This document shows, piece by piece, positions 1 to 64,000 of a DNA stretch of 64,000 nucleotides; the first letter of the stretch is position 1; each line of letters begins with the position of its first letter. A program made the translations under genes and the position numbers. This DNA comes from Paragordius varius (lineage: Eukaryota > Animalia > Nematomorpha). The notes below the pieces were generated by a model. The model was not told the origin of the DNA, did not search any database, and was given only the letters and a program-made list of their open reading frames with translations. The stretch is taken from positions 12,276,001 through 12,340,000 of the forward strand of contig OZ176052.1 in NCBI GenBank assembly GCA_964247055.1, read 5' to 3'.

Positions 1-460
1 AGAGGATATCAACTACGGTTGGGATTGATTTATTTTTGGCTTGGTGTGATTGCAAAAAGGTGTTAAATTGATTTTGAAAATCAAGTTTTGATAGTGTGTA
101 CAATCTTTGAACATGTGAAATGTACTGATTTAGTGTGGGTAATACTGCATCTAATTTAATTTTCAAGAAAAAAATGTATGTATACAAAATTATGTAAATT
201 TAATTAAATATTATATATTGGCCAATTTTTGCAAGAAATCATTATAATAGCGGTGTTAGCTAATGCAAATAATCTTTTTTGATTAAATTAACGAAAAAAT
301 TTGTACATGATTAATATTAAGTTTGCTAGTTTTTATATAATTTATAACAAATTCTTTTATAAAATTTGTGTAAATATATATATATAGCATGATATCACAA
401 CACATGTAAATAAGTAATCAACGACAGGTTGAAGTAAAATCGTATTTTTCAAGTTCTTTA
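1..460 (-). CDS. Candidate 3' exons of the VIPAS39/spe-39-like gene, beyond the twin hAT insertion
   Basis: Minus-strand peptides KNTILLQPVVDYLFTCVVISCY, QKRLFALANTAIIMISCKNW and TLNQYISHVQRLYTLSKL occur in the same order as, and weakly resemble, remembered VIPAS39 C-terminal segments (KASILNMPLVTTLFYSCFY, KQYVLTALAARAKLRAW, ILQEYVNLVEDVDTKLNL). Splice junctions not resolved. Confidence 0.35.
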
Positions 461-470
461 GATATATAGT

Positions 471-2805
471 TAAAATGACCAGATTTTTTGAAGGAAAAAG
501 CGGGACAAATCTGAGAAAGGGGAAGAGCATGGGGGGGGGGGGGGGGTACAACCAAAAATTTTTAAACAAAAATTTATTGTAATATTTATTTATTTTTAAC
601 ACAAATACATTATAAATATAAAAAAAATATTTTATTTTTTGGTATATTTGAGTGAATGCGTTCAGTAGAATGTCATCATTTTTTAAAATATTAAGTCTTC
701 ACAAGAATTTGTCAAATTATTTTTGACAGATAAAATGGCCTTTAAAGTTTTAACATTTAAATTTGATTTTTCCGATGTCCACACCTGATTTACTGTGGAA
801 AAAACGCGCTCAGTAGCAGCGTTGGTTCCAGGTAAAGATAGTGCGAATCCCACAATTTTTGAAATATTATTGTATAGAACATAGTTCGTTTCAAAATGAT
901 GAAATATTCCTACCCATTTCTTTTATACTGTATTTTTTCTGTTGTCTATAATTTAGTTTTACATTAATATTTAACTAATGATACTTCAGAAAAAGGAACA
1001 TTTTCTGAAAGATTACATTTTGGGAATTTTTGGGAGATGCAGATATAATCAAATAATTTTTGAACATCACACCAATTAAATTCTGGTTTAATGTTATCCA
1101 ATTAAAATGATCGATTTCATTGAATTGCTTTTAAATAATATTTACAGTTTGTATAAAACATTATTATATGGTACAGGATATCTTAGCGACTTATTAAGCC
1201 TCGTTTTTCTAAATTGTTTATAATATTGCGGATGGTTAATGGTATAAAATTATTTTCAACCTTTCTTGACGTTGGAATTTTAGGTTATTTACTTCATTGG
1301 CTACTTCGATTGCGCAAATTTTGTCACCTTCTATCATTTTAATAACATTTTGAAAGAGAGAGCTTGATTATGTAGGAACTCTAACCATATTTTTAAAGAT
1401 TCCCTTTCAAAAAACTTTGCCAAATTGTCCTGTGATAAAAAATAGGATTTTAAAGGGTCATAAATTTTTAAAATTCTTTCGATAGCTGGCAGAAGAGCTA
1501 ACCAACGAGTTACAATATCCAAGCATTTATTGATATTGAACTTCTGCATTTTCACAGAATTCCTTAAGCGTTTCAAAGCGTACCGTGTATATATAAAAAT
1601 AGGATTATATTTTAACAACTACATTTTCCACATCTAGGGGTAACAAATCAGCAGCTGTTTGAATAGCGTTGTGGATTATATGCGCTGCACACCCAACGCC
1701 AATAATGTTTTGATTAAGATTATCTGTAATTTATGAAAAATATTTTTTGTTCCCCTCTTGCTTTTTCACCAAAGTTCGTATTGGTGTTGTCAGCGCAATA
1801 TGCGATGAAATTTGTCTTTTAAATTATTTTTTTCTGGAATATTTATTATTGAAGTAAAAATTATGTCGGATTTTTACCGGGTAGAGAAATAAAATCTAAA
1901 ATTTTAATTTTACTCCGGTTTCTGGATCAAAATATCTTATTAAAGTGGGAAATAATTTTGTTTCCTTGTGGTTTGATATATCAGAGTATAGCGATATGAA
2001 ACTAATTTTCAGCAAATTTTTTTGTATTTGAGAAAACGCATGTGGCTAAAGGACATTGCATACAATGGCTTCAGCTTTTGTACGGGCACACGTAATTTTT
2101 GAATAAGGTACGAATAACCTATGAGGTACAGTCCATAGATCTAAAGGAATGATTGTGATAAACGGCGTGAAAAGATAAAACACCTTTGGCTAGTGCCAAA
2201 TTCTTTTCTTCCTCTCCAAAAGCGGTTTTTGATAAAAATCCCTCATGTAAGATGATGCCGCCATATCTAAACATTTTAATGTCTTTGTGTTTCCATATGC
2301 TTTGTAATATCATGCTTGCCGCCATGTGCTTGAGTGAATGCCTCATCGCATAAAGAACATTTAAATGATTCATTCTTCGTTTTTTTGATAAAAGAATATT
2401 CTTTCATTAATTCATCGTTGAATTTCCAACCTCTTTTTATACTGATATTACTAATATTAGTATAAAAATATTATATTACCTTAATTTTCTAGAGTAAACG
2501 TATAAGCTACCGATTTGTGGTATTAATTTGCCTTTTTGATAATGTTAACATAGGAGTAGGAAGCGTGTATAATCATATGATATAAATTCTAAAAAAATAA
2601 ATATTTTTAATTTAAAAATAAAAAATTTTAATTTAAAATTGATATAGATTTTAAGGATAACTAATGATAAAAAATTGAAACGGATAAAAAAAAATTTTTT
2701 TTTATGATCGTGAAAAAGCGGGACATTTCAAAAACGTAGCGGGACGCGGGACAAAGTGTGAAATTGCGGACTGTCCTACCAAAAGTGGGACATCTGGTCA
2801 CCCTG
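471..2805 (-). mobile_element. hAT (Blackjack-like) DNA transposon, decayed transposase
   Basis: Termini TAAAATGACCAGA (471) and TCTGGTCACCCTG (2805), with subterminal GGGAC/GTCCC motifs. Broken transposase on the minus strand (ORFs 2119-2373; 1334-1618 with TRWLAL). Inverted homologue of 2814-5920. Confidence 0.85.
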
Positions 2806-2813
2806 TGTATAGG

Positions 2814-5800
2814 TAAGGTGACCAGACGTACCGATTTTGGCGGGACAGTCCCGCTTTTTCAAGATTATATAAAAAAAATTTTTTTTATACAAAATTTTTT
2901 TTATCCGTTTAAATTTTTTATCATTAAATATCTTTAATATCTATATAAATTTTAAATTAAAATTTTTTATTTTTAAATTATTATTTATTTTTTTCGAATT
3001 TATATTAAATGATTATACACTCTCCTTCCTACTACTACTGTCATCATTAATAAAAAAGCCAAGTTAATACCACAAATCTCTAGATTAAAAGACAAATTGA
3101 TACCACAAATGGGTACCTTACACGTTTATTCCAGAAAATTAATGTAATATAATATTTATTATACTAATATATTAGTTTTATTACTTGCCAACATTATTAA
3201 AAAGAGAAATTAATACCACAAATCGGTACCTTACACGTTTATCCCAATAAATTAAGGTAATTTAATATTTATTATATTAATAATAGTTTATAAATATGAG
3301 CATAAAAAGAGGTTGTAAAATCAACGATGAATTAATGAAAGATTTTCTTTTTATTACGAAATGAGCGAATTTCGAAAAACCGCTTTTGGAGAGGAAGAAA
3401 AGAATTTGGCACTAGCTGAGGGCGTGTTATCTTTTCACGCCGTTAATCACAATTATTCCTTTAGATCTATGAACTGTACCTCACAGGTTATTCGCACGTT
3501 ATTCCATAAAAAATTTACATGTGCCCGTACAAAGGCTGAAGCCATTGTATGCAATGTCCTTTCGCACATGCATTTTCTGAAATACAAAAAGATTTGGTGA
3601 AAATTAATTTCTTATCCATATACTCTGATGCATCAAATCACCAAACAAAATTATTTTAACTTTGATAAGATATTTTGATTCAGAAACCGGAGTAAAAATT
3701 AAAATTTTAGATTTAATTTCTCTACCCGGTGAAAATTCCGAAATAATATTTACTTCAATAATGCATATTCTAGAAAAAAATAATTCAAAAGACAAAATTA
3801 TCGCATATTGCGCCGACAACACCAATACGAACTTTGGTGGAAAAGCAAGAGGGGAACAAAAAATATTTTTCATAAATTACAGATAATCTTAATCAAAACA
3901 TTATTGGCGTTGGGTGTACAGCGCATATAATACACAACGCTATTTAAACAGCTGCTGATTTGTTACCCCTGGATGTGGAAATTGTAGTTGTTAAAATATA
4001 TTCCTATTTTTATATATACACGGTACGTGTTGAAACGCTTAAAAAATTCTGTGAAAATACAGAAGTTTAATATCAAAAAATGCTTGGATATTGTAAAACT
4101 CGTTGGTTAGCTTTTATGCCAGCTCTCGAAAGAATTTTAAAAATGTATGATCCTTTAAAATCTTTTTTTTATCACAGGACAAATGTCCTACAACTTTAAA
4201 AAAGTTTTTTAAAAGTGATTATTTAAAAATATGGTTAGAATTCTTGCATAATTAAGCTTCTATCGTTCATAATGTTATTAAATTTATAGAAGGTGACAAA
4301 ATTTCGGCAATTGAATTAGTCAATTAAGTTAGAACCTAATTCCAATGTCAAGAAAGGTTAGAAAATAATGTTATACCATTAACCATCCGCAATTTTAATA
4401 ATTTAGAAAAACAAGGCTTAATAAATCGCCAAGATATCCTGTACCATATAAAAATATTTTATACAAACTGTAAAGATTATTTGGAAGACTGGACGACGCA
4501 ATTCAATGAAATTGATCATTTTCATTGGATAACATTAAAACCATAATTTAATTGGTGCGATGTTCAAAAATCATTTGATTATATCTGTTCCTAAAAATTC
4601 TTAGAGTATATTAATAATAAAAAAATTAAATTATGGACAAAAAAATATACAGTATATTACATATATAAAAAATTGTGGAATTTTCAGTATCTTTCCTGGA
4701 ACCAACGCTGCTACTGGGCGCGTTTTTTCCACAGTAAATCAGGTGTGGACATGGGAAAAATCAAATTTAAATGTTAAAACTTTAAAGGTCGTTTTAACTG
4801 TCAAATATAATTTGACAAATTCTTGTTACTTCTACAATATTTTAAAAAATGATAACAATCTGCTAAAACGCATTCGTTCAAACAAAAAATATACCAAAGA
4901 ATAAAATATATTTCTTATATTTATAAAGTTTTTATGTTAAAAAATAAACAAAATTACTTAAAATATTGTATAAGTCTTCATTATTTGTCAAATTATATTT
5001 GAACACATAAAACGGCACTTATTCAACATTTAAATTTGATTTTCCTTACTTAATTTAATGTGAAAAAACGCGTTCAATAGCAGTGGTTCAGGTAAAGATA
5101 ATGCAAATTCTACAATTAAAATATTATTGTATGGAATATAATTTGTTGAAAAATGATTATTTTAACCATTTCTATCCAACGTATTTTTTTCTATTGTCCA
5201 TAATATAAGTTTTCATTCAATATATTTTAATAATGAGACTTCATAAAAAAGTGTCATTGTGCACCGTCTTGTCTTCCAAATAATCGTTTCTGTTTGTATA
5301 AAACATTTTTATATTCTGGCTATTCATTGAGCCTTGTTTTTCTGGATGCTTTATAATATTGCGATCAGGTAATGGTACAAAATTATTTTCTAACCTTTTT
5401 TGACTTGGAATTTTGACCTTTGTCCTGTGATAAAAATAGGATTCTAGGATATCACATTTTTATAAATAATCGCTGGCAAAAGAGCTAACCAACAATTTTA
5501 CAATATCCAAGCATTTTAACATCTATATTTTCCATATCCAGGGGTAACAAATCAGTAGCTGTTTGAATAGCGTTGTGTATTTGCCAATAATGTTTTGATT
5601 AAGATTACTCGCTAAATTTTTAAAAATATTTTTTGCGCCGCTTCTTGCATCACCCAGCGCACTTTGTGATGATTTCGTCTTTATTTATTATTTTTTTCTA
5701 GAATATTACAATCCCTTCACCCTTTGTTCATGCACTAAATTTATTGAATAAGGTACAAACAACCTGTAAGGTACACATTTTTTTATATTTATAATGTATT

Positions 5801-5920
5801 TGTGTTAAAAATAAATAAATATTACAATAAATTTTTTGTATAAAAATTTTTGGTTGTACCCCCCAATGACCCCCCCTTCTATTTGTCCCGCTTTTTCCTT
5901 CAAAAAATCTGGTCACCTTA
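2814..5920 (+). mobile_element. hAT (Blackjack-like) DNA transposon, decayed transposase
   Basis: Perfect 13-bp TIR TAAGGTGACCAGA / TCTGGTCACCTTA; flanks TGTATAGG / TATATAGA resemble an 8-bp TSD. Transposase remnants at about 3297-4650 show SDASN, YCADNTNTNFGG, GCTAHIIHN and TRWLAF motifs, interrupted by stops and frameshifts. Confidence 0.88.
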
Positions 5921-6039
5921 TATATAGACCAAAAAAACTATTATAGTTAAATTTGTTTTTTAAGTGTGAGACATTGTTTATTAATAAGGAATGGAAAATT
6001 GTTTTTAAAAATATGTTTTTTTTATAAAATATTTAAAAC

Positions 6040-6814
6040 CTTTGCCATTTATATGAGATTTGAGTTTAGATAAAGCATTAATAATTTGCTCAAAATCTGT
6101 GGGATACTGCTTGTTGATCGATTTCATTTCAAAAATATATGGGCGATTCCATTCAAAACTGTTTAATAATAATTTTTTCAAACTTGAAATACATATCATC
6201 TTCTCCCAAGAAATCCAAATATTGAGCATAACGTTCACAAGCTTTCGGCCTTTTCATCATAAGGGCAAAAAAGTTGTCGCGTGTTAAAGTGTTTTTACAA
6301 AACATAATGGTTTTGAGTAAAACATCGCACTCATTAATCTTAAGAGAAGCGTCCAGCAGTTGAGCCTTATCCTTAAGAGATTTTATTGAATCTAAAGTCT
6401 TAGGGGCACCTTTATTAATTAACGAAGTAAATGTATTTTGATTGTGATGCAATATACACTCGTTGATAAAGTTTATGTAAGGTTGATCGATAATCTATAT
6501 TAATAAAATTACGATACCTCATTATCAGTCGATTTATTAAAAGATATATTTGGATTTGATAATGATAAATTCGGAAAAGATTCAGTTATAACTTTAAAAC
6601 GGGATTTAAGCGACGCGTTTTTGGGAGTGAAAAAAGTTGGATTACAATTTTTAATTGATTGATTTTTGAATGATAATATAGATTTGTCTCTTTGGATAGG
6701 GGTATCATATTTATATTCAGTAACAGCCTTATATTAAAATAAATATACCTCTTCATCTCCAAATAAATTTGAACTAATGTTAGACGCTCCCCAAAAATCG
6801 TCTGCATTTTCCAT
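6040..6814 (-). CDS. VIPAS39: VIPAS39/spe-39-like protein (CHEVI/VPS33B partner), 5' exons
   Basis: ATG at 6814. Introns 6748-6728 (21 nt), 6517-6495 (23 nt) and 6183-6159 (25 nt) splice in frame. N-terminus MENADDFWGASNISSNLFGDEE resembles VIPAS39 EEEYWNSSKFKAFTFDDE. KGAPKTLDSIKSLKDKAQLLDASLKINECDVLLKTIMFCKNTL resembles [43 protein letters not shown]. The 3' end is uncertain. Confidence 0.75.
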
Positions 6815-6979
6815 GTGATTAAAAAAAATAATTAAATTTCCAAAAATTTATTTAAAAGTGACATAATGAATAATATTAATATAAATGTAATTAAATAATC
6901 AAAATCCTAATAAAAAAATTTTTGAACTTTTTCCTTATAGATCTGTATATACCTAGTGGTGTATTTATTCTCTTCCTAA

Positions 6980-7319
6980 ATGGTAAAAATATGTTTTTAA
7001 AATATAGACTAAAGGAACTTCAAGTTTTGGTAAGAAACACGTTAAAACTCATACACTTTGCCGTAGATGCGGCAAAAGAGCTTATCACGTTCAAAAAAGA
7101 AGGTGTGCGTCATGCGCCTATCCACAAAAGAAAATTCGATCATGTAAATTTTTAATTATCTTTAGATAACTGGTCAGAAAAGGCGAAAAGAAGGAGAACG
7201 ACTGGAACAGGAAGAATGCGTTATTTAAAAGTTGTTCGCAGGAAATTTAGGTTTTCAATATATTAATTTTTAGAAATGGATTTCGTGAAGGAACAGTTGC
7301 AAAACCCAAAAGAAAATGA
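6980..7319 (+). CDS. RPL37: 60S ribosomal protein L37 (eL37), 89 aa, 4 exons
   Basis: Exons 6980-6982, 7008-7143, 7166-7250, 7274-7319 with introns of 25, 22 and 23 nt. Spliced product [40 protein letters not shown]...[22 protein letters not shown]...GFREGT is unmistakably eL37 with its C4 zinc finger. Confidence 0.98.
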
Positions 7320-7332
7320 TTTATTAAATAAA

Positions 7333-7775
7333 TTAATCATTTAAATCATTTTGAATGAGATTATAAATTTTTTCAATATCATTTTTAAATTCATTAATAT
7401 CTTTTTCCAGAGTGGATATGTTTTCTAATATTTCGAACAATTTTTGCACCTTGGTTTGGATTATCTTTCCTGTTGATTCATACAATTTTAAAAAATGTTC
7501 ATCAATGGTTTTTATAGTTTTTGTATTCTATGATAGTTATTATAATTTACAAAGTCTTGTAGATTTTTCTTAAAATCTTCCACCGAATCTGAATCCTTTT
7601 TGCGTTTTAAGTTTATGTTGTTTACAAAATGCTGAGCTGATTTTGCAATTATATCCTTTGAATTTGTGTTCCCTTTACTGTTTGATGTATCTACCATTTT
7701 TTCTTCATCGGCAAAACTATATTTAAATATATGTAACTTTTCAAGATCAAGCATGCTCGCTTCGTTTTGGTCCAT
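7333..7775 (-). CDS. SYCE2: SYCE2-like synaptonemal complex central element protein (about 132 aa)
   Basis: Exons 7775-7738, 7716-7551, 7527-7333 with introns of 21 and 23 nt (the first is in frame and stopless, so optional). DIIAKSAQHFVNNINLKRKKD...FKKNL...YESTGKIIQTKVQKLFEILENISTLEKDI aligns without gaps to remembered human SYCE2 DILQKRAQELIENINKSRQKD...FRNSL...YNDHNKIIQEKLQEFTQKMAKISHLETEL. Confidence 0.78.
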
Positions 7776-7939
7776 AGTTATCGTCTGCTAATAAAAAGTT
7801 AAAAAAAATATAGCATAACAAATAAGATCATTATACCGACTACATAACTATTTTAATTAAACATTTTTTAATGAGGCACTGTTCCGACCGCATTGAACCG
7901 TCATACATTGCGTTGTTTTTAATAATTAATATCAATGAT

Positions 7940-8105
7940 ACTTAAACCTCGGCCCAAAAATAGCCCTGAATTATTTTTTATTTCGTTATATGCTTATTTG
8001 GAGTTGAATATCTGCAGTGTCAAATAGCTATGTAAATTTTATCGGTATTATGGCCATTGCGATAAGAAAAATAATTTTGGCCCTATATTGGTGAGCACCA
8101 CTAAT
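7940..8105 (+). mobile_element. Decayed copy of a short hAT-type MITE family (other copies at about 10415-10620 on the minus strand and 14776-14979)
   Basis: All three copies share ATAGCTATG...TATGGCC...GGCCC...TTGGTGAG(T/C)(A/C)CCA blocks. The 14776 copy starts CAGTGGTAATC and ends GGTGAGTACCA, a decayed TIR pair. Confidence 0.45.
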
Positions 8106-9159
8106 TTACATAGTTTGTCTCTATTTTTAAACCATAAACAATGAAATAATTTAAATCTTTTTAAGTTTCTGCGGTAAATATATTTACGCGTCGTTGTTAC
8201 ATGTTCGAAATAAAATAATTAACAATAAAATCAATCAATCATGTCGTTGTTTCTCCAGCTTGTGCTAGCTTCCAAATTCTTGAGCGATAACTTGCGATCG
8301 AGACATTTGTCTTTGGTCAAATGAGTTAAGTTTAAGTCATAATGGGACTAAGAAGAGATAAAAGTTTATATACAAGTAAACAAGTAAAGGGTGTAGCGTC
8401 GGAAGATCGTCGGCCACCTGCCGTCAAGGCAATCCCTACCCACCCGTAATGCATTGAGCTTCAGAGCGGGGAAACACATCGGAGGTTGGGGTTGACGTTA
8501 GTATCTACATACATAAATAAAAGCCTTCATGTTAGATGTGTTAATGGGAGTTAGTATAGTTAATATATATATATCTACATATATTTTTATAAGAAATGTT
8601 AATATCGCCTTGTTAGGTAAATAAAAGCAATATTTGAGTTAAAATAACCGTACAAACAGGGTTTGATTACTCCATAAAGTAATGTCAAAGGTCTATATTG
8701 GATCAAATGTAGAGTTAATTAAGCTCTTATCTTTGGTGTGGAAGGGGGTCTTCTTTTGCTTCTAAATGAGTGTGGCCTTTAAGGTAGACCAATTTTGGAG
8801 ATCTTAGACATTACAAGCGTCAACGTTACCCCTTCGTGCGACCATGTTTCAGTTGTACCTTCAACTGGGACGCTAACCCGGGATAAGTGGTCGTTGACCT
8901 TGCTCTGAGGTAAGTCTCAACTCCGACCAACAAAATGCCGGAGATTGGTAACCAGCCCTGCTCAAATATCAGCGGCTCCAGCATTGCTTCCCAGGACGTC
9001 GTCCCACAATAATTGGCTAATAGTCTACTCAGAGTCGCGTCTTGGATGCTTTATACATTCAGTGGTACACTTTGTTCGTGGGCTATCTCTGTGAAGCAGT
9101 CTATATTCTTAACTAACTTTAAGGTGTTTACCATTAACAGATTTTGTTTTAAATATTAC

Positions 9160-9497
9160 ATCAATACTAACTGACTTTAACAGAGCGTTGTAAAATAAAA
9201 ATTTATACCTTAATTACATGAATACTAACTGACATTAACAGAGCGTTGTAAAATAAAAATTTATACCTTAATTACATCAATATTAACTGACATTAACAGA
9301 GCGTTGTAAAATAAAAATGTATACCTTAATTACATGAATACTAACTGACATTAACAGAGCGTTGTGAAATAAAAATTTATACCTTAATTACATCATACTG
9401 ACATTAACAAAGCGTTTTAAAAAAAAAATTTATACCTTAATTACATCAATATTAACTGACATTAACAGAGCGTTGTAAAATAAATTTCATACCTTAT
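9160..9497. repeat. 58-bp minisatellite, about 6 copies
   Basis: Unit ATCAATACTAACTGACATTAACAGAGCGTTGTAAAATAAAAATTTATACCTTAATTAC repeated head-to-tail; the fifth copy has a small deletion. Confidence 0.95.
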
Positions 9498-10949
9498 CCA
9501 GCAGTGGGAATTAACCTTAAAATAATACCGACTTCGCAATAGTATCATTCAATCTGGAGCAAAGTATCCGGTTCAAATAAAAGTTGAATATTGGTAATCA
9601 GCCCTCAAATATCAGCAGTTCCGATGTCATCGTCATATAGCAGGGAAGTTTTGCGTTGGTTTTCAACGGGATAGGATTAGTAACTCTGGTGCGTTTCCTC
9701 TTGCCAAGAGCTTAAAAGTGATCGAGGTTCTTGGGGTATAATCGTAATCGCGTTCATCAGCGCAGCTTCAAGAGCTCAGTTGGCCACAATTATTAAAGTT
9801 TTTTCGGTAAGTTGAAAGATCGGGGTCATTAAGGATTTACGGTCATTGTTCGATTCTAGCCTGGAGAGGATGTTGCCAAAGTTTATATATAAATGAAAAC
9901 AAAAATCATTACCATTCATATTTTCATTCGTCCTTTAAAATAGTGCCATTATGAAAATACGCAATATATTTTTTAATTAACATCGCATTATAAAAAGTTT
10001 TGACCACTCTTGGCTCATTTATAAATGAAAAAATATATCCTTTGTTCTAACTCAATAATCCCACAGATTTTCAGATGGTTTAGCGCCATTGTGCAACGTC
10101 GCAAAAAAATTTGAACCTTGAGAAAAGATTTTTATAATACCTAGAATTTTTACGCTTGTCGAATAGGGAGACGCCTAATATATCGAAGACGGATGGAGTT
10201 TTCTTTGTTTAAAACGTGTTTATACACGGAGTGAAGTAAACAGCGTTATTCAAAGAAACATCAACCATATCGACAAATTATTATAGTTTCCTGGAAAATT
10301 ATTCAATTAACTCAATTATTTTTCGAATCGCATTTTACACTAAATTTGAGCATTGGGCTATGATTTTTGCTTTTAAACCGGAAATTAATATCATCATTTA
10401 ATCCATATGGTCTAAAACAGTGGGACTCACCAAAAAAATTTGACGGGCCAAATAAAATATATTTTTTTCGAGGGCCATGAACCTTGTAATGGCAAATATT
10501 CCATAGCTATTTGACACATACGCACATAGATTTAAATCACCACAATGATTTTTTTTCGGATGGCATGTAAATCCAGCTAAAAACTCGTTTTGCACCATTA
10601 AGTTTAAAAAATTAAAGTATTTTGATAACAACATTTATTTTGATATTAGCCAATTTTTGACAAATTTGGTTTCGCCTCATGACAGGCCAGTCTTAATACG
10701 TCGCCCACATTATCATCGGATAATCGATTTTCATTTTTGAATATGCCGCCTCACTCGTGTAAGTTGAGGGAAAACATTAGGATAACTTGATTTTTTATAT
10801 TTTCATATTTATTTGGCACATCTTGCCAAAACCCTACATATCTTTCTTCTCAACGATTCTCCTTGAATATAGCCTCTGAATTGGAATCATTTTTAAAATC
10901 TACAAATGCTTCAATGATATCCCAAAACCGAAATTCTCAATTTGCTTAA

Positions 10950-11290
10950 TCTAATTTATAAAAATGGAAAGTGGTGGCTTTGTGACATGTTGGAAAACCG
11001 GTAGACACATTCAAATTTAAATGTCGAAAAATATAATCATTAATGAATTCCCCGACAATAGCTTCGCCTTTTTTTGAATTAGGGCCCCAGTTTGGGCACC
11101 CCGTGTAAAAACAGGTTTTTTGAAAACAGAAGTCCATAACAATTTTCCGGAAACGTGTTGAACTATCCGATTTCAAATATGATTTTTTACATATTTTCGA
11201 TTGCGTTGAACCTAGTCGGCTCGCTTTTTTATTTAGGCCCTCTTTTTACCAGCTTACCCCGTAAAATGCAATTTTTTCAAAAAAAAAACT
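10950..11290 (+). mobile_element. 5' fragment of a non-autonomous Helitron-like family (same family as 21226-22487)
   Basis: Begins A|TCTAATTTATAAAAATGG and is the reverse-complement homologue of about 22150-22487. A more diverged relative appears at about 62730-62900. Confidence 0.55.
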
Positions 11291-11519
11291 AAGTCCACAT
11301 ATTGGATATATCCATATGCCATGGATTTTCAACGAGTTTTAAGCAATTTTTATATTTCTAATTTTTGAAATCTGAATTTCATCTTATTAGATAAAAATAC
11401 TAAATGATTGTCTATTATTAAAATCCGCGGTAAATTCCATATTTTTTTTATAAATCGTTTTAAGTGTTAGAAATAGAAGTGTTACTTATGAAATCTTATT
11501 TACATATTATTATTTTTTT

Positions 11520-13161
11520 TCAAAAGCAAATATTGTTTAGCAAATTTGGTTATATTTCGTTTCCTTAAAAAATTGTATTAAAAAAACTAAATAAGTAATG
11601 TCGCAAAAGTAGGCCAATAAAACCCACCATTTGTCACTATTAATTTCCTCGTCAAACTTTCTGTTATTCATAAATAATAGAATTTCATGTCTTAAAACAA
11701 ATCTATTTAATACTTTGATAAGGCTTAGCCATCTCACAGCGCTGCACAAAAGAATATTGCAAACTCACTGTGGATATCTTTCAGAAGGTTTTTGAATTTA
11801 CGGCGGTTGAATTATCTGCCACGGATGTGGTTAACTATATTCACGACCGTTTTAATTACTGAATTCAGTGATTCATCTTTTACACTCGAAATCAAGTTTT
11901 GCTGATGAATAAAGCTGTTAAAGGATAAAATATTTTGCGAATTATATTTATTTTTCGAATGAGGAATAAATCCTTTGTTTATTCCAATCATAGAGGGACA
12001 GCCCTCTCTGCAGATCGAAACCATTTGTTTCATAGATATACCACTATTATAGAAAAGTGCTAATTATTCGAGAAAGTCCCTTGCTTTCGTGGTATTATTC
12101 ATTGGTAAAAATTTTAAATATTCCTCATTTAAGTTATCGTTGCAAAACCTCAAGAAGATCCCACATTGAGGTTGAATTAATATCAGTGCTAGAATCAATA
12201 GCAATACTAAAATATTTGTAGTTTTTCAAAGCCAATAATGTATCGTTGAAAATATATTTAGACATATCTTCAATGCCTCGAGCACATGTTGAATCAGAAA
12301 GTTGAAGTTTTTTAACTTGCCTAATGATTTGTCAAATAAAAAGTGGTACCATTTATTAAACATTCTTTTATTATTTGGGAATCAGTAAACGGTTTAATAT
12401 TTCTTGAAATATAGCAAATTTCATACGAAGCTAATGTTACAGCTTTTGCTTGGGAGAATAAGCTATGGACATAATAAATTTTTCTTTCTGATATGATTCC
12501 TTAATCTTTTTATATTTTTCGTTTCTTTCCTCATGATTTTCTGGTAATTTATGAGATGATGGATTGTAAAATGTCTTTCAATATTGGATTTTTTTATAAT
12601 TATTTTGTCCTTACATATAAGGCAGGTAACGGCATTTTTTAAAACGACAAAGAATTTTTCCATTCTTTTTTAAAGGAGTGATTTTCATCGGATGATAGGT
12701 TTTTTAGCATTGAATGTCATCCTTTGAATTTGTGCTTAAATATTATGTAAATTTTTTCAAAAAAAATTGTAATATAAATTAAATTATAATAAGTTATGAA
12801 AAATGATGCAGGATAGCAATGAAATATGTATATGCAAGTTAGGGTGGAAGTGCCTAAATACAAAAAGGACTGCAATAAAAATTTCAAAATAAAAAAAGAA
12901 AATAGAATACAGAAACAGAAACAACATGTGCCAAAATCATTTTAATGTAGAGAAATTTTTCTACATTTCAAATTTGGTAAAAAATAAAAATCGTTAAAAT
13001 TAAATTTAAAGTAAATTAATTAATATTAAAACAAGCGAAAATTCGTTTATGTGTATTTTAAAAATTTATCAATAAAAAAAATAATTAAGTATCAATATGG
13101 TCATAGGGCAAATTTAAAGCACTCTTAGGGCCGCATGCGGCCCGCGGTTTGAGTTTCACTG
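11520..13161 (-). mobile_element. Decayed hAT Buster/SPIN-like element, 3'-truncated
   Basis: 5' TIR CAGTGAAACTCAAACCGCGGGCCGCATGCGGCCC on the minus strand ending at 13161. BED-finger peptide VTCLICK...KKSNIERHF, VSICREGCPSMIG (the TDG-like motif) and VRWLSL. Paralogue at 55643-57560. Confidence 0.8.
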
Positions 13162-13199
13162 GTCTAAAAGGTTTTCCAATTGCTCCGAACCCGAATTCG

Positions 13200-14040
13200 G
13201 CATAGTTAGTTTATATGTATGACCGATTTTGACCCCCTTTTTCAAAAAAGGGGTTTGACCTCGGTCAAACCAAATGTTCGCCTCAAAAGTGAATACTACA
13301 TACATTAGTATTTATAAAAATTATTTAAAAAAGGGTTTAAATAAAAAATATAATCACTATAATACATTGCTAATTTAAAGTTTTTTGAATTTTTACATTA
13401 ACGCTTTTTCCTGAAATCATATATATATGGCAAAGACATCCAAAAGATAAAACTCACGTTAAGAATTAAATTTAATACTATACAAGATTTATATTTTAAT
13501 AGTGAAAAGAAACGCCGAATCTGGAATTTATTAAAATCTACTTATTTATGCTCTAATCTAATCCCAAAAATTCTAAGATAAAAATGTAAAATATATTATA
13601 ATAATATTATAAAAATCCCATTCAATGAAATCCTTATATCTGCGTGTTTTGAACTATTTTTTCCATATCGATAACAAATCTTCTGAAATCCTTCGATTTG
13701 CTTCTAATTTAATTTTTTTGCGCCCCTTATATTCGATTCGGCGCTCTTGGGGGGTGTTGCCCCCTTTTGGGAACCACTGCTCTAGACAATGACTTATATA
13801 AAAAAATTATTAATATCACAAATTCAAACAATAAATGTTTCATACTCATCTTCATAACTGATAGTTGTGTCAACATCATGGCGTATTATATTTAATGGCC
13901 ATTAATTTGTCTAAACGATTTTCACTTAAACGGTTTCTGTGGGAATTTCTGCATGTAAAACTTCTTCCGCTGCGCTATTTGAAGCGGGTATAAAACAAAT
14001 TTTCCTGACTAATAAACACTAATCTTGCATAAAAACCGCA
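13200..14040 (-). mobile_element. hAT remnants (terminus at 13779; C-terminal dimerisation-domain fragment at about 13895-14040)
   Basis: GGGAACCACTG|CTCTAGAC is a Buster-like terminus with no partner end found. The minus-strand peptide IPASNSAAEEV...HRNRLSENRLDKLM resembles the hAT dimerisation domain. Confidence 0.4.
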
Positions 14041-14310
14041 AATAAAATTCTGCCTTAATACAAATAATATTTAAAACCATTCATTATTGATTTTAAATAG
14101 TCTCAGTACCTGGACAAAATCAGTTTTAAAGCCAATTTTTTGTTATATGATTTTTAATATAGGATGGGACCCGACATGAGGGTTATTAAGAAAAGACTTA
14201 ACATAATATTATTGAATTTATCGAACTTAAAACCATAATATTTATATTGTTTCATAAAAAATGCTTCAAGCCACGGGTTATGGCTATTTTACATAGGACA
14301 TAGCCCTATT

Positions 14311-14521
14311 CAGAGGCGTACCGAGGGGGGGCAAGGGGGTGCATCATGCCCCGGGCGTTGTTATTTAGGGGCGCCTAAATGATTTTTGAAAATTAAATTT
14401 TAATCATGCAAAAATAATAAGAACTTTCAAATGAGATTTTTCAGCAATTTAGGTAATAATCCCTATAATATATACTCTATTATTCACCTAATTAGTACCA
14501 TTGAATAAATTTAGTATTATA

Positions 14522-14556
<35 letters not shown>

Positions 14557-14698
14557 CTGTGCTGTCTTGTCTATGGTGTTTAGGTTACAACGTCTGTATT
14601 TTTTTTTAATAAACTGTTTTATTGGCTTTAAAAAAGGGGGGTAGGGGCGCCATAAAAGTTTTATGCCCCGGGCGCCGCAAATGCTCGGTACGCCACTG
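14311..14698. mobile_element. hAT MITE (Tip100-like termini), 388 bp
   Basis: TIR CAGAGGCGTACCGAG / CTCGGTACGCCACTG with a perfect 8-bp TSD GCCCTATT (14303-14310 and 14699-14706). Contains a (TA)n tract. Confidence 0.92.
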
Positions 14699-15099
14699 GC
14701 CCTATTCACAGCTTATTTAATAAAGTGCTCTAAATATTTATTTACTAAATATAATTAAAAAACAACTTTTTAAACCAGTGGTAATCGAACAGCGGTCCTA
14801 AAAATGCTATTTATGGGCCTGAATTATTTAAAAAATATTTGATGTACTTGTTTTAAGTAAAAATATCTGCAAATGTGTCTTACAGTTATAAATTGTTATT
14901 GGTATTATATGGTGTATGGCCCTTGGGACAAGATAATTATTTTTTGCGGCCCTTTATAATTTTTTGGTGAGTACCAATTTAAACCATAGATATTCTCATA
15001 GCAAATCCGAAAAATGACCATTAAGCATATTTTAGTGGGGCATTGTCAGGTGTCGTCATAAATTATTACCGGGTTAACTAAGAGAAGACTTTGCGAAAG

Positions 15100-15830
15100 G
15101 CACAGAGATTAAATTGACACAGACGCCATTTTGACATTGAACAACAACTACACACAAGCTGAGTTGGCAAAAAACATCCATTTACAATGTCGGAGTGAGT
15201 GTCTGAAAAAGTACATTTGTGGCATGTATTGCTTTTCTTAACGAAAAACTGATGAAACAGATAGTAAACATGTTTTATCGATTAAAACTTATGAAACATG
15301 GTTTATAAATTTTAAAAGTTGTGAATTCATGTTGAAGAGTTTGGGCACTATTGCGAACACGCTTAAGTTATTGGATGGTGACCCAGCTCAAAATTGCAAT
15401 AATGTAGAGCATTCTATATATCATAAAAAACAATCATTATATGCCTACGGGCAAGGGGGGTTCCACAGATTACGAATGAACGTCAATCGAAAATCGCTGT
15501 GTGACTTGTGAAGACCTGCTTCTTCAACGTAGAAAAAAATATCATTTTTGTATCAAATTCGGATGGGTGATGAGAAATGGCTTTATTTTGTAAATCCAAA
15601 GTGAAAAAAATGGCGGCTTTTACCCTGCCAAACCGGTCTACCAACACCAATGCCAAAGCTCTTTTGCAAGAAAACCGTGCTATATGTCAGGAATCAGAGT
15701 GATATTGTGCATTATGAACTTTTAAAATCCCGTGTAACCGTTAGTACACACCGCTATCATCAATAAAAAATTAATTTAAATCATGCCTTAATGGAAAAAA
15801 GCAATTGGAATTGGCCAGTGGAAGGCTTAT
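15100..15830 (+). mobile_element. mariner transposase remnant
   Basis: Broken frames FLYQIRMGDEKWLYFVNPK (cf. FLHRIVTGDEKW) and IVHYELLKSRVTVSTHRYHQ...LNHALMEK. Confidence 0.8.
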
Positions 15831-16590
15831 TATTTCAATATGTCGAAGACTAGATATATAGTTTAAGGTATTCTTGAAATTTTATATGTAATATAAATTG
15901 ACAATTATAACTCATTGTTAATATCCACTAGGTCAAATAATTATAAAAATAATAATAATTATTATTAAAAAGGAAAACCAAAAGCTTTTACAAAGATTTT
16001 TTTTGAATTTTATCTCATGTAATCCTAATAATTATATAAAAATAATTTATATTTTTTTAAAATTAGTTTGTCTATGAAAATTTTTGACTTATTTAAGGGA
16101 TAAAATTTTGACCATATAAATATATAAAGCCTAATAACTTTTACATCAGATTGATTAAAAGATTAACTACCATTCGATCAATTTTTCGCGCTTGTTTAAA
16201 TGTATAAAATACATGGCTTTCCATATAAAACTTTTAATTTTGAAAATATTGAGTTTATTGTTAAATCGGGGCCAAAAATATTCGATTTTTTTTTCAGATA
16301 TACTATTTATGTATTTAAATGAAAAGTATTTAAATTTACAAGAATGACACTTGAAAAACTCAAAATTTGTTGTCTAGTGTTATATTAGAAAATGGGTTAA
16401 AAGTATAACCTTACTAATTCAATAAATTTTTCCAGAGCAGTAAATATAATATTCCTATTTTTATAAATTTATCTCATGTTTTTTTATAAATAATTTTTAA
16501 TCTTATTAACTCTTCAGTTTAACCCCACCCCATGTGAAATGGCGTTAAAAAGGTTTATGCCCACAAATAGTTTTAAAATTTTTTAATCGT

Positions 16591-16793
16591 AAGGAGGTCG
16601 GCAACTTTTTTGGAGGTAGCCCGTTTTTAAAATAGAAAATTTTAGGCGAGCCCTACGCTTGAAAATATAATTAAAATAATACTCTTTGTCAATATCATAG
16701 TATATTAATAAAATGGAAAAAATTTCTTAACACATGTTACACAATGATTATAATGTGACTATGATGAAGCAATTTTGCACTTGCCGACTCCTG
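16591..16793. mobile_element. Short hAT MITE, about 200 bp
   Basis: Imperfect TIR AAGGAGGTCGGCAA / TTGCCGACTCCTG followed by GTGTAGAC. The left TSD is not recognisable. Confidence 0.45.
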
Positions 16794-17644
16794 GTGTAGA
16801 CTTATTTAAATTAAATAATATTTTTTTAGCCTAAGTGGCTATTTTTTTAAATTTGTGTGCATATTTAGTCAGCCTCCACGGTAAAACAATTTTGGTAAAT
16901 TAAGCTCCAAACAAAATATAGCCAATATAAAGGTTTCAAATAAAAGTTTTTAAATATTAAAGACACATTGAGCGATGCAAATATTGTGGAATTTGAACCT
17001 GATTTTATGTCACTGAAAATTTTTATTTAACTTTATAACTTTTCTGATTTTGAAGTGGTTAGATAGATAATTAGGTAACTGTTTAATCGAGGCTTACAAG
17101 GTTTTAATAGCTCCTATGTTAAGTGAGAATCGATCAACAAACTATTATTTTTTACAAAAGTTTGGCCAGACTATTTTAAAATCATCTAAATGGTTAAAAG
17201 AAATGCATTATCAATACAGTAAAGAGGAAATCATCACATTTTAGGAAAATGCTATGATATCTTATTTCATAGAATAAATAGCCCTTTATCATGAAAGCAA
17301 TAATAAGCAAAGTTAAAATTCATTTAAAAACCACAAAAACTACCATTTATTACACAATAAACAAAGAAACACAGAGTCTGATATATTAATATAAATGTAA
17401 ACAATGTTTATGTTTTAGTTCTTCGTGCTTTGGGAGATATTGCAGGATGGCTTTGAAAGGCATAACATCGAATTGGCTTGTCCGTTTGCGCTGATATCAT
17501 TGTTCCCATTGACCGTTCGGAGAATAAACCTTGTTAAACATATACGATACAACATTAGCATCATAACAAGTAATTGATACTTCTAAAATTAACCTTTAAT
17601 GTTTTGTGTTGCATGACATGATGTAACAAGAAGGAAGTTGTTTA

Positions 17645-19575
17645 TCAAAGAAGCCCAACTTTACTGCTACTCCTTTCTGCAAATTGGTCATAAAAATCTA
17701 AATATTTATGGAAGAGCACATAGGACTTAACTTTACGCACTTCTTTACTTGTTCTATTTTTTACCTTTTTATCGTCAAATAGAAACCATTTATCACGTAA
17801 ACAATACGCGACATAATGACCTATATTGCACAATCTTCCTTCGTGTGACAAAATTCCAATTAACTCGGCAGAAAATCCAGCCAGGGCTGGGATATTAAGT
17901 TCCAAATTATTTTTAAAAAATTCATTGACTTTCTTTCCCTTGATGTCAAACCTTTGCAAATGAATAATGAATATCGTCGGCATTTCAAACAATTCCGTTT
18001 GTCTAGTGACAGTTCCCACTTCGGAGCAACTTTATTTAGATAAAATATAATACTTAGGGCAAATAAAATCTTCCAATAGTTCTGGTTCAAAATACGAATT
18101 TAAGCAATCGGAAACCGATTGATAGTTGCAAATCGGTAGACTTAACCCAATACTTTCCTCCAATTTGTATGACACGTTATCGCAATAACAGCATTTCACT
18201 AATAATTAATAATCTTTTACTTGTTAATTTAAAGGTGGTGTTAAACAATTTTCTAACGGAATCATTCTTTTTAGAAAGGGAGTTAATCAAATTAAACCTC
18301 ATGACAATCCTCCATGGCGCTTTTGTTTATTTTATGGTTCCAATCTCTATATATATAATAAAAACATATATACAGTTTAATGACTTCAACAGATCGGGAA
18401 CATCGACGTCTTGATGGTCGTTCAAACCATTGAGTATGTTTTTAAGTTTGTTTCTAATTGGTTTTCCGATTTGATCAAGGAAATCAAAAATGGAATAAAA
18501 GGCTTGTATTATACTGTTGGCATAACTTGTATTGCCCTTATTGACGATTCCTATCGGTTTTTTCTTTTTTATAGCTATACTACTGGGTTGATCTCCGCAT
18601 TCTTTATAGTCATCAAGATATTTTTCACAAATTGTTTGGGATTCATTTTCCTTAGCTTGATATGCCTTATCTGATGTTTCTAAATTAAAATATATATTTG
18701 TCTCATTTTTAATAACAATATTTAACAAAGCGAAGGCCTCGTCTTTTTCAACGTTTAAATTTCGTATTTTCATACTCGTTTTCCGATACATTGTTATATA
18801 TGTAATAGTTGAGGGGGCGTGTCATTTTCATAACTGTGTAACAAAAGCACTTCGTCTTTTTCAACGTCTAATTTGGAATTTTGATAGTTTAGCTTTATAT
18901 TTTCATTTAAATAATAAGCTTGAAAGGGCATCGTGTCATTTTCTTAACTGTGTGACAAAGGCACCTCGTCTTTTTTTAAGTTTAGTTTGGTATTTTGAGG
19001 CACGTTTTCTGATGCATTTTCATTTGTTTATTTACTAAATGGACAGCGGTGAATTAGAGTTGATTTCTTCTAAACTATTTTTCATTTTCATGCAACAATT
19101 TGTAAAGAGTCGTTTAAATTTTTGAATTATTGAAACTTTTTTCTTTGACCCTATATCCGATTCCTTTTTAATAATATCTTTATCATTTCCGCTATCTATG
19201 TAAGGTATTAGATAATCATAACATAAGAAACCAAATGCAATTTATGTTATTAAAAATATTAATTTCTTCACTTAACAATGTAACTTTCTCATCATTCTTG
19301 AGTATTGATTGTATTCCACTTGAATCATCATCATTGGGTAACGGGTGTTTTGTTAAATTAGTATCTTGTGGGGTTTTGACTATCCTCTTCTTTTTGCAAC
19401 CTAAAGATAGAAAAAAGTTAGATTTGAATGAAAAAAAAAAGATTTAGACTTCTATGGTGACTTCTCGTGTTGGTGTTGTTGGGTTTCCTTTGTCGGTGAA
19501 CCTAGAATTTTCAAACATTTATCAAAAAGTAAGAAGTTTTGTAGAGAGCGTTTTTTTAATAAGCGTTTTAGGCAT
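17645..19575 (-). pseudogene. USP (peptidase C19) paralogue A; catalytic Cys to Ser, probable pseudogene
   Basis: Cys box reads GIVNKGNTSYANS (AGT instead of TGT); His box HEGRLCNIGHYVAYC and WFLFDD are intact. A -5/-1 compensating frameshift pair follows the Cys box, and a 5-nt deletion after EDCHEV gives TAA. Confidence 0.85.
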
Positions 19576-20559
19576 GATTAAGAGTTTTTAGAATTGCTTA
19601 TTTATATTTTTATTTGATCAATGTAGACATGATAATATTAAAATTATTTTCAACTTATGAAAATAAATTATACTTTGACTTATTCGTTAAAATGTGTGTA
19701 ATTATGCGCTAAAATATATCTTTTATTTATTTAATTTGACCATAAAAGTTATTTGATATACGCAATTGTAGGTTTTTCCTTATATGCAAACTAAGTAATT
19801 TTTAACCCGACTATTTGAGTTATAATTCAAAATCATTTTTTGGTTGCGCAGATAAAAATTTGCTAAAACGATTTTTTTTCCTAACAAGGGATTGATTTAA
19901 AAAGAAAATGGTTAGCAGAATAAAACCTAATTTATCTAAAACTCATTAATGCGATTTCAATAATACTTATTATTAGTACTATTCGATTTTGCTCTAACTG
20001 GGGTAACTGATAAAAGCGTCTTTAATTTTAGGTTTTAACCATCGATATTATCTGTCGAAACTAAAATATTTTTTTAACGTATATTGATTGGGGATCGTAG
20101 GTAAAAAGATGTTCAAAACCCTAAGAAATCGAATAACCTTTGTTTTAGTAATTTTATCACAGTATAAAATGCTTTGAAAGAATAATATTGAATAGATCCC
20201 AGTGAGAGGCTTTGAATCAATTTTCTGGAAAACGTGGAGGCCCATTTATATATAAGTGGAATTTTTCTCATTATTGCGCCGATATCCAAGCTTTTTAAAT
20301 TAGCCCCTGAATATAGGCCCAAAGGTGTCATAAAAAATTCCCAATATATCGCGTCTTTGGACGTTTTTTAAAAATCGTGTAGGCTTTTTTCATCTTTAAC
20401 GAAACCTAGAAGGCTCATTTTTTTGCTCGCGAATTTAGCCATTCTTTCCTCGTATGTCATTATTAATATTAAATCCAAATATTTTACATTAAAAGCCAAC
20501 AGCATGTAAGGGCGAAATAATTTTGCCAAGGAAGACGCGTACTTTGGAGGAATGCTATT

Positions 20560-20915
20560 ATGTTCAATATGATTAAATATGGTCTGATCTATTGTGTTGC
20601 AAACGCTTCTATTGATTACCTCTTGTATAAATTTAGCTTTTTTTGTCCAGAAAATATTAACGTGGTTATACCGATAAACCCAACTATATGCACAAGATTA
20701 TGGTTAAAACTTGTTTTAATAATTATTATCAAAACCAAACCGTTATTGATTGCAAAAATGTTTTTACTGAATGGGAAAATGTTTTCGAAATACTGGATAA
20801 TCGTATAGATTGACTGGGGAATTGTTTCAATTAGGAAAACATTTTCATTCATTGAAAATGTTTTTAGACTGGGCTGTAGTATATTTTTTAAATTTCTTAT
20901 TGTTAAATAATGCAA
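20560..20915 (-). mobile_element. Possible N-terminal remnant of a Tc1/mariner-type (DUF4817-like HTH) transposase; copy at about 36580-36930
   Basis: ENVFLIETIPQSIYTIIQYFENIF and downstream LGLS...KKLNLYK resemble this HTH family. The match is weak and degenerate. Confidence 0.35.
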
Positions 20916-21065
20916 TTATGTATATTTAACATGAAAATGTTATATATTATGTCAAATTTTCATTAAACCCGTTTGTTTTAAAAATGTATAGGTCTTAGAA
21001 GTCTCTCTCTGACATCTTTAATAAAGTTGGTAAATTTAAAATTATAATAAATTAATTCTCTAGAT

Positions 21066-22676
21066 CAGGGCTTCTTAAACTTTTGTAGTTCCCCACCCAT
21101 TTATGTGCATGTTTCTCAACGACCCCAACAAATATAAAAGAAATTTCGGTTTTGAGAGATTGACAATAAATCTACATTTTTCATAAATTTCTATAACATT
21201 TCTGATTCATAGTAAATTTATACAACTAGCTGGCCCTGTCACGCTTCGTGGCGTAGTCTCACCGATAATTATTCTAAATAATTTGCAATAAATAGAGTTA
21301 ATGGAGATAAAAAATAATAATAAACATATTTAATAAGAAAAAATGTCTTTAATTATTCTTTTATGTTTTGCATAGGCTAAAATATTGTGTACTCAAAATG
21401 ACCATATTTAATCCGTCCCTTCTTAAAGTTAATATATAACTATCATTGGATATATTTTAAGATTTTTGGTTTAAAAAATCATGGTTAAAAGTTTTTTTTA
21501 AAATTGTGTTTATACAACTGGGATCAAGGGATATAAAAAGTAAATTATTTGTGGCCCCTTTTTAAAGAAAAGAAGATATTATACAAATTCCCTAGAAATG
21601 TGTTTAATTGAACTCGTATGGCTTCTTAAGTTTTTCGAAAATTAGCTCCGAAATTACACCTATCTTGTATTGCGTCTCAGTTTTAAACCGGTAGACCCCT
21701 ACCCATAGACCTCTATGGAAAAAGCGCTGAGTTAAATTTTTTGCCTTTATAGGAAATATTTGGAATCATCTTTGATACCATCGTCTCATGGGCTATTCGA
21801 AAAAAACCTCAACACTAAATCGTTATATGATGGCGTTTTAGGGCATAAGGCCCCAAATTAACGGTAATAAAAAACCCGACCTTAATTTTTACCTAGTTAA
21901 GGGTAATATTTCAAGCTTTTAATGAGCTCATATGGCTTCATGAACTTTCTGTAAATAAGCTCCAAAAAAACTCAATTTTTTATAGTGGCGCAGTTTTAGC
22001 GGCTATCCGTTTGCCCAGCAGACAATATTAAAAAACGCAAGACTATAATTTTTGCTTTTAACAGAGAGTAACTCGAATCCTCAGTGAATTTTAACGGTCT
22101 CATATCCTGGGCGAAAAATTTAGTTTTTTTAAAAAAATGGCATTTTACGGGGGGAACGGGTAAAAAGAGAACCTAAATTAAAAAAGTAAGCCGACTAGGT
22201 TCGGCGCAATCGAAAAAAGTAATAATTATCATATTTGAAATCGAATGGTCCAACACGTTTTCCGTATATATGTATCAAAGAGACGATTGTTCTGTTTTGT
22301 TTTCAAAAGAACCCGTTTTTCACACGGTGTGGGCCCGAACTCGGAGCCTAAATCAAAAAAGGGGAAAGCTATTCTCTGGGCATTCGTTAATAATTGTATT
22401 TTTTTGACATTTGGATTTAAATGATTTTACCGGTTTTCCGGAAGCAGATCACAAAGCCAAAATTTTCCATTTTTATAAATATATAGATTGTAATGATTGG
22501 AATAGAAATGCTGGTATAAATAGTTCTTCAGAACCAGAAAATTATATAATATATTTATCTACGATGATTGTTATTTTTCTTTATAAAAATTTTACAAGTT
22601 AAAAACATTTTTTGTTAATCTCTTTTCTTATCATTCGCGTCAAATGGGGTCGCGATCCATAGTTTAAGAAGCCCTG
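21066..22676. mobile_element. hAT Buster-type MITE carrying a nested Helitron
   Basis: Perfect 15-bp TIR CAGGGCTTCTTAAAC / GTTTAAGAAGCCCTG with a perfect 8-bp TSD CTCTAGAT (21058-21065 and 22677-22684). Confidence 0.95.
21226..22487 (-). mobile_element. Non-autonomous Helitron
   Basis: On the minus strand: 5' A|TC start, a 3' CACG-AAG-CGTG hairpin about 10 nt before a CTAG|T end, and no TSD. These are canonical Helitron termini. Confidence 0.8.
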
Positions 22677-22711
22677 CTCTAGATTATTTTCCTTAGAACA
22701 AGCGTTGATTA

Positions 22712-23910
22712 CCAGGTGTAGTCTAAGGTAATTACGGCTTTTTGGTAAAAAACGTAATTGAGGAAATCAATTATTTATTTTATTCGAGATATTCTCCTTA
22801 TAAAAATTCCTCCAGCTCTTAAGTTATGAATGCCATGATTGGAAACTAAATGTTTTTTGGTAAACCATCTGTCAAGCCATTTTCAAACGTTTTCCAAATT
22901 ATTAAGCTGCTCTCTGCAAGCATATACCATGTTGATGCGAGCAGGGAATAGTGATAGCCAGGTCAGGAGAGTTCAGCGGATGCAAAAATATTTTCCCGAA
23001 GCGATTATAAGGTGTCTTTTATTGGTTTTGCCGTGTGGGACGCATTGTTATGTGGCAAAATTTATCGTCCTGTCTTGGGGCCCATTTTGGTCGTTTTCCT
23101 TAATGCATTAATTTAATTAATCATTTTCTGCAGATAGAATTTTGTATTAACGTTTCGGGCTTCTTAAGCTTATAATGCACAACAGCGCTTTAATCCACCA
23201 GACACATTCATGGTTTTACCGAAGTGTTTTATTTTGATGTTGATGGACCAGTTGTCAACATAGAAGCCATTTCTCTCTCAATTTAAAACCACTCCTCACC
23301 ATCTTACAATCCATGCAGAATGATATGCTTTTGTGGCGTGGAAGCAGGATTTCTCAAGTAGATTGGTGATTTTATAATTGTCAAGCGAATTGTCTAATCA
23401 GTATTTACTGAGTCCATCTCATTTTGTATACATCGACTGGTTGTGATACACATATGAAATGAGTTGGAGTTGAGTCATCATCCAATTTGTCTTGCACTTC
23501 GTCTTCGCAGCTGTGTGGTCTGCCATGGTGCCCACTCTCTTTCATATTAAAATCATTTAAATATTTAAACCACAGAATTGAATCGATGGAGCATGTACAC
23601 CATATTTTTTTGTGAGCAAACAATGACTTTTAACATTCTTTTTCTTCTGATGTATAAGAAAAGCAGTGCATCCCGTATTCGTTTTTTAGGTACATGAGAG
23701 CTCGCTTTTGACAGGATCTGTCTGTGTCGTCGGATGTCTGATGGGTCAAATGGCGTCGTCAAATTAATCGGTTGAGTACTTTTTTGTCTTGTTATATTAG
23801 TTACACTGGTATTATTTACATTTGGTGCATTAATTAAAATAATAAAGATATTGCACGAAATGTCTATATTTTTTATAAAAAACTATTATTTTTTAAGCCT
23901 TAATTTTTCA
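22712..23910 (-). mobile_element. Decayed near-full-length mariner element (copy at about 38702-39880)
   Basis: TA|CCAGGTGTAGTCTAAGGTAATTACGGCTTTT terminus. Broken frames give VQDKLDDDS, HNNASHTAKPIKDTL (cf. HDNARPH), HPLNSPDLA (cf. HPPYSPDLAP) and KWLDRWF. Confidence 0.82.
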
Positions 23911-24930
23911 CTTTATCGTCTCGTTGGGTTTACCTTGAGGTATGTAATGATACGTTAAAAATATAAGGTATGCATGAATTGTTATTGCAATTAAGTGGGA
24001 AAGAGTGTATTATTGGGTTACATTATTTATTTTTATATCCTAACTTGATATCCTACAGAACATTAAGTATATAGAGTTAGTCCTATATATTTTATACCCT
24101 AAATTCTATACCATTACCTCTTAATGGTGACAAGTAGTTGTTTATTCTACTATTAGTGTATCAATGTATCATTTATCCAATGTTATAGACAAATCTGATA
24201 TGAAATGCCACTAGTTGTGGTCGTCTGCATTAGATCTATATTCGCGGTATAGGGGATGTCATTCCTGGCTAGCCCTCCTTCTTCTGGTCTCGCGTCCTTT
24301 CGTCTCCTGTCTTTATATATTTTGATCTTTTTTTCAACAAATACATTCTTGATTTTACCGCTCTACCATTTCCAGTATCCACCGACTGAGTTAACTGTCA
24401 TTGCTTACTCCCATGCGCTACATGAACAATACAATTCTCCCACATCGTAAGCGTTTTTTCCAGGGTGCATTACCCAACTTTCATTTTAGGTCTCTCGCAG
24501 TGGGTCCTAGAATTAGGCCGGAGTTGGTGTGCCATTATCTTCAGGCCAGCTAGAAGAATGGTTAATGTTATTCAAAGGATTAAAATTTTTTGGATGTGGG
24601 AGGTAAGCAGTTGTGAGCTCTTCAAAGGCGTGTGTATATCGCAAGTGATGCGTCGTATGCACCTTTTTATGAAAACTTGTATGTTTTTGGCATGTATGTG
24701 CGTGTTACGCCACGAGCATTAGTATATTACGCAAGGATAATCATGCATTTCAAGATTTTTAATTTATGTTTAAGCCCGACTTTCTTGGATTGCCATATAT
24801 CTCTGACACCGACCGACTAATTGGCAGCAAGCTTATTTTTATATTTCATAATGGTGATCACATTGGTATTATAGATGATAATGGACATCCCTTAGTTTGA
24901 TTTCACTGGGGCAGGTGAGAGAGCCTAGAC

Positions 24931-27649
24931 CAGGGGTGGCCAACGAGGTGACCGCGACAACTCAAAAAGTGACCGCCTGAAAATATTTTTTTTAAAAAAT
25001 TTTATTGATTTTTTTCGGATAGTTGGCTACTTCTGAGCGAATTTAAATTTAAAATACAAAAAAATACGGTTTAAATTAAAAAAAAACGTCTAAGAAAAGG
25101 GTGTAAAAAAATTATTTTATTAATTATAATTCATATGTTTTGGAGCATTTGCATTAAGACTTAAAATCAGTCATTGCCCTTGAATATATCAAAACTTTGA
25201 GCAAAGCTTATTCATAAATCAGCATAATCGTGAAGTTAGATTTGATTTGATACACCAAAAGTAGGTTTTTAAAACTTATATTTTAGAATGAGCCAAAAAA
25301 AGTTGTACAGATACAAGAAAGATTGGGAGCATGAATACTTTTTTATTATGATAAATGAAACATCACCTGTCTAATATGCAATAGTACTGTAGTTGCTTTG
25401 CCCAAAAAGTCAAATATTGAAAGACATTATAGATCTCTGCATCCACATTACTCCAAAAACTACCCCTTACAAACTCAAAAACGCAACATTAAAGTAAAGG
25501 AATTAAAAGAACAATTATCCGCCTCACAAAATAGCATACTTAAATACAACAAAGACTATAAAAATGCTACGATTGCTTCATTCTAGGTAGCGGAAATACT
25601 GATTCGGAACAATAAGCCATTCCAAGATGGTGAAATATTTAAAGAAGCCTTTATTAGCGCTTGTGATATTTTATTTGAAAATTTTGATAACAAAAATAAT
25701 ATTATGACAGCTATTAAAAGCATAAGCTTATCGAGAAATACCGTTATGCGCAGGGCTGAAGCTATTAGTAATAATCTTGATAAAATTTTACATGAAAATA
25801 TTAATAACTGTATTTTTTTTCCTTGCAACTCGATGAGTCCACCGATTATGTTGGAATCGCCCAATTATGCATTTTTATTCGTATGATATTTAGTGATTTA
25901 TCTGCAAAGGAGGAATTATTAACTATAATACCTCTCCACGAACGAACCAGAGGGCAGGATATTTTTGATTCTTTTTATAAATTTATCACAGATACGAAAC
26001 TTCCCATCGTAAAACTCGCATCTATAACTACTGATGGAGCTCCAGCTATGATTGGCGTTAACAACGGCTTTATCGCTTTATGTAAAAATCACAGTGCATT
26101 TCCCAAGTTCATTGATTACCATTGTATAATCCATAATCAAGTTTTATGTTCAAAAGTTTTAAAATACCATCATGTAATGAACCCCTGTTTTAAAATTGTT
26201 AACGCCATTCGAACAAAAAGCTTGTCCCGCCGCCAATTTCGAATTTTGTTAAATGAGTGCGGCGTGGAATATGGAGAACTTTTATTACATACTGATGTAA
26301 GGTGGTTGAGTCGTGCCGCATTTTTAATTAGATTTAGGCAACTTTTACCACAAATAGAAATTTTTTTAGAGAATTCTAAATTTTCATACCCTGAATTGAA
26401 AGATCAAGATTGGCTGCTTGATCTTGCATTTTTATGCGATATCACGGAAAAATTGCATAAATTAAACATCCAATTACAAGGAAAAGATAAAACAATAATG
26501 GATATGATGGGTGCTTTAAAATCTTTTAAGGAAACACTAACAGTAGTAGAAACACAATTAAAAAACCGAGATTTAAAACATTTTTTAATCTGGCAGCGGT
26601 GTCTGAAAAAATAGAGAATCTCTCTTTTGAAAAATATGCAGATGATATTGGTCTGCTTATTAATGATTTTGAAAAACGATTTTCATCTATAAATAAACTT
26701 GAAGACATCGCTATTTTTTTATCATGCCCATTTAATAATAATAATAATGTTGAATATATTGCTCAAAAACTCAGCCACTTTCTTGGTGTACCAAATTTAG
26801 CAGAGTTGGAAGAGGAATTAATAAATGTTAAATGCGATATCCATCTAAAATCATTAGGATCAGATATATATAAATTTATAAATAAAGATAAATACCCCCA
26901 TATTTGGAAAACCGCTGCATTATTCAATTCTTTTTTTAGATCCACATATTTATGTGAATCGGCTTTTTCAATTATGAATGCTATCAAAACTAAACAGAGG
27001 TCACAATTAACTAATAAACATTTAGAATCATGTTTGAGAATTGCTTTGACTTCATTTGAACCTAATTTAGATAAACTTTCTGAATTTTTTCGCAGTCGGG
27101 CGTTTTAAATATTTTTTTCTTTATTAAATATGGATGTTTATCGAGTTGTATTTTCGCTTAGGAAAAAGCCGATTTACTAAAAAATATGTGGATAGAATTA
27201 AAACTGATACAATTTTAATGTACTCTTATTTATGTTCAAATTATGGTTCTAAATTGGAATGCTATTTTTTATTTCTTTTATTTTTTGTATCATAATGTAT
27301 TCTCCCCTGTAATTTCAAATGCATTGTTTAAATTTTTATATTGTAAAATTTCATATAATAGAAATTTAATAAATAAATATTTTGAAGTGTTTTATGTTGG
27401 TTAAAAAATTAAGGTAGTTAATAACCCGTTGTCTTTTAATTAAAATTATTTTTGTATTTGGTTGATAGATAAAAAAATTACAATTTTAAAATGGTTTAAA
27501 CAAGTCACTCTAATCTGTAAAGCAGGTATATACATCATTTAAAGTGTTGATTGAGTTTTTTTGATAAATATTTCTGGGTGACCGCGAACTCTTTTTTTAA
27601 CAAAAAAGCCAAAAAAAAGCTCGCGACAAAAAAAGTGTGGCCACCCCTG
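24931..27649 (+). mobile_element. hAT Buster-type transposon, 2719 bp, present in unit A only
   Basis: TIR CAGGGGTGGCCA / TGGCCACCCCTG with a perfect TSD GCCTAGAC (24923-24930 and 27650-27657). The empty site with a single GCCTAGAC is at 40710-40717. Confidence 0.97.
25288..27108 (+). pseudogene. Buster/GTF2IRD2-like hAT transposase, disrupted
   Basis: BED finger (TCLIC...IERHY...H), LDESTD, SITTDGAPAM, HCIIH, VRWLSR and STYLCESAFS. It has three frameshifts (about 25370, 25820, 26600) and one in-frame TAG (25584-25586). Confidence 0.93.
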
Positions 27650-28248
27650 GCCTAGACCATACCGACCTGGTAAAGCTCTGCAAGTTGATGTGGAATGTGC
27701 GGTATTTTTTTGATCTTATCGAAATATCCCAATTTAGGCATTCCATGTTATCTTTTATAGAATAATAAACTAATCCATAATAAATCATACTTATAACCTT
27801 AATATAAAATAAAAAACTGTTTTTATGGCATATAACTTAGAGAGGAATTATTTTATTTCCCACAACTTTTATGTGAATACCGAAATAATATACATTGATT
27901 TCCTTGTAATAAATTATATTCAGACCCTAAATGTAATATTAATATTTTATATTTCCAGACGAAAAACGCGACAACTTTGAATGTTTGGGAAATGGATGGC
28001 TGAGCAGAGCAAATAGCTATCTCATCACATTTGACCAGAATATTATGTACAATAAAAAGCCCCTTACATATATATATTTATCATTAATTCTATTTATCCA
28101 AATGACGTTTCATTGATATGCCTATTGCATCATGTCTACGTTTAGTATTAACAATCAATGACATATTAATAATTATAAAGTACTGTATATTTTTGCAATT
28201 AATATTTTCAAATTACAATAAATAGTACAAGGATCTAATTGATCAATA

Positions 28249-31048
28249 ATGTTTATAATTTGCAAAACTTGTCAAAAACCCTATGATCAATGTAGTACTT
28301 GCTTAGTGCCATTTATGAATGAAGAAAATTCAAATTTCCAAACTTTCAATTTATCCCCAGAAAATGTTTCATCCCCTTTTCAACTGAAAACAATGAGTAC
28401 ATTTCATCCACCTTACACAACCGCCACCAATTCATCTCCAACTAACAATTATCCAGATGTTATTAATACAATTAACAATGGATCACCTAAAACGATGGTA
28501 GACACCAAAGTTCACATGGTGAATTATTTAGATTCTAAAACTGGCCTTACAAACGTCACTCCGGTATGTAAATCCTTTTCGTTGCAAAAATAAGGGATTT
28601 ATATTTCAAACGCGTAATTAAATAATATGTTAATGGGTAATATAGAAAACGATTTTCTCTGTCTTAAATATTATGGTCGGCTTTTTATGGTAAAGTTTTA
28701 TTAAAAGCAATTTTGTAGTAGTATTGTTTGTCAATATTAAACAGACCACAATAACAAATATTGGCTCACTAACTTCAATGATAAATTTTAAAATAATCCA
28801 TAATTTTAGGTATTAAATAAAATATTGGTGCATTTATTCACATATTTATTCGTAGGCTCAATAGTTTTAGCAATAGACATTTAAATAGAGATGCTCTACA
28901 AATAACTGTAAAATAAATGAACAGATTTTATTTCGTGCTTCGATAAAAAAATCCTTCAAAAATTTTAGTAGCTTCTTTAAGCATTTATCAAATACTAAGA
29001 ATCGTTGAAACTTACACGGCTAAAATTACAGAATGTAAACCGTCATTGTTTTTTTATTCAATCATATTTATATCAAAGTTTTTTAGAAAATTTACGTATG
29101 ATTTATGGGGTTAGGGTTGATAACCAAACCATCAAAAAAACAAAATTATATCCGTAAAACTACCCTAATGCTAAGAAGAAAAATAATTGGTAGAGAGAAT
29201 CCATATAATTATATACCGCTTTAATAAAGGAAACAAGAAGCAAAAATGATTTGTTAGCCGGAACGATTTAGTTATCGATTCCGCAACCCTATAAATCATA
29301 CAACGTATCTGCTAACATAAGCCCAAATTTTTAAATTTTGACGATTTACATATTCGCATTTAGCTAATACTACTAATATTACTTACCAGATACAATCGCC
29401 AATTACTTCAAATACTGCCTTTAACGAAATAATAAATGAAAGCAATTTAGATACAAAGTTATTGTCGAATACTCCAGAAATCAGTAAGTTGCAACAAGCA
29501 TTTCCCTTTCTTTCTATACAGACATTACTCGGTATGTGGCTTGATAATTATGTACAAGGTGGTAGTAATGAATCAACAAATAATTTAGCCAATAAATATC
29601 CGTACGAAAACGGAAATGGAGATGAAGAATACATAGAGAAACAAAAGGAGGAGAAACCGTCAATTATGTATAAACCGAATGACAGTTGGACAATCTACAG
29701 ACCTAGTCCATTTGAGCCTTGGCAACAGACAAAATCTGGCCCATGTATATTACAAGGAACCGCCATATCCACACAAAATAGAAAAAGTAAATTAACGTCG
29801 CTTAATTTTGAAGAGGTTTTACGCCAAGAAGCCCAAATTTGCCAACAGCTAGCGGAATATTCTCAACAAGTTTCGCAAAACTTGCAATCCATATATGAGA
29901 CATTTAATTATGAACGGTGTAGAGAGCGCAATATTGAAAAACAAATCGCCAAGAGATTGCTGAAAAAACATACAGGACTAAATGTGGATTCCCTCTCTGA
30001 TCTCACTTCAAAACCCAAAAATAAAAGTTACATAATATATACAAATATATCATTTTGTAGAAATTGTTTTCCCTTACGAAACATGAATGATAGATAAATC
30101 TTAGTGATACTTAAACTATTTTTTTGAAAGTTCGTTATTTTAAGGTAGTTATATGGGGTGAAGGTGAAATTTATTATGACTCTTACTATTTTGAAAAATT
30201 ATGATATGAATGGATAAAAGTAATAATTTATAATGATGGTTATTATTGATGATAACCGTTTAAAAATAAATTTTGTTTCCTTTAAAGAACAAAGGCCATC
30301 TAAGACCGCTGATGCCGATAAACCCAAGAATGGAAGTAAAAAAAGGGAGAAAAACGTTTCCAAAGAAGAAAAACCCAAAGTCTATGCAACCAGTAGTGAA
30401 TCCTCTTCCACCCCCTATCAAAATTGTAAGAAGGGAATTAACAAGCTTTTAACGGTTGAAAGTGAGTGTGATTTTACAGATTCATCTACATTAACACATA
30501 CCCTACCGCCACCTCTTCCCCCTCGTCAAGGTTCATTAACAAGTAAACCGCCTACATCCGCCACACCAATTAATACAACACCGCCTTTCCTTCTACCTCG
30601 TCAAGGTTTGATGATGTTTAGACCACCGCTGTCTCAGCCGAGATTTAGAGCTCCCGCCTTTTACCCATCTACTGGTCTTCAAAATCCACCACCGCCTTCA
30701 AGACCGTTGAAACCACCAATGCCGCTACCACCAAATTTTGCACAAGGGCCGTCCGCATACATTAATAACCAATTTGGGGTTCCCGCTTTTTCTCCATCTA
30801 GTAATTTTCAAAAACCACCACCGCCCCCAAGACCTTTGAAACCGCCTATGCCGCTACCATGAAACTTTGCTCCGCCGCCCTCAAACATCAATAACCCAGG
30901 ATTCGCTCAAGTCTTACCGCGTAACCGTTCACCCACCCCGAATGCAGAAACTCAAATAAATAACGAGACAAATTGTTGGAATTGTTGCAGTGCAGAACCA
31001 ACCTCAGTACCGAAAAATAGAAATAATGGCTTTGTCCCTGCCAAATAA
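28249..31048 (+). pseudogene. Orphan proline-rich protein, paralogue A (premature stop)
   Basis: Exons 28249-28563, 29390-30026 and 30288-31048 splice in phase (0 and 1). CGA to TGA at 30860-30862 truncates about 60 C-terminal codons relative to B; the truncated product could still be expressed. Confidence 0.7.
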
Positions 31049-31225
31049 ATAGGCATGGGCAAGGGAAATATTAAAAAAATAATATGGTATAACCCATTAG
31101 CTATTAATTATAAAATTATATATAAAAACTAATATAATGATTATATTGCTATGCGCAAATTAATAAATGCAAAATAAAAATAACGAAATAATAATATTTA
31201 TATGAATGAGTTAAATTAATTCTAT

Positions 31226-32449
31226 CACTGTGTGCAAAAATATTTTTAACGAAAATTTTTCTTGAGATAGCTTATGACCAGCGTATTCATTTGCCGCAAA
31301 AATTTTTATTTGTTGACAACCGAGTTTTTGAAATATTGAGAGAAAATCGAAATCGGGCAAAAAGTGAAAATTAAGGATAATTAAGGATAATTCAAAAAAT
31401 AATGATAAAATCTGAAATATTATCGTTTATTATCGTTTTAGGAGATATTTCCAATATATAAATAGCCTAAAATCCTATAATTATGGTTTCTATAAAATTT
31501 CCGGTCAAAAGATGGCGTTTTTCTTTTATCACACCTAAAAGACAAAAAAAATTCAATGAAACCATATTAAAATAATTAAGTTAATTATTACTACCTATGA
31601 TTTACTATTAAAATCTTAACATTCATATTTTATTCAGTAAAATAAACTTCTAAATCAAAATAAAACCAAAAATATTGTTTTTTATTTTTACATTTTTTTG
31701 TCATCTGGTTTATGAGTATATAAAAATTTATACTGTTTTATTTTTTTTATATAATTACGAATTTTTATGTATATAATTTATGCAAAACAGAAGTTAAAAG
31801 TAGTGGAATAACAACCAACAATCCTTACAATTTCCTGTAACAATTCTGTTTTATGACAAATTAATATTTGTATTGGGATTTGTACGGATTGTTGGTTGTA
31901 TTCCACTAATTTTCAATCAATAAATTATATACATAATATTTTCCACTCATGTTAGAATCCAAAATATAACAGTATAAACTTTTTATACACTCATAAATCA
32001 GATGACAAAAAAATGCAAAAATAAAAAACAATATTTTTGGTTTTATTTTGTTATTATAGAAGTTTATCTTCCTGAATAAAGTATGAATGTTAAGACTTTA
32101 ATAGTGAGTTTAGGTAGTAAATAATTAAAAAAAAATATTTTAATATAGTTTTGTTATTTTTTTTGTCTTACAAGTGTGATAAAAGAAAAACGCCATCTTT
32201 TGACCTGAAATTTTATAGAAACCCTAACTATATGATTTTAGACTATTTATATATTGAAAATATCTCCTAAAATTATAATAAACGATAATATTTGAGATTT
32301 TATCATTATTTTTTGAATTATCCTTAATTATCCTTAATTTTCACTTTTTGCCCGATTTCAATTTTCTCTCAATATTTTAAAAACTAGGTTGTCAACAAAT
32401 AAAAATTTTTGCGGCAAATTAAAATGACCCTCTTTTTTTGCACACAGTG
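31226..32449. mobile_element. 1.2-kb foldback/MITE with CACTG termini and a 3-bp TSD (CACTA/EnSpm-like)
   Basis: TAT|CACTGTGTGCAAAAA ... TTTTTGCACACAGTG|TAT. Almost the whole interior is an inverted repeat centred near 31850-31870. Confidence 0.85.
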
Positions 32450-33879
32450 TATTACAACATTCAACTAAGATGTGTTAAGCTGAATTACGCTATGTTGCAA
32501 ATAAATTTGAAACATAATATTATTTCAGATTAAACATCAAATTTCACCCAAATAACATTACTTAAGAAGGTATTGTTTTAAACGTGATGGTAATAATTGC
32601 CTGAAATAAAAGTTGAGATGTATAAATAATAAATCCAGAATTTATGAATACAAAACCTTTGATGATAATATTAAATTAATATATTAAAATAATACAAATC
32701 AGAAATGTTTTCATCCAACACATTTTATTTTAGAATTTTTTAAATAAAATTTTCTTTTAAATCGGATAAATGTCATTTACACAACAGGGCTTTGGGAGCT
32801 TATAGGTTAACAAAACCCAACTCATTGAATTAGGAAAATTTTGATTCATACGCATCATACAATCAATAAAAATTTACCATCTAATATTACGTTTTGTAAT
32901 TATAACACTGTGCGACAAAAATGATGTTAATTTAAAAGCCATATGCTTCAGAATAATGAATCAAAAATAAATGCAGTACACAATCAAGAGAAAAAGCCAC
33001 TTAATTTTAATGCTATTTAAAATAAAAAATCGCATTCTACAAATTAAATACAACCGAAAAAACGCTTCAACTAAATTTTTTATTATGTATGGGGTTGTGC
33101 TTAACAAGTCATGATCGAGTCATGATCCAGGGTCAGTGACTATTTATTTTTGAGCATGGTCATTTAAAACAGCAGCTGTTTTTAGAAAAAGTGCTATTAA
33201 ATATTTTTTCGTAAGCTTTTATTATTTTTGAATATATTTTTTACAAAATATTTAAATATTTAAATATACAAAATAATCGATATTTGAATGTCTTTATTTA
33301 ACAATATATTTTATTGAAAAATATGCATCCTTATAACATTAGTATTAAGCATATATCCTAGAGATTTTGAAAAAAAAATCATGCACAGTGAAAAATAGGT
33401 AAATACTCCATATTGACCAATAAAATAAACACATAAGAGTCATTACAACTTCTAGAGTGGAAATAAAATTAAAAAGAATTAGAGACGCGCAGAGCAAATA
33501 TATTGTGCAATATGATCTGACCTTATCTTATATGACATCGAATTTAAAAATTTTTATGGAAATTTTATCGTTTTTTGGTTTGAAACATCAGTTGGATTGA
33601 TAATTAAAGCATATTTAAAATATTAAATAGCTCATAATTTGTGTAAGATATCAATACATTTGTTTATCTTTTAGAATATTTCTGGCCAGATATTTTTAAA
33701 ATCATTTACTATCAATACAGTAAAGATGTCATCATGTTTTAGGAAAATGATGTCGAAGATTTTATTTCGTAGAAATAATTAACCATCGATCATAAATATA
33801 TGCATTTATATTTTAAAAACCACGAAAACTACCATTTATTGCATAACAAATAATCGCATAGTCTGATAATATGTATAAG

Positions 33880-33911
<32 letters not shown>

Positions 33912-34106
33912 CATAGTATATATTTTGTATATCTTCGTGCTTCCGGAAATTTCTCATGCTTTTAAGAGCATGACATTCAATTGGCTTCGTTTGATATCAT
34001 TGCTCCCGTTGACCCATCGGAGAATAAACCTTGTTATAATATATGATATAACAGCATCATAACAAATGTTTTGTGTTGCATGATTTAACAAAAAGGAAGT
34101 CGTTTA

Positions 34107-35844
34107 TCAAAGAAGCACAATTTTACTCCTACCATCTTCTGCACATTGGTCACGAAATTCTAAATATTTATTGAAGACCACATAGGATTTAACTTTGCGC
34201 ACTTCTCAGCTTGTTCTATTTTTGACCTTCTTATCGTCAAATAGAAACCATTTATAACGTAAACAATACGCGACATAATGACCTATATTAGACGATCTTC
34301 CTTAGACAATTAAATTGGCTCTATATACAGAGCCCATGCTGGATGTTTTTTAAATCATTTTCAACGGATTTATTAACTTTCTTGCTTTTGATGTCAAACC
34401 TTTGTAAATGAGTAATGTGTATCGTCAATTTTCAAACAAATCCGTTTGTCTGGTGACAGTTCCCACATTGGAGCAACTATATTTAGATAAAATATATTAC
34501 TAGCAGCTAAAATCTTCCAATAGTTCTGGTTCAAAATAGGAAGTTAAGCAATCTGAAACGGATATTTGTTGCCAATCGGTAGACTTTTAACCCAATACTT
34601 TCCTCTAATTTGTATGACACGTTATCGCAATAACAGCATTTCACTAATAATTAATAATCTTTTACTTGTTAATTTAAAGGTAGTGTTACCTAATTTTTTA
34701 AGGGAATAATTCTTCTCAAAAAGGGAGTTTATTAAATTGAGTAAAACCTCATGGCCTCCATGGCACTTTTATTTATTTTATGGTTCCAATCTATATATTA
34801 AAAAACAAATTTACAGTTTATTGGCTTCAACAGATCGGGAACATCGACATCTTGATATTCGTGACCATTGAATATGTTTTTGAGAAATGTTTCTAATTGA
34901 TTTTTCGATTTGATCACATCTAGGAAATGGGATGAAGTATAGGGCTTGTATTATACTGTTGGTATAACATGTATTGGCTTATTGACGATTCCTATCGGTT
35001 TTTTCTCTTTTATAGCTATACTACTGGGTTGATCTCCGCATTCTTTAAAATCACCAAGATATTCTTCACCCTTAGCTTGATATGCGTTATCTATTGTTTC
35101 TAAATTAATATATACATTCGCCTCCTTTTTATTAACACTGTTGAAGAAAGACAGGGCCTCGTCTTTTTCAACGCCAAAATCTAGTTTTGTATATTCGTAC
35201 TCGTTTTCCAATATATTTGCATTTATAGGCTTGAGGGGGCTTGTCATTTTCATAACTGTGTAACAAAGGCAGGATTTCGTCTTTTTTAACGTCTAATTTG
35301 GTATTTTAAGGCTCGTTTTCTAATGCATTTTCATTTTTATATTTTGCTAATGGACAGTGGTGAATTTGAGCTGATTTATTTCTCTAAATTATTTTTCTTT
35401 TTCCTGCAAAAATTTGCAGAGTCGTTTTAATTTTTGAATTTTAGAAACTTTTTTCTCGTATCTCCTATTCCTTTTGAATAATATCGTTATCATTTCCGCT
35501 ATCTATGTAAGTATTAGAAAATTATAATATTAGATTAAACCAAATACAGTTAATGTTATTAAAAATACTTCTCATCATTTTTGATGATTTTATTCTTGTA
35601 TTATCATCATTGGTTAACGGCTGTGTTGATGAATTAGTATATTGTGGGGTTTTGACTATCCTCTTCTTTTTGCAACCTAAAGATAGAAAAAAGTTAGATA
35701 TAAATGAAAAAAAAGATTTAGACTTCTATGGTGACTTCTCGTGTTGGTTGTTGGGTTTCCTTTGTCGGTGAACCTAGAATTTTCAAACATTTATCAAAAA
35801 GTAGGAAGTTTTGTGGGAGCGTTTTTAATAAGCCTATTAGGCAT
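34107..35844 (-). pseudogene. USP paralogue B, pseudogene
   Basis: A 1-nt deletion just before the catalytic Cys codon gives GIVNKPIHVIPTV*. Further indels fall in the catalytic domain, including a deletion before the His box. Confidence 0.9.
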
Positions 35845-37074
35845 GGTTAAGAGTTTTTAGAATCACATATTACTTTTTTATTTGATCAATGTAGCCATGA
35901 TTATATTATAATGGTTTCAACTTATGAAAATGAGTTATACTTTGACTTAACCGTTAAATGTGTTAAATTATGCGTTAAAATATACGTTTTTATTAATTTC
36001 ATGACCATAAAAGAAAGTCTTTAATTTTAGGCGCTTTAAACACATCCATCAATATTATCTGTTGAAACTAAAACTTTTTTAACGTATATTGATTGGGAAC
36101 GTATCTAAAAAGATGTTCAAAACCCTAAAAAATTGAATAACCTGTATTTTAGTAATTTTTTCCCAGTATAAAATGATTTGAAAGAATAATATTGAATGGA
36201 TCCCAGTGAGAGGCTTTGAATCAATTTTCTGGAAAACGTGGAGGCCAATTTAAATATAAGTGGAATTTTTCTCATTATTGCGCCGATATCCAAGCTTTTT
36301 AAATTAGCCCCTGAATTTAGGCCCAAAGGTGTCATAAAAAAATTCCCAATATATCGCGTCTTTGGACGATTTTTAAAAATCGTGCAGGCTTTTTTCATCT
36401 TTAACGAAACCTAGTAGGCTCATTCTTTTTGCTCGCGTATTTAGCCATTCTTCCCCCGTAAGTCATTATTAATATTAAGTCCCAATATTTTACATTAAAA
36501 GCCAACAACATGTAAGGTCGAAATAATTTTGCCAAGGAAGACGCGTACTTTGGAGGAATGCTATTATGTTCAATATGATTAAATATGGTCTGATCTATTG
36601 TGTTGCAAACGCTTCTATTGATTACCTCTTATATAAATTTAGCTTTTTTGTCCAGAAAATATTAACGTGGTTATACCGATAAACCTAACTATATGCCCAA
36701 GATTATGGTTAAAACTTGTTTTAATATTTATTATCAAAAACAAACCGTTATTGATTGCAAAAATCTTTTTACTGAATGGAATGTTTCGAAATACTGGATA
36801 ATCGTATAGATTGACTGGAAAAATGTTTCGATTAGGAAAACATTTTCATTCACTGAAAATGTTTTTTAGACTGGGCTGTGGTATATTTTTTAAATTTCTT
36901 ATTGTTATATTTTGCAATTATGTATTTTTTAATAGAATACATTAAATGTTATATATTCTGTAAAATTTTCATTAAACCCGTTTGTTTTAAAGATGTATAG
37001 GTCTTAGAAGTTTCTCTCTGACATCTTTAATAAAGTTGGTAAATTTAAAATTTTAATAAATTAATTCTCTAGAT

Positions 37075-38666
37075 CAGGGCTTCTCAAACTTTTTAGTTCC
37101 CCACCCCATTTATATGCATGTTTCTCAACGACCCCAACAAATATAAAAGAAATTTCGGTTTTGAGAGATTGACAAAAATAAATCTACATTTTTCATAAAT
37201 TTCTATAACATTTCTGATTCATAGTAAATTTATACAAGATACTAGCTGGCCCTGTCACGCTTCGTGGCGTAGTCTCACCGATAATTATTATAAATAAATT
37301 GCAATAAATAGAGTTAATGGAGATAAAAAATAATAATAAACATATTTAATAAGAAAAAATGTCTTTAATTATTCTTTTACGGGTTTTGCATAGGCTAAAA
37401 TATTGTGTACTCAATATTGACCATATTTAATCCGTCCATTATTAAAGTTAATATTCAACTATCATTAGATTTATTTTAAGATTTTTGGTTTAAGAAATCA
37501 TGGTTAAAAGTTTTAATTTTGAAATTGTGTTTATACAACTGGGATCAAGGGATATAAAAAGTAAATCATTTGTGGCCCCTTTTTAAAGAAAAGAAGATAT
37601 TATACAAATTCCCTAGAAATGTGTTTAACTGAACTCGTATGGCTTCTGAAGTTTTTCGAAAATTAGCTCCGAAATTACACCTATCTTGTATTGCGTCTCA
37701 GTTTTAAACCGGTAGACCCCTACCCATAGACCTCTATGGAAAAAGCGCTGAAAATTCTTTGCCTTTATAGGAAATTTTGGAATCATCTTTGATACCATCG
37801 TCTCATGGGTTATTCGAAAAAATAGCTCAAAACTAAATAATCGTTAACGGTAATAAAAAAACCCGACCCTAATTTTTACCTAGTTAAGGGTAATATTTCA
37901 AGCTTTTAATGAGCTCATATGGCTTCATGAACGTTCTGTAAATAAGCTCCAAAAAAACTCAATTTTTTATAGTGGCGCAGTTTTAGCGGCTATCCGTTTG
38001 CCCAGCAGACAATATTAAAAAACGCAAGACTATAATTTTTGCTTTTAACAGAGAGTAACTCGAATCCTCAGTGATTTTAACGGTCTCATATCCTGGGCGA
38101 AAAATTTAGTTTTTTTAAAAAAATGGCATTTTACGGGGGGAACGGGTAAAAAGAGAACCTAAATTAAAAAAGTAAGCCGACTAGGTTCGGCGCAATCGAA
38201 AAAAAGTAATAATTATCATATTTGAAATCGAATGGTCCTACACGTTTTCCGTATATATGTCTCAAAGAGACGATTATTCTGTTCTGTTTTTAAAAAAAAC
38301 CGTTTTTCACACGGTGTGGGCCCGAACTCGGAGCCTAAATCAAAAAAGGGGAAAGCTATTGTCTGGGCATTCATTAATGATTATATTTTTTTAACATTTG
38401 GATTTGAATGGGTATACCGGTTTTCCAGAAACAGATCACAAAGCTAACATTTTCCATTTTTATAAATATTTAGATTGTAATGATTGGAATAGAAATGCTG
38501 GTATAAATAGTCCTTCAGAACCAGAAAATTTTATGATATATTTATCTACGATGATTGTTATTTTTCTTTATAAAAATTTTACAAGTTAAAAACATTTTTT
38601 GTTAAACTCTATTCTTGTCACTCGCGACTAAAAATAGGGTCGCGATTCCTAGTTTAAGAAGCCCTG
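37075..38666. mobile_element. Unit-B copy of the hAT MITE with its nested Helitron (37242-38474)
   Basis: Same TIRs and TSD CTCTAGAT (37067-37074 and 38667-38674), and the same Helitron termini. Confidence 0.93.
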
Positions 38667-41324
38667 CTCTAGATTATTTTCCTTAGCACAAGCGTTGATT
38701 ACCAGGTGTAGTCTAAGGTAATTACGGCTTTTTGGTAAAAAACGTAATTGAGGAAATCAATTATTTATTTTATTCGAGATATTCTCCTTATAAAAATTCC
38801 TCCAGCTCTTAAGTTATGAATGCCATGATTGGAAACTAAATGTTTTTTGGTAAACCATCTGTCAAGCCATTTTCAAACGCTTTCCAAATTATTAAGCTGC
38901 TCTCTGCAAGCATATACCATGATGCGAGGAGAGAATAGTGATCGCCAGGTCAGGAGAGTTCAGCGGATGCAAAAGTATTTTCCCGAAGCGATTATAAGGT
39001 GTCTTTTATTGGTTTTGCCGTGTGGGACGCATTGTTATGTGGCAAAATTTATCGTCCTGTCTTGGGGCCCATTTTGGTCGTTTTCCTTAATGCATTAATT
39101 TAATTAATCATTTTCTGCAGATAGAATTTTGTATTAACGTTTCGGGCTTCTTAAGCTTATAATGCACAACAGCGCTTTAATCCACCAGACACATTCATGG
39201 TTTTACCGAAGTGTTTTATTTTGATGTTGATGGACCAGTTGTCAACATAGAAGCCATTTCTCTCTCAATTTACAACCACTGCTCACCATCTTACAATCCA
39301 TGCAGAATGATATGCTTTTGCGGCGTGGAAGCAGGATTTCTCAAGTAGATTGGTGATTTTATAATTGCCATGCGAATTGTCTAATCAAGTATTTACTGAG
39401 TCCTTCTCATTTTCTATACATCGACTGGTTGTGATACACATATGAAATGAGTTGGTAGTTGAGTCATCATCTAATTTGTCTTGCACTTCGTCTTCGCAGC
39501 TGTGTGGTCTGCCATGGTGCCCACTCTTAAAATCATAAAAATATTTAAGTCATGTTACAGAATTGAAATGGAGCATGTACACCATATTTTTTTATGAGCA
39601 AACAATGACTTTTAACTTTTTCTTCGGATGTATAAGAAAAGCAGTGAATCCTAGGTACATGAGAGCTCGCTTTTGACAGGATCATGTCTGTGTCGTCTGA
39701 TGTCTGATGGGTCAAATGGCGTCGTCAAATTAATCGGTTGAGTACTTTTTTGTCTTCTTATATTAGTTAAACTGGTATTATTTACATTTGGTGCATTAGT
39801 TAAAATAATAAAGATATTGCACGAAATGTCTATATTTTTTATAAAAAACTTAATATTTTTTAAGCCTTCATTTTTCACTTTATCGTCTCGTTGGGTTTAA
39901 AATGATACGTTAAAAATATAAGGTATGTATAAATTTTTATTTGCAATTTCGGGAAGAGTAAATTAACACAATTTATTTTTCGATGCTAGGTTTATATGCT
40001 ACAGCGCATTAAGTATATAGAGTTAGTCTTAAGTTTATATATTTTATAGCCTAACTTTATACCACTCTTAATGGCGACAAGTAGTTGTTTATTCTACGAT
40101 TAGTGTATCAATGTATCATTTATCCAATGTTATAGTCAAATCTGATATGACATGCCACTAGTTGTGGTCGTCTGCATTAGATCGATATTCGTGGTATAGG
40201 GGATGTCATTCCTGGCTAGCCCTCCTTCTTCTGGTCTCGCGTCCTTTCGTCTCCTGTCTTTATATATTTTGATCTTTTTTTCAACAAGTACATTCTTGAT
40301 TTTACCGCTCTACCATTTCCAGTATCCACCGACTGAGTTAACTGTCATTGCTTATTCCCATGCGCTACATGAACAATACAATTCTCCCATATCGTAAGCG
40401 TTTTTTCCAGGATGCATTACCCAACTTTCATTTAAGGCCTCTCGCAGTGGGGTCCTAGAATTAGGCCGGAGTTGGTGTGCCATTATCTTCAGGCCAGCTA
40501 GAAGAATGGTTAGTGTTATGCAAAGGATTAAAATTTTTTGGATGTGGGAGGTAAGCAGTTGTGAGCTCTTCAAAGGCGTGTAAGTGATGCGTGCACCCAC
40601 CGACTAATTGGCAGCAAGCTTATTTTTATATTTCATAATGGTAATCACATTGGTATTATAGATGATGATGGACACCCCTTAGTTTGATTACACTGGGGCA
40701 GGTAAGAGAGCCTAGACCATACCGACCTGGTAACACATAGCTCTCTAAGTTGATGTGGAATGTGCGGTATTTTTTTGATCTTATCTAAATATTCTAATTT
40801 AGGCATTCCATGTTATCTTTTATAGAATAATAAACTAATCCATAATAAATCCTACTTATAACCTTAAATAAAATAAAAAACTGTTTTTATGGCATATAAC
40901 TTAGAGAGGAATTATTTTATTTCCCACAACTTTTATATGAATACCGAAATAATATACATTGATTTCCTTGTAATAAATTATATTCACACCCTAAATGTAA
41001 TATATTTATTAATATTTTATATTTCCAGACGAAAAACGCGACAACTATGAATGTTTGGGAAATGGATGGCTGAGCATAGCAAATAGCTATCTCATTAAAC
41101 ATTTGACCAGAATATTATGTACAATAAAAAGCCCCTTAATAGATATTTATCATTAATTCTATTTATCCAAATGACGTTTAATTGATATTCTTATTGCATC
41201 ATGTTTACGTTTGGGATTAACAATCAAAGACATCGTCATATTAGTATAATATTCAGTAATGTATATTTTTGCAATTAATATTTTCAAATTACAATAAATA
41301 GTACAAGGATCTAATTGATCATTA

Positions 41325-44174
41325 ATGAGTTTTAAAATTTGTGAAACTTGCCAAAAACCCTATGATCAATGTAGTACATGCTTAGTACCATTTATGTTGG
41401 ATGAAAAAAATTCAAATTTCCAAACTTTCAATTTATCCCCAGAAAATGTTTCATCCCCCTTTCAACAGAATACAATGAGTACATTTCATCCACCCCTCTC
41501 CACCGCCACCAATTCATCTCCAACTAACAAGTATCAAGATACAAGTAATACAATTAAGAATGGATCACCTAAAACGATTCCAGACACCAAAGCTCACATG
41601 TTGAACTATTTAGATTCTAAAACTGGTCTATTTACAAACGTCACTCCGGTATGTAAATCCTTTTCGTTGCAAAAATAATTGGGGACTTATATTTCAAACG
41701 AGTAATTAAATAATATGTAAATGGGTAACATAGAAAACGATTTTCTCTATCCTAAAAATTATCGTCGGTTTTTGATGGTAAAGTTTTATTAAAAGCAATT
41801 TTGTAGTAGTATTGTTTGTCGATTTAAACAGACCACACTGGCAAATATTGGCTCACTAACTTCAATGATAAATTTTTAATTTATTGATCCATAATTTTAG
41901 ATTGCAAATAAAATATTGGTGCATTTATTTGCATATTTATTGATGAGCTTAATAGTTTCAGTTGACATTTATAATAAAGACACTCTACAAACAGCTGTAA
42001 AAAAATTAACAGATTTTATTTCTTACTTCGAAAAAAAATCCTTTAAAAATTGCAGTAGTTTCTATAAGCATTATAAAATATTAAAACCGCATCCAGGAGT
42101 CGTTGAAACTTACACAGCTAAAATTACAGAACGGAAACCGTCATAAATGTTTTTTATTCAAAAATATTTATATAAAAGTTTTGTAGAAACTTGGGCTATG
42201 TTTACATTAACGTATGATTTATGGGGTTAGAGTTGCAAACCTTTAAAAAAAATTAAAATATCCGTAAAACTACCCTAATACTAACAAGATTAAAAATTGC
42301 TAGAGAGAATCCATATACTTATAATACCGCTTTAATAAAGGAAACAAGAAGCAAAAATGATTTGTTAGCCGGAACGATTTGGTTATCGATTCCGAAACCC
42401 TATAAATCATATAACGTATATGCTAACATAAGCCCAAATTTTTTATTTTAAGACATTACGCTAATACTACTAAAAATATTACTTACCAGATACAATCGCC
42501 AATTACTTCAAATACTGCCTTTAACGAAATAAGAAATGAAAGCAATACAGGGTTATTGTCGAATACTCCAGAAATCAGTAAGTTGCAACAAACATTCCCC
42601 TTTCTTTCTATACAGACATTACTCGATATGTGGCTTGATAATTATGTGCAAGATGGCAGTAATGAATCAACAATTAATTCACCCAATAAATATCCGTACG
42701 AATGCAGAAATGAAGATGAAGAATACATAGAGGGACAAAAGGAGGAGAAACCGCCAATTAAGTATAAACCGAATGACAGTTGGACAATCTCCAGACCTAG
42801 TCCATTTGAGCCTTGGCAACAGACAAAATCTGGCCCATGTATATTACAAGGAACCGCCATATCCACACAAAATAGAAAAAGTAAATTAACGTCGCTTAAT
42901 TTTGAAGAGGTTTTACGCCAAGAAGCCCAAATTTGCCAACAGCTAGCGGAATATTCTCAACAAGTTTCGCAAAACTTGCATTCCATATATGAGACATTTA
43001 ATTATGAACGGTGTAGAGAACGCAATATTGAAAAACAAATCGCCAAGCGGTTACTGGAAAAATATACCGGACTAAATGTGGATTCCCTCTCTGATCTCAC
43101 TTCAAAACCCAAAAATAAAAGTTACATAATATATACAGATATATCATTATTTAGAAATTGTTTTCCCTTAGGAAACAACTAAATGAATAATAGATAATTC
43201 TTAGTGAAACTTAAACTATTTAAGATAGTAGAAATGATAATTTTTAAAACATATCATTGTTGTTTCTTAAAATAGTTAGTTATATGGGTTTAAGGTAAAA
43301 TTTTAATATGCCTCTTATATTTTGAAAATAATGATATGAATGAAAAGTAATAATTATATTCAGGGTATTTGTTGATAATAATCGTTTAAAAATAATTTTT
43401 GTTTCCTTTAAAGAACGAAGGCCATCTAAGACCGCTGATGCCGTTAAACCCAAGAATGGTAGTAAAAAGCAAAGGGAGAAAAACATTTCCTCAAAAGAAG
43501 ATAAACCTAAATTCTTTGCAACTAGTAGTGAATCTTCTTCCACCCCCTATCAAAATTGTAAGAAGGGAATGAACAAGCTTCTAACGGTTGAAAGTGAGAG
43601 TGATTTTACAGATTCATCTACTTTAACACATAACCCACCGCCACCACTTCCCCCTCGTCAAGGTTCAATGATAAGTAAACCGTCTACTTCCACCACACCA
43701 ATTAATACAACACCGCCTTTCCTTCCACCCCGTCAAAGTTTAATGTTTAGACCGCCGTTGTCTCAGCCGAGATTTAGAGCTCCCGCCTTTTCCCCATCTA
43801 CTGGTCTTCAAAATCCGCCACCGCCTCCAAGACCGTTGAAACCACCAATGCCGCTACCACCAAATTTTGCACAAGGGCCGTCCGCATACATTAATAACCA
43901 ATTTGGGGTTCCCGCTTTTTCTCCATCTAGTAATTTTCAAAAACCACCACCGCCCCCAAGACCTTTGAAACCGCCTATGCCGCTACCACGAAACTTTGCT
44001 CCGCCGCCCTCAAACATCAATAACCCAAGATTCGCTCAAGTCTTACCGCGTAACCGTTCACCCACCCCGAATGCAGAAACTCAAATAAATAACGAGACAA
44101 ATTGTTGGAATTGTTGCAGTGCAGAACCAACCTCAGTACCGAAAAATAGTAATAATGGCTTCCCTGCCAAATAA
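41325..44174 (+). CDS. Orphan proline-rich protein, paralogue B, apparently intact (about 571 aa, 3 exons)
   Basis: Exons 41325-41648, 42490-43120 and 43414-44174 give one open frame, with GT-AG junctions in matching phases; the internal junctions are conserved in A and C. Features: N-terminal CxxC-x6-CxxC, a Gln/Glu-rich helical middle, a Lys-rich linker, and PPPLPPR / PPPPRPLKPP motifs. Confidence 0.75.
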
Positions 44175-44350
44175 ATAGGCATGGGCATGGGAAATATTAA
44201 AAAAATAATATGGTATAACCCATTAGCTATTAATTATAAAATTATATATAAAAACTAATATAATGATTATATTGCTATGCACAAATTAATAAATGCAAAA
44301 TAAAAATAACGAAATAAATTATTTATATGAATGAGTTAAATTAATTCTAT

Positions 44351-45618
44351 CACTGTGTGCAAAAATATTTTTAACGAAAATTTTTCTTGAGATAGCTTAT
44401 GACCAGCGTATTCATTTGCCGCAAAAATTTTTATTTGTTGACAACCGAGTTTTTGAAATATTGAGAGAAAATCGAAATCGGGCAAAAAGTGAAAATTAAG
44501 GATAATTAAGGATAATTCAAAAAATAATGATAAAATCTGAAATATTATCGTTTATTATCGTTTTAGGAGACATTTCCAATATATAAATAGCCTAAAATCC
44601 TATAATTATGGTTTCTATAAAATTTCAGGTCAAAAGATGGCGTTTTTCTTTTATCACACCTAAAAGACAAAAAAAATTCAATGAAACCATATTAAAATAA
44701 TTAAGTTAATTATTACTGCCTATGATTTACTATTAAAATCTTAACATTTATATTTTATTCAGTAAAATAAAATTCTAAATTAAACTAAAACCAAAAATAT
44801 TGTTTTTTATTTTTGCATTTTTTTGTCATCTGGTTTATGAGTATATAAAAATTTATACTGTTTTATTTTTTTATATAATTACGAATTTTTATGTATATAA
44901 TTTATGCAAAACAGAAGTTAAAAGTAGTGGAATAACAACCAACAATCCTTACAATTTCCTGTAACAACTCTGTTTTATGACAAATTAATATTTGTATTGG
45001 GATTTGTACGGATTGTTGGTTGTATTCCACTGATTTTCAATCCTATTTAATAAATTATATACATAATAATTCTCACTCATGTAAGAATCCAAAATAAAAC
45101 AGTGTAAATTTTTTATACACTCATAAACCAGATGACAAAAAAATGCAAAAATAAAAAACAATATTTTTGGTTTTATTTTGTTATAGAAATTTATCTTCCT
45201 GAATAAAGTATGAATGTTAAGACTTTAATAGTGAGTTTAGGTCGTAAATAATTAAAAAAAATATTCTAATATAGTTTTATTAATTTTTTTTGTCTTTTAA
45301 GTGTGATAAAAGAAAAACGCCATCTTTTGACCTGAAATTTTATAGAAACCCTAACTATATGATTTTAGGCTATTTATATATTGAAAATATCTCCTAAAAT
45401 TATAATAAACAATAATATTTAAGATTTTATCATTATTTTTTGAATTATCCTTAATTATCCTTTTTTCACTTTTGGCGCGATTTCGATTTCTCAATATTTT
45501 AAATACTAGGTTGTCAACAAATAAAAAATTTTGCGGCAAAATATGCTGGTCATAAGCTAACTCATGAAAAAAATTTTTTTCGTTATATCAAAATGACTCT
45601 CTTTTTTTGGACACAGTG
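44351..45618. mobile_element. Unit-B copy of the CACTG foldback element
   Basis: TAT|CACTGTGTGC ... GGACACAGTG|TAT with the same long internal inverted repeat. Confidence 0.85.
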
Positions 45619-46700
45619 TATTCCAACATTTAACTTTGAAGATGTGTTAAATAGAATTACGCTATATTGCAAATAAATTTGAAACATAATATTATTTCAG
45701 ATTAAATATCAAATTTCACCCAAATAACATTACTTAAGAAGGTATTGTTTTAAACGTGATGGTAATAATTGCCTGAAATAAAAGATGAGATGTATAAATA
45801 TTAAATCCAGAATTTATGTATAAAAAACCTTTACATTATGATAATATTAAATTAATATATTAAAATAATACAAATCAGGAATGTTTTCATACAACACATT
45901 TTATTTTAAAATTTTTTTAAATAAAATGTTCTTTTAAATCGGATAAGTGTGATTTACACTACGGCGCTTTGGGAGATTATAGGTGAACAAAACCCAACTC
46001 ATTTGAGTTTTATTATTGGGAAAATTTTGATTCACACGCATCATACAATCAATAAAAATTTACCATGTAATATTACTTTTCGTATTTATAACACTGTGCG
46101 ACAAAAATGGGGATTAAAAATGCTATATTTATGAATGATGATCATTTAAAAGCCATATGCTTCACAATAATGAATATCAAAAATACACAATCTAGAGAAA
46201 AAGCTACTTATTTTTTTTTGCTATTCAAAATTAAAAAATCGCATTCTACGAATTAAAGACAACCGAGAAAACGCGTCAATTAAATTTTATTTGTGTATAG
46301 GGTTAAAAAATGCATACCTTTATCATCAATTTTTAGCAATGTTGAAGTTCACTTCATACTATTTTGAGTCATGATGGAAACGATATAAAAACGCTTTAAG
46401 ACATTAAAACATTTTCCCTATGTGCTTATCATTTCTAACACCTCAGAATTTTGTTTAACATATTCATTCCTCTTCAAATTTGTGATTAATAAAAATTGTG
46501 TTTTTTTACAAAAATTCACAATAATTTAGAGGCAAACAAACATTTAAATCAAGATTCTGAAGCGATAAAAATGTTCAGAATCATCGATTTATAAAGAAAA
46601 AATCTTTATATAGTGATAACCTGAGACGACAAAGTAAAGGTAATGGTAAATTTATTATATGTTGTATGAATGGTTGTTTATATAATGCTCTATCTATCTA

Positions 46701-46739
<39 letters not shown>

Positions 46740-46987
46740 AAGATAATTAGGTCTAATGTATTCACATATATCAAGGTGAGATGTTTGCTTATATACAATT
46801 ATCTCAAGGTATAATAATAATATTCACAAGTGGTGGTGAGGTTATAATAATATAATAATAGTACACAGATAAGTTAATAGGTTAATGTACTAATATATAA
46901 CGAATGTTGTTTGTTTAATCTAATCGTGCAATAAAAGATCCATTCAAATTATCCTGTCAGTTACCACTCTAACATCACTACCCCCTC

Positions 46988-49930
46988 CTAACGAAAGCGG
47001 GCAGGTTTCTGACGACTTGTCGGGTACCGTCGTTCTTGTGTTTTAGCAGGGGAGTAGATTGTCTCAGATTTCTGGGTATTATCATTATTTGGACTTTCGG
47101 ATGTCGGAGTAATTGGTTCGATTTCGTCCCTTGAATTGATCGTGTTTGGTTGCGTTTCAGCGATTGTTCCATCATCCGTGGCAGTGGTTACCTCCTCCTC
47201 ATTTGTGTTGCTGGCAGTGGTCGGCTGTGGTTGTGGTTGTTGTACTATTTGGTCAGCGTGTTTCTTCACAACTTTGCCTCGGTCCTTGTCCCATACCTTG
47301 TATGAAAATAACACTGTACGGTCCGTAATCTCTCCGGCGCGCCACCCTGGACTTAATTCATTTTTATTCATTACCTGGTCATTAATGGCAAACTGCCGTC
47401 GGGGGGCCGGTGCATTTAACAATCTCGCCCTACTATTTAATTAGGTTAAGGGGGTATGGGGGGTACGCTTGAACATTAACTGGGCCGGGGTTTCTTTCGT
47501 TGTCGAGTGTATAGAATTTCTGTACGACCATAGGCTAGTGTTAAACGCTTCGTGGGTGGGTATCACATTATTTTTTATTCTTTTGTATTTATTTTTTATT
47601 GTACCTACTAACCTTTCTACCATCCCATTACTCTTAGGGTGGTAGGGGGTAACCTTAATGTGTTTCACCCCTAACGTACTTAAGGTTTACGTAAAGTACT
47701 CGTTACTGAAATACGAAGCGTTATCGCTCACGATCTCTCTTGCAAAGCCAAACCTTGCAAACGTTTCTTCTAATTTGTGGATTATTTTCGCTGCGGTTAC
47801 CTTTTTCAACATAAATCCTTCTGCCCATTTCGAGGCACTATCTATTATCAACAACCAATATAAACCGTCTACCCCGGCTATATCAATATGCAAACTCTCC
47901 CACACAGCAACATTATGATCCCACTGATACGTGGAATTCTGAGTAACATTCGGCCCACTACGTTGGCACTATTAGCATTGACTATTGTCTTTTACCAGGT
48001 CATTTTCTAATTCTGGCCAATAACACGTAAATCTGGCCATCGCTTTCATGGCTACGTTGTTGTGCTCGCTGTGTAGGTATCTCACCACATCTTTTTGGAG
48101 GGGCTTCGGAATTGCAATCCGATCATTTAAACTTAATAAGCCATATTGATATGCCAACTCGTCTTTACGGTTTACAAACTTTTCTAATGCTGGAGAAGTC
48201 CAGTCCTGGTTTTTTAACGCTTTAATTACTTTTTGTAATACTGAATCTAATGCGGTTTCTTTTCGAATTTCATCTCTGCTTAACCGCACGTTATGACAAT
48301 TAAAAAATCTCAAATATCTGGTAACCGCATAATTTACATCATAGGCAACGATCTCGTCAATCGGCCATCTTGATAAATAATCAGGTGTATTTTGAGCCCC
48401 TTAGACTTATTTCAAAGTCGTATTCATTTATCATATTAATCCACCTTAGTATTTTAGCATTATGTATCTCTTTTAAATTTCGATCTTTATTTATTAACTT
48501 TACTAAAGGTAAATGGTCAGTTAATATTATAAATTTTCTACCATATATGAAACTATGAAACTTTCGTAACGCAAATAATATTGCTTTTAATTCCTTCTCT
48601 ATAGTGGAATAGGCATACACTATTGGTAACCTTTCACTATTAACTTCATGACTTAAAATACATTCGAATCCTAAATCTGACGCATCATTTGCTATTATCA
48701 ATTTCCTATTCGGATTATATGGTGTTAAAAACACTTTTTCGCTTACAAATTCTTAGCTGCTAACCAGCTTTTCTCATGTTTCTCAGTCCAACACCATCTC
48801 GTATTTTTACTAGTTAATTCATGTAAGGAACCGACTATCATTTGTAATTTTGGTATAAAGCGTTCATGAAATGTCAAAAAACCTACAAAACTACGTAACG
48901 ACTTTTTATCTACCGGCCTTTTTAGTCCCTTAATTGCTTTGATTTTGCTTTCACACGGGCTTATACCCTTTTTTGATATTTCAAACCCTATATAGTTTAC
49001 TGATTCTGCGCCTATCCTTATTTTATCTTGTCTTAATTTAAATCCGGCCTTATCGAGACGACTTAATACGTTATTTAAATTGTTAATGTGCTCATTTTCC
49101 GTACCAGTCACTAGGACGTAATCTAAATATACCCAAGTTCCTGGACTTTCAGCCAGCACTTGTTCCATCACTCTTTGGAAGATGATAGGTGCCGTGGCCA
49201 GTCCAAACGGCATGCGTTTGTATCTAAAAAAACCTTTATGTGTTGAGATAGTTAACAATTCTTGACACTCCTCTGCCACTGGCATCTGGAGGTAAGCATC
49301 TTTTAAATCAATTTTCGTGAATGTGATATTTTCACCTATTTTCGACACCAACTCATCAAACGTGGGGATTAAGTGGGAGTCTTCTTGCAACCACTTATTA
49401 ATCGTTACCCGAAAATCACTACATATTCTTAATTCGCCATTCGGTTTAAGTACATTAACCGTAGGCGTGGCCCATGTCACAGGTGTGGTGTTAGGATCAA
49501 CCGGTTCTAAAATGCCTAACTTTTATAGCCTCGACAGCTCTTTCTACATCTTTTCTCTTAATGGAAAAGGCACCCTGCGACATGGCCATACGTTCGGGAT
49601 CGCATTCGCTGCAATGCGAATTTTTACAGGGTCCTTATAACACCCTAACTTATTTTCGAATAAATTTTTAAAATTTTCACAAATTTCATTCAATTTAAGA
49701 TAATTAACTTTAACCTGTGGCATCTCAATCTGGAATTTCGCCATCCAGTCCAGTCCACAGATTAGCGGGACCATCCCCATCGTTTTGCTTAGGACACATA
49801 TGTCCCCGACCATTTGTTTACCATTTACCTGGACCTTGACTCTTGCTGCCATCATTGGCACTGTGGTATTGTTGTACGATTTTACTGGGGGTGTCGGGCT
49901 TGGGTTTACCGATTTGCTCCGATGTGGCAA
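46988..49930 (-). pseudogene. pol: Gypsy pol (RT, RNase H, integrase), multiple frameshifts
   Basis: RT motifs KIDLKDAYLQ and RMPFGL, with YLDD mutated to YLDY. RNase H motifs NDASD and IEKELKAI. Integrase HIDIAG, SDNA and NGMVERLV. Confidence 0.93.
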
Positions 49931-50840
49931 AGTTTATTACACTGATGTCCGAACCGGTATCATAGATAAAGTCTTTTTTTAACCCGTTTATTACTAGTGT
50001 TATCAGTAAGGGAGTTAGCGCCTTATGACCCACGTTAACATCCTTCAATAATTGCCTATTGAAGTTAGGTCTTTGTCTTTTGGCCACACACATTCTCGCA
50101 AAATGCTTCAGCTTTCCGCATTTGTTGCAGGATCGTCTCCAGGCTGGACACTTGTTGGGTGGGTGTGTGTTGCCGCAATATTTACATGTGGTAGAAGGTT
50201 TTATTATTGTTTGTCGATTGGATTTATTATGTTGCACCCGATTGATATTATTATTGCTGTTACTGTATCGATTGCTATTGTTATTACTATTATTGTTATT
50301 CTGTAATCCAGCCCTAGCAGACTCATGTGCTAGTGCGAGATCTACGATTGTTTCTAGTGGGACAGGAATACCGTTTATCAAAGCATCTGGATACCTGGAA
50401 TGGATATCCATCTCTAGTTGAGGCTGTCGCAGTCCTATTACGAATGCATCACTGAGCTTCTTCAGCTCCCATCTTGACACGCTCAAGGAATTGGGTAAAC
50501 TTTCACCCTCGTTGCGTACCAGCCTATAAAATTCAAAACGACTTTGGAATTTTGATTTTGTCAGATTGAATATTTCTTTGCCTGTTTCCGTAATCTCCGC
50601 CCATGTGGCATCTTTTATTTTCTTGGGGTATAGGTGTTGGTTAATCTTTCTTACTATCATGAATCCGCCATATGGTAGTATCGTTGATTTAAGCGTTCTT
50701 TCGGTTACTGGAATATCCTTTGCCTCGAGTACGTTGCTAATATACTCGAGGTACTCTTCAAATTTATTATTATCGTTATTCTATGGCTAAATTCGCAATA
50801 CTAGTATGAGGAGCTGTGGTGTTCATTGGTTCGTCTGCCA
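49818..50840 (-). pseudogene. gag: Gypsy gag with zinc knuckles, and aspartic protease
   Basis: CKYCGNTHPPNKCPAWRRSCNKCGKLKHFARMC (CCHC) and FIYDTGSDISVI (DTG protease motif); frameshifted. Confidence 0.9.
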
Positions 50841-50944
50841 TACTCGTCTTGGCCACCAATATTAACTGGGAACGACAATGTAAAGGTAACGGTAAATAAA
50901 TTTATTATATATTGTATATCACAAAAACAACGCTTTATATCATG

Positions 50945-50984
<40 letters not shown>

Positions 50985-51236
50985 AAGATAATTAGGTCTA
51001 ATGTATTCACATATATCAAGGTGAGATGTTTGCTTATATACAATTATCTCAAGGTATAATAATAATATTCACAAGTGGTGGGGAGGTTATAATAAGGAGG
51101 TTATAATAATATAATAATAGTACACAGATAAGTTAATAGGTTAATGTACTAATATATAACGAATGTTGTTTGTGTGGTTAATCTAATCGTGTAATAACAG
51201 GTCTATTCAAATTAGCCTGTCAGTTACACTCTAACA

Positions 51237-52022
51237 ATATGCCAACTCGTCTTTACGGTTTACAAACTTTTCTAATTCTGGAGAACTCCAGTCCTGGTTG
51301 TTTAACGCTTTAATTACTTTTTGTAATACTGAATCTAATGCGGTTTCTTTTCGAATTTCATCTCTGCTTAACCGCACGTTATGACAATTAAACAATCTCA
51401 AATATCTGGTAACCGCATAATCTTCATCATAGGCAACGATCTCGTCAATCGGCCATCTCGATAAATAATCAGCTCTATTTTGAGCCCCTTTTTGATGACT
51501 TTTTTCAAAGTCGTATTCATTTATCATATTAATCCACCTTAGTATTTTAGCATTATGTATCTCTTTTAAATTTCGACCTCTATTTATTAACTTTAATAAA
51601 GGTAAATGGTCAGTTAATATAATAAATTTTCTACTATATATGAAACTATGAAACTTTCGTAACGCAAAAATATTGCTTTTAATTCCTTCTCTATATTGGA
51701 ATAATTCCTATCATAGTATCCTTTCACCATTAACTTCCTGACTTAAAATACATCCGAATCCTAAATCTGACGCATCAGTTTCTATTATCAATTTCCTATT
51801 CGGATTATATGGTGTTAAAAATACTTTTTCGCTTACAAATTCTTAGCTGCTAACCAGCTTTTCTCATGTTTCTCGGTCCAACACCATCTCGTATTTTTAC
51901 TAGTTAATTCATGTAAGAGACCGACTATCATTTGTAATTTTGGTATAAAGCGTTTATGAAATGTCAAAAAACTTAAAAAACTACGTAATGACTTTTATCT
52001 ACCGGCCTTTTTAGTTCCTTAA
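51237..52022 (-). mobile_element. Second, paralogous Gypsy pol fragment (RT end, RNase H, start of integrase) abutting the 5' LTR
   Basis: Direct diverged duplicate of about 48149-48933. It is open (KGAQNRADYLSR) where the main copy is frameshifted. Confidence 0.9.
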
Positions 52023-52897
52023 TTAAAATGTATTATGAAGGAGATGGCTATACACTGGAAAACTAAATTGAGTGAGCACAGTAGGTTCATCGCATTCGTT
52101 AAAAGTTAAAAAAGCTTACAAGATTTTTAAAAATAGTTCTTTAGACGCGATTTTGTGCGGCTCTTATTATTCATGACATGGGGCTTTTTGGTGTTTGCTC
52201 AAAAAGTTACCCGTCTATAACGCGGCGCATTAATGATAAAAAAATCATTTTAAAAATCCTTATGAGGTTCCAGAAAATTGGCATAAGGCTATATTGGCTC
52301 TGATTTTCCTTTCAAATCGTTTTTACTGGCATAAAACCGTAAAATACTGGGTATTCCATATGGATTTGTTCATCTTTTATAATAGAATCAATGCCAAATC
52401 AGTATAATTTTAAATAATTTGGTTGCCCAAGATTAAAATATCGATGGATTTGTAAAATGCACCCAAAATATTTTATCAGTTACTCCAGTTAGAGCATTGA
52501 CCGATAATAGTAATTAGAATTGTTTCTAGATCGCATTAATGGTCGGTTTTGGATACAGAATGTAAACCCTATTCTTGTTTGGGAAAAAATCGTTTTTAAA
52601 ATTTTTTAATCTCCGCAACCAAAAAATGATTTTGAATAATTTAAACTCATATAGTTGGGTTATTCGGAAAATTCATTTATTTGTAAAAAATAAATAAAAA
52701 ACTTCAATTGCGCATTTTAAATTGCTTTTATGGCCAAAATAAAATTAATAAAAATATATATCTCATCGCATAATTTAACGCATAAAAGAATTACTCTAAG
52801 TATATTTCGTTTTTAAAAATTGACAATAAAAAATTGTCATGACATTGATAAAAGATGTATAAAAAAATAGAATAAGCGATTCTAAAAACTCTTAACC

Positions 52898-54871
52898 ATG
52901 CCTAAAACGCTTATTAAAAAACGCTCTCCACAAAAATTCCTACTTTTTGATAAAAGTTTGAAAATTCTAGGTTCTCCTACAAAGGAAACCCAGCAACACC
53001 AAGAAGAAAAATCACCAAAGAAGTCAAAATCTTTTTTCTCATGCAAATCTAATTTTTCTATATTTTTAGGTTGCTGTCAAACGAAAAAGGTAGTCAAAAA
53101 CCCGCAAGATGCAAATCAATCAAAACACCCGTCACCCAACGATGATGTTTCAGCTAAAACACAAGCAAAACTCAAGAGTGATGAAAAAGTTATATTGAAA
53201 ACTGAAGTTGAAAGTAATATTTTCAATAAATTAATTGAAACATTTTGGTTTAATCTCATCTTATATTGATCTAATAACTTATATAGATAGCGGAAATGAT
53301 AAAAATATCATTCAAAAGGGATCGAATCTACCGTCGAAGAAAAAAGTTTCAAAACTTCAAAAATTAAAAGGACTCTTTACAAGTTGTTGCAAGAAAAAGA
53401 AAAATAACTTAGAGTATGAAATCAGCGAAACACCGCTGCCCACTCCCACAAATGATCTAAATGGTAATGTATTAGAAAAGAATCCCCAGAATACAAAATT
53501 AGACTTGAACGTTGAAAAAGGCGAGACCCTGCCTTTCTCACATAGATATGAAAATGACACGATGCCCCTTCAAGCTTATTGTATAAACGAAAATATATTG
53601 CAAAACAATCAAAATACCATAGACTTGAACGCTGAAAAAAACGAGGTCCTGCCTTTGTCACACAGTTATGAAAATGGCACGCCCCCTCAGGCCTATTACA
53701 TAAATGAAAATGTATTGGAAAACGAGTACGAAAAAACGAAATTAGATTTAGACGTTGAAAAAGACGAGGCCTTGTCTTTCTATAACAGTGTTAATAAAAA
53801 GGAGGCGAATGTATATATTAATTTAGAAACAATAGATAACGCGTATCAAGCTAAGGAAAATGAATCCCAAACAATATGTGAACAATATCTTGGTGAACGT
53901 AACGAATGCGGAGATCAACCCAATTATAAAATTGTAAAAGAGAAAAAACCGATAGGTATCATCAATAAGGGGAATACATGTTATGCCAATAGCATAATAC
54001 AAGCCCTTTACTCAATGCCTGATTTCCTACATGTGATAAAATCGGAAAGCCAATTAGACACAATTTTAAAAAACATATTCAATGGTTTAAACGACCATCA
54101 AGATGTCGATGTTCCCGGTCTGTTGAAGTCCTTAAACTGTAAATTTGTTTTAATTAAATATAGATTGGAACCACAAAATAAATAAAAGTGCCATGGAAGA
54201 TTGTCATGAGGTTTTACTCAATTTAATTAGCTCCCTTTCTGAAAAGAATGATTCCGTTAAAAAATTATTTAACACCACCCTTAAATTAACAAGTACTGGA
54301 TTATTAATTTGTAGCGAAATGCTGTTATTGCGATAACGTGTCATACAAATTGGAGGAAAGTATTGGGTTAAGTCTACCGATTTGCAACTATCAATCGGTT
54401 TCCGATTGCTTAACTTCCTATTTTGAATCAGAACTATTGGAAGATTTTATTTGCCCTAAGTATTATATTTTATCTATATAAAGTTGCTCCGAAGTGGGAA
54501 CTGTCACCAGACAAACGGAATTGTTTGAAATGCCGACAATACTCATTATTCATTTACAAAGGTTTGACATCAAAGGCAAGAAAGTTAATAAATCCGTTGA
54601 AAATGATTTGGAACTCAACATCCCAGCATTGGGCTCTGTCTTTTCAACCAATTTAATTGGAATGTTGTCACACGAGGGAAGATCGTCAAATATAGGTCAT
54701 TATGTCGCGTATTGTTTACGTGATAAATGGTTTCTATTTGACGATAAAAAGGTAAAAAATAGAACAAGTAAAGAAGTGCGTAAAGTTAAGTCCTATGTGC
54801 TCTTCTATAAATATTTAGATTTTTGTGACCAATTTGCAGAAAGGAGTAGCAGTAAAGTTGGGCTTCTTTGA
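52898..54871 (+). CDS. Ubiquitin-specific protease (peptidase C19), paralogue C, apparently intact
   Basis: Cys box GIINKGNTCYANSIIQAL, MEDCHE, two CxxC finger motifs (CCYC, CPNC), LIIHLQRF, His box HEGRSSNIGHYVAY and WFLFDD. Introns 54139-54163 (25 nt), 54293-54314 (22 nt) and 54460-54483 (24 nt) restore one frame. The N-terminal exon structure near 53000-53290 is uncertain. Confidence 0.9.
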
Positions 54872-55642
54872 TAAACGACTTCCTTGCTACATCATATCAT
54901 GCAACACAAAACATTAAAGGTTAATTTTAGACGTATCAGTTACTTGTAATGATGCTAATGTTGTATCATATATGTTTAACAAGGTTTATTCTCCGAACGG
55001 TCAATGGGAGCAATGATTGATATCAGCGCAAATGGACAAGCCAAAATGTCATGCCTTTCAAAGCCATCCTGCAATCTCCCAAAGCACGAAGAACCAAAAC
55101 ATATACATTGTTTACATATATATATTAAAATATCAGACTCTGTGATTCTTTGTTTATTATGCAATAAATGGTAGTTTTTGTGGTTTTTAAATGAATTTTA
55201 AATTGTTTTCATTAAAAAGGGGCTTTCTATGAAATAGGGTTTATCATAGCATTTTCTAAACTGTGATGATTTCCTATTTACTGTATTGTTAATGGATTTC
55301 TTTTAACCAATTAGATGATTTTAGTCTGGCTAAACTTTTGCAAAAAATAATTTATGAGTTTATTTATTTATTAACAATTTTCATTTAATATAGGACAAAA
55401 CCTTGTAAACCTCGTTTAAACAGTTGCTTAATTATCAATCTAACCACTGATATTTCAAACTCAAAAAAATAAAATATATATGGAAATTTTCAGTGATATA
55501 AAATTAGGTTCCGCTCAATGTGTCTCTAATATTTAACAATTTTATTTCGAACCTACATTTATTGGTATTTTGTTAAGTTTATCAAATTTTTTTACGGGGG
55601 CACATTCAAAAATGCAAGCTAGGTTAAGCGCATTCGTTAAAT

Positions 55643-57560
55643 CAGTGGTACTCAAACCGCGTCCCGCGGGCCACATGCGGCCCTAAGAGTGCTTTAAAAT
55701 TGCCTTATGACCATATTGATACTTAAATCATATTTTTTATTGATTATTAATACATATAAAATGTATTTTCGTTTATTTTAATATCAATTTATTTTCTGTA
55801 GAAGTAATTTTGGTAATTTTTTATTATCCAATTTGAAATGTAGAAAAATTTCCCTACATTAACACTTGGATACAACACACTCATTTTAGTCCTTCGATTC
55901 AAATTGGGGTATTTGGATACCCCAGGCCTGTTAAAATCAAATAGTTAAAAAAGTATGGAAGGAATCGAAACCATGGCAAAATTTTGCACTTATTTAACAT
56001 TAATAAACGGAAATATATAAAAAATTTTATTCAAAAATACTTAATATTAAGCAAAAATCGAAAGGTAAAAATTTCGTCAACGTGACATGTCTCAAATTGT
56101 AAAATTAAAAAATAATACAAAATAAACCGTACTTCAATTAATGTTAGATGTATTTTATATAAAAAATAAGTTTTAGTTTTACTCTTAAAATTAAATAAAG
56201 ACGATATTTTGCAAAATTTTGCAAAATAAAAATGGCGTCGAAGTATTTTGAGATGGAACTTTTTTTTCAAAACAAAATTTTATCAAGGTATTTTGGCATA
56301 TTTATATAATATTTATCAGGAGAGAAGCATAAATTTAAATTGGGACCGTTTCCTTCAGTAGTTTTATAAAAATATTAATTTAAATTTAGTCTGGGGTAGT
56401 TAGATGCCCCAATTTGAATCGAAGTGTTAAAATGATTTCAATTCGGCACACGTTGTTTTTGTTTCTGTTATTTTCTTTTTTTGACATTTTTTGCATTCTT
56501 TTTTGTGTTTAAGCAAGCCTTTTACCTAAACTTGCAAATACATATTATTTTTATTGCTATTTCTATAACTCATTCCCATAAAATATTTTTCAATACATCA
56601 TTAAATTTTCTGTCCTTTTATAACATAATTTAAATTTTATTTCTATTTTTTCAAAAAATTTACATAATATTTAAACATAAATTCAAAGAATGACATCGAC
56701 ATCTAATGCTAAAAAACGTAAATTTTTCGATGAAAATCGCTCTTTTAAAAAAGAATTGTGAGAAAAAATTCTTTGTCGTTTTAAATAAAAATGTAACCTG
56801 CCTTATACATGTAAGGACAACATAAATATCGAAAGACATTTTACAATCCATCATCATACCAGAAAATCAGGAGGAAAGAAACGAAAATTATAAAAAAATT
56901 AAGGAATTATACCAGAAAAGAAATCTTGTCCATAGCTTTCTCCCAGAAAAAAGCTGTATTAGCTTCGTATGAAATTTGCTATATTCTAAAAAAACCTTTA
57001 CTGATTCCCAACTAATATAAGAATGTCTTATAAATAGTTACTCTTTTTTATTTGATAAATTTTGTAATAAAGATCAAATCATGAGGCAAATTAAAAAACT
57101 TCAACTTTCTGATTCAACATGTGTTCGACGCATTGAAGATATGTCTAAATATATTTTTAACAATACATTATTGGCTCTGAAATACAGCACAAATATTTAA
57201 AAGTTGATATTGATTCTAGCACTGATATTAGTTCGACCCCTCAATGTGCTCTCTTCGTGAGATTTTGAAACGAAAACATAATCAACGAGGAATATTTAAA
57301 ATGTTTAACAATGAATAATACCACGAAAGGAAGTGATTTTCTCGAAATAATTAACACTTTTTTCGATAATAATAGTATATCTATGAAAAAATTGGTTTCG
57401 ATCTGCACAGATGGCTGTCCCTCTATGATTGGAATGAACCAAGGATTTATTCCTCTTTTGCAAAACAATATAATTTAAATTTATTTCAAAAATGTGCTCA
57501 AATTTAGCCATTTTCTGATATGGATCTACCAAAAGAGTTTAAATAACTTCTATCAATCGT
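55643..57560 (+). mobile_element. Decayed hAT Buster/SPIN-like element (paralogue of 11520-13161) carrying a TTAA MITE
   Basis: CAGTGGTACTCAAACCGCG terminus. Broken transposase MTSTSNAKKRKFFDENRSFKKE..., VTCLI and LVSICTDGCPSMIG. Confidence 0.82.
55863..56426. mobile_element. TTAA-target MITE (piggyBac-like), 564 bp
   Basis: TTAA|CACTTGGATAC ... GAATCGAAGTG|TTAA. The empty site with a single TTAA is at 12942-12945 in the paralogous hAT. Confidence 0.85.
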
Positions 57561-57885
57561 GAAGGCCAAAGTTAATAGGACTATGATAATTCTGATATAT
57601 TTTCTTTCAGAATATATATATTTTAGCTTATTTTTTATAAGCCCCGATTTTAGATGCAGTGTAACTTTGTTTGACACATATTGAAAGTTAAAAATTGTTG
57701 TATGAATTTTGTCAACATTATTTTAAACAATTTCATAAGATTGTTGATAATGATACATTTTTAGTTCATTTATTAATTTTTGCATTGCATTATAATCATT
57801 ATAATTTTTATATATAATATTTTTAGATCAATGGCTAATAAATTATACGGTAATCATTTTTTTATTTTTCCATGCCCATGCTTAT

Positions 57886-60800
57886 TCATTTCGCATGGAC
57901 AAAGCCATTATAAACATTTTTTGGTTGTCCCGAGGTTGGTTCTGCACTACAACAATTCCAACAATTTGTCTCGTTATTTCTTTGAGTTGCTGCATTCGGG
58001 GTGGGTGAACGGTGACGTGGTACTTGAGCAAATCTTGGGTTATTGATGTTTGAGGGCGGTCGTGCAAAGTTTGGCGGTAGCGGCATTGGTGGTTTCAACG
58101 GTCTTGAAGGCGGTGGTAGATTTTGAAGACCAGTAGATGGGGAAAAAGCGGGAGCTCTAAATCTCGGCTGAGACAACGGCGGTCTAAACATTAAACCTTG
58201 ACGGGGTGGAAGGAAAGGCGGTGTTGTATTAATTGGTGTGGCGGATGTAGGCGGTTTACTCATTAATGAACCTTGACGAGGGGGAAGGGGTGGCGGTGTG
58301 GTATGTGTTAATGTAGATGAATCTGTAAAATCACTCTCACTTTCAACCGTTAAAAGCTTGTTCATTCCCTTCTTACAATTTTGATAGGGGGTGGAAGAAG
58401 ATTCACTACTGGTTGCAAAGACTTTAGGTTTTTCTTCTTTTGAGTAAATGTTTTTCTCCCTTTGCTTTTTACTTCCATTCTTTTGTTTCCCATTTCCATC
58501 AGCGGTCTTAGATTGCTTTTGTTCTGTAAATTAAATAAAAATGATTTTTTAAGGATTATTATCATGGATATGACCACAGTGAATATAAATAATTACTATT
58601 TAAGAGGCATATTAAAAAAATTCTATAAAATAAACCCATATATCTACATTATTTTAAGAGACAACAATAAATGTTTTAAAAAATTAAATTATTTCTTTTC
58701 TCTAATAATTAACTATTAATGATCTATTATTCATTTAGTTGTTTCTTAGGAAAACAACTCCGATAAAATGATATATTTTTATATGCAACTTTTGTTTTTG
58801 GGTTTTGAAGTGAGATCAGAGAGGGAATCCACATTTAGTCCTGTATGTTTTTTCAACAATCTCTTGGCGATTTGTTTTTCAATATTGCGCTCTCTACACC
58901 GTTCATTATTAAATGTCTCATATATAGATTGCAAGTTTTGCGAAACTTGTTGAGAATATTCCGCTAGCTGTTGGCAAATTTGGGCTTCTTGGCGTAAAAC
59001 CTCCTCAAAATTAAGCGAAGTCAATTTATTTTTTCTATTTTGTGTGGATATGGCGGTTCCTTGTAATATACATGGGCCAGGTTTTGTCTGTTGCCAAAGC
59101 TCAAATGGACTGGGTCTGTAGATTGTCCAACTGTCATTCGGTTTATACTTAATTGGCGGTTTCTGCTCCTTTTGTCCCTCTACGCATTTTTCATCTCCAT
59201 TTCCGTTTTCGTACGGATATTTATTGGGTGAATTAATTGCTGATTCATTACTGCCATCTTGCACATAATTATCAAGCCACATACCGAGTAATGTCTGTAT
59301 AGAAAGAAAGGGGAATGTTTGTTGCAACTTACTGATTTCTGGGGTATTCGACAATAAACTTGTATCTAAAATGTTTTGACTTCCTGTTTCGTTAAAGGCA
59401 GTATTTGAAGTAATTGGCGATTGTATCTGGTAAGTAATATATTTAGTAGTATTAGCGTAATTTTGCGAATTATTTTGTGGATCGCTAAAATTTTGTTAAA
59501 ATTTGGGCTTATGTTAGTAATATTACTTTCTATGATTTATCGGTTGGGGTTTAGCCAAATCGTTCCCATAGGCATTTAACAACAAACTTAGGTTCAAACC
59601 ATTTTCACTGATTGTTTTGATAATTAGGGCGGTATTAAAGTATTTATTATTCTCTATCAATTATTACTCTCATTAGGCGTAATTTTATTTTGATGATCTG
59701 CAAAGAGTATAATACAATCACCCCAACTGTGGGGAAACAATTTGGCTATTAACCCCAACCCCATAAGTCATATAAAATAAATGCCAACATAGGCCCAAGT
59801 TTTTACAAAACAACTCATATAAATATGATTGATTAAAAAACCATTAACGGTTAACTCTATACACTGTTTAGTTTTTTTAACTCAAAGGTAACCAAGTTAT
59901 TCCGGTACTAATATTTGAAAAGAAAATAGTACAATTTTAGAGGTATTTTTTGCGAGGCCATAAAAGGACAAATCAATAAAATCTGTTCATCTCTTATATT
60001 ACAGCTGGATTGATGTTGGTACATTCTATTGTATCTTTCTTAATAAGGTCAACTGCTAAAACTAATAAGCCTACCATTAATTTATAATTAACATCAATAA
60101 AAAAATTATATTTTTTAATAAATGATAATAGTAGTACGATAACCGGTAATAAAACGCATTTGGGCCACAATTTGTTAGTGTGGTCTATTTAAGTTCTGTC
60201 CACAAACAATAGCATTAGATAATTCTAAAATATATTCATCAAAATATTCCAAATATAATTTTTGGGAGGTTATTTTCGCTTTACTTACCTATCAACATAT
60301 GATTTTATTACTCGTATGAAATATAAGTCCCCAATTATTTTTACAACGAAAATGTTGTGCGTACCGGAGAATCCAATAATTTAATTTATTTGATCTCACG
60401 TCCCGAGGAAATCAAATACAGCTTCTACCTTTGCTCTATGTGGAATCAATTCAAAATACACTTCTTTTAGCCTGGTAGTATCATTATATTTGACACCCAT
60501 TCAATTAGATCTAGCAAAGTAGTATATTCAGACAAATAGACTGTGTCTTGCCGACACTGCCAGATTTTCAAGGAAGTTCGCAATAATCCATGAATTTAAT
60601 AGAAATTTGGCTCAATATCGGCAAGACACATCTACTCTGTCTGAATATACTACTTTGCTAGATCTAACTGAATGGGTGTTAAATAATGATACCACCAGGC
60701 TAGAAGAATTGTATTTTGGTAAAATTATACCACGTAGAGGGAAGGAAGGGGATATAGTTGATTTCTTCGGGACGCGAAATCAATTGAATGAGTGTAAGAA

Positions 60801-61461
60801 AAATACAGTACTGGATTTTCCGGTACTTACAATTTTTTCATTGTAACCAATGGGGACTTATATTTCATACGAGTAATAAATGAATATATTGACAAGTTTT
60901 AGAATTTAATGATTTACTATGTGTTATGCAAATCTGAAAGATATACTTTGTTTTTATATCATAATTTTCTGTGTTACATGCAAATGTGAAATACATACCT
61001 TGGTTGTATATCATAATTTTCACCGTTATTTGAATTGTATTATTTTCTATATTTTTTGTGTACTATGTAAATATTATATCCTTTGTTACTTGAAATTTTA
61101 TTGATATAATGCAAATTATGTACAACTAAAATTAGTATATATGAACCCTAAAAAACCGAATAAATTAATTTCTTATTTCTTTATTATCTCCTCACCTAAC
61201 ATTTACAAGTTAACACTGTGTCAGCTTTAGTGTCATCCATTGTTTTAGGCGAAACATTGTTGATTGCATTTTGATACTTGTTATTGGGAGATGAAATGGC
61301 GGGGGAGTAAGGATGGGGAAATGTATTTGTTGTATTTAATTGAACAGGTGATGAAACATTTTGTGGGGACGAATTAAAAGTTTGAAGATTTGAATTTTTT
61401 TCATCCAACATAGTACTACATTGGTCATAGGGTTTTTGGCATTGCAAACTATAAAACTCAT
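57886..61461 (-). pseudogene. Orphan proline-rich protein, paralogue C (exons 2-3 open, exon 1 frameshifted and rearranged)
   Basis: Exons 59426-58790 and 58523-57886 are open and spliceable. Exon 1 (ATG at 61461) has a 4-nt deletion early on and is separated from its donor by extra sequence and a hairpin. Confidence 0.65.
60305..60885. repeat. Imperfect inverted duplication (two arms of about 280 bp, centred near 60590)
   Basis: GGCAAGACAC...TCTGAATATACTACTTTGCTAGATCTAA...CCGGTAC...GGGGACTTATATTTCATACGAGTAATAAA is present on both strands. Confidence 0.9.
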
Positions 61462-63505
61462 TATTGATCAATTAGATCCTTGTACTATTTAAAGTAATTT
61501 GAAATATATAATTACAAAAATATACATTACTGAATAATTATGTATGACGATGTCTCTGATTGTAAAACCACGTAGACATGATGCAATAAGGAATTAATAA
61601 AACTTTAAATCAATGTAAATAGAAAAATGATAAAATATGTATAATATTAATTTTGCATAATTTTGGTAGAATAGAATGAGAATGCTTTTCTGGTCAGTTA
61701 TCCATTTTCCAAACTTTCAAATGTGTTTGTCGCATTTTTTGTCCAAAAATATAAAATATCTAATATTAATAAAGATTTATTGAATGTCTAAATATAATTG
61801 TATTACCAGAAAATCAATGTATATTGATTTCGGTATCCATATAGAAGTTGTGTTATAATAGTGTCTCTCTAAGTTATCTGCAATACTCTTTTCGAAAAAT
61901 ATTTTTCATTTTTGTTTTGAGGTTATAAGTATGTATAAAATGTGAATTGGGTGTTTGACTTTATACAAGAAAACGTAGAAGGCTTAAATTGATATATTAA
62001 GATAATATAAAAATTCCATATTCGATATGTCTATTCGCACAGGAATTTATTAACAGAACGCTACGGTCGAAGCGTCTCAACTGTCCCAGAGCTACGAGTT
62101 ATCCAACATCTTTTATAATAACAATGTGATTGCCATTGTGAAATATAAAATTGAGCTTGGTATTAATTCGTCTGTGGGTAGACTCGGAGCCTATGTCAAT
62201 CCAATAAAGTTTTGGGAATTTAATTAAAAAATCTCAAAATTATTTATCCCCCGCATAGCTTACTCTGGGTTATGGTATAACAAGCACAAATATAATAGAA
62301 AGATACACATTTTTATAAATAAATGCCTACATGGCACCTTTTGCAATATAATCTCCCCTTTATAGAAATCACAACTTCCTACCTGTCACATCCACATAAA
62401 CCTTGATACATCCCATAAGGTTGACCAGCCCTTTAGCTTAGTGGTTCCTTAAAGAAAAAGTAAACTATTGAATTCGCATGGGTCTACAGATTTAAAATTG
62501 CTTTATCATTATATTAAAGACCTGTTTTCACCCTAAGTGGTAAGTTAACCGGTAATTTAAAAACTTAGTCAATGAATTCAAAACAGTGTAAAAAATATAC
62601 TCTTGAGCTTTCATGGCCTACACGCTTCCATAAAATTACTTCCACGTCAATATTTAACCATAGCCCCTATTTTCACACTCAACTAAGCTAACTTGAAAGG
62701 CTAATTTTAAAAAATGGCTCAGTCACTTTCGGCGCAATTGTTAAACAATAAAAATCATGCCAGGCCCACACCTTTTCCGGGGTCGTGTTTCAAGGCCAAA
62801 AATCATCAAAAAAAATATTTTTACATGGGCGGTGCGGAACTGAGGGGCTAATCTCAAAAAATGAGTTAGTCACCCTCGGTGCATTTGTTATAAAAAGTAC
62901 ACAATTGAAACAGACTGCGCCTACACGCTTTACGGGAAAATCTTCAGGAGCTGGACAGAATGGCAAATTATAAAAAATGGCTTAATCACCCTCTTCGCAA
63001 TTGCAAAACAATATAAAAAATAGGCCATTCAATTTACATGGGCCTACATATTTCAAACTAATCTTCAACCTCAATTTATCTTAAACCCATATTTTCACAG
63101 TAAATGGGCTATATTGAGGGAATATTAAAAAGCTAACTAACTATGCCCATTCGGAATACGCCAAAGCCAATAATTCTTGCTTTTTTCATAAGTCTAGGGC
63201 TAAAATGTGGGCTTAATTAAAAAAGCGCTTAGTCATATTCAGCTCATTTGTAAAGCTTTAAAAAAGTATTGAAATTGAATACACGTTTTCTGGAAATGTT
63301 TATCCCAGACTAAATTCAAGTTAGAATTTTTAAAAACTACTGAAGGAAACGGTCCTAATTTAAATTTATGCTGCTATATTTATATAAATTATATAAATAT
63401 TCTAAAATATCTATTTAAAATTTTGTTTGAAAATAAAGTTCAGTGTCCAACTACTTCGACGCCATTTTTATTTTATAAAATTTTTGCAAAATATCGTCCA
63501 TTTAA

Positions 63506-64000
63506 CACTTGGATACAACACAATCATTTTAGTCCTTCGATTCAAATTGGGGTAGTTGGATAGCCCAAGTCTGTTTAAAATTAAATACTTTAAAAATTAT
63601 GGATATAGAAACCATGGCAAAATTTTGCACTTATATGACATTAATAAACCGGAATATATAAAAAACTTTTTTCAAAAATACTTGTTATTACTTATTTTAA
63701 GGCAAAACCCAAATGTAAAAATTTAGTCAACGTGACATGTGTGCATTGGTTAAATTTAAAAATAATACAAAAAACCATTTTTTCTATTTATATCTATGTT
63801 AGATGTGATTTAAATAGTAAATTATCTTTAATTAAGCCCTGAAAAATAAATAACAACGATATTTTGCAAAATAAAAATGGCGTCGTTTGGCATGGAACTT
63901 TTTTTCGAAACAAATTTTTATTAAAATATTTTAGCTTATTTATATAATTTTTTTAAGATAGCAGCATAAATTTAAATTAGGACCGTTTTTTCAATTTTAA
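63506..64000 (+). mobile_element. Second copy of the TTAA MITE, running off the window end
   Basis: TTAA|CACTTGGATACAACA..., colinear with 55863-56360. Confidence 0.8.

Follow-up and report, generated by a model that had tools for sequence, protein, structure and literature searches.

The reading of Paragordius varius housekeeping genes, as modelled here, requires the removal of GT-AG segments of 21–29 bases, and we consider it highly likely that these segments, in nuclear genes of this gordiid horsehair worm (Nematomorpha), are genuine U2-type GT-AG spliceosomal introns. The window, which is the whole stretch of DNA analysed (64 kb), contains 11 such segments according to the original prediction, and these would very probably be spliceosomal micro-introns situated in conserved animal genes. 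The coordinates of all 11 were correct, each segment starting with GT and ending in AG, with lengths of 21–25 nt, and their removal restores RPL37, a USP deubiquitinase, a short VIPAS39-like gene and a weakly SYCE2-like gene. Ten of the 11 hold as introns; the exception is a 21 nt segment of the SYCE2-like gene (7717–7737), which lacks support because the frame is open throughout it. Searches used the individual exons of each spliced model, and the joined coding sequences served only for frame and stop counts.

The clearest case is the RPL37 (eL37) gene, situated on the forward strand (6980–7319; exons 6980–6982, 7008–7143, 7166–7250, and 7274–7319), which yields an ORF of 89 aa once three introns are removed. 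Intron 1 (6983–7007, 25 nt, phase 0) lies directly after the ATG, and a rust-fungus RPL37 gene has an intron in the same position and phase; intron 2 (7144–7165, 22 nt, phase 1) interrupts codon 47, the same codon and phase as an intron from Aspergillus RPL37. Since their positions are identical to those in fungi, introns 1 and 2 are, by this comparison, at ancient positions. Neither the rust-fungus nor the Aspergillus gene has an equivalent of intron 3 (7251–7273, 23 nt, phase 2, codon 75), which is backed by the frame and by collinearity with eL37. Exon 2 alone matched positions 1–45 of the Pfam L37e family (PF01907; E=2.6e-22, 79.1 bits for a cut-off of 27.6), and the four-cysteine zinc ribbon is present as CRRC and CASC. 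In solved eL37 chains, residues 2–46 correspond to exon 2 and residues 48–74 to exon 3, with one residue for each split codon and no indel. This is the only DNA copy of RPL37 found in the genome. A search with RPL37 had been proposed as a means of placing the taxon, which it did not do: exon 2 gave five candidates, none from a related animal, and no product from the same species was among the protein matches. One of the matches (P0121) lies on metagenome contigs, and its gene has no introns.

Three further introns interrupt the catalytic part of a USP-type deubiquitinase, also on the forward strand (53235–54871; exons a to d at 53235–54138, 54164–54292, 54315–54459, and 54484–54871); the true 5′ end of the gene is probably upstream, in ORF 52898–53269. 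Exon a matched positions 1–39 (32 bits) and exon d positions 141–254 (74.3 bits) of Pfam UCH (PF00443), in the expected order, as are the Cys and His boxes, with the motifs NTCYANS and GHYVAY seen in the translations. The first intron (54139–54163, 25 nt, phase 1) is consistent with the open frame and with the order of the UCH matches, and the second (54293–54314, 22 nt, phase 1) with the open frame and with the alignment of exon c, whose sole PDB match was USP46, in a collinear arrangement. Splicing of the third (54460–54483, 24 nt, phase 2, with an in-frame TAA) creates the zinc-ribbon motif CPNC. The nearest solved structures to the gene are USP8, USP15, USP21 and USP2.

The VIPAS39/SPE-39-like gene is short, being modelled as 247 aa on the reverse strand (6814–6005; exons 6814–6749, 6727–6518, 6494–6184, and 6158–6005), and its homology is limited to exon 3. 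This exon matched 28 cluster representatives with identities of 29–41 %, the best match (E=9e-8) being an immunoglobulin-domain protein and the remainder having E values of 3e-6 or weaker; the top VIPAS39-like matches P0127 and P0129 sit on short contigs. Eight of ten exon 3 homologs scanned reached the cut-off for Pfam Vps16_C, and five of those are of ca. 500 aa, although exon 3 itself reached only E=0.07 against this family. The C-terminal half of the VIPAS39 family was not found within the 64-kb window. For intron 1 (6728–6748, 21 nt, phase 0, with an in-frame TAA) the favorable traits are limited to the open frame and a GC content of 0.10, its flanking exons being unconserved. Removal of intron 2 (6495–6517, 23 nt, phase 0) connects one open frame of 72 codons with another of 113, and the start of exon 3 could not be aligned to homologs. 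Intron 3 (6159–6183, 25 nt, phase 2) is followed by an open frame of 50 codons, in an exon 4 without homology, and its donor is ambiguous, because an alternative at 6192 would produce an intron of 34 nt in the same frame.

Intron 3 of this gene is located two codons away from a phase-2 intron common to the two animal VIPAS39 loci that we examined, L017 (GCA_958295435.1) and L018, and so may be counted among the introns, some of those described here, that appear to occupy ancient positions. Locus L017, from a compact animal genome, resembles the hairworm in that its GT-AG introns are short and conserved in position, one position being common to within two codons; these introns are nevertheless near-minimal (35–41 nt) and all longer than 30 nt, as opposed to the 21–29 nt class of the hairworm. 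Conversely, two intron positions common to both of the other animals' genes are absent from the VIPAS39-like gene. The proposal that ancestral introns were shrunk rather than lost is thus only partly borne out: some micro-introns occupy ancient positions, but two VIPAS39 positions are absent. Where the positions are old, the introns may have been deleted down to the smallest size that the spliceosome tolerates.

The fourth gene of the window encodes a small coiled-coil protein, weakly similar to SYCE2, on the reverse strand (7775–7333), with exons 7775–7551 (or 7775–7738 plus 7716–7551) and 7527–7333. The pieces flanking the 23 nt intron (7528–7550, phase 0) align to residues 12–47 and 55–105 of SYCE2 chain 6r17_A, collinearly and with no indel, such that the junction is collinear with residues 49 and 50; these matches had E values of 0.093 and 0.0031 and appeared among other coiled-coil matches. 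The gene did not match any Pfam family, and a protein-atlas search with the exon was uninformative. The segment 7717–7737 lacks support as an intron: it contains no in-frame stop, the ORF is open either way (140 aa unspliced versus 133 aa), and its intron-like traits are confined to the GT-AG ends and a GC content of 0.14.

Micro-introns were also found elsewhere in the genome, with 14 further examples of 23–29 nt in the genes for RPL3, RPS3A, RPS8 and a BiP-like HSP70 (contigs C3, C4, and C5). RPL3, of which the genome yielded a single copy, contains eight introns of 24–29 nt whose removal leaves an ORF of 399 aa without internal stops; the micro-introns are of 23 and 24 nt in RPS3A, 25 and 27 nt in RPS8, and 23 and 28 nt in the BiP-like HSP70. 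In the three ribosomal-protein genes, 12 of the 18 modelled introns are of 29 nt or less and the others are of 44–142 nt, including two longer introns, at the 3′ ends of RPS3A and RPS8, that are uncertain models. The micro-introns form a class of narrow length range beside ordinary introns, in a sample of nine genes. All 23 that we tabulated have GT-AG ends, as do two more in the BiP-like HSP70. The 5′ signal is cut down to GTA or GTT, with GTA in 16 of the 23, and the 3′ signal is TAG, AAG or CAG, with TAG likewise in 16. Their GC content is of 8–27 %, versus 35–41 % for the exons. Additionally, 17/23 have an A at −8 from the 3′ end (p=0.002 uncorrected, ca. 0.03 corrected).

These segments might not be removed from RNA at all, and instead be insertions from assembly or sequencing, lesions in pseudogenes, or germline-only DNA that is excised. 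In agreement with this, the segments are known here from DNA sequence alone, and when the 64-kb window was scanned for short segments linking open frames, those of 20–29 nt with GT-AG ends were no more numerous than those with control dinucleotide pairs, whether or not intron and exon GC were filtered; the controls were themselves contaminated by slid versions of the real introns. Since naive frame-bridging does not exceed chance in an AT-rich window, the evidence for splicing is the collinearity with homologs and not the restored frame alone. Against the lack of splicing, however, stand the GT-AG ends in 23/23 segments, the preferences for GTA and TAG and the narrow range of lengths, as well as the two segments at the exact codon and phase of fungal introns, while random insertions would not spare exon sequence so precisely. 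Moreover, some of the affected genes encode essential ribosomal proteins for which no second copy was found; RPL37 and RPL3, each a sole copy, must therefore be functional. Taken together, we regard an origin other than splicing as very unlikely.

The genome contains snRNAs scoring above the Rfam gathering thresholds for U1 (124 bits), U2 (178 bits), U4 (107 bits), U5 (91 bits) and U6 (114 bits), whereas an Rfam scan of the 64-kb window gave no match. The 5′ end of U1 is canonical and carries ACTTACCTG, and the branch-site box of U2 is also canonical and carries GTAGTA. The original prediction implied a spliceosome adapted to minimal substrates, for which we obtained no backing from the snRNAs: with the five of them looking canonical, nothing at this level shows a specially adapted spliceosome. 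The micro-introns would then be removed by the conventional major spliceosome, and the A at −8 could represent the branch point, as suggested by the positional bias in 23 sequences.

A further possibility is that the micro-introns are real and policed by translation, such that an intron with a length that is a multiple of three (3n) would persist only when an in-frame stop within it exposes unspliced transcripts to NMD. Jaillon et al. reportedly described in 2008 that the 20–34 nt introns of Paramecium are depleted in 3n lengths and enriched in stops. The hairworm introns are similar to them in size range, AT-richness and the presence of in-frame stops in most 3n introns. It had been claimed that two of the three 3n introns contain an in-frame stop, which is correct for the 11 segments considered at that time. 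In the larger sample, stops occur in 7/8 of the 3n introns and in 6/15 of the others (Fisher p=0.07), or in 6/6 versus 6/15 (p=0.019) if only 3n introns with junctions backed by homology are counted. This pattern is suggestive but underpowered. Shuffled introns of the same composition contain a stop in 53–79 % of cases (about 0.66), so that 7/8 is unremarkable (p=0.18), with 6/6 being borderline (p=0.08), and in some phases stops arise automatically from GTAA donors and TAG acceptors. Unlike in Paramecium, we observed no depletion of 3n introns, with 8/23 compared to an expected third, albeit in a small sample, and the excess of stops was not significant with respect to the shuffles. The hairworm also differs in that it is an animal, it uses the standard genetic code and its contigs are of chromosome scale. 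Policing by translation, to which the original prediction alluded by mentioning the link of 3n introns to NMD in Paramecium, seems to us rather improbable.

Among 51 animal genomes surveyed, introns of less than 30 nt were confined to myxobolid myxozoans and to Dicyema, 30 nt having been the earlier lower limit for animals, and no other group emerged from the literature that we could search; the median intron is of 22–27 bp in the myxobolids (Henneguya, Thelohanellus, and Myxobolus), and Dicyema japonicum also has ultra-short introns (PMC13644364). If the window came from one of these lineages, a dicyemid or a myxobolid myxozoan, it would represent a phenomenon already published. The lengths of 21–29 nt, the reduced GTa and AG signals, a GC content of ca. 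30 % and parasitism do match myxobolids and Dicyema (PMC13644364). However, the five best matches of the mitochondrial ATP6 were all to hairworms (53–59 % identity), forming a clade with the query with support values of 100/99, and the next-best matches were to arthropods, with 49 % identity or less. Likewise, the mitogenome contains perfect palindromes, with arms of up to 208 nt, several of which overlap coding ORFs, and coding palindromes are typical of the mitogenomes of Nematomorpha (PMC6649704). Both results identify a gordiid hairworm, contrary to the dicyemid-like host that had been implied. Additionally, one HSP70 exon shares 87 % identity with bilaterian HSC70, its only matches having 83–87 % identity and being too widely spread across Bilateria to place the taxon. 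An identity of 87 % to HSC70 would be atypical for fast-evolving myxozoans or dicyemids. We thus consider it extremely unlikely that the window derives from a dicyemid or a myxobolid.

As in myxobolids and Dicyema, the hairworm introns are GT-AG introns of less than 30 nt in an animal parasite, at conserved positions between conserved exons (PMC13644364), with a 5′ signal reduced to GTa, a weakly conserved A a few bases before the AG, and canonical U2. They differ from them in belonging, by the mitochondrial evidence, to Nematomorpha (Ecdysozoa), in forming one class beside introns of 44–142 nt, in residing in a transposon-rich genome with one HSP70 that is 87 % identical to bilaterian HSC70, and in a 3′ signal that retains T at −3 and −5. 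Also, splicing was shown by long reads in that survey (PMC13644364), whereas the hairworm introns were recognized in genomic sequence only. The horsehair worms may, with about equal chances for and against, be a third animal lineage in which introns of 21–29 nt are routinely spliced, independent of the other two and the first such lineage among the ecdysozoans. They would do so with an otherwise canonical major spliceosome and a branch A ca. 6 nt upstream of the AG, alongside ordinary long introns.

Genes of this type would be broken up or overlooked by predictors and completeness tools built on the assumption of longer introns. Standard gene finders fail on such introns, so that, if this reading is true, an annotation artefact could account for part of the “missing universal genes” that have been reported in Nematomorpha. 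The hairworm genome preprints that we examined do not mention introns, and one of them gives a BUSCO completeness of only 71.6 %. A hairworm would provide a third, phylogenetically distant animal case of introns of less than 30 nt and, since it has kept long introns, many transposons and a highly conserved HSP70, it would allow comparing within one organism how a single spliceosome handles 23 nt and long introns.

The assembly comprises 110.6 Mb in 44 contigs, and the window (C3:12276001-12340000, C3 being contig OZ176052.1) has a GC content of ca. 30%. The putative micro-introns fall within a 1.8 kb cluster of three genes (6005-7775) and within a USP gene (53235-54871). In RPL37, on the plus strand, the ATG is followed by a 25-nt intron, an exon of 136 nt, a 22-nt intron, an exon of 85 nt, a 23-nt intron and a last exon of 46 nt ending in TGA. 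All three segments taken out have GT...AG ends and are in phases 0 (after codon 1), 1 (codon 47) and 2 (codon 75), leaving after splicing an ORF of 89 aa. Homology searches of this and the other spliced models were done with each exon singly: RPL37 exon 2 alone scored 79 bits against positions 1-45 of the Pfam L37e profile, and alignment to solved ribosome structures placed exon 2 on eL37 residues 2-46 and exon 3 on residues 48-74. Since this leaves exactly one residue per split codon, the junctions have no slack. No second DNA copy of this 340-nt gene occurs in the genome. The genes are packed very tightly: RPL37 and the VIPAS39-like gene are head to head, with 165 nt separating their ATGs (6814-6980), and RPL37 and the SYCE2-like gene are tail to tail, with 13 nt separating their stop codons (7319-7333), so that the 3′ UTRs of the latter pair must overlap.

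The USP gene joins four exons over introns of 25, 22 and 24 nt. Exon a covers positions 1-39 of Pfam UCH and includes the Cys box NTCYANS, and exon d covers positions 141-254 and includes the His box; the nearest solved structures to exon d are USP8, USP15, USP21 and USP2. Exon c has USP46 as its only PDB match, and it is collinear, and exon b searched alone gave no match. Splicing out the 24-nt intron forms the CPNC zinc-ribbon motif, and its retention introduces an in-frame TAA. The N-terminal region of the gene (53450-53800) contains ca. 2.5 copies of a repeat of ca. 40 aa (LDLNxEK...LPxSHxYEN...QAYxINEN), and a candidate intron of ca. 43 nt near 53243-53285 may link it to an upstream ORF (52898-53269).

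The VIPAS39-like gene, on the minus strand, has three introns, of 21, 23 and 25 nt, the 21-nt one containing an in-frame TAA; an alternative donor would extend the third to 34 nt in the same frame. Pfam identified only Vps16_C (E=0.07). Exon 3 matched 28 cluster representatives in an all-against-all search, with 29-41% identity; the best match (E=9e-8) was an immunoglobulin-domain protein and the remaining ones had E=3e-6 or weaker. The Vps16_C cut-off was reached by eight of ten scanned exon 3 homologues, five of them of ca. 500 aa, and by these matches the label VIPAS39-like appears to hold for exon 3. The gene model has only 247 aa, and the C-terminal half of the family was not found downstream of it within the window.

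In the SYCE2-like gene, also on the minus strand, the pieces before and after the 23-nt intron match residues 12-47 and 55-105 of the 112-residue SYCE2 chain 6r17_A, and the junction extrapolates to SYCE2 residues 49/50 with no indel. Both matches are weak (E=0.093 and 0.0031); SYCE2 is not the only coiled-coil protein that scores. The collinearity favors the 23-nt intron but not the other one claimed for this gene, of 21 nt (7717-7737), which has no in-frame stop and leaves the ORF open whether or not it is removed; its only intron-like traits are its GT-AG ends and a GC content of 14%.

In this AT-rich window, a naive scan for short GT-AG segments joining open frames gave no more hits than control dinucleotide pairs did. 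The case thus rests on collinearity with homologues at residue resolution, on the presence of GT-AG ends in every instance and on intron positions shared exactly with other taxa. By DNA and homology, ten of the 11 predicted micro-introns, those of the VIPAS39-like gene included, are judged real, the exception being 7717-7737.

We then sampled ribosomal-protein genes from other contigs or distant loci, plus a BiP-like HSP70. The 399-aa stop-free ORF of RPL3 (contig C5) requires eight GT-AG introns of 28, 24, 24, 26, 29, 26, 26 and 24 nt, the first situated, as in RPL37, directly after the ATG. RPS3A (C3, 4.3 Mb from the window) combines micro-introns of 23 and 24 nt with interspersed introns of 128, 125 and 67 nt, and in RPS8 (C4) introns of 25 and 27 nt precede others of 70 nt and ca. 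142 nt; the 3′ ends of both models are uncertain and no weight was put on them. Two introns of 23 and 28 nt and a third of ca. 67 nt occur in the HSP70 gene (C4). Pyrimidine tracts (CTCTTCC or CTTTCC type), similar to the 5′TOP motif of animal ribosomal-protein genes, lie just 5′ of the ATG in RPL37 (6950-6979), RPL3, RPS3A and RPS8 (ca. 1455-1469 in locus L025, and upstream of each ATG in loci L028 and L031).

The 23 micro-introns tabulated are 21-29 nt long (median 24), with 8-27% GC versus 35-41% in exons. Donors were GTA (16) or GTT (7), and acceptors TAG (16), AAG (5) or CAG (2); there was a T at -5 in 19 and an A at -8 in 17 (p=0.002 uncorrected, ca. 0.03 corrected for positions examined). 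Stop-enriched 3n introns linked to NMD are known from Paramecium. An in-frame stop occurred in seven of the eight 3n introns versus 6/15 of the others (Fisher p=0.07), or in 6/6 versus 6/15 (p=0.019) with only the six homology-backed 3n introns. However, 3n lengths were not depleted (8/23), shuffled versions of these introns carried a stop in 53-79% of cases, and in some phases stops arise from the GTAA donors and TAG acceptors themselves; the link to NMD therefore remains a lead and not a result.

The positions of RPL37 introns 1 and 2 are exactly those of introns in the rust-fungus and Aspergillus genes, respectively, in alignments that are gap-free over this region; intron 3 had no counterpart in these two fungi. 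This suggests that some micro-introns, at least, arose by the shrinking of old introns. We also mapped the exon structures of two animal VIPAS39 homologues, L017 (GCA_958295435.1) and L018 (GCA_002754855.1, which we believe to be a sea cucumber). They share a phase-2 intron two codons from the 25-nt intron of the VIPAS39-like gene, also in phase 2, and two further positions without counterpart in it, which argues that other ancestral introns were lost. The idea that introns were shrunk rather than lost would consequently apply to only part of the ancestral set. In L017, an unrelated animal, ten of the 13 introns of the VIPAS39 gene (501-2880) are 35-41 nt long, close to the usual minimum.

The snRNAs U1, U2, U4, U5 and U6 are all present above Rfam gathering scores; U12 was not detected anywhere in the genome, in a search of a kind unable to show absence. 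ACTTACCTG stands at the 5′ end of U1 and the branch-site box of U2 is GTAGTA, and nothing at the snRNA level points to the spliceosome adapted to minimal substrates that had been postulated. The interpretation in the original prediction is right in part. At C3:257000-527000 (ca. 30 of 46 U2 matches) and C6:565000-633000 (13 of 17 U1 matches), snRNA genes or pseudogenes form large clusters.

Other elements in the window include a repeat of at least 3.2 kb that is present twice (28316-31471 and 41398-44596). Its copies are 90-98% identical and 13.1 kb apart, and both carry ORFs of ca. 200 aa without Pfam match; the repeat is probably an uncharacterised mobile element. An ORF encoding a hAT dimerisation domain was also observed, as was the remnant of an LTR-type retroelement containing reverse-transcriptase and aspartyl-protease-like ORFs (25823-27108; 46988-50660, minus strand).

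The identity of the host was examined with the mitochondrial contig, C44 (15,693 bp). The five best matches of its ATP6 fragment were all gordiid hairworms (two Gordionus, Parachordodes, Chordodes and Gordius; 53-59% identity, E=1e-34 to 1e-29), followed by arthropods with at most 49%. Maximum-likelihood analysis united the query with the five hairworms in one clade (support 100/99), in which it was weakly nested among the gordiids. C44 also abounds in perfect inverted repeats (dozens, with arms of up to 208 nt), several of which overlap coding ORFs, a trait described for nematomorph mitogenomes (PMC6649704). A dicyemid-like host, suggested by the original comparison, is rejected on both grounds in favor of a gordiid hairworm. 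One HSP70 exon shares 87% identity with bilaterian HSC70, which would suit a slowly evolving bilaterian better than a myxozoan. Just upstream of COX1 (L015, 6752-7451) a 72-nt unit is repeated ca. 10 times in tandem, every unit forming a palindrome of ca. 50 nt; a 275-codon open frame there, without Pfam match, is probably this array itself.

Hairworm genomes in print, from a set of four species, are of 200-300 Mb (bioRxiv 10.1101/2024.06.11.598342). We found nothing relevant on introns in the hairworm literature, and the word intron does not occur in the two hairworm genome preprints consulted. Among 51 animal genomes surveyed, only myxobolid Myxozoa and Dicyema had introns shorter than 30 nt (PMC13644364); as predicted from the genome, the micro-introns of this hairworm would represent a new lineage for this known kind of feature.

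Follow-up and report, generated by a model that had tools for sequence, protein, structure and literature searches.

A segmental-duplication array with a deubiquitinase gene and a proline-rich gene in the nematomorph Paragordius varius

Layout of the units in the window and of the array on chromosome C3

The DNA analyzed, called the window here, is a stretch of 64,000 nucleotides from Paragordius varius (assembly GCA_964247055.1, contig OZ176052.1, positions 12,276,001 to 12,340,000), and coordinates given without a chromosome are positions within it. Three units of about 13 kb are present, each composed of a compact gene for a predicted USP-type deubiquitinase (USP), a 4.6-kb spacer, and a gene for a proline-rich (Pro-rich) protein. 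Self-BLAST of the window confirmed the alternating layout of three USP and three Pro-rich copies described in an earlier note on this DNA, with unit A (16910-33096) and unit B (33710-46304) in direct orientation relative to each other and unit C (52574-62394) inverted. No third gene was found in the unit, and the open reading frames of the spacer were without a Pfam match. The identity between units A and B by self-BLAST was 77% in the USP part, 93% in the spacer, and 89% in the Pro-rich gene, and the units of the window diverged from each other by 7 to 23%. The spacer of unit A (20010..24633, plus strand) holds an old dispersed repeat of about 1.5 kb. The spacer of unit B (36007..40581, plus strand) is found again in six further array units, and its part at 37152-38666 is a repeat found on many contigs with 78 to 85% identity.

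The window is the right-hand end of a larger segmental-duplication array with at least 11 units, which covers about 340 kb of chromosome C3 (11.99-12.34 Mb). The count of three copies in the earlier note was correct for the window but too low for the locus, because the array runs on beyond it and contains 11 Pro-rich copies, at least 7 of them intact, and 7 USP relics, only one of which is intact; an additional, older Pro-rich copy is located at 11.59 Mb. Pro-rich copies, USP relics, and spacers follow each other in matching order and orientation, and neighboring USP and Pro-rich genes are arranged tail-to-tail or head-to-head in at least 6 units. The amplification of a two-gene module, as described in the earlier note, is supported. 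Complete units are confined to this stretch of chromosome C3, with dispersal limited to the 1.5-kb repeat, and the phylogeny of the Pro-rich copies tracks their physical sub-clusters. At its left edge, the array has a remnant (11940..13167, no strand assigned) of the spacer located 3' of the USP gene in unit C. This remnant matches 57475-55637 in inverted orientation with 77 to 79% identity in the self-BLAST, and no Pro-rich gene adjoins it; in the window, no Pro-rich exons were found left of 28246.

Two transposons interrupt this arrangement. A hAT-family element (24925..27655, plus strand) with a pair of 18-nt terminal inverted repeats is present in unit A only and absent from unit B; its transposase reading frames at 25823-27108 gave a Pfam match to Dimer_Tnp_hAT. 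Pieces of a Ty3/gypsy-type retroelement (46626..52024, minus strand) are located between units B and C, comprising gag-like, protease, reverse transcriptase, RNase H, and integrase parts with Pfam matches to RVT_1, RT_RNaseH, Integrase_H2C2, and Asp_protease_2. Internal duplications within this retroelement region were also visible in the self-BLAST.

Copies of the two genes and the selection acting on them

The exon models of the Pro-rich gene were derived solely from conservation among the paralogues and from GT/AG sites. Copy B (orphan-B, 41325..44174, plus strand) is an intact three-exon model of about 571 amino acids (exons 41325-41648, 42490-43120, and 43414-44174) with a CxxC-x7-CxxC at the N-terminus, a long helix in the center, and four PxxPxR motifs encoded by exon 3. 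Copy A (28249..31048, plus strand; exons 28249-28563, 29390-30026, and 30288-31048) has a premature TGA at position 30860 and loses the last 62 residues or so. In copy C (orphan-C, 57886..61471, minus strand), which is the basal copy of the array with a support of 96/99, exon 2 (59426-58790) and exon 3 (58523-57886) are open, the latter with an in-frame deletion of 129 nt, and exon 1 is disrupted by two deletions, one of 4 nt right behind the ATG and one of 15 nt that takes out two of the four N-terminal Cys residues. In at least seven copies the exons are open, an ATG is present, and the splice sites are GT/AG.

Comparison of the Pro-rich paralogues yielded a dN/dS ratio of about 0.35 (pooled 0.34 to 0.38) with NG86, a method giving rough estimates in a genome with 30% GC, and the terminal-branch pN/pS of the intact copies was 0.29 to 0.40. 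The exons diverged by 5 to 6% versus 12 to 18% for the introns, being two to three times more conserved, and the indel runs were multiples of three in 47 of 48 exonic versus 35 of 178 intronic cases. The Pro-rich gene represents a real, constrained, multi-copy protein family under purifying selection.

The product of this gene is disordered for the most part; it has a four-Cys knuckle at the N-terminus, a single long helix, and the PxxPxR motifs, which are predicted class II SH3 ligands judging from their sequence. An AlphaFold2 model of exon 2, based on a nine-row alignment, had a mean pLDDT of 56, and its confident part was one long helix only. A sequence search of the PDB with the Pro-rich protein returned no match, and a search of the language-model Atlas with a copy of the type found on chromosome C1 no usable one. 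Exon 3 of copy B contains 4 PxxPxR motifs compared to 0.67 expected after shuffling (P=0.002), in agreement with the richness in such motifs claimed before. They are conserved across the paralogues, mostly as a non-canonical variant in the C1-type copies.

The USP copies of the window differ in their state. USP-A (16910..19888, minus strand) is a pseudogene with Ser in the position of the catalytic Cys and, in the third of its coding exons, a 5-nt deletion that leads to a stop; its last exon (17645-18019) is still open. USP-B (33710..36013, minus strand) is a pseudogene as well; its Cys box lacks 1 nt, and it has more frameshifts plus four stops in the last exon. Among the USP copies of the array, only USP-C (52898..54871, plus strand) has kept its catalytic domain intact. 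Its coding exons lie approximately at 53291-54138, 54164-54292, 54315-54459, and 54484-54871, and the catalytic frame is continuous only on removal of three putative micro-introns (GT..AG; 25 nt at 54139-54163, 22 nt at 54293-54314, and 24 nt at 54460-54483), the sites of which are conserved in the paralogues. The domain consists of the core only, has about 250 residues, and is free of insertions. It follows a rapidly evolving extension of about 300 residues, whose repeats of about 42 residues carry Y-[IV]-N-E; an enrichment of Y-[IV]-N was seen both in these N-terminal repeats and in the C1-type Pro-rich copies.

Pfam profile PF00443 matched exons of USP-C with E values of 1e-7, for the exon at 53235-54185 that covers profile positions 1-39 with the Cys box and the catalytic Cys, and of 1.5e-20 to 2.5e-20. 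The last exon covers profile positions 141-254 with the His box, its catalytic His, and the following Asp, and the zinc ribbon has both of its CxxC pairs; searches were run with one exon at a time, and the middle two exons are too short for a Pfam or PDB score of their own. The PDB matches were generic, to USP8/15/21/2 for the C-terminal exon and to USP28/35 for the Cys box, and word searches with the last exon and the Cys-box region, at a limited query length, found no close relatives. The enzyme is a divergent USP.

The N-terminal extension of USP-C (52898-53269) is in a different frame due to a 4-nt insertion near 53237-53240 that is absent from every other copy. A 43-nt GT..AG stretch was considered as an intron rescuing this frame and rejected. 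Its length fits neither of the two intron size classes of the genome, and the insertion is therefore regarded as a genuine frameshift within the extension. Copies USP-C and orphan-B had been reported as the only fully intact members of their families; this is correct within the window, but in the case of USP-C it is true of the catalytic domain only.

Every other USP copy on chromosome C3 contains frameshifts or stops or has lost the Cys box. The pN/pS ratio of the catalytic domain was 0.19 for USP-C and also for a copy on chromosome C1, and 0.47 to 0.65 for the others, with 0.56 on the terminal branch of USP-A and 0.47 for USP-B; USP-C and the intact C1 paralogue differ with a dN/dS of 0.22. 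Purifying selection continues to act on the catalytic domain of USP-C, and the other USP copies of the array are decaying. The picture of birth-and-death decay in the earlier note agrees with the broken copies seen in both families. These data show that the two genes differ in the selection acting on them.

Copies elsewhere in the genome and the Gordionus homologue

Both families also occur outside the array. Unlinked Pro-rich copies are located on C1 at 2.27-2.63 Mb, on C3 at 11.59 Mb, and on C4 at 4.98 Mb, many of the Pro-rich copies have no USP nearby, and a USP cluster on C4 at 12.50 Mb is without a Pro-rich gene. An intact USP on C1 at 2.093 Mb is 37 kb away from Pro-rich-type genes, so that the families are near each other at two loci. 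The divergence between C1 and C3 is alike in both, with dS values of 0.44 to 0.62 for the USP and 0.58 to 0.72 for the Pro-rich gene, which indicates that the linkage is old and could be maintained. The USP tree is a star and does not trace the duplication of individual units.

The name "orphan" given to the Pro-rich gene before was too strong. A profile search of 1.84 billion representatives identified one homologue outside this genome, the unnamed protein CAK9297721.1 of Gordionus (E=2e-31), which has 667 amino acids and a BACK domain (E=6e-15). Gordionus is a horsehair worm, a parasitic nematomorph. Both proteins share the N-terminal CxxC-x7-CxxC, a Pro/Arg-rich tail, a central region with 34 to 40% identity over about 190 residues and a long helix at its end, and an exon boundary placed as at exon 2 here. 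The Gordionus gene retains four exons encoding the BACK domain, whose fold is characteristic of adaptors of cullin-3 ubiquitin ligases, whereas the copies described here are without them except for a relic in copy C; one representative was found for Gordionus in the profile search, compared to more than 20 Pro-rich copies in this genome. No Pfam match to BACK (PF07707) was obtained with the Pro-rich exons of the window, of C1, or of the 11.59-Mb copy. When the Gordionus protein was used as query, a word search retrieved nothing but this protein itself, and an Atlas search yielded nothing usable beyond BACK. Its gene has an RPAP3-like gene and a nuclear receptor as called neighbors, and no USP was found within the flanks of ±10 kb.

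The relic of the ancestral BACK-adjacent exon is located in intron 1 of copy C (60494..60804, no strand assigned) and was found by tblastn with residues 148-231 of the Gordionus protein (E=2e-12). It is a short inverted pair (60559-60804 on the plus and 60577-60494 on the minus strand), is non-coding, corresponds to the region just after BACK, and was retained by copy C alone among the array copies. A BACK match on C4 at 2.744 Mb, considered as the missing ancestor, proved to be an ordinary BTB-BACK gene.

Explanations for the pairing and comparison with known systems

The locus is probably a segmental-duplication array in which the Pro-rich gene was kept by selection and the USP was carried along, so that the pairing of both genes would represent inherited physical linkage and not a co-selected module. 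Unequal crossing-over along with inverted duplication may have spread the unit of about 13 kb, and the hAT and gypsy-type transposons would have inserted into the array afterwards. The Pro-rich gene derives from a BACK-domain gene that is shared with Nematomorpha, with loss of the BACK exons; the USP, which would have hitch-hiked, has become pseudogenized in all units but C, and one working USP-C together with the C1 paralogue may serve whatever role the USP has. The earlier note had preferred neither this passive co-duplication of neighbors nor a co-amplified functional pair, and had regarded unlinked occurrence elsewhere or in relatives as evidence against the latter. Since both families are found unlinked elsewhere in the genome, passive co-duplication is favored, and there is no support for a selected pair.

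Such a pair would consist of a Pro-rich adaptor or substrate with SH3/SH2-type ligand motifs and a dedicated USP, co-amplified because the dosage of the pair matters. Their adjacency in at least 6 units, the old linkage, seen at two loci and with dS values alike for both genes, the four PxxPxR motifs conserved across copies, the Y-[IV]-N enrichment in the USP repeats and the C1-type copies, and the cullin-3-adaptor fold of the ancestral gene are in agreement with it. It is nevertheless unlikely, considering that one of seven USP but at least 7 of 11 Pro-rich copies of the array are intact, that the sole intact USP adjoins the broken copy C, that Pro-rich copies without a USP and a USP cluster without a Pro-rich gene exist, and that the Gordionus homologue has no adjoining USP; moreover, the motifs are short, and the AT bias of the genome favors N, I, and Y. 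Since one enzyme could serve many adaptor copies, the lopsided retention is compatible with an interaction. In a ubiquitin-signaling module of this kind, more than 20 disordered scaffolds derived from the BACK gene by exon loss would dock with their PxxPxR and Y-x-N motifs, and the USP with Y-[IV]-N-E, on the same SH2/SH3 adaptor, and one enzyme would act with many scaffold variants; the old linkage would be a mark of such a module, a reading which is quite unlikely.

It is very unlikely that the entire region is dead and decaying, with frames open only on account of the young age of the copies. Several broken copies do occur in both families and transposons invaded the units, but the exonic conservation, the dN/dS of about 0.35, the nearly exclusive in-frame exon indels, and the pN/pS of 0.19 for the USP-C catalytic domain versus about 0.5 to 0.65 in the dead copies contradict this. 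Alternatively, the unit may be the cargo of a large self-copying mobile element, as the occurrence of both orientations and the dispersed repeat in the spacer might suggest; the restriction of complete units to one 340-kb stretch, the dispersal of nothing but the 1.5-kb repeat, and the lack of a transposase common to the units, with hAT in unit A only, make this highly improbable. An assembly artifact, either falsely duplicated haplotigs or a collapsed repeat, is extremely unlikely: the divergence of 7 to 23% between the units indicates that they are not duplicated haplotigs, they have private transposon insertions and deletions, and the copy phylogeny matches the physical sub-clusters.

Under the preferred explanation, a USP carried along with a selected Pro-rich gene, the locus is a natural experiment, in which a pair of unrelated genes was duplicated jointly on many occasions and one was kept. 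It documents a protein family that is young, constrained, still without a name, and traceable to a BACK-domain gene by exon loss, as well as a minimal USP catalytic domain with putative introns of 22 to 25 nt. It also warns that adjacency within segmental duplications should not be taken for functional coupling. None of these results overturns current understanding.

With the peptidase C19 cores of USP8, USP2, and USP21, USP-C shares the Cys box, the His box with Asp, and the two CxxC pairs; it differs from them in being split by three putative micro-introns, free of insertions, and located behind the long fast-evolving extension. The unit of the mammalian RS447 tandem repeat has about 4.7 kb and a single intronless open reading frame, whereas the units described here are about 13 kb long, contain two genes, are 7 to 23% diverged, and occur in mixed orientation. 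DUB/USP17 in RS447 is a lineage-restricted USP with local tandem duplication and many copies of doubtful function (PMC2874809), and both systems have in common that a USP-type deubiquitinase was multiplied by local tandem duplication. On the sequence level, nothing ties the USP described here to USP17, its best solved relatives being USP8/15/21/2 for the C-terminal exon and USP28/35 for the Cys box. A megasatellite of the USP17/DUB type has head-to-tail, near-identical units with an open USP in each; here, the identity is 77 to 93%, one of seven USP copies has an intact catalytic domain, and the retained gene is the neighbor. The array follows the birth-and-death model in its repeated local duplication, with some copies maintained and others pseudogenized or interrupted by transposons. 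It differs from this model in that two unrelated genes in one duplication unit met opposite fates, which provides an internal control for selection versus hitch-hiking.

Repeat units and genes in the window

Self-comparison of the window (C3:12,276,001-12,340,000), with a GC content of about 30% and part of a 110.5-Mb animal assembly of 44 contigs, resolved units A (16910-33096) and B (33710-46304) in the same direct orientation and unit C (52574-62394) in inverted orientation. Units A and B were 77% identical in the USP part, 93% in the 4.6-kb spacer, and 89% in the Pro-rich gene with its introns. Only unit A carries a hAT-family transposon (24925-27655), which has split ORFs for the transposase and a terminal inverted repeat pair of 18 nt, and gypsy-type retroelement pieces with internal duplications (46626-52024; gag-like, protease, RT, RNase H, and integrase) separated units B and C. 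The divergence between the units and these private insertions rule out a simple assembly duplication. Upstream of the array, positions 562-5707 were occupied by a large inverted repeat (1024-2230 versus 4600-3375, 88% identity) with shorter flanking matches.

Pfam PF00443 was matched by two exons of USP-C, the deubiquitinase gene of unit C: the one with the Cys box and the last one. Excision of three GT..AG micro-introns at 54139-54163 (25 nt), 54293-54314 (22 nt), and 54460-54483 (24 nt), the splice sites of which are conserved among the USP paralogues, restored the frame between them; the two middle exons were too short to be scored individually. The predicted catalytic domain would be a core of about 250 residues containing the catalytic Cys, a His box followed by Asp, and two CxxC pairs. 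Its last exon matched only generic solved relatives (USP8/15/21/2), as did its Cys box (USP28/35), and word searches with the last exon and the Cys-box region found no close relative. The N-terminal extension is composed of repeats of about 42 residues in which a Y-[IV]-N-E core is conserved (window 53500-53900; L003:191-1156) and evolved fast in all copies. A 4-nt insertion near 53237-53240, private to USP-C and absent from all other copies, shifts the first 113 or so codons into another frame and thereby divides the extension between two frames. A 43-nt GT..AG stretch could be a putative intron rescuing this frame, and the catalytic domain downstream of the insertion is still under purifying selection. 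In USP-A, Ser replaces the catalytic Cys and a stop arises from a 5-nt deletion; USP-B contains multiple frameshifts and stops.

Copy B of the Pro-rich gene, with exons at 41325-41648, 42490-43120, and 43414-44174, is predicted to encode about 571 aa; its model was built from the paralogues on contig C1, where exons 1 and 2 form a single ORF, and from GT/AG sites, with conservation among paralogues as the basis of the exon models. The protein starts with a CxxC-x7-CxxC motif, its conserved central region was predicted by AlphaFold2 as a single long helix, the only confident part, and its tail contains four PxxPxR motifs (0.67 expected), which are conserved across copies. Copy A is cut short by a premature TGA at 30860; in copy C, exon 1 is shortened and out of frame, and a further deletion removes 129 nt in frame. 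The earlier note had thus correctly described three units in which only USP-C, as regards its catalytic domain, and Pro-rich copy B look intact in their families.

Genomic copies and selection

Whole-genome searches showed that the array extends beyond the window, which covers one end of it, on contig C3. Between 11.99 and 12.34 Mb, the Pro-rich gene was present in 11 copies, with an additional, older one at 11.59 Mb, and the spacer had six further C3 copies with matching order and orientation, but only seven USP relics were found, all of them broken other than USP-C. At least seven Pro-rich copies, copy B included, had a start codon, exons that remain open, and splice sites that are conserved when the copy B model was projected onto those copies retrieved; of the remaining ones, a 1-nt frameshift affects one, and an insertion interrupts another. 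A repeat of about 1.5 kb without a long ORF inside the spacer (37152-38666; also approximately 21160-22690 and 10948-11285) is dispersed over many contigs at 78-85% identity, but the full unit is not; this repeat entered the spacer before the array expanded.

A diverged Pro-rich subfamily (about 55% identity), whose genes carry six 'EPIY[IM]NQ'-like motifs interleaved with PPLPPR-like motifs, resides on C1 at 2.04-2.63 Mb, with a relic on contig C4. C1-type relics also form a tandem array with a period of 5.6 kb (C1:2599588-2618098); stop codons common to three of the four repeats, the fourth having one extra, indicate that the amplified copy was already broken. C1 also has an intact USP paralogue (C1:2.093 Mb), 37 kb away from the closest Pro-rich gene, and a sub-cluster of compact USP genes about 55% identical to USP-C is located at C4:12501796-12511161; no Pro-rich gene was found near the latter (C4:12.50-12.51 Mb).

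Nei-Gojobori estimates from custom scripts gave a pooled dN/dS of 0.34-0.38 for the Pro-rich copies, which diverged by 5-6% in exons versus 12-18% in introns, and in which 47 of 48 exonic indel runs versus 35 of 178 intronic ones were multiples of three. The terminal-branch pN/pS was 0.29-0.40 in intact copies, 0.45 in the frameshifted copy, and 0.51 in copy C. Between USP-C and the intact C1 USP, dN/dS was 0.22, with a catalytic-domain terminal-branch pN/pS of 0.19 in both and 0.47-0.65 in the broken copies. Judged from these sequence comparisons, the Pro-rich family is maintained in many copies, and the USP in one copy per locus while decaying elsewhere.

Origin of the Pro-rich gene

A profile built from the Pro-rich paralogues and searched against 1.84 billion representatives returned exactly one match, CAK9297721.1 (E=2e-31) of the nematomorph Gordionus sp., a parasitic horsehair worm, so that the former designation of the gene as an orphan is too strong. 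This protein of 667 aa shares the N-terminal Cys motif, the central region (34% identity), and the Pro/Arg-rich tail, and it contains a BACK domain (Pfam, E=6e-15). Among the seven exons of its gene, those encoding BACK are located exactly at the intron 1 site of the Pro-rich copies. The locus has a GC content of 28%, similar to that of the window; the genes called beside it are RPAP3-like and a nuclear receptor gene, and no USP similarity was found in the ±10-kb flanks.

The 11.59-Mb copy precisely lacks intron 1 of the array copies (about 840 nt; 41649-42489 in copy B) while having intron 2, and the C1 copies (L030-L035) have a coding linker in place of intron 1; this intron, present in some paralogues and absent from others, falls at the site of the BACK exon loss. 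A non-coding relic of the exon following BACK (60494-60804, a short inverted pair) lies in intron 1 of copy C; it matches residues 148-231 of the Gordionus protein and is the sole such relic in the genome. Rooting the tree on the 11.59-Mb copy placed copy C at the base of the array (support 96/99), and two distant sub-clusters formed clades of their own. This suggests unit C as the nearest to the founder, with outward growth of the array from its region.

Probable passive co-duplication of the two genes

Unlinked occurrence elsewhere or in relatives, named beforehand by the earlier note as evidence against its proposal of a co-amplified functional pair, was found: both genes occur unlinked elsewhere in the genome, and the Gordionus homologue has no USP nearby. 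Together with the opposite fates of the genes within one duplication unit, this favours the alternative offered by the same note, passive co-duplication, probably with selection acting on how many or how diverse the Pro-rich copies are and with the USP hitch-hiking. A functional link between the USP and the Pro-rich protein may nevertheless exist, since the two genes have long been linked at two loci, as similar C1-C3 dS values of the families indicate, a single enzyme could serve many scaffolds, and Y-[IV]-N-type motifs exceed the shuffled expectation in both proteins; however, motifs this short carry little weight in a genome so rich in AT. The USP tree had the shape of a star. A known parallel for the local multiplication of a USP is USP17 in the RS447 repeat (PMC2874809).
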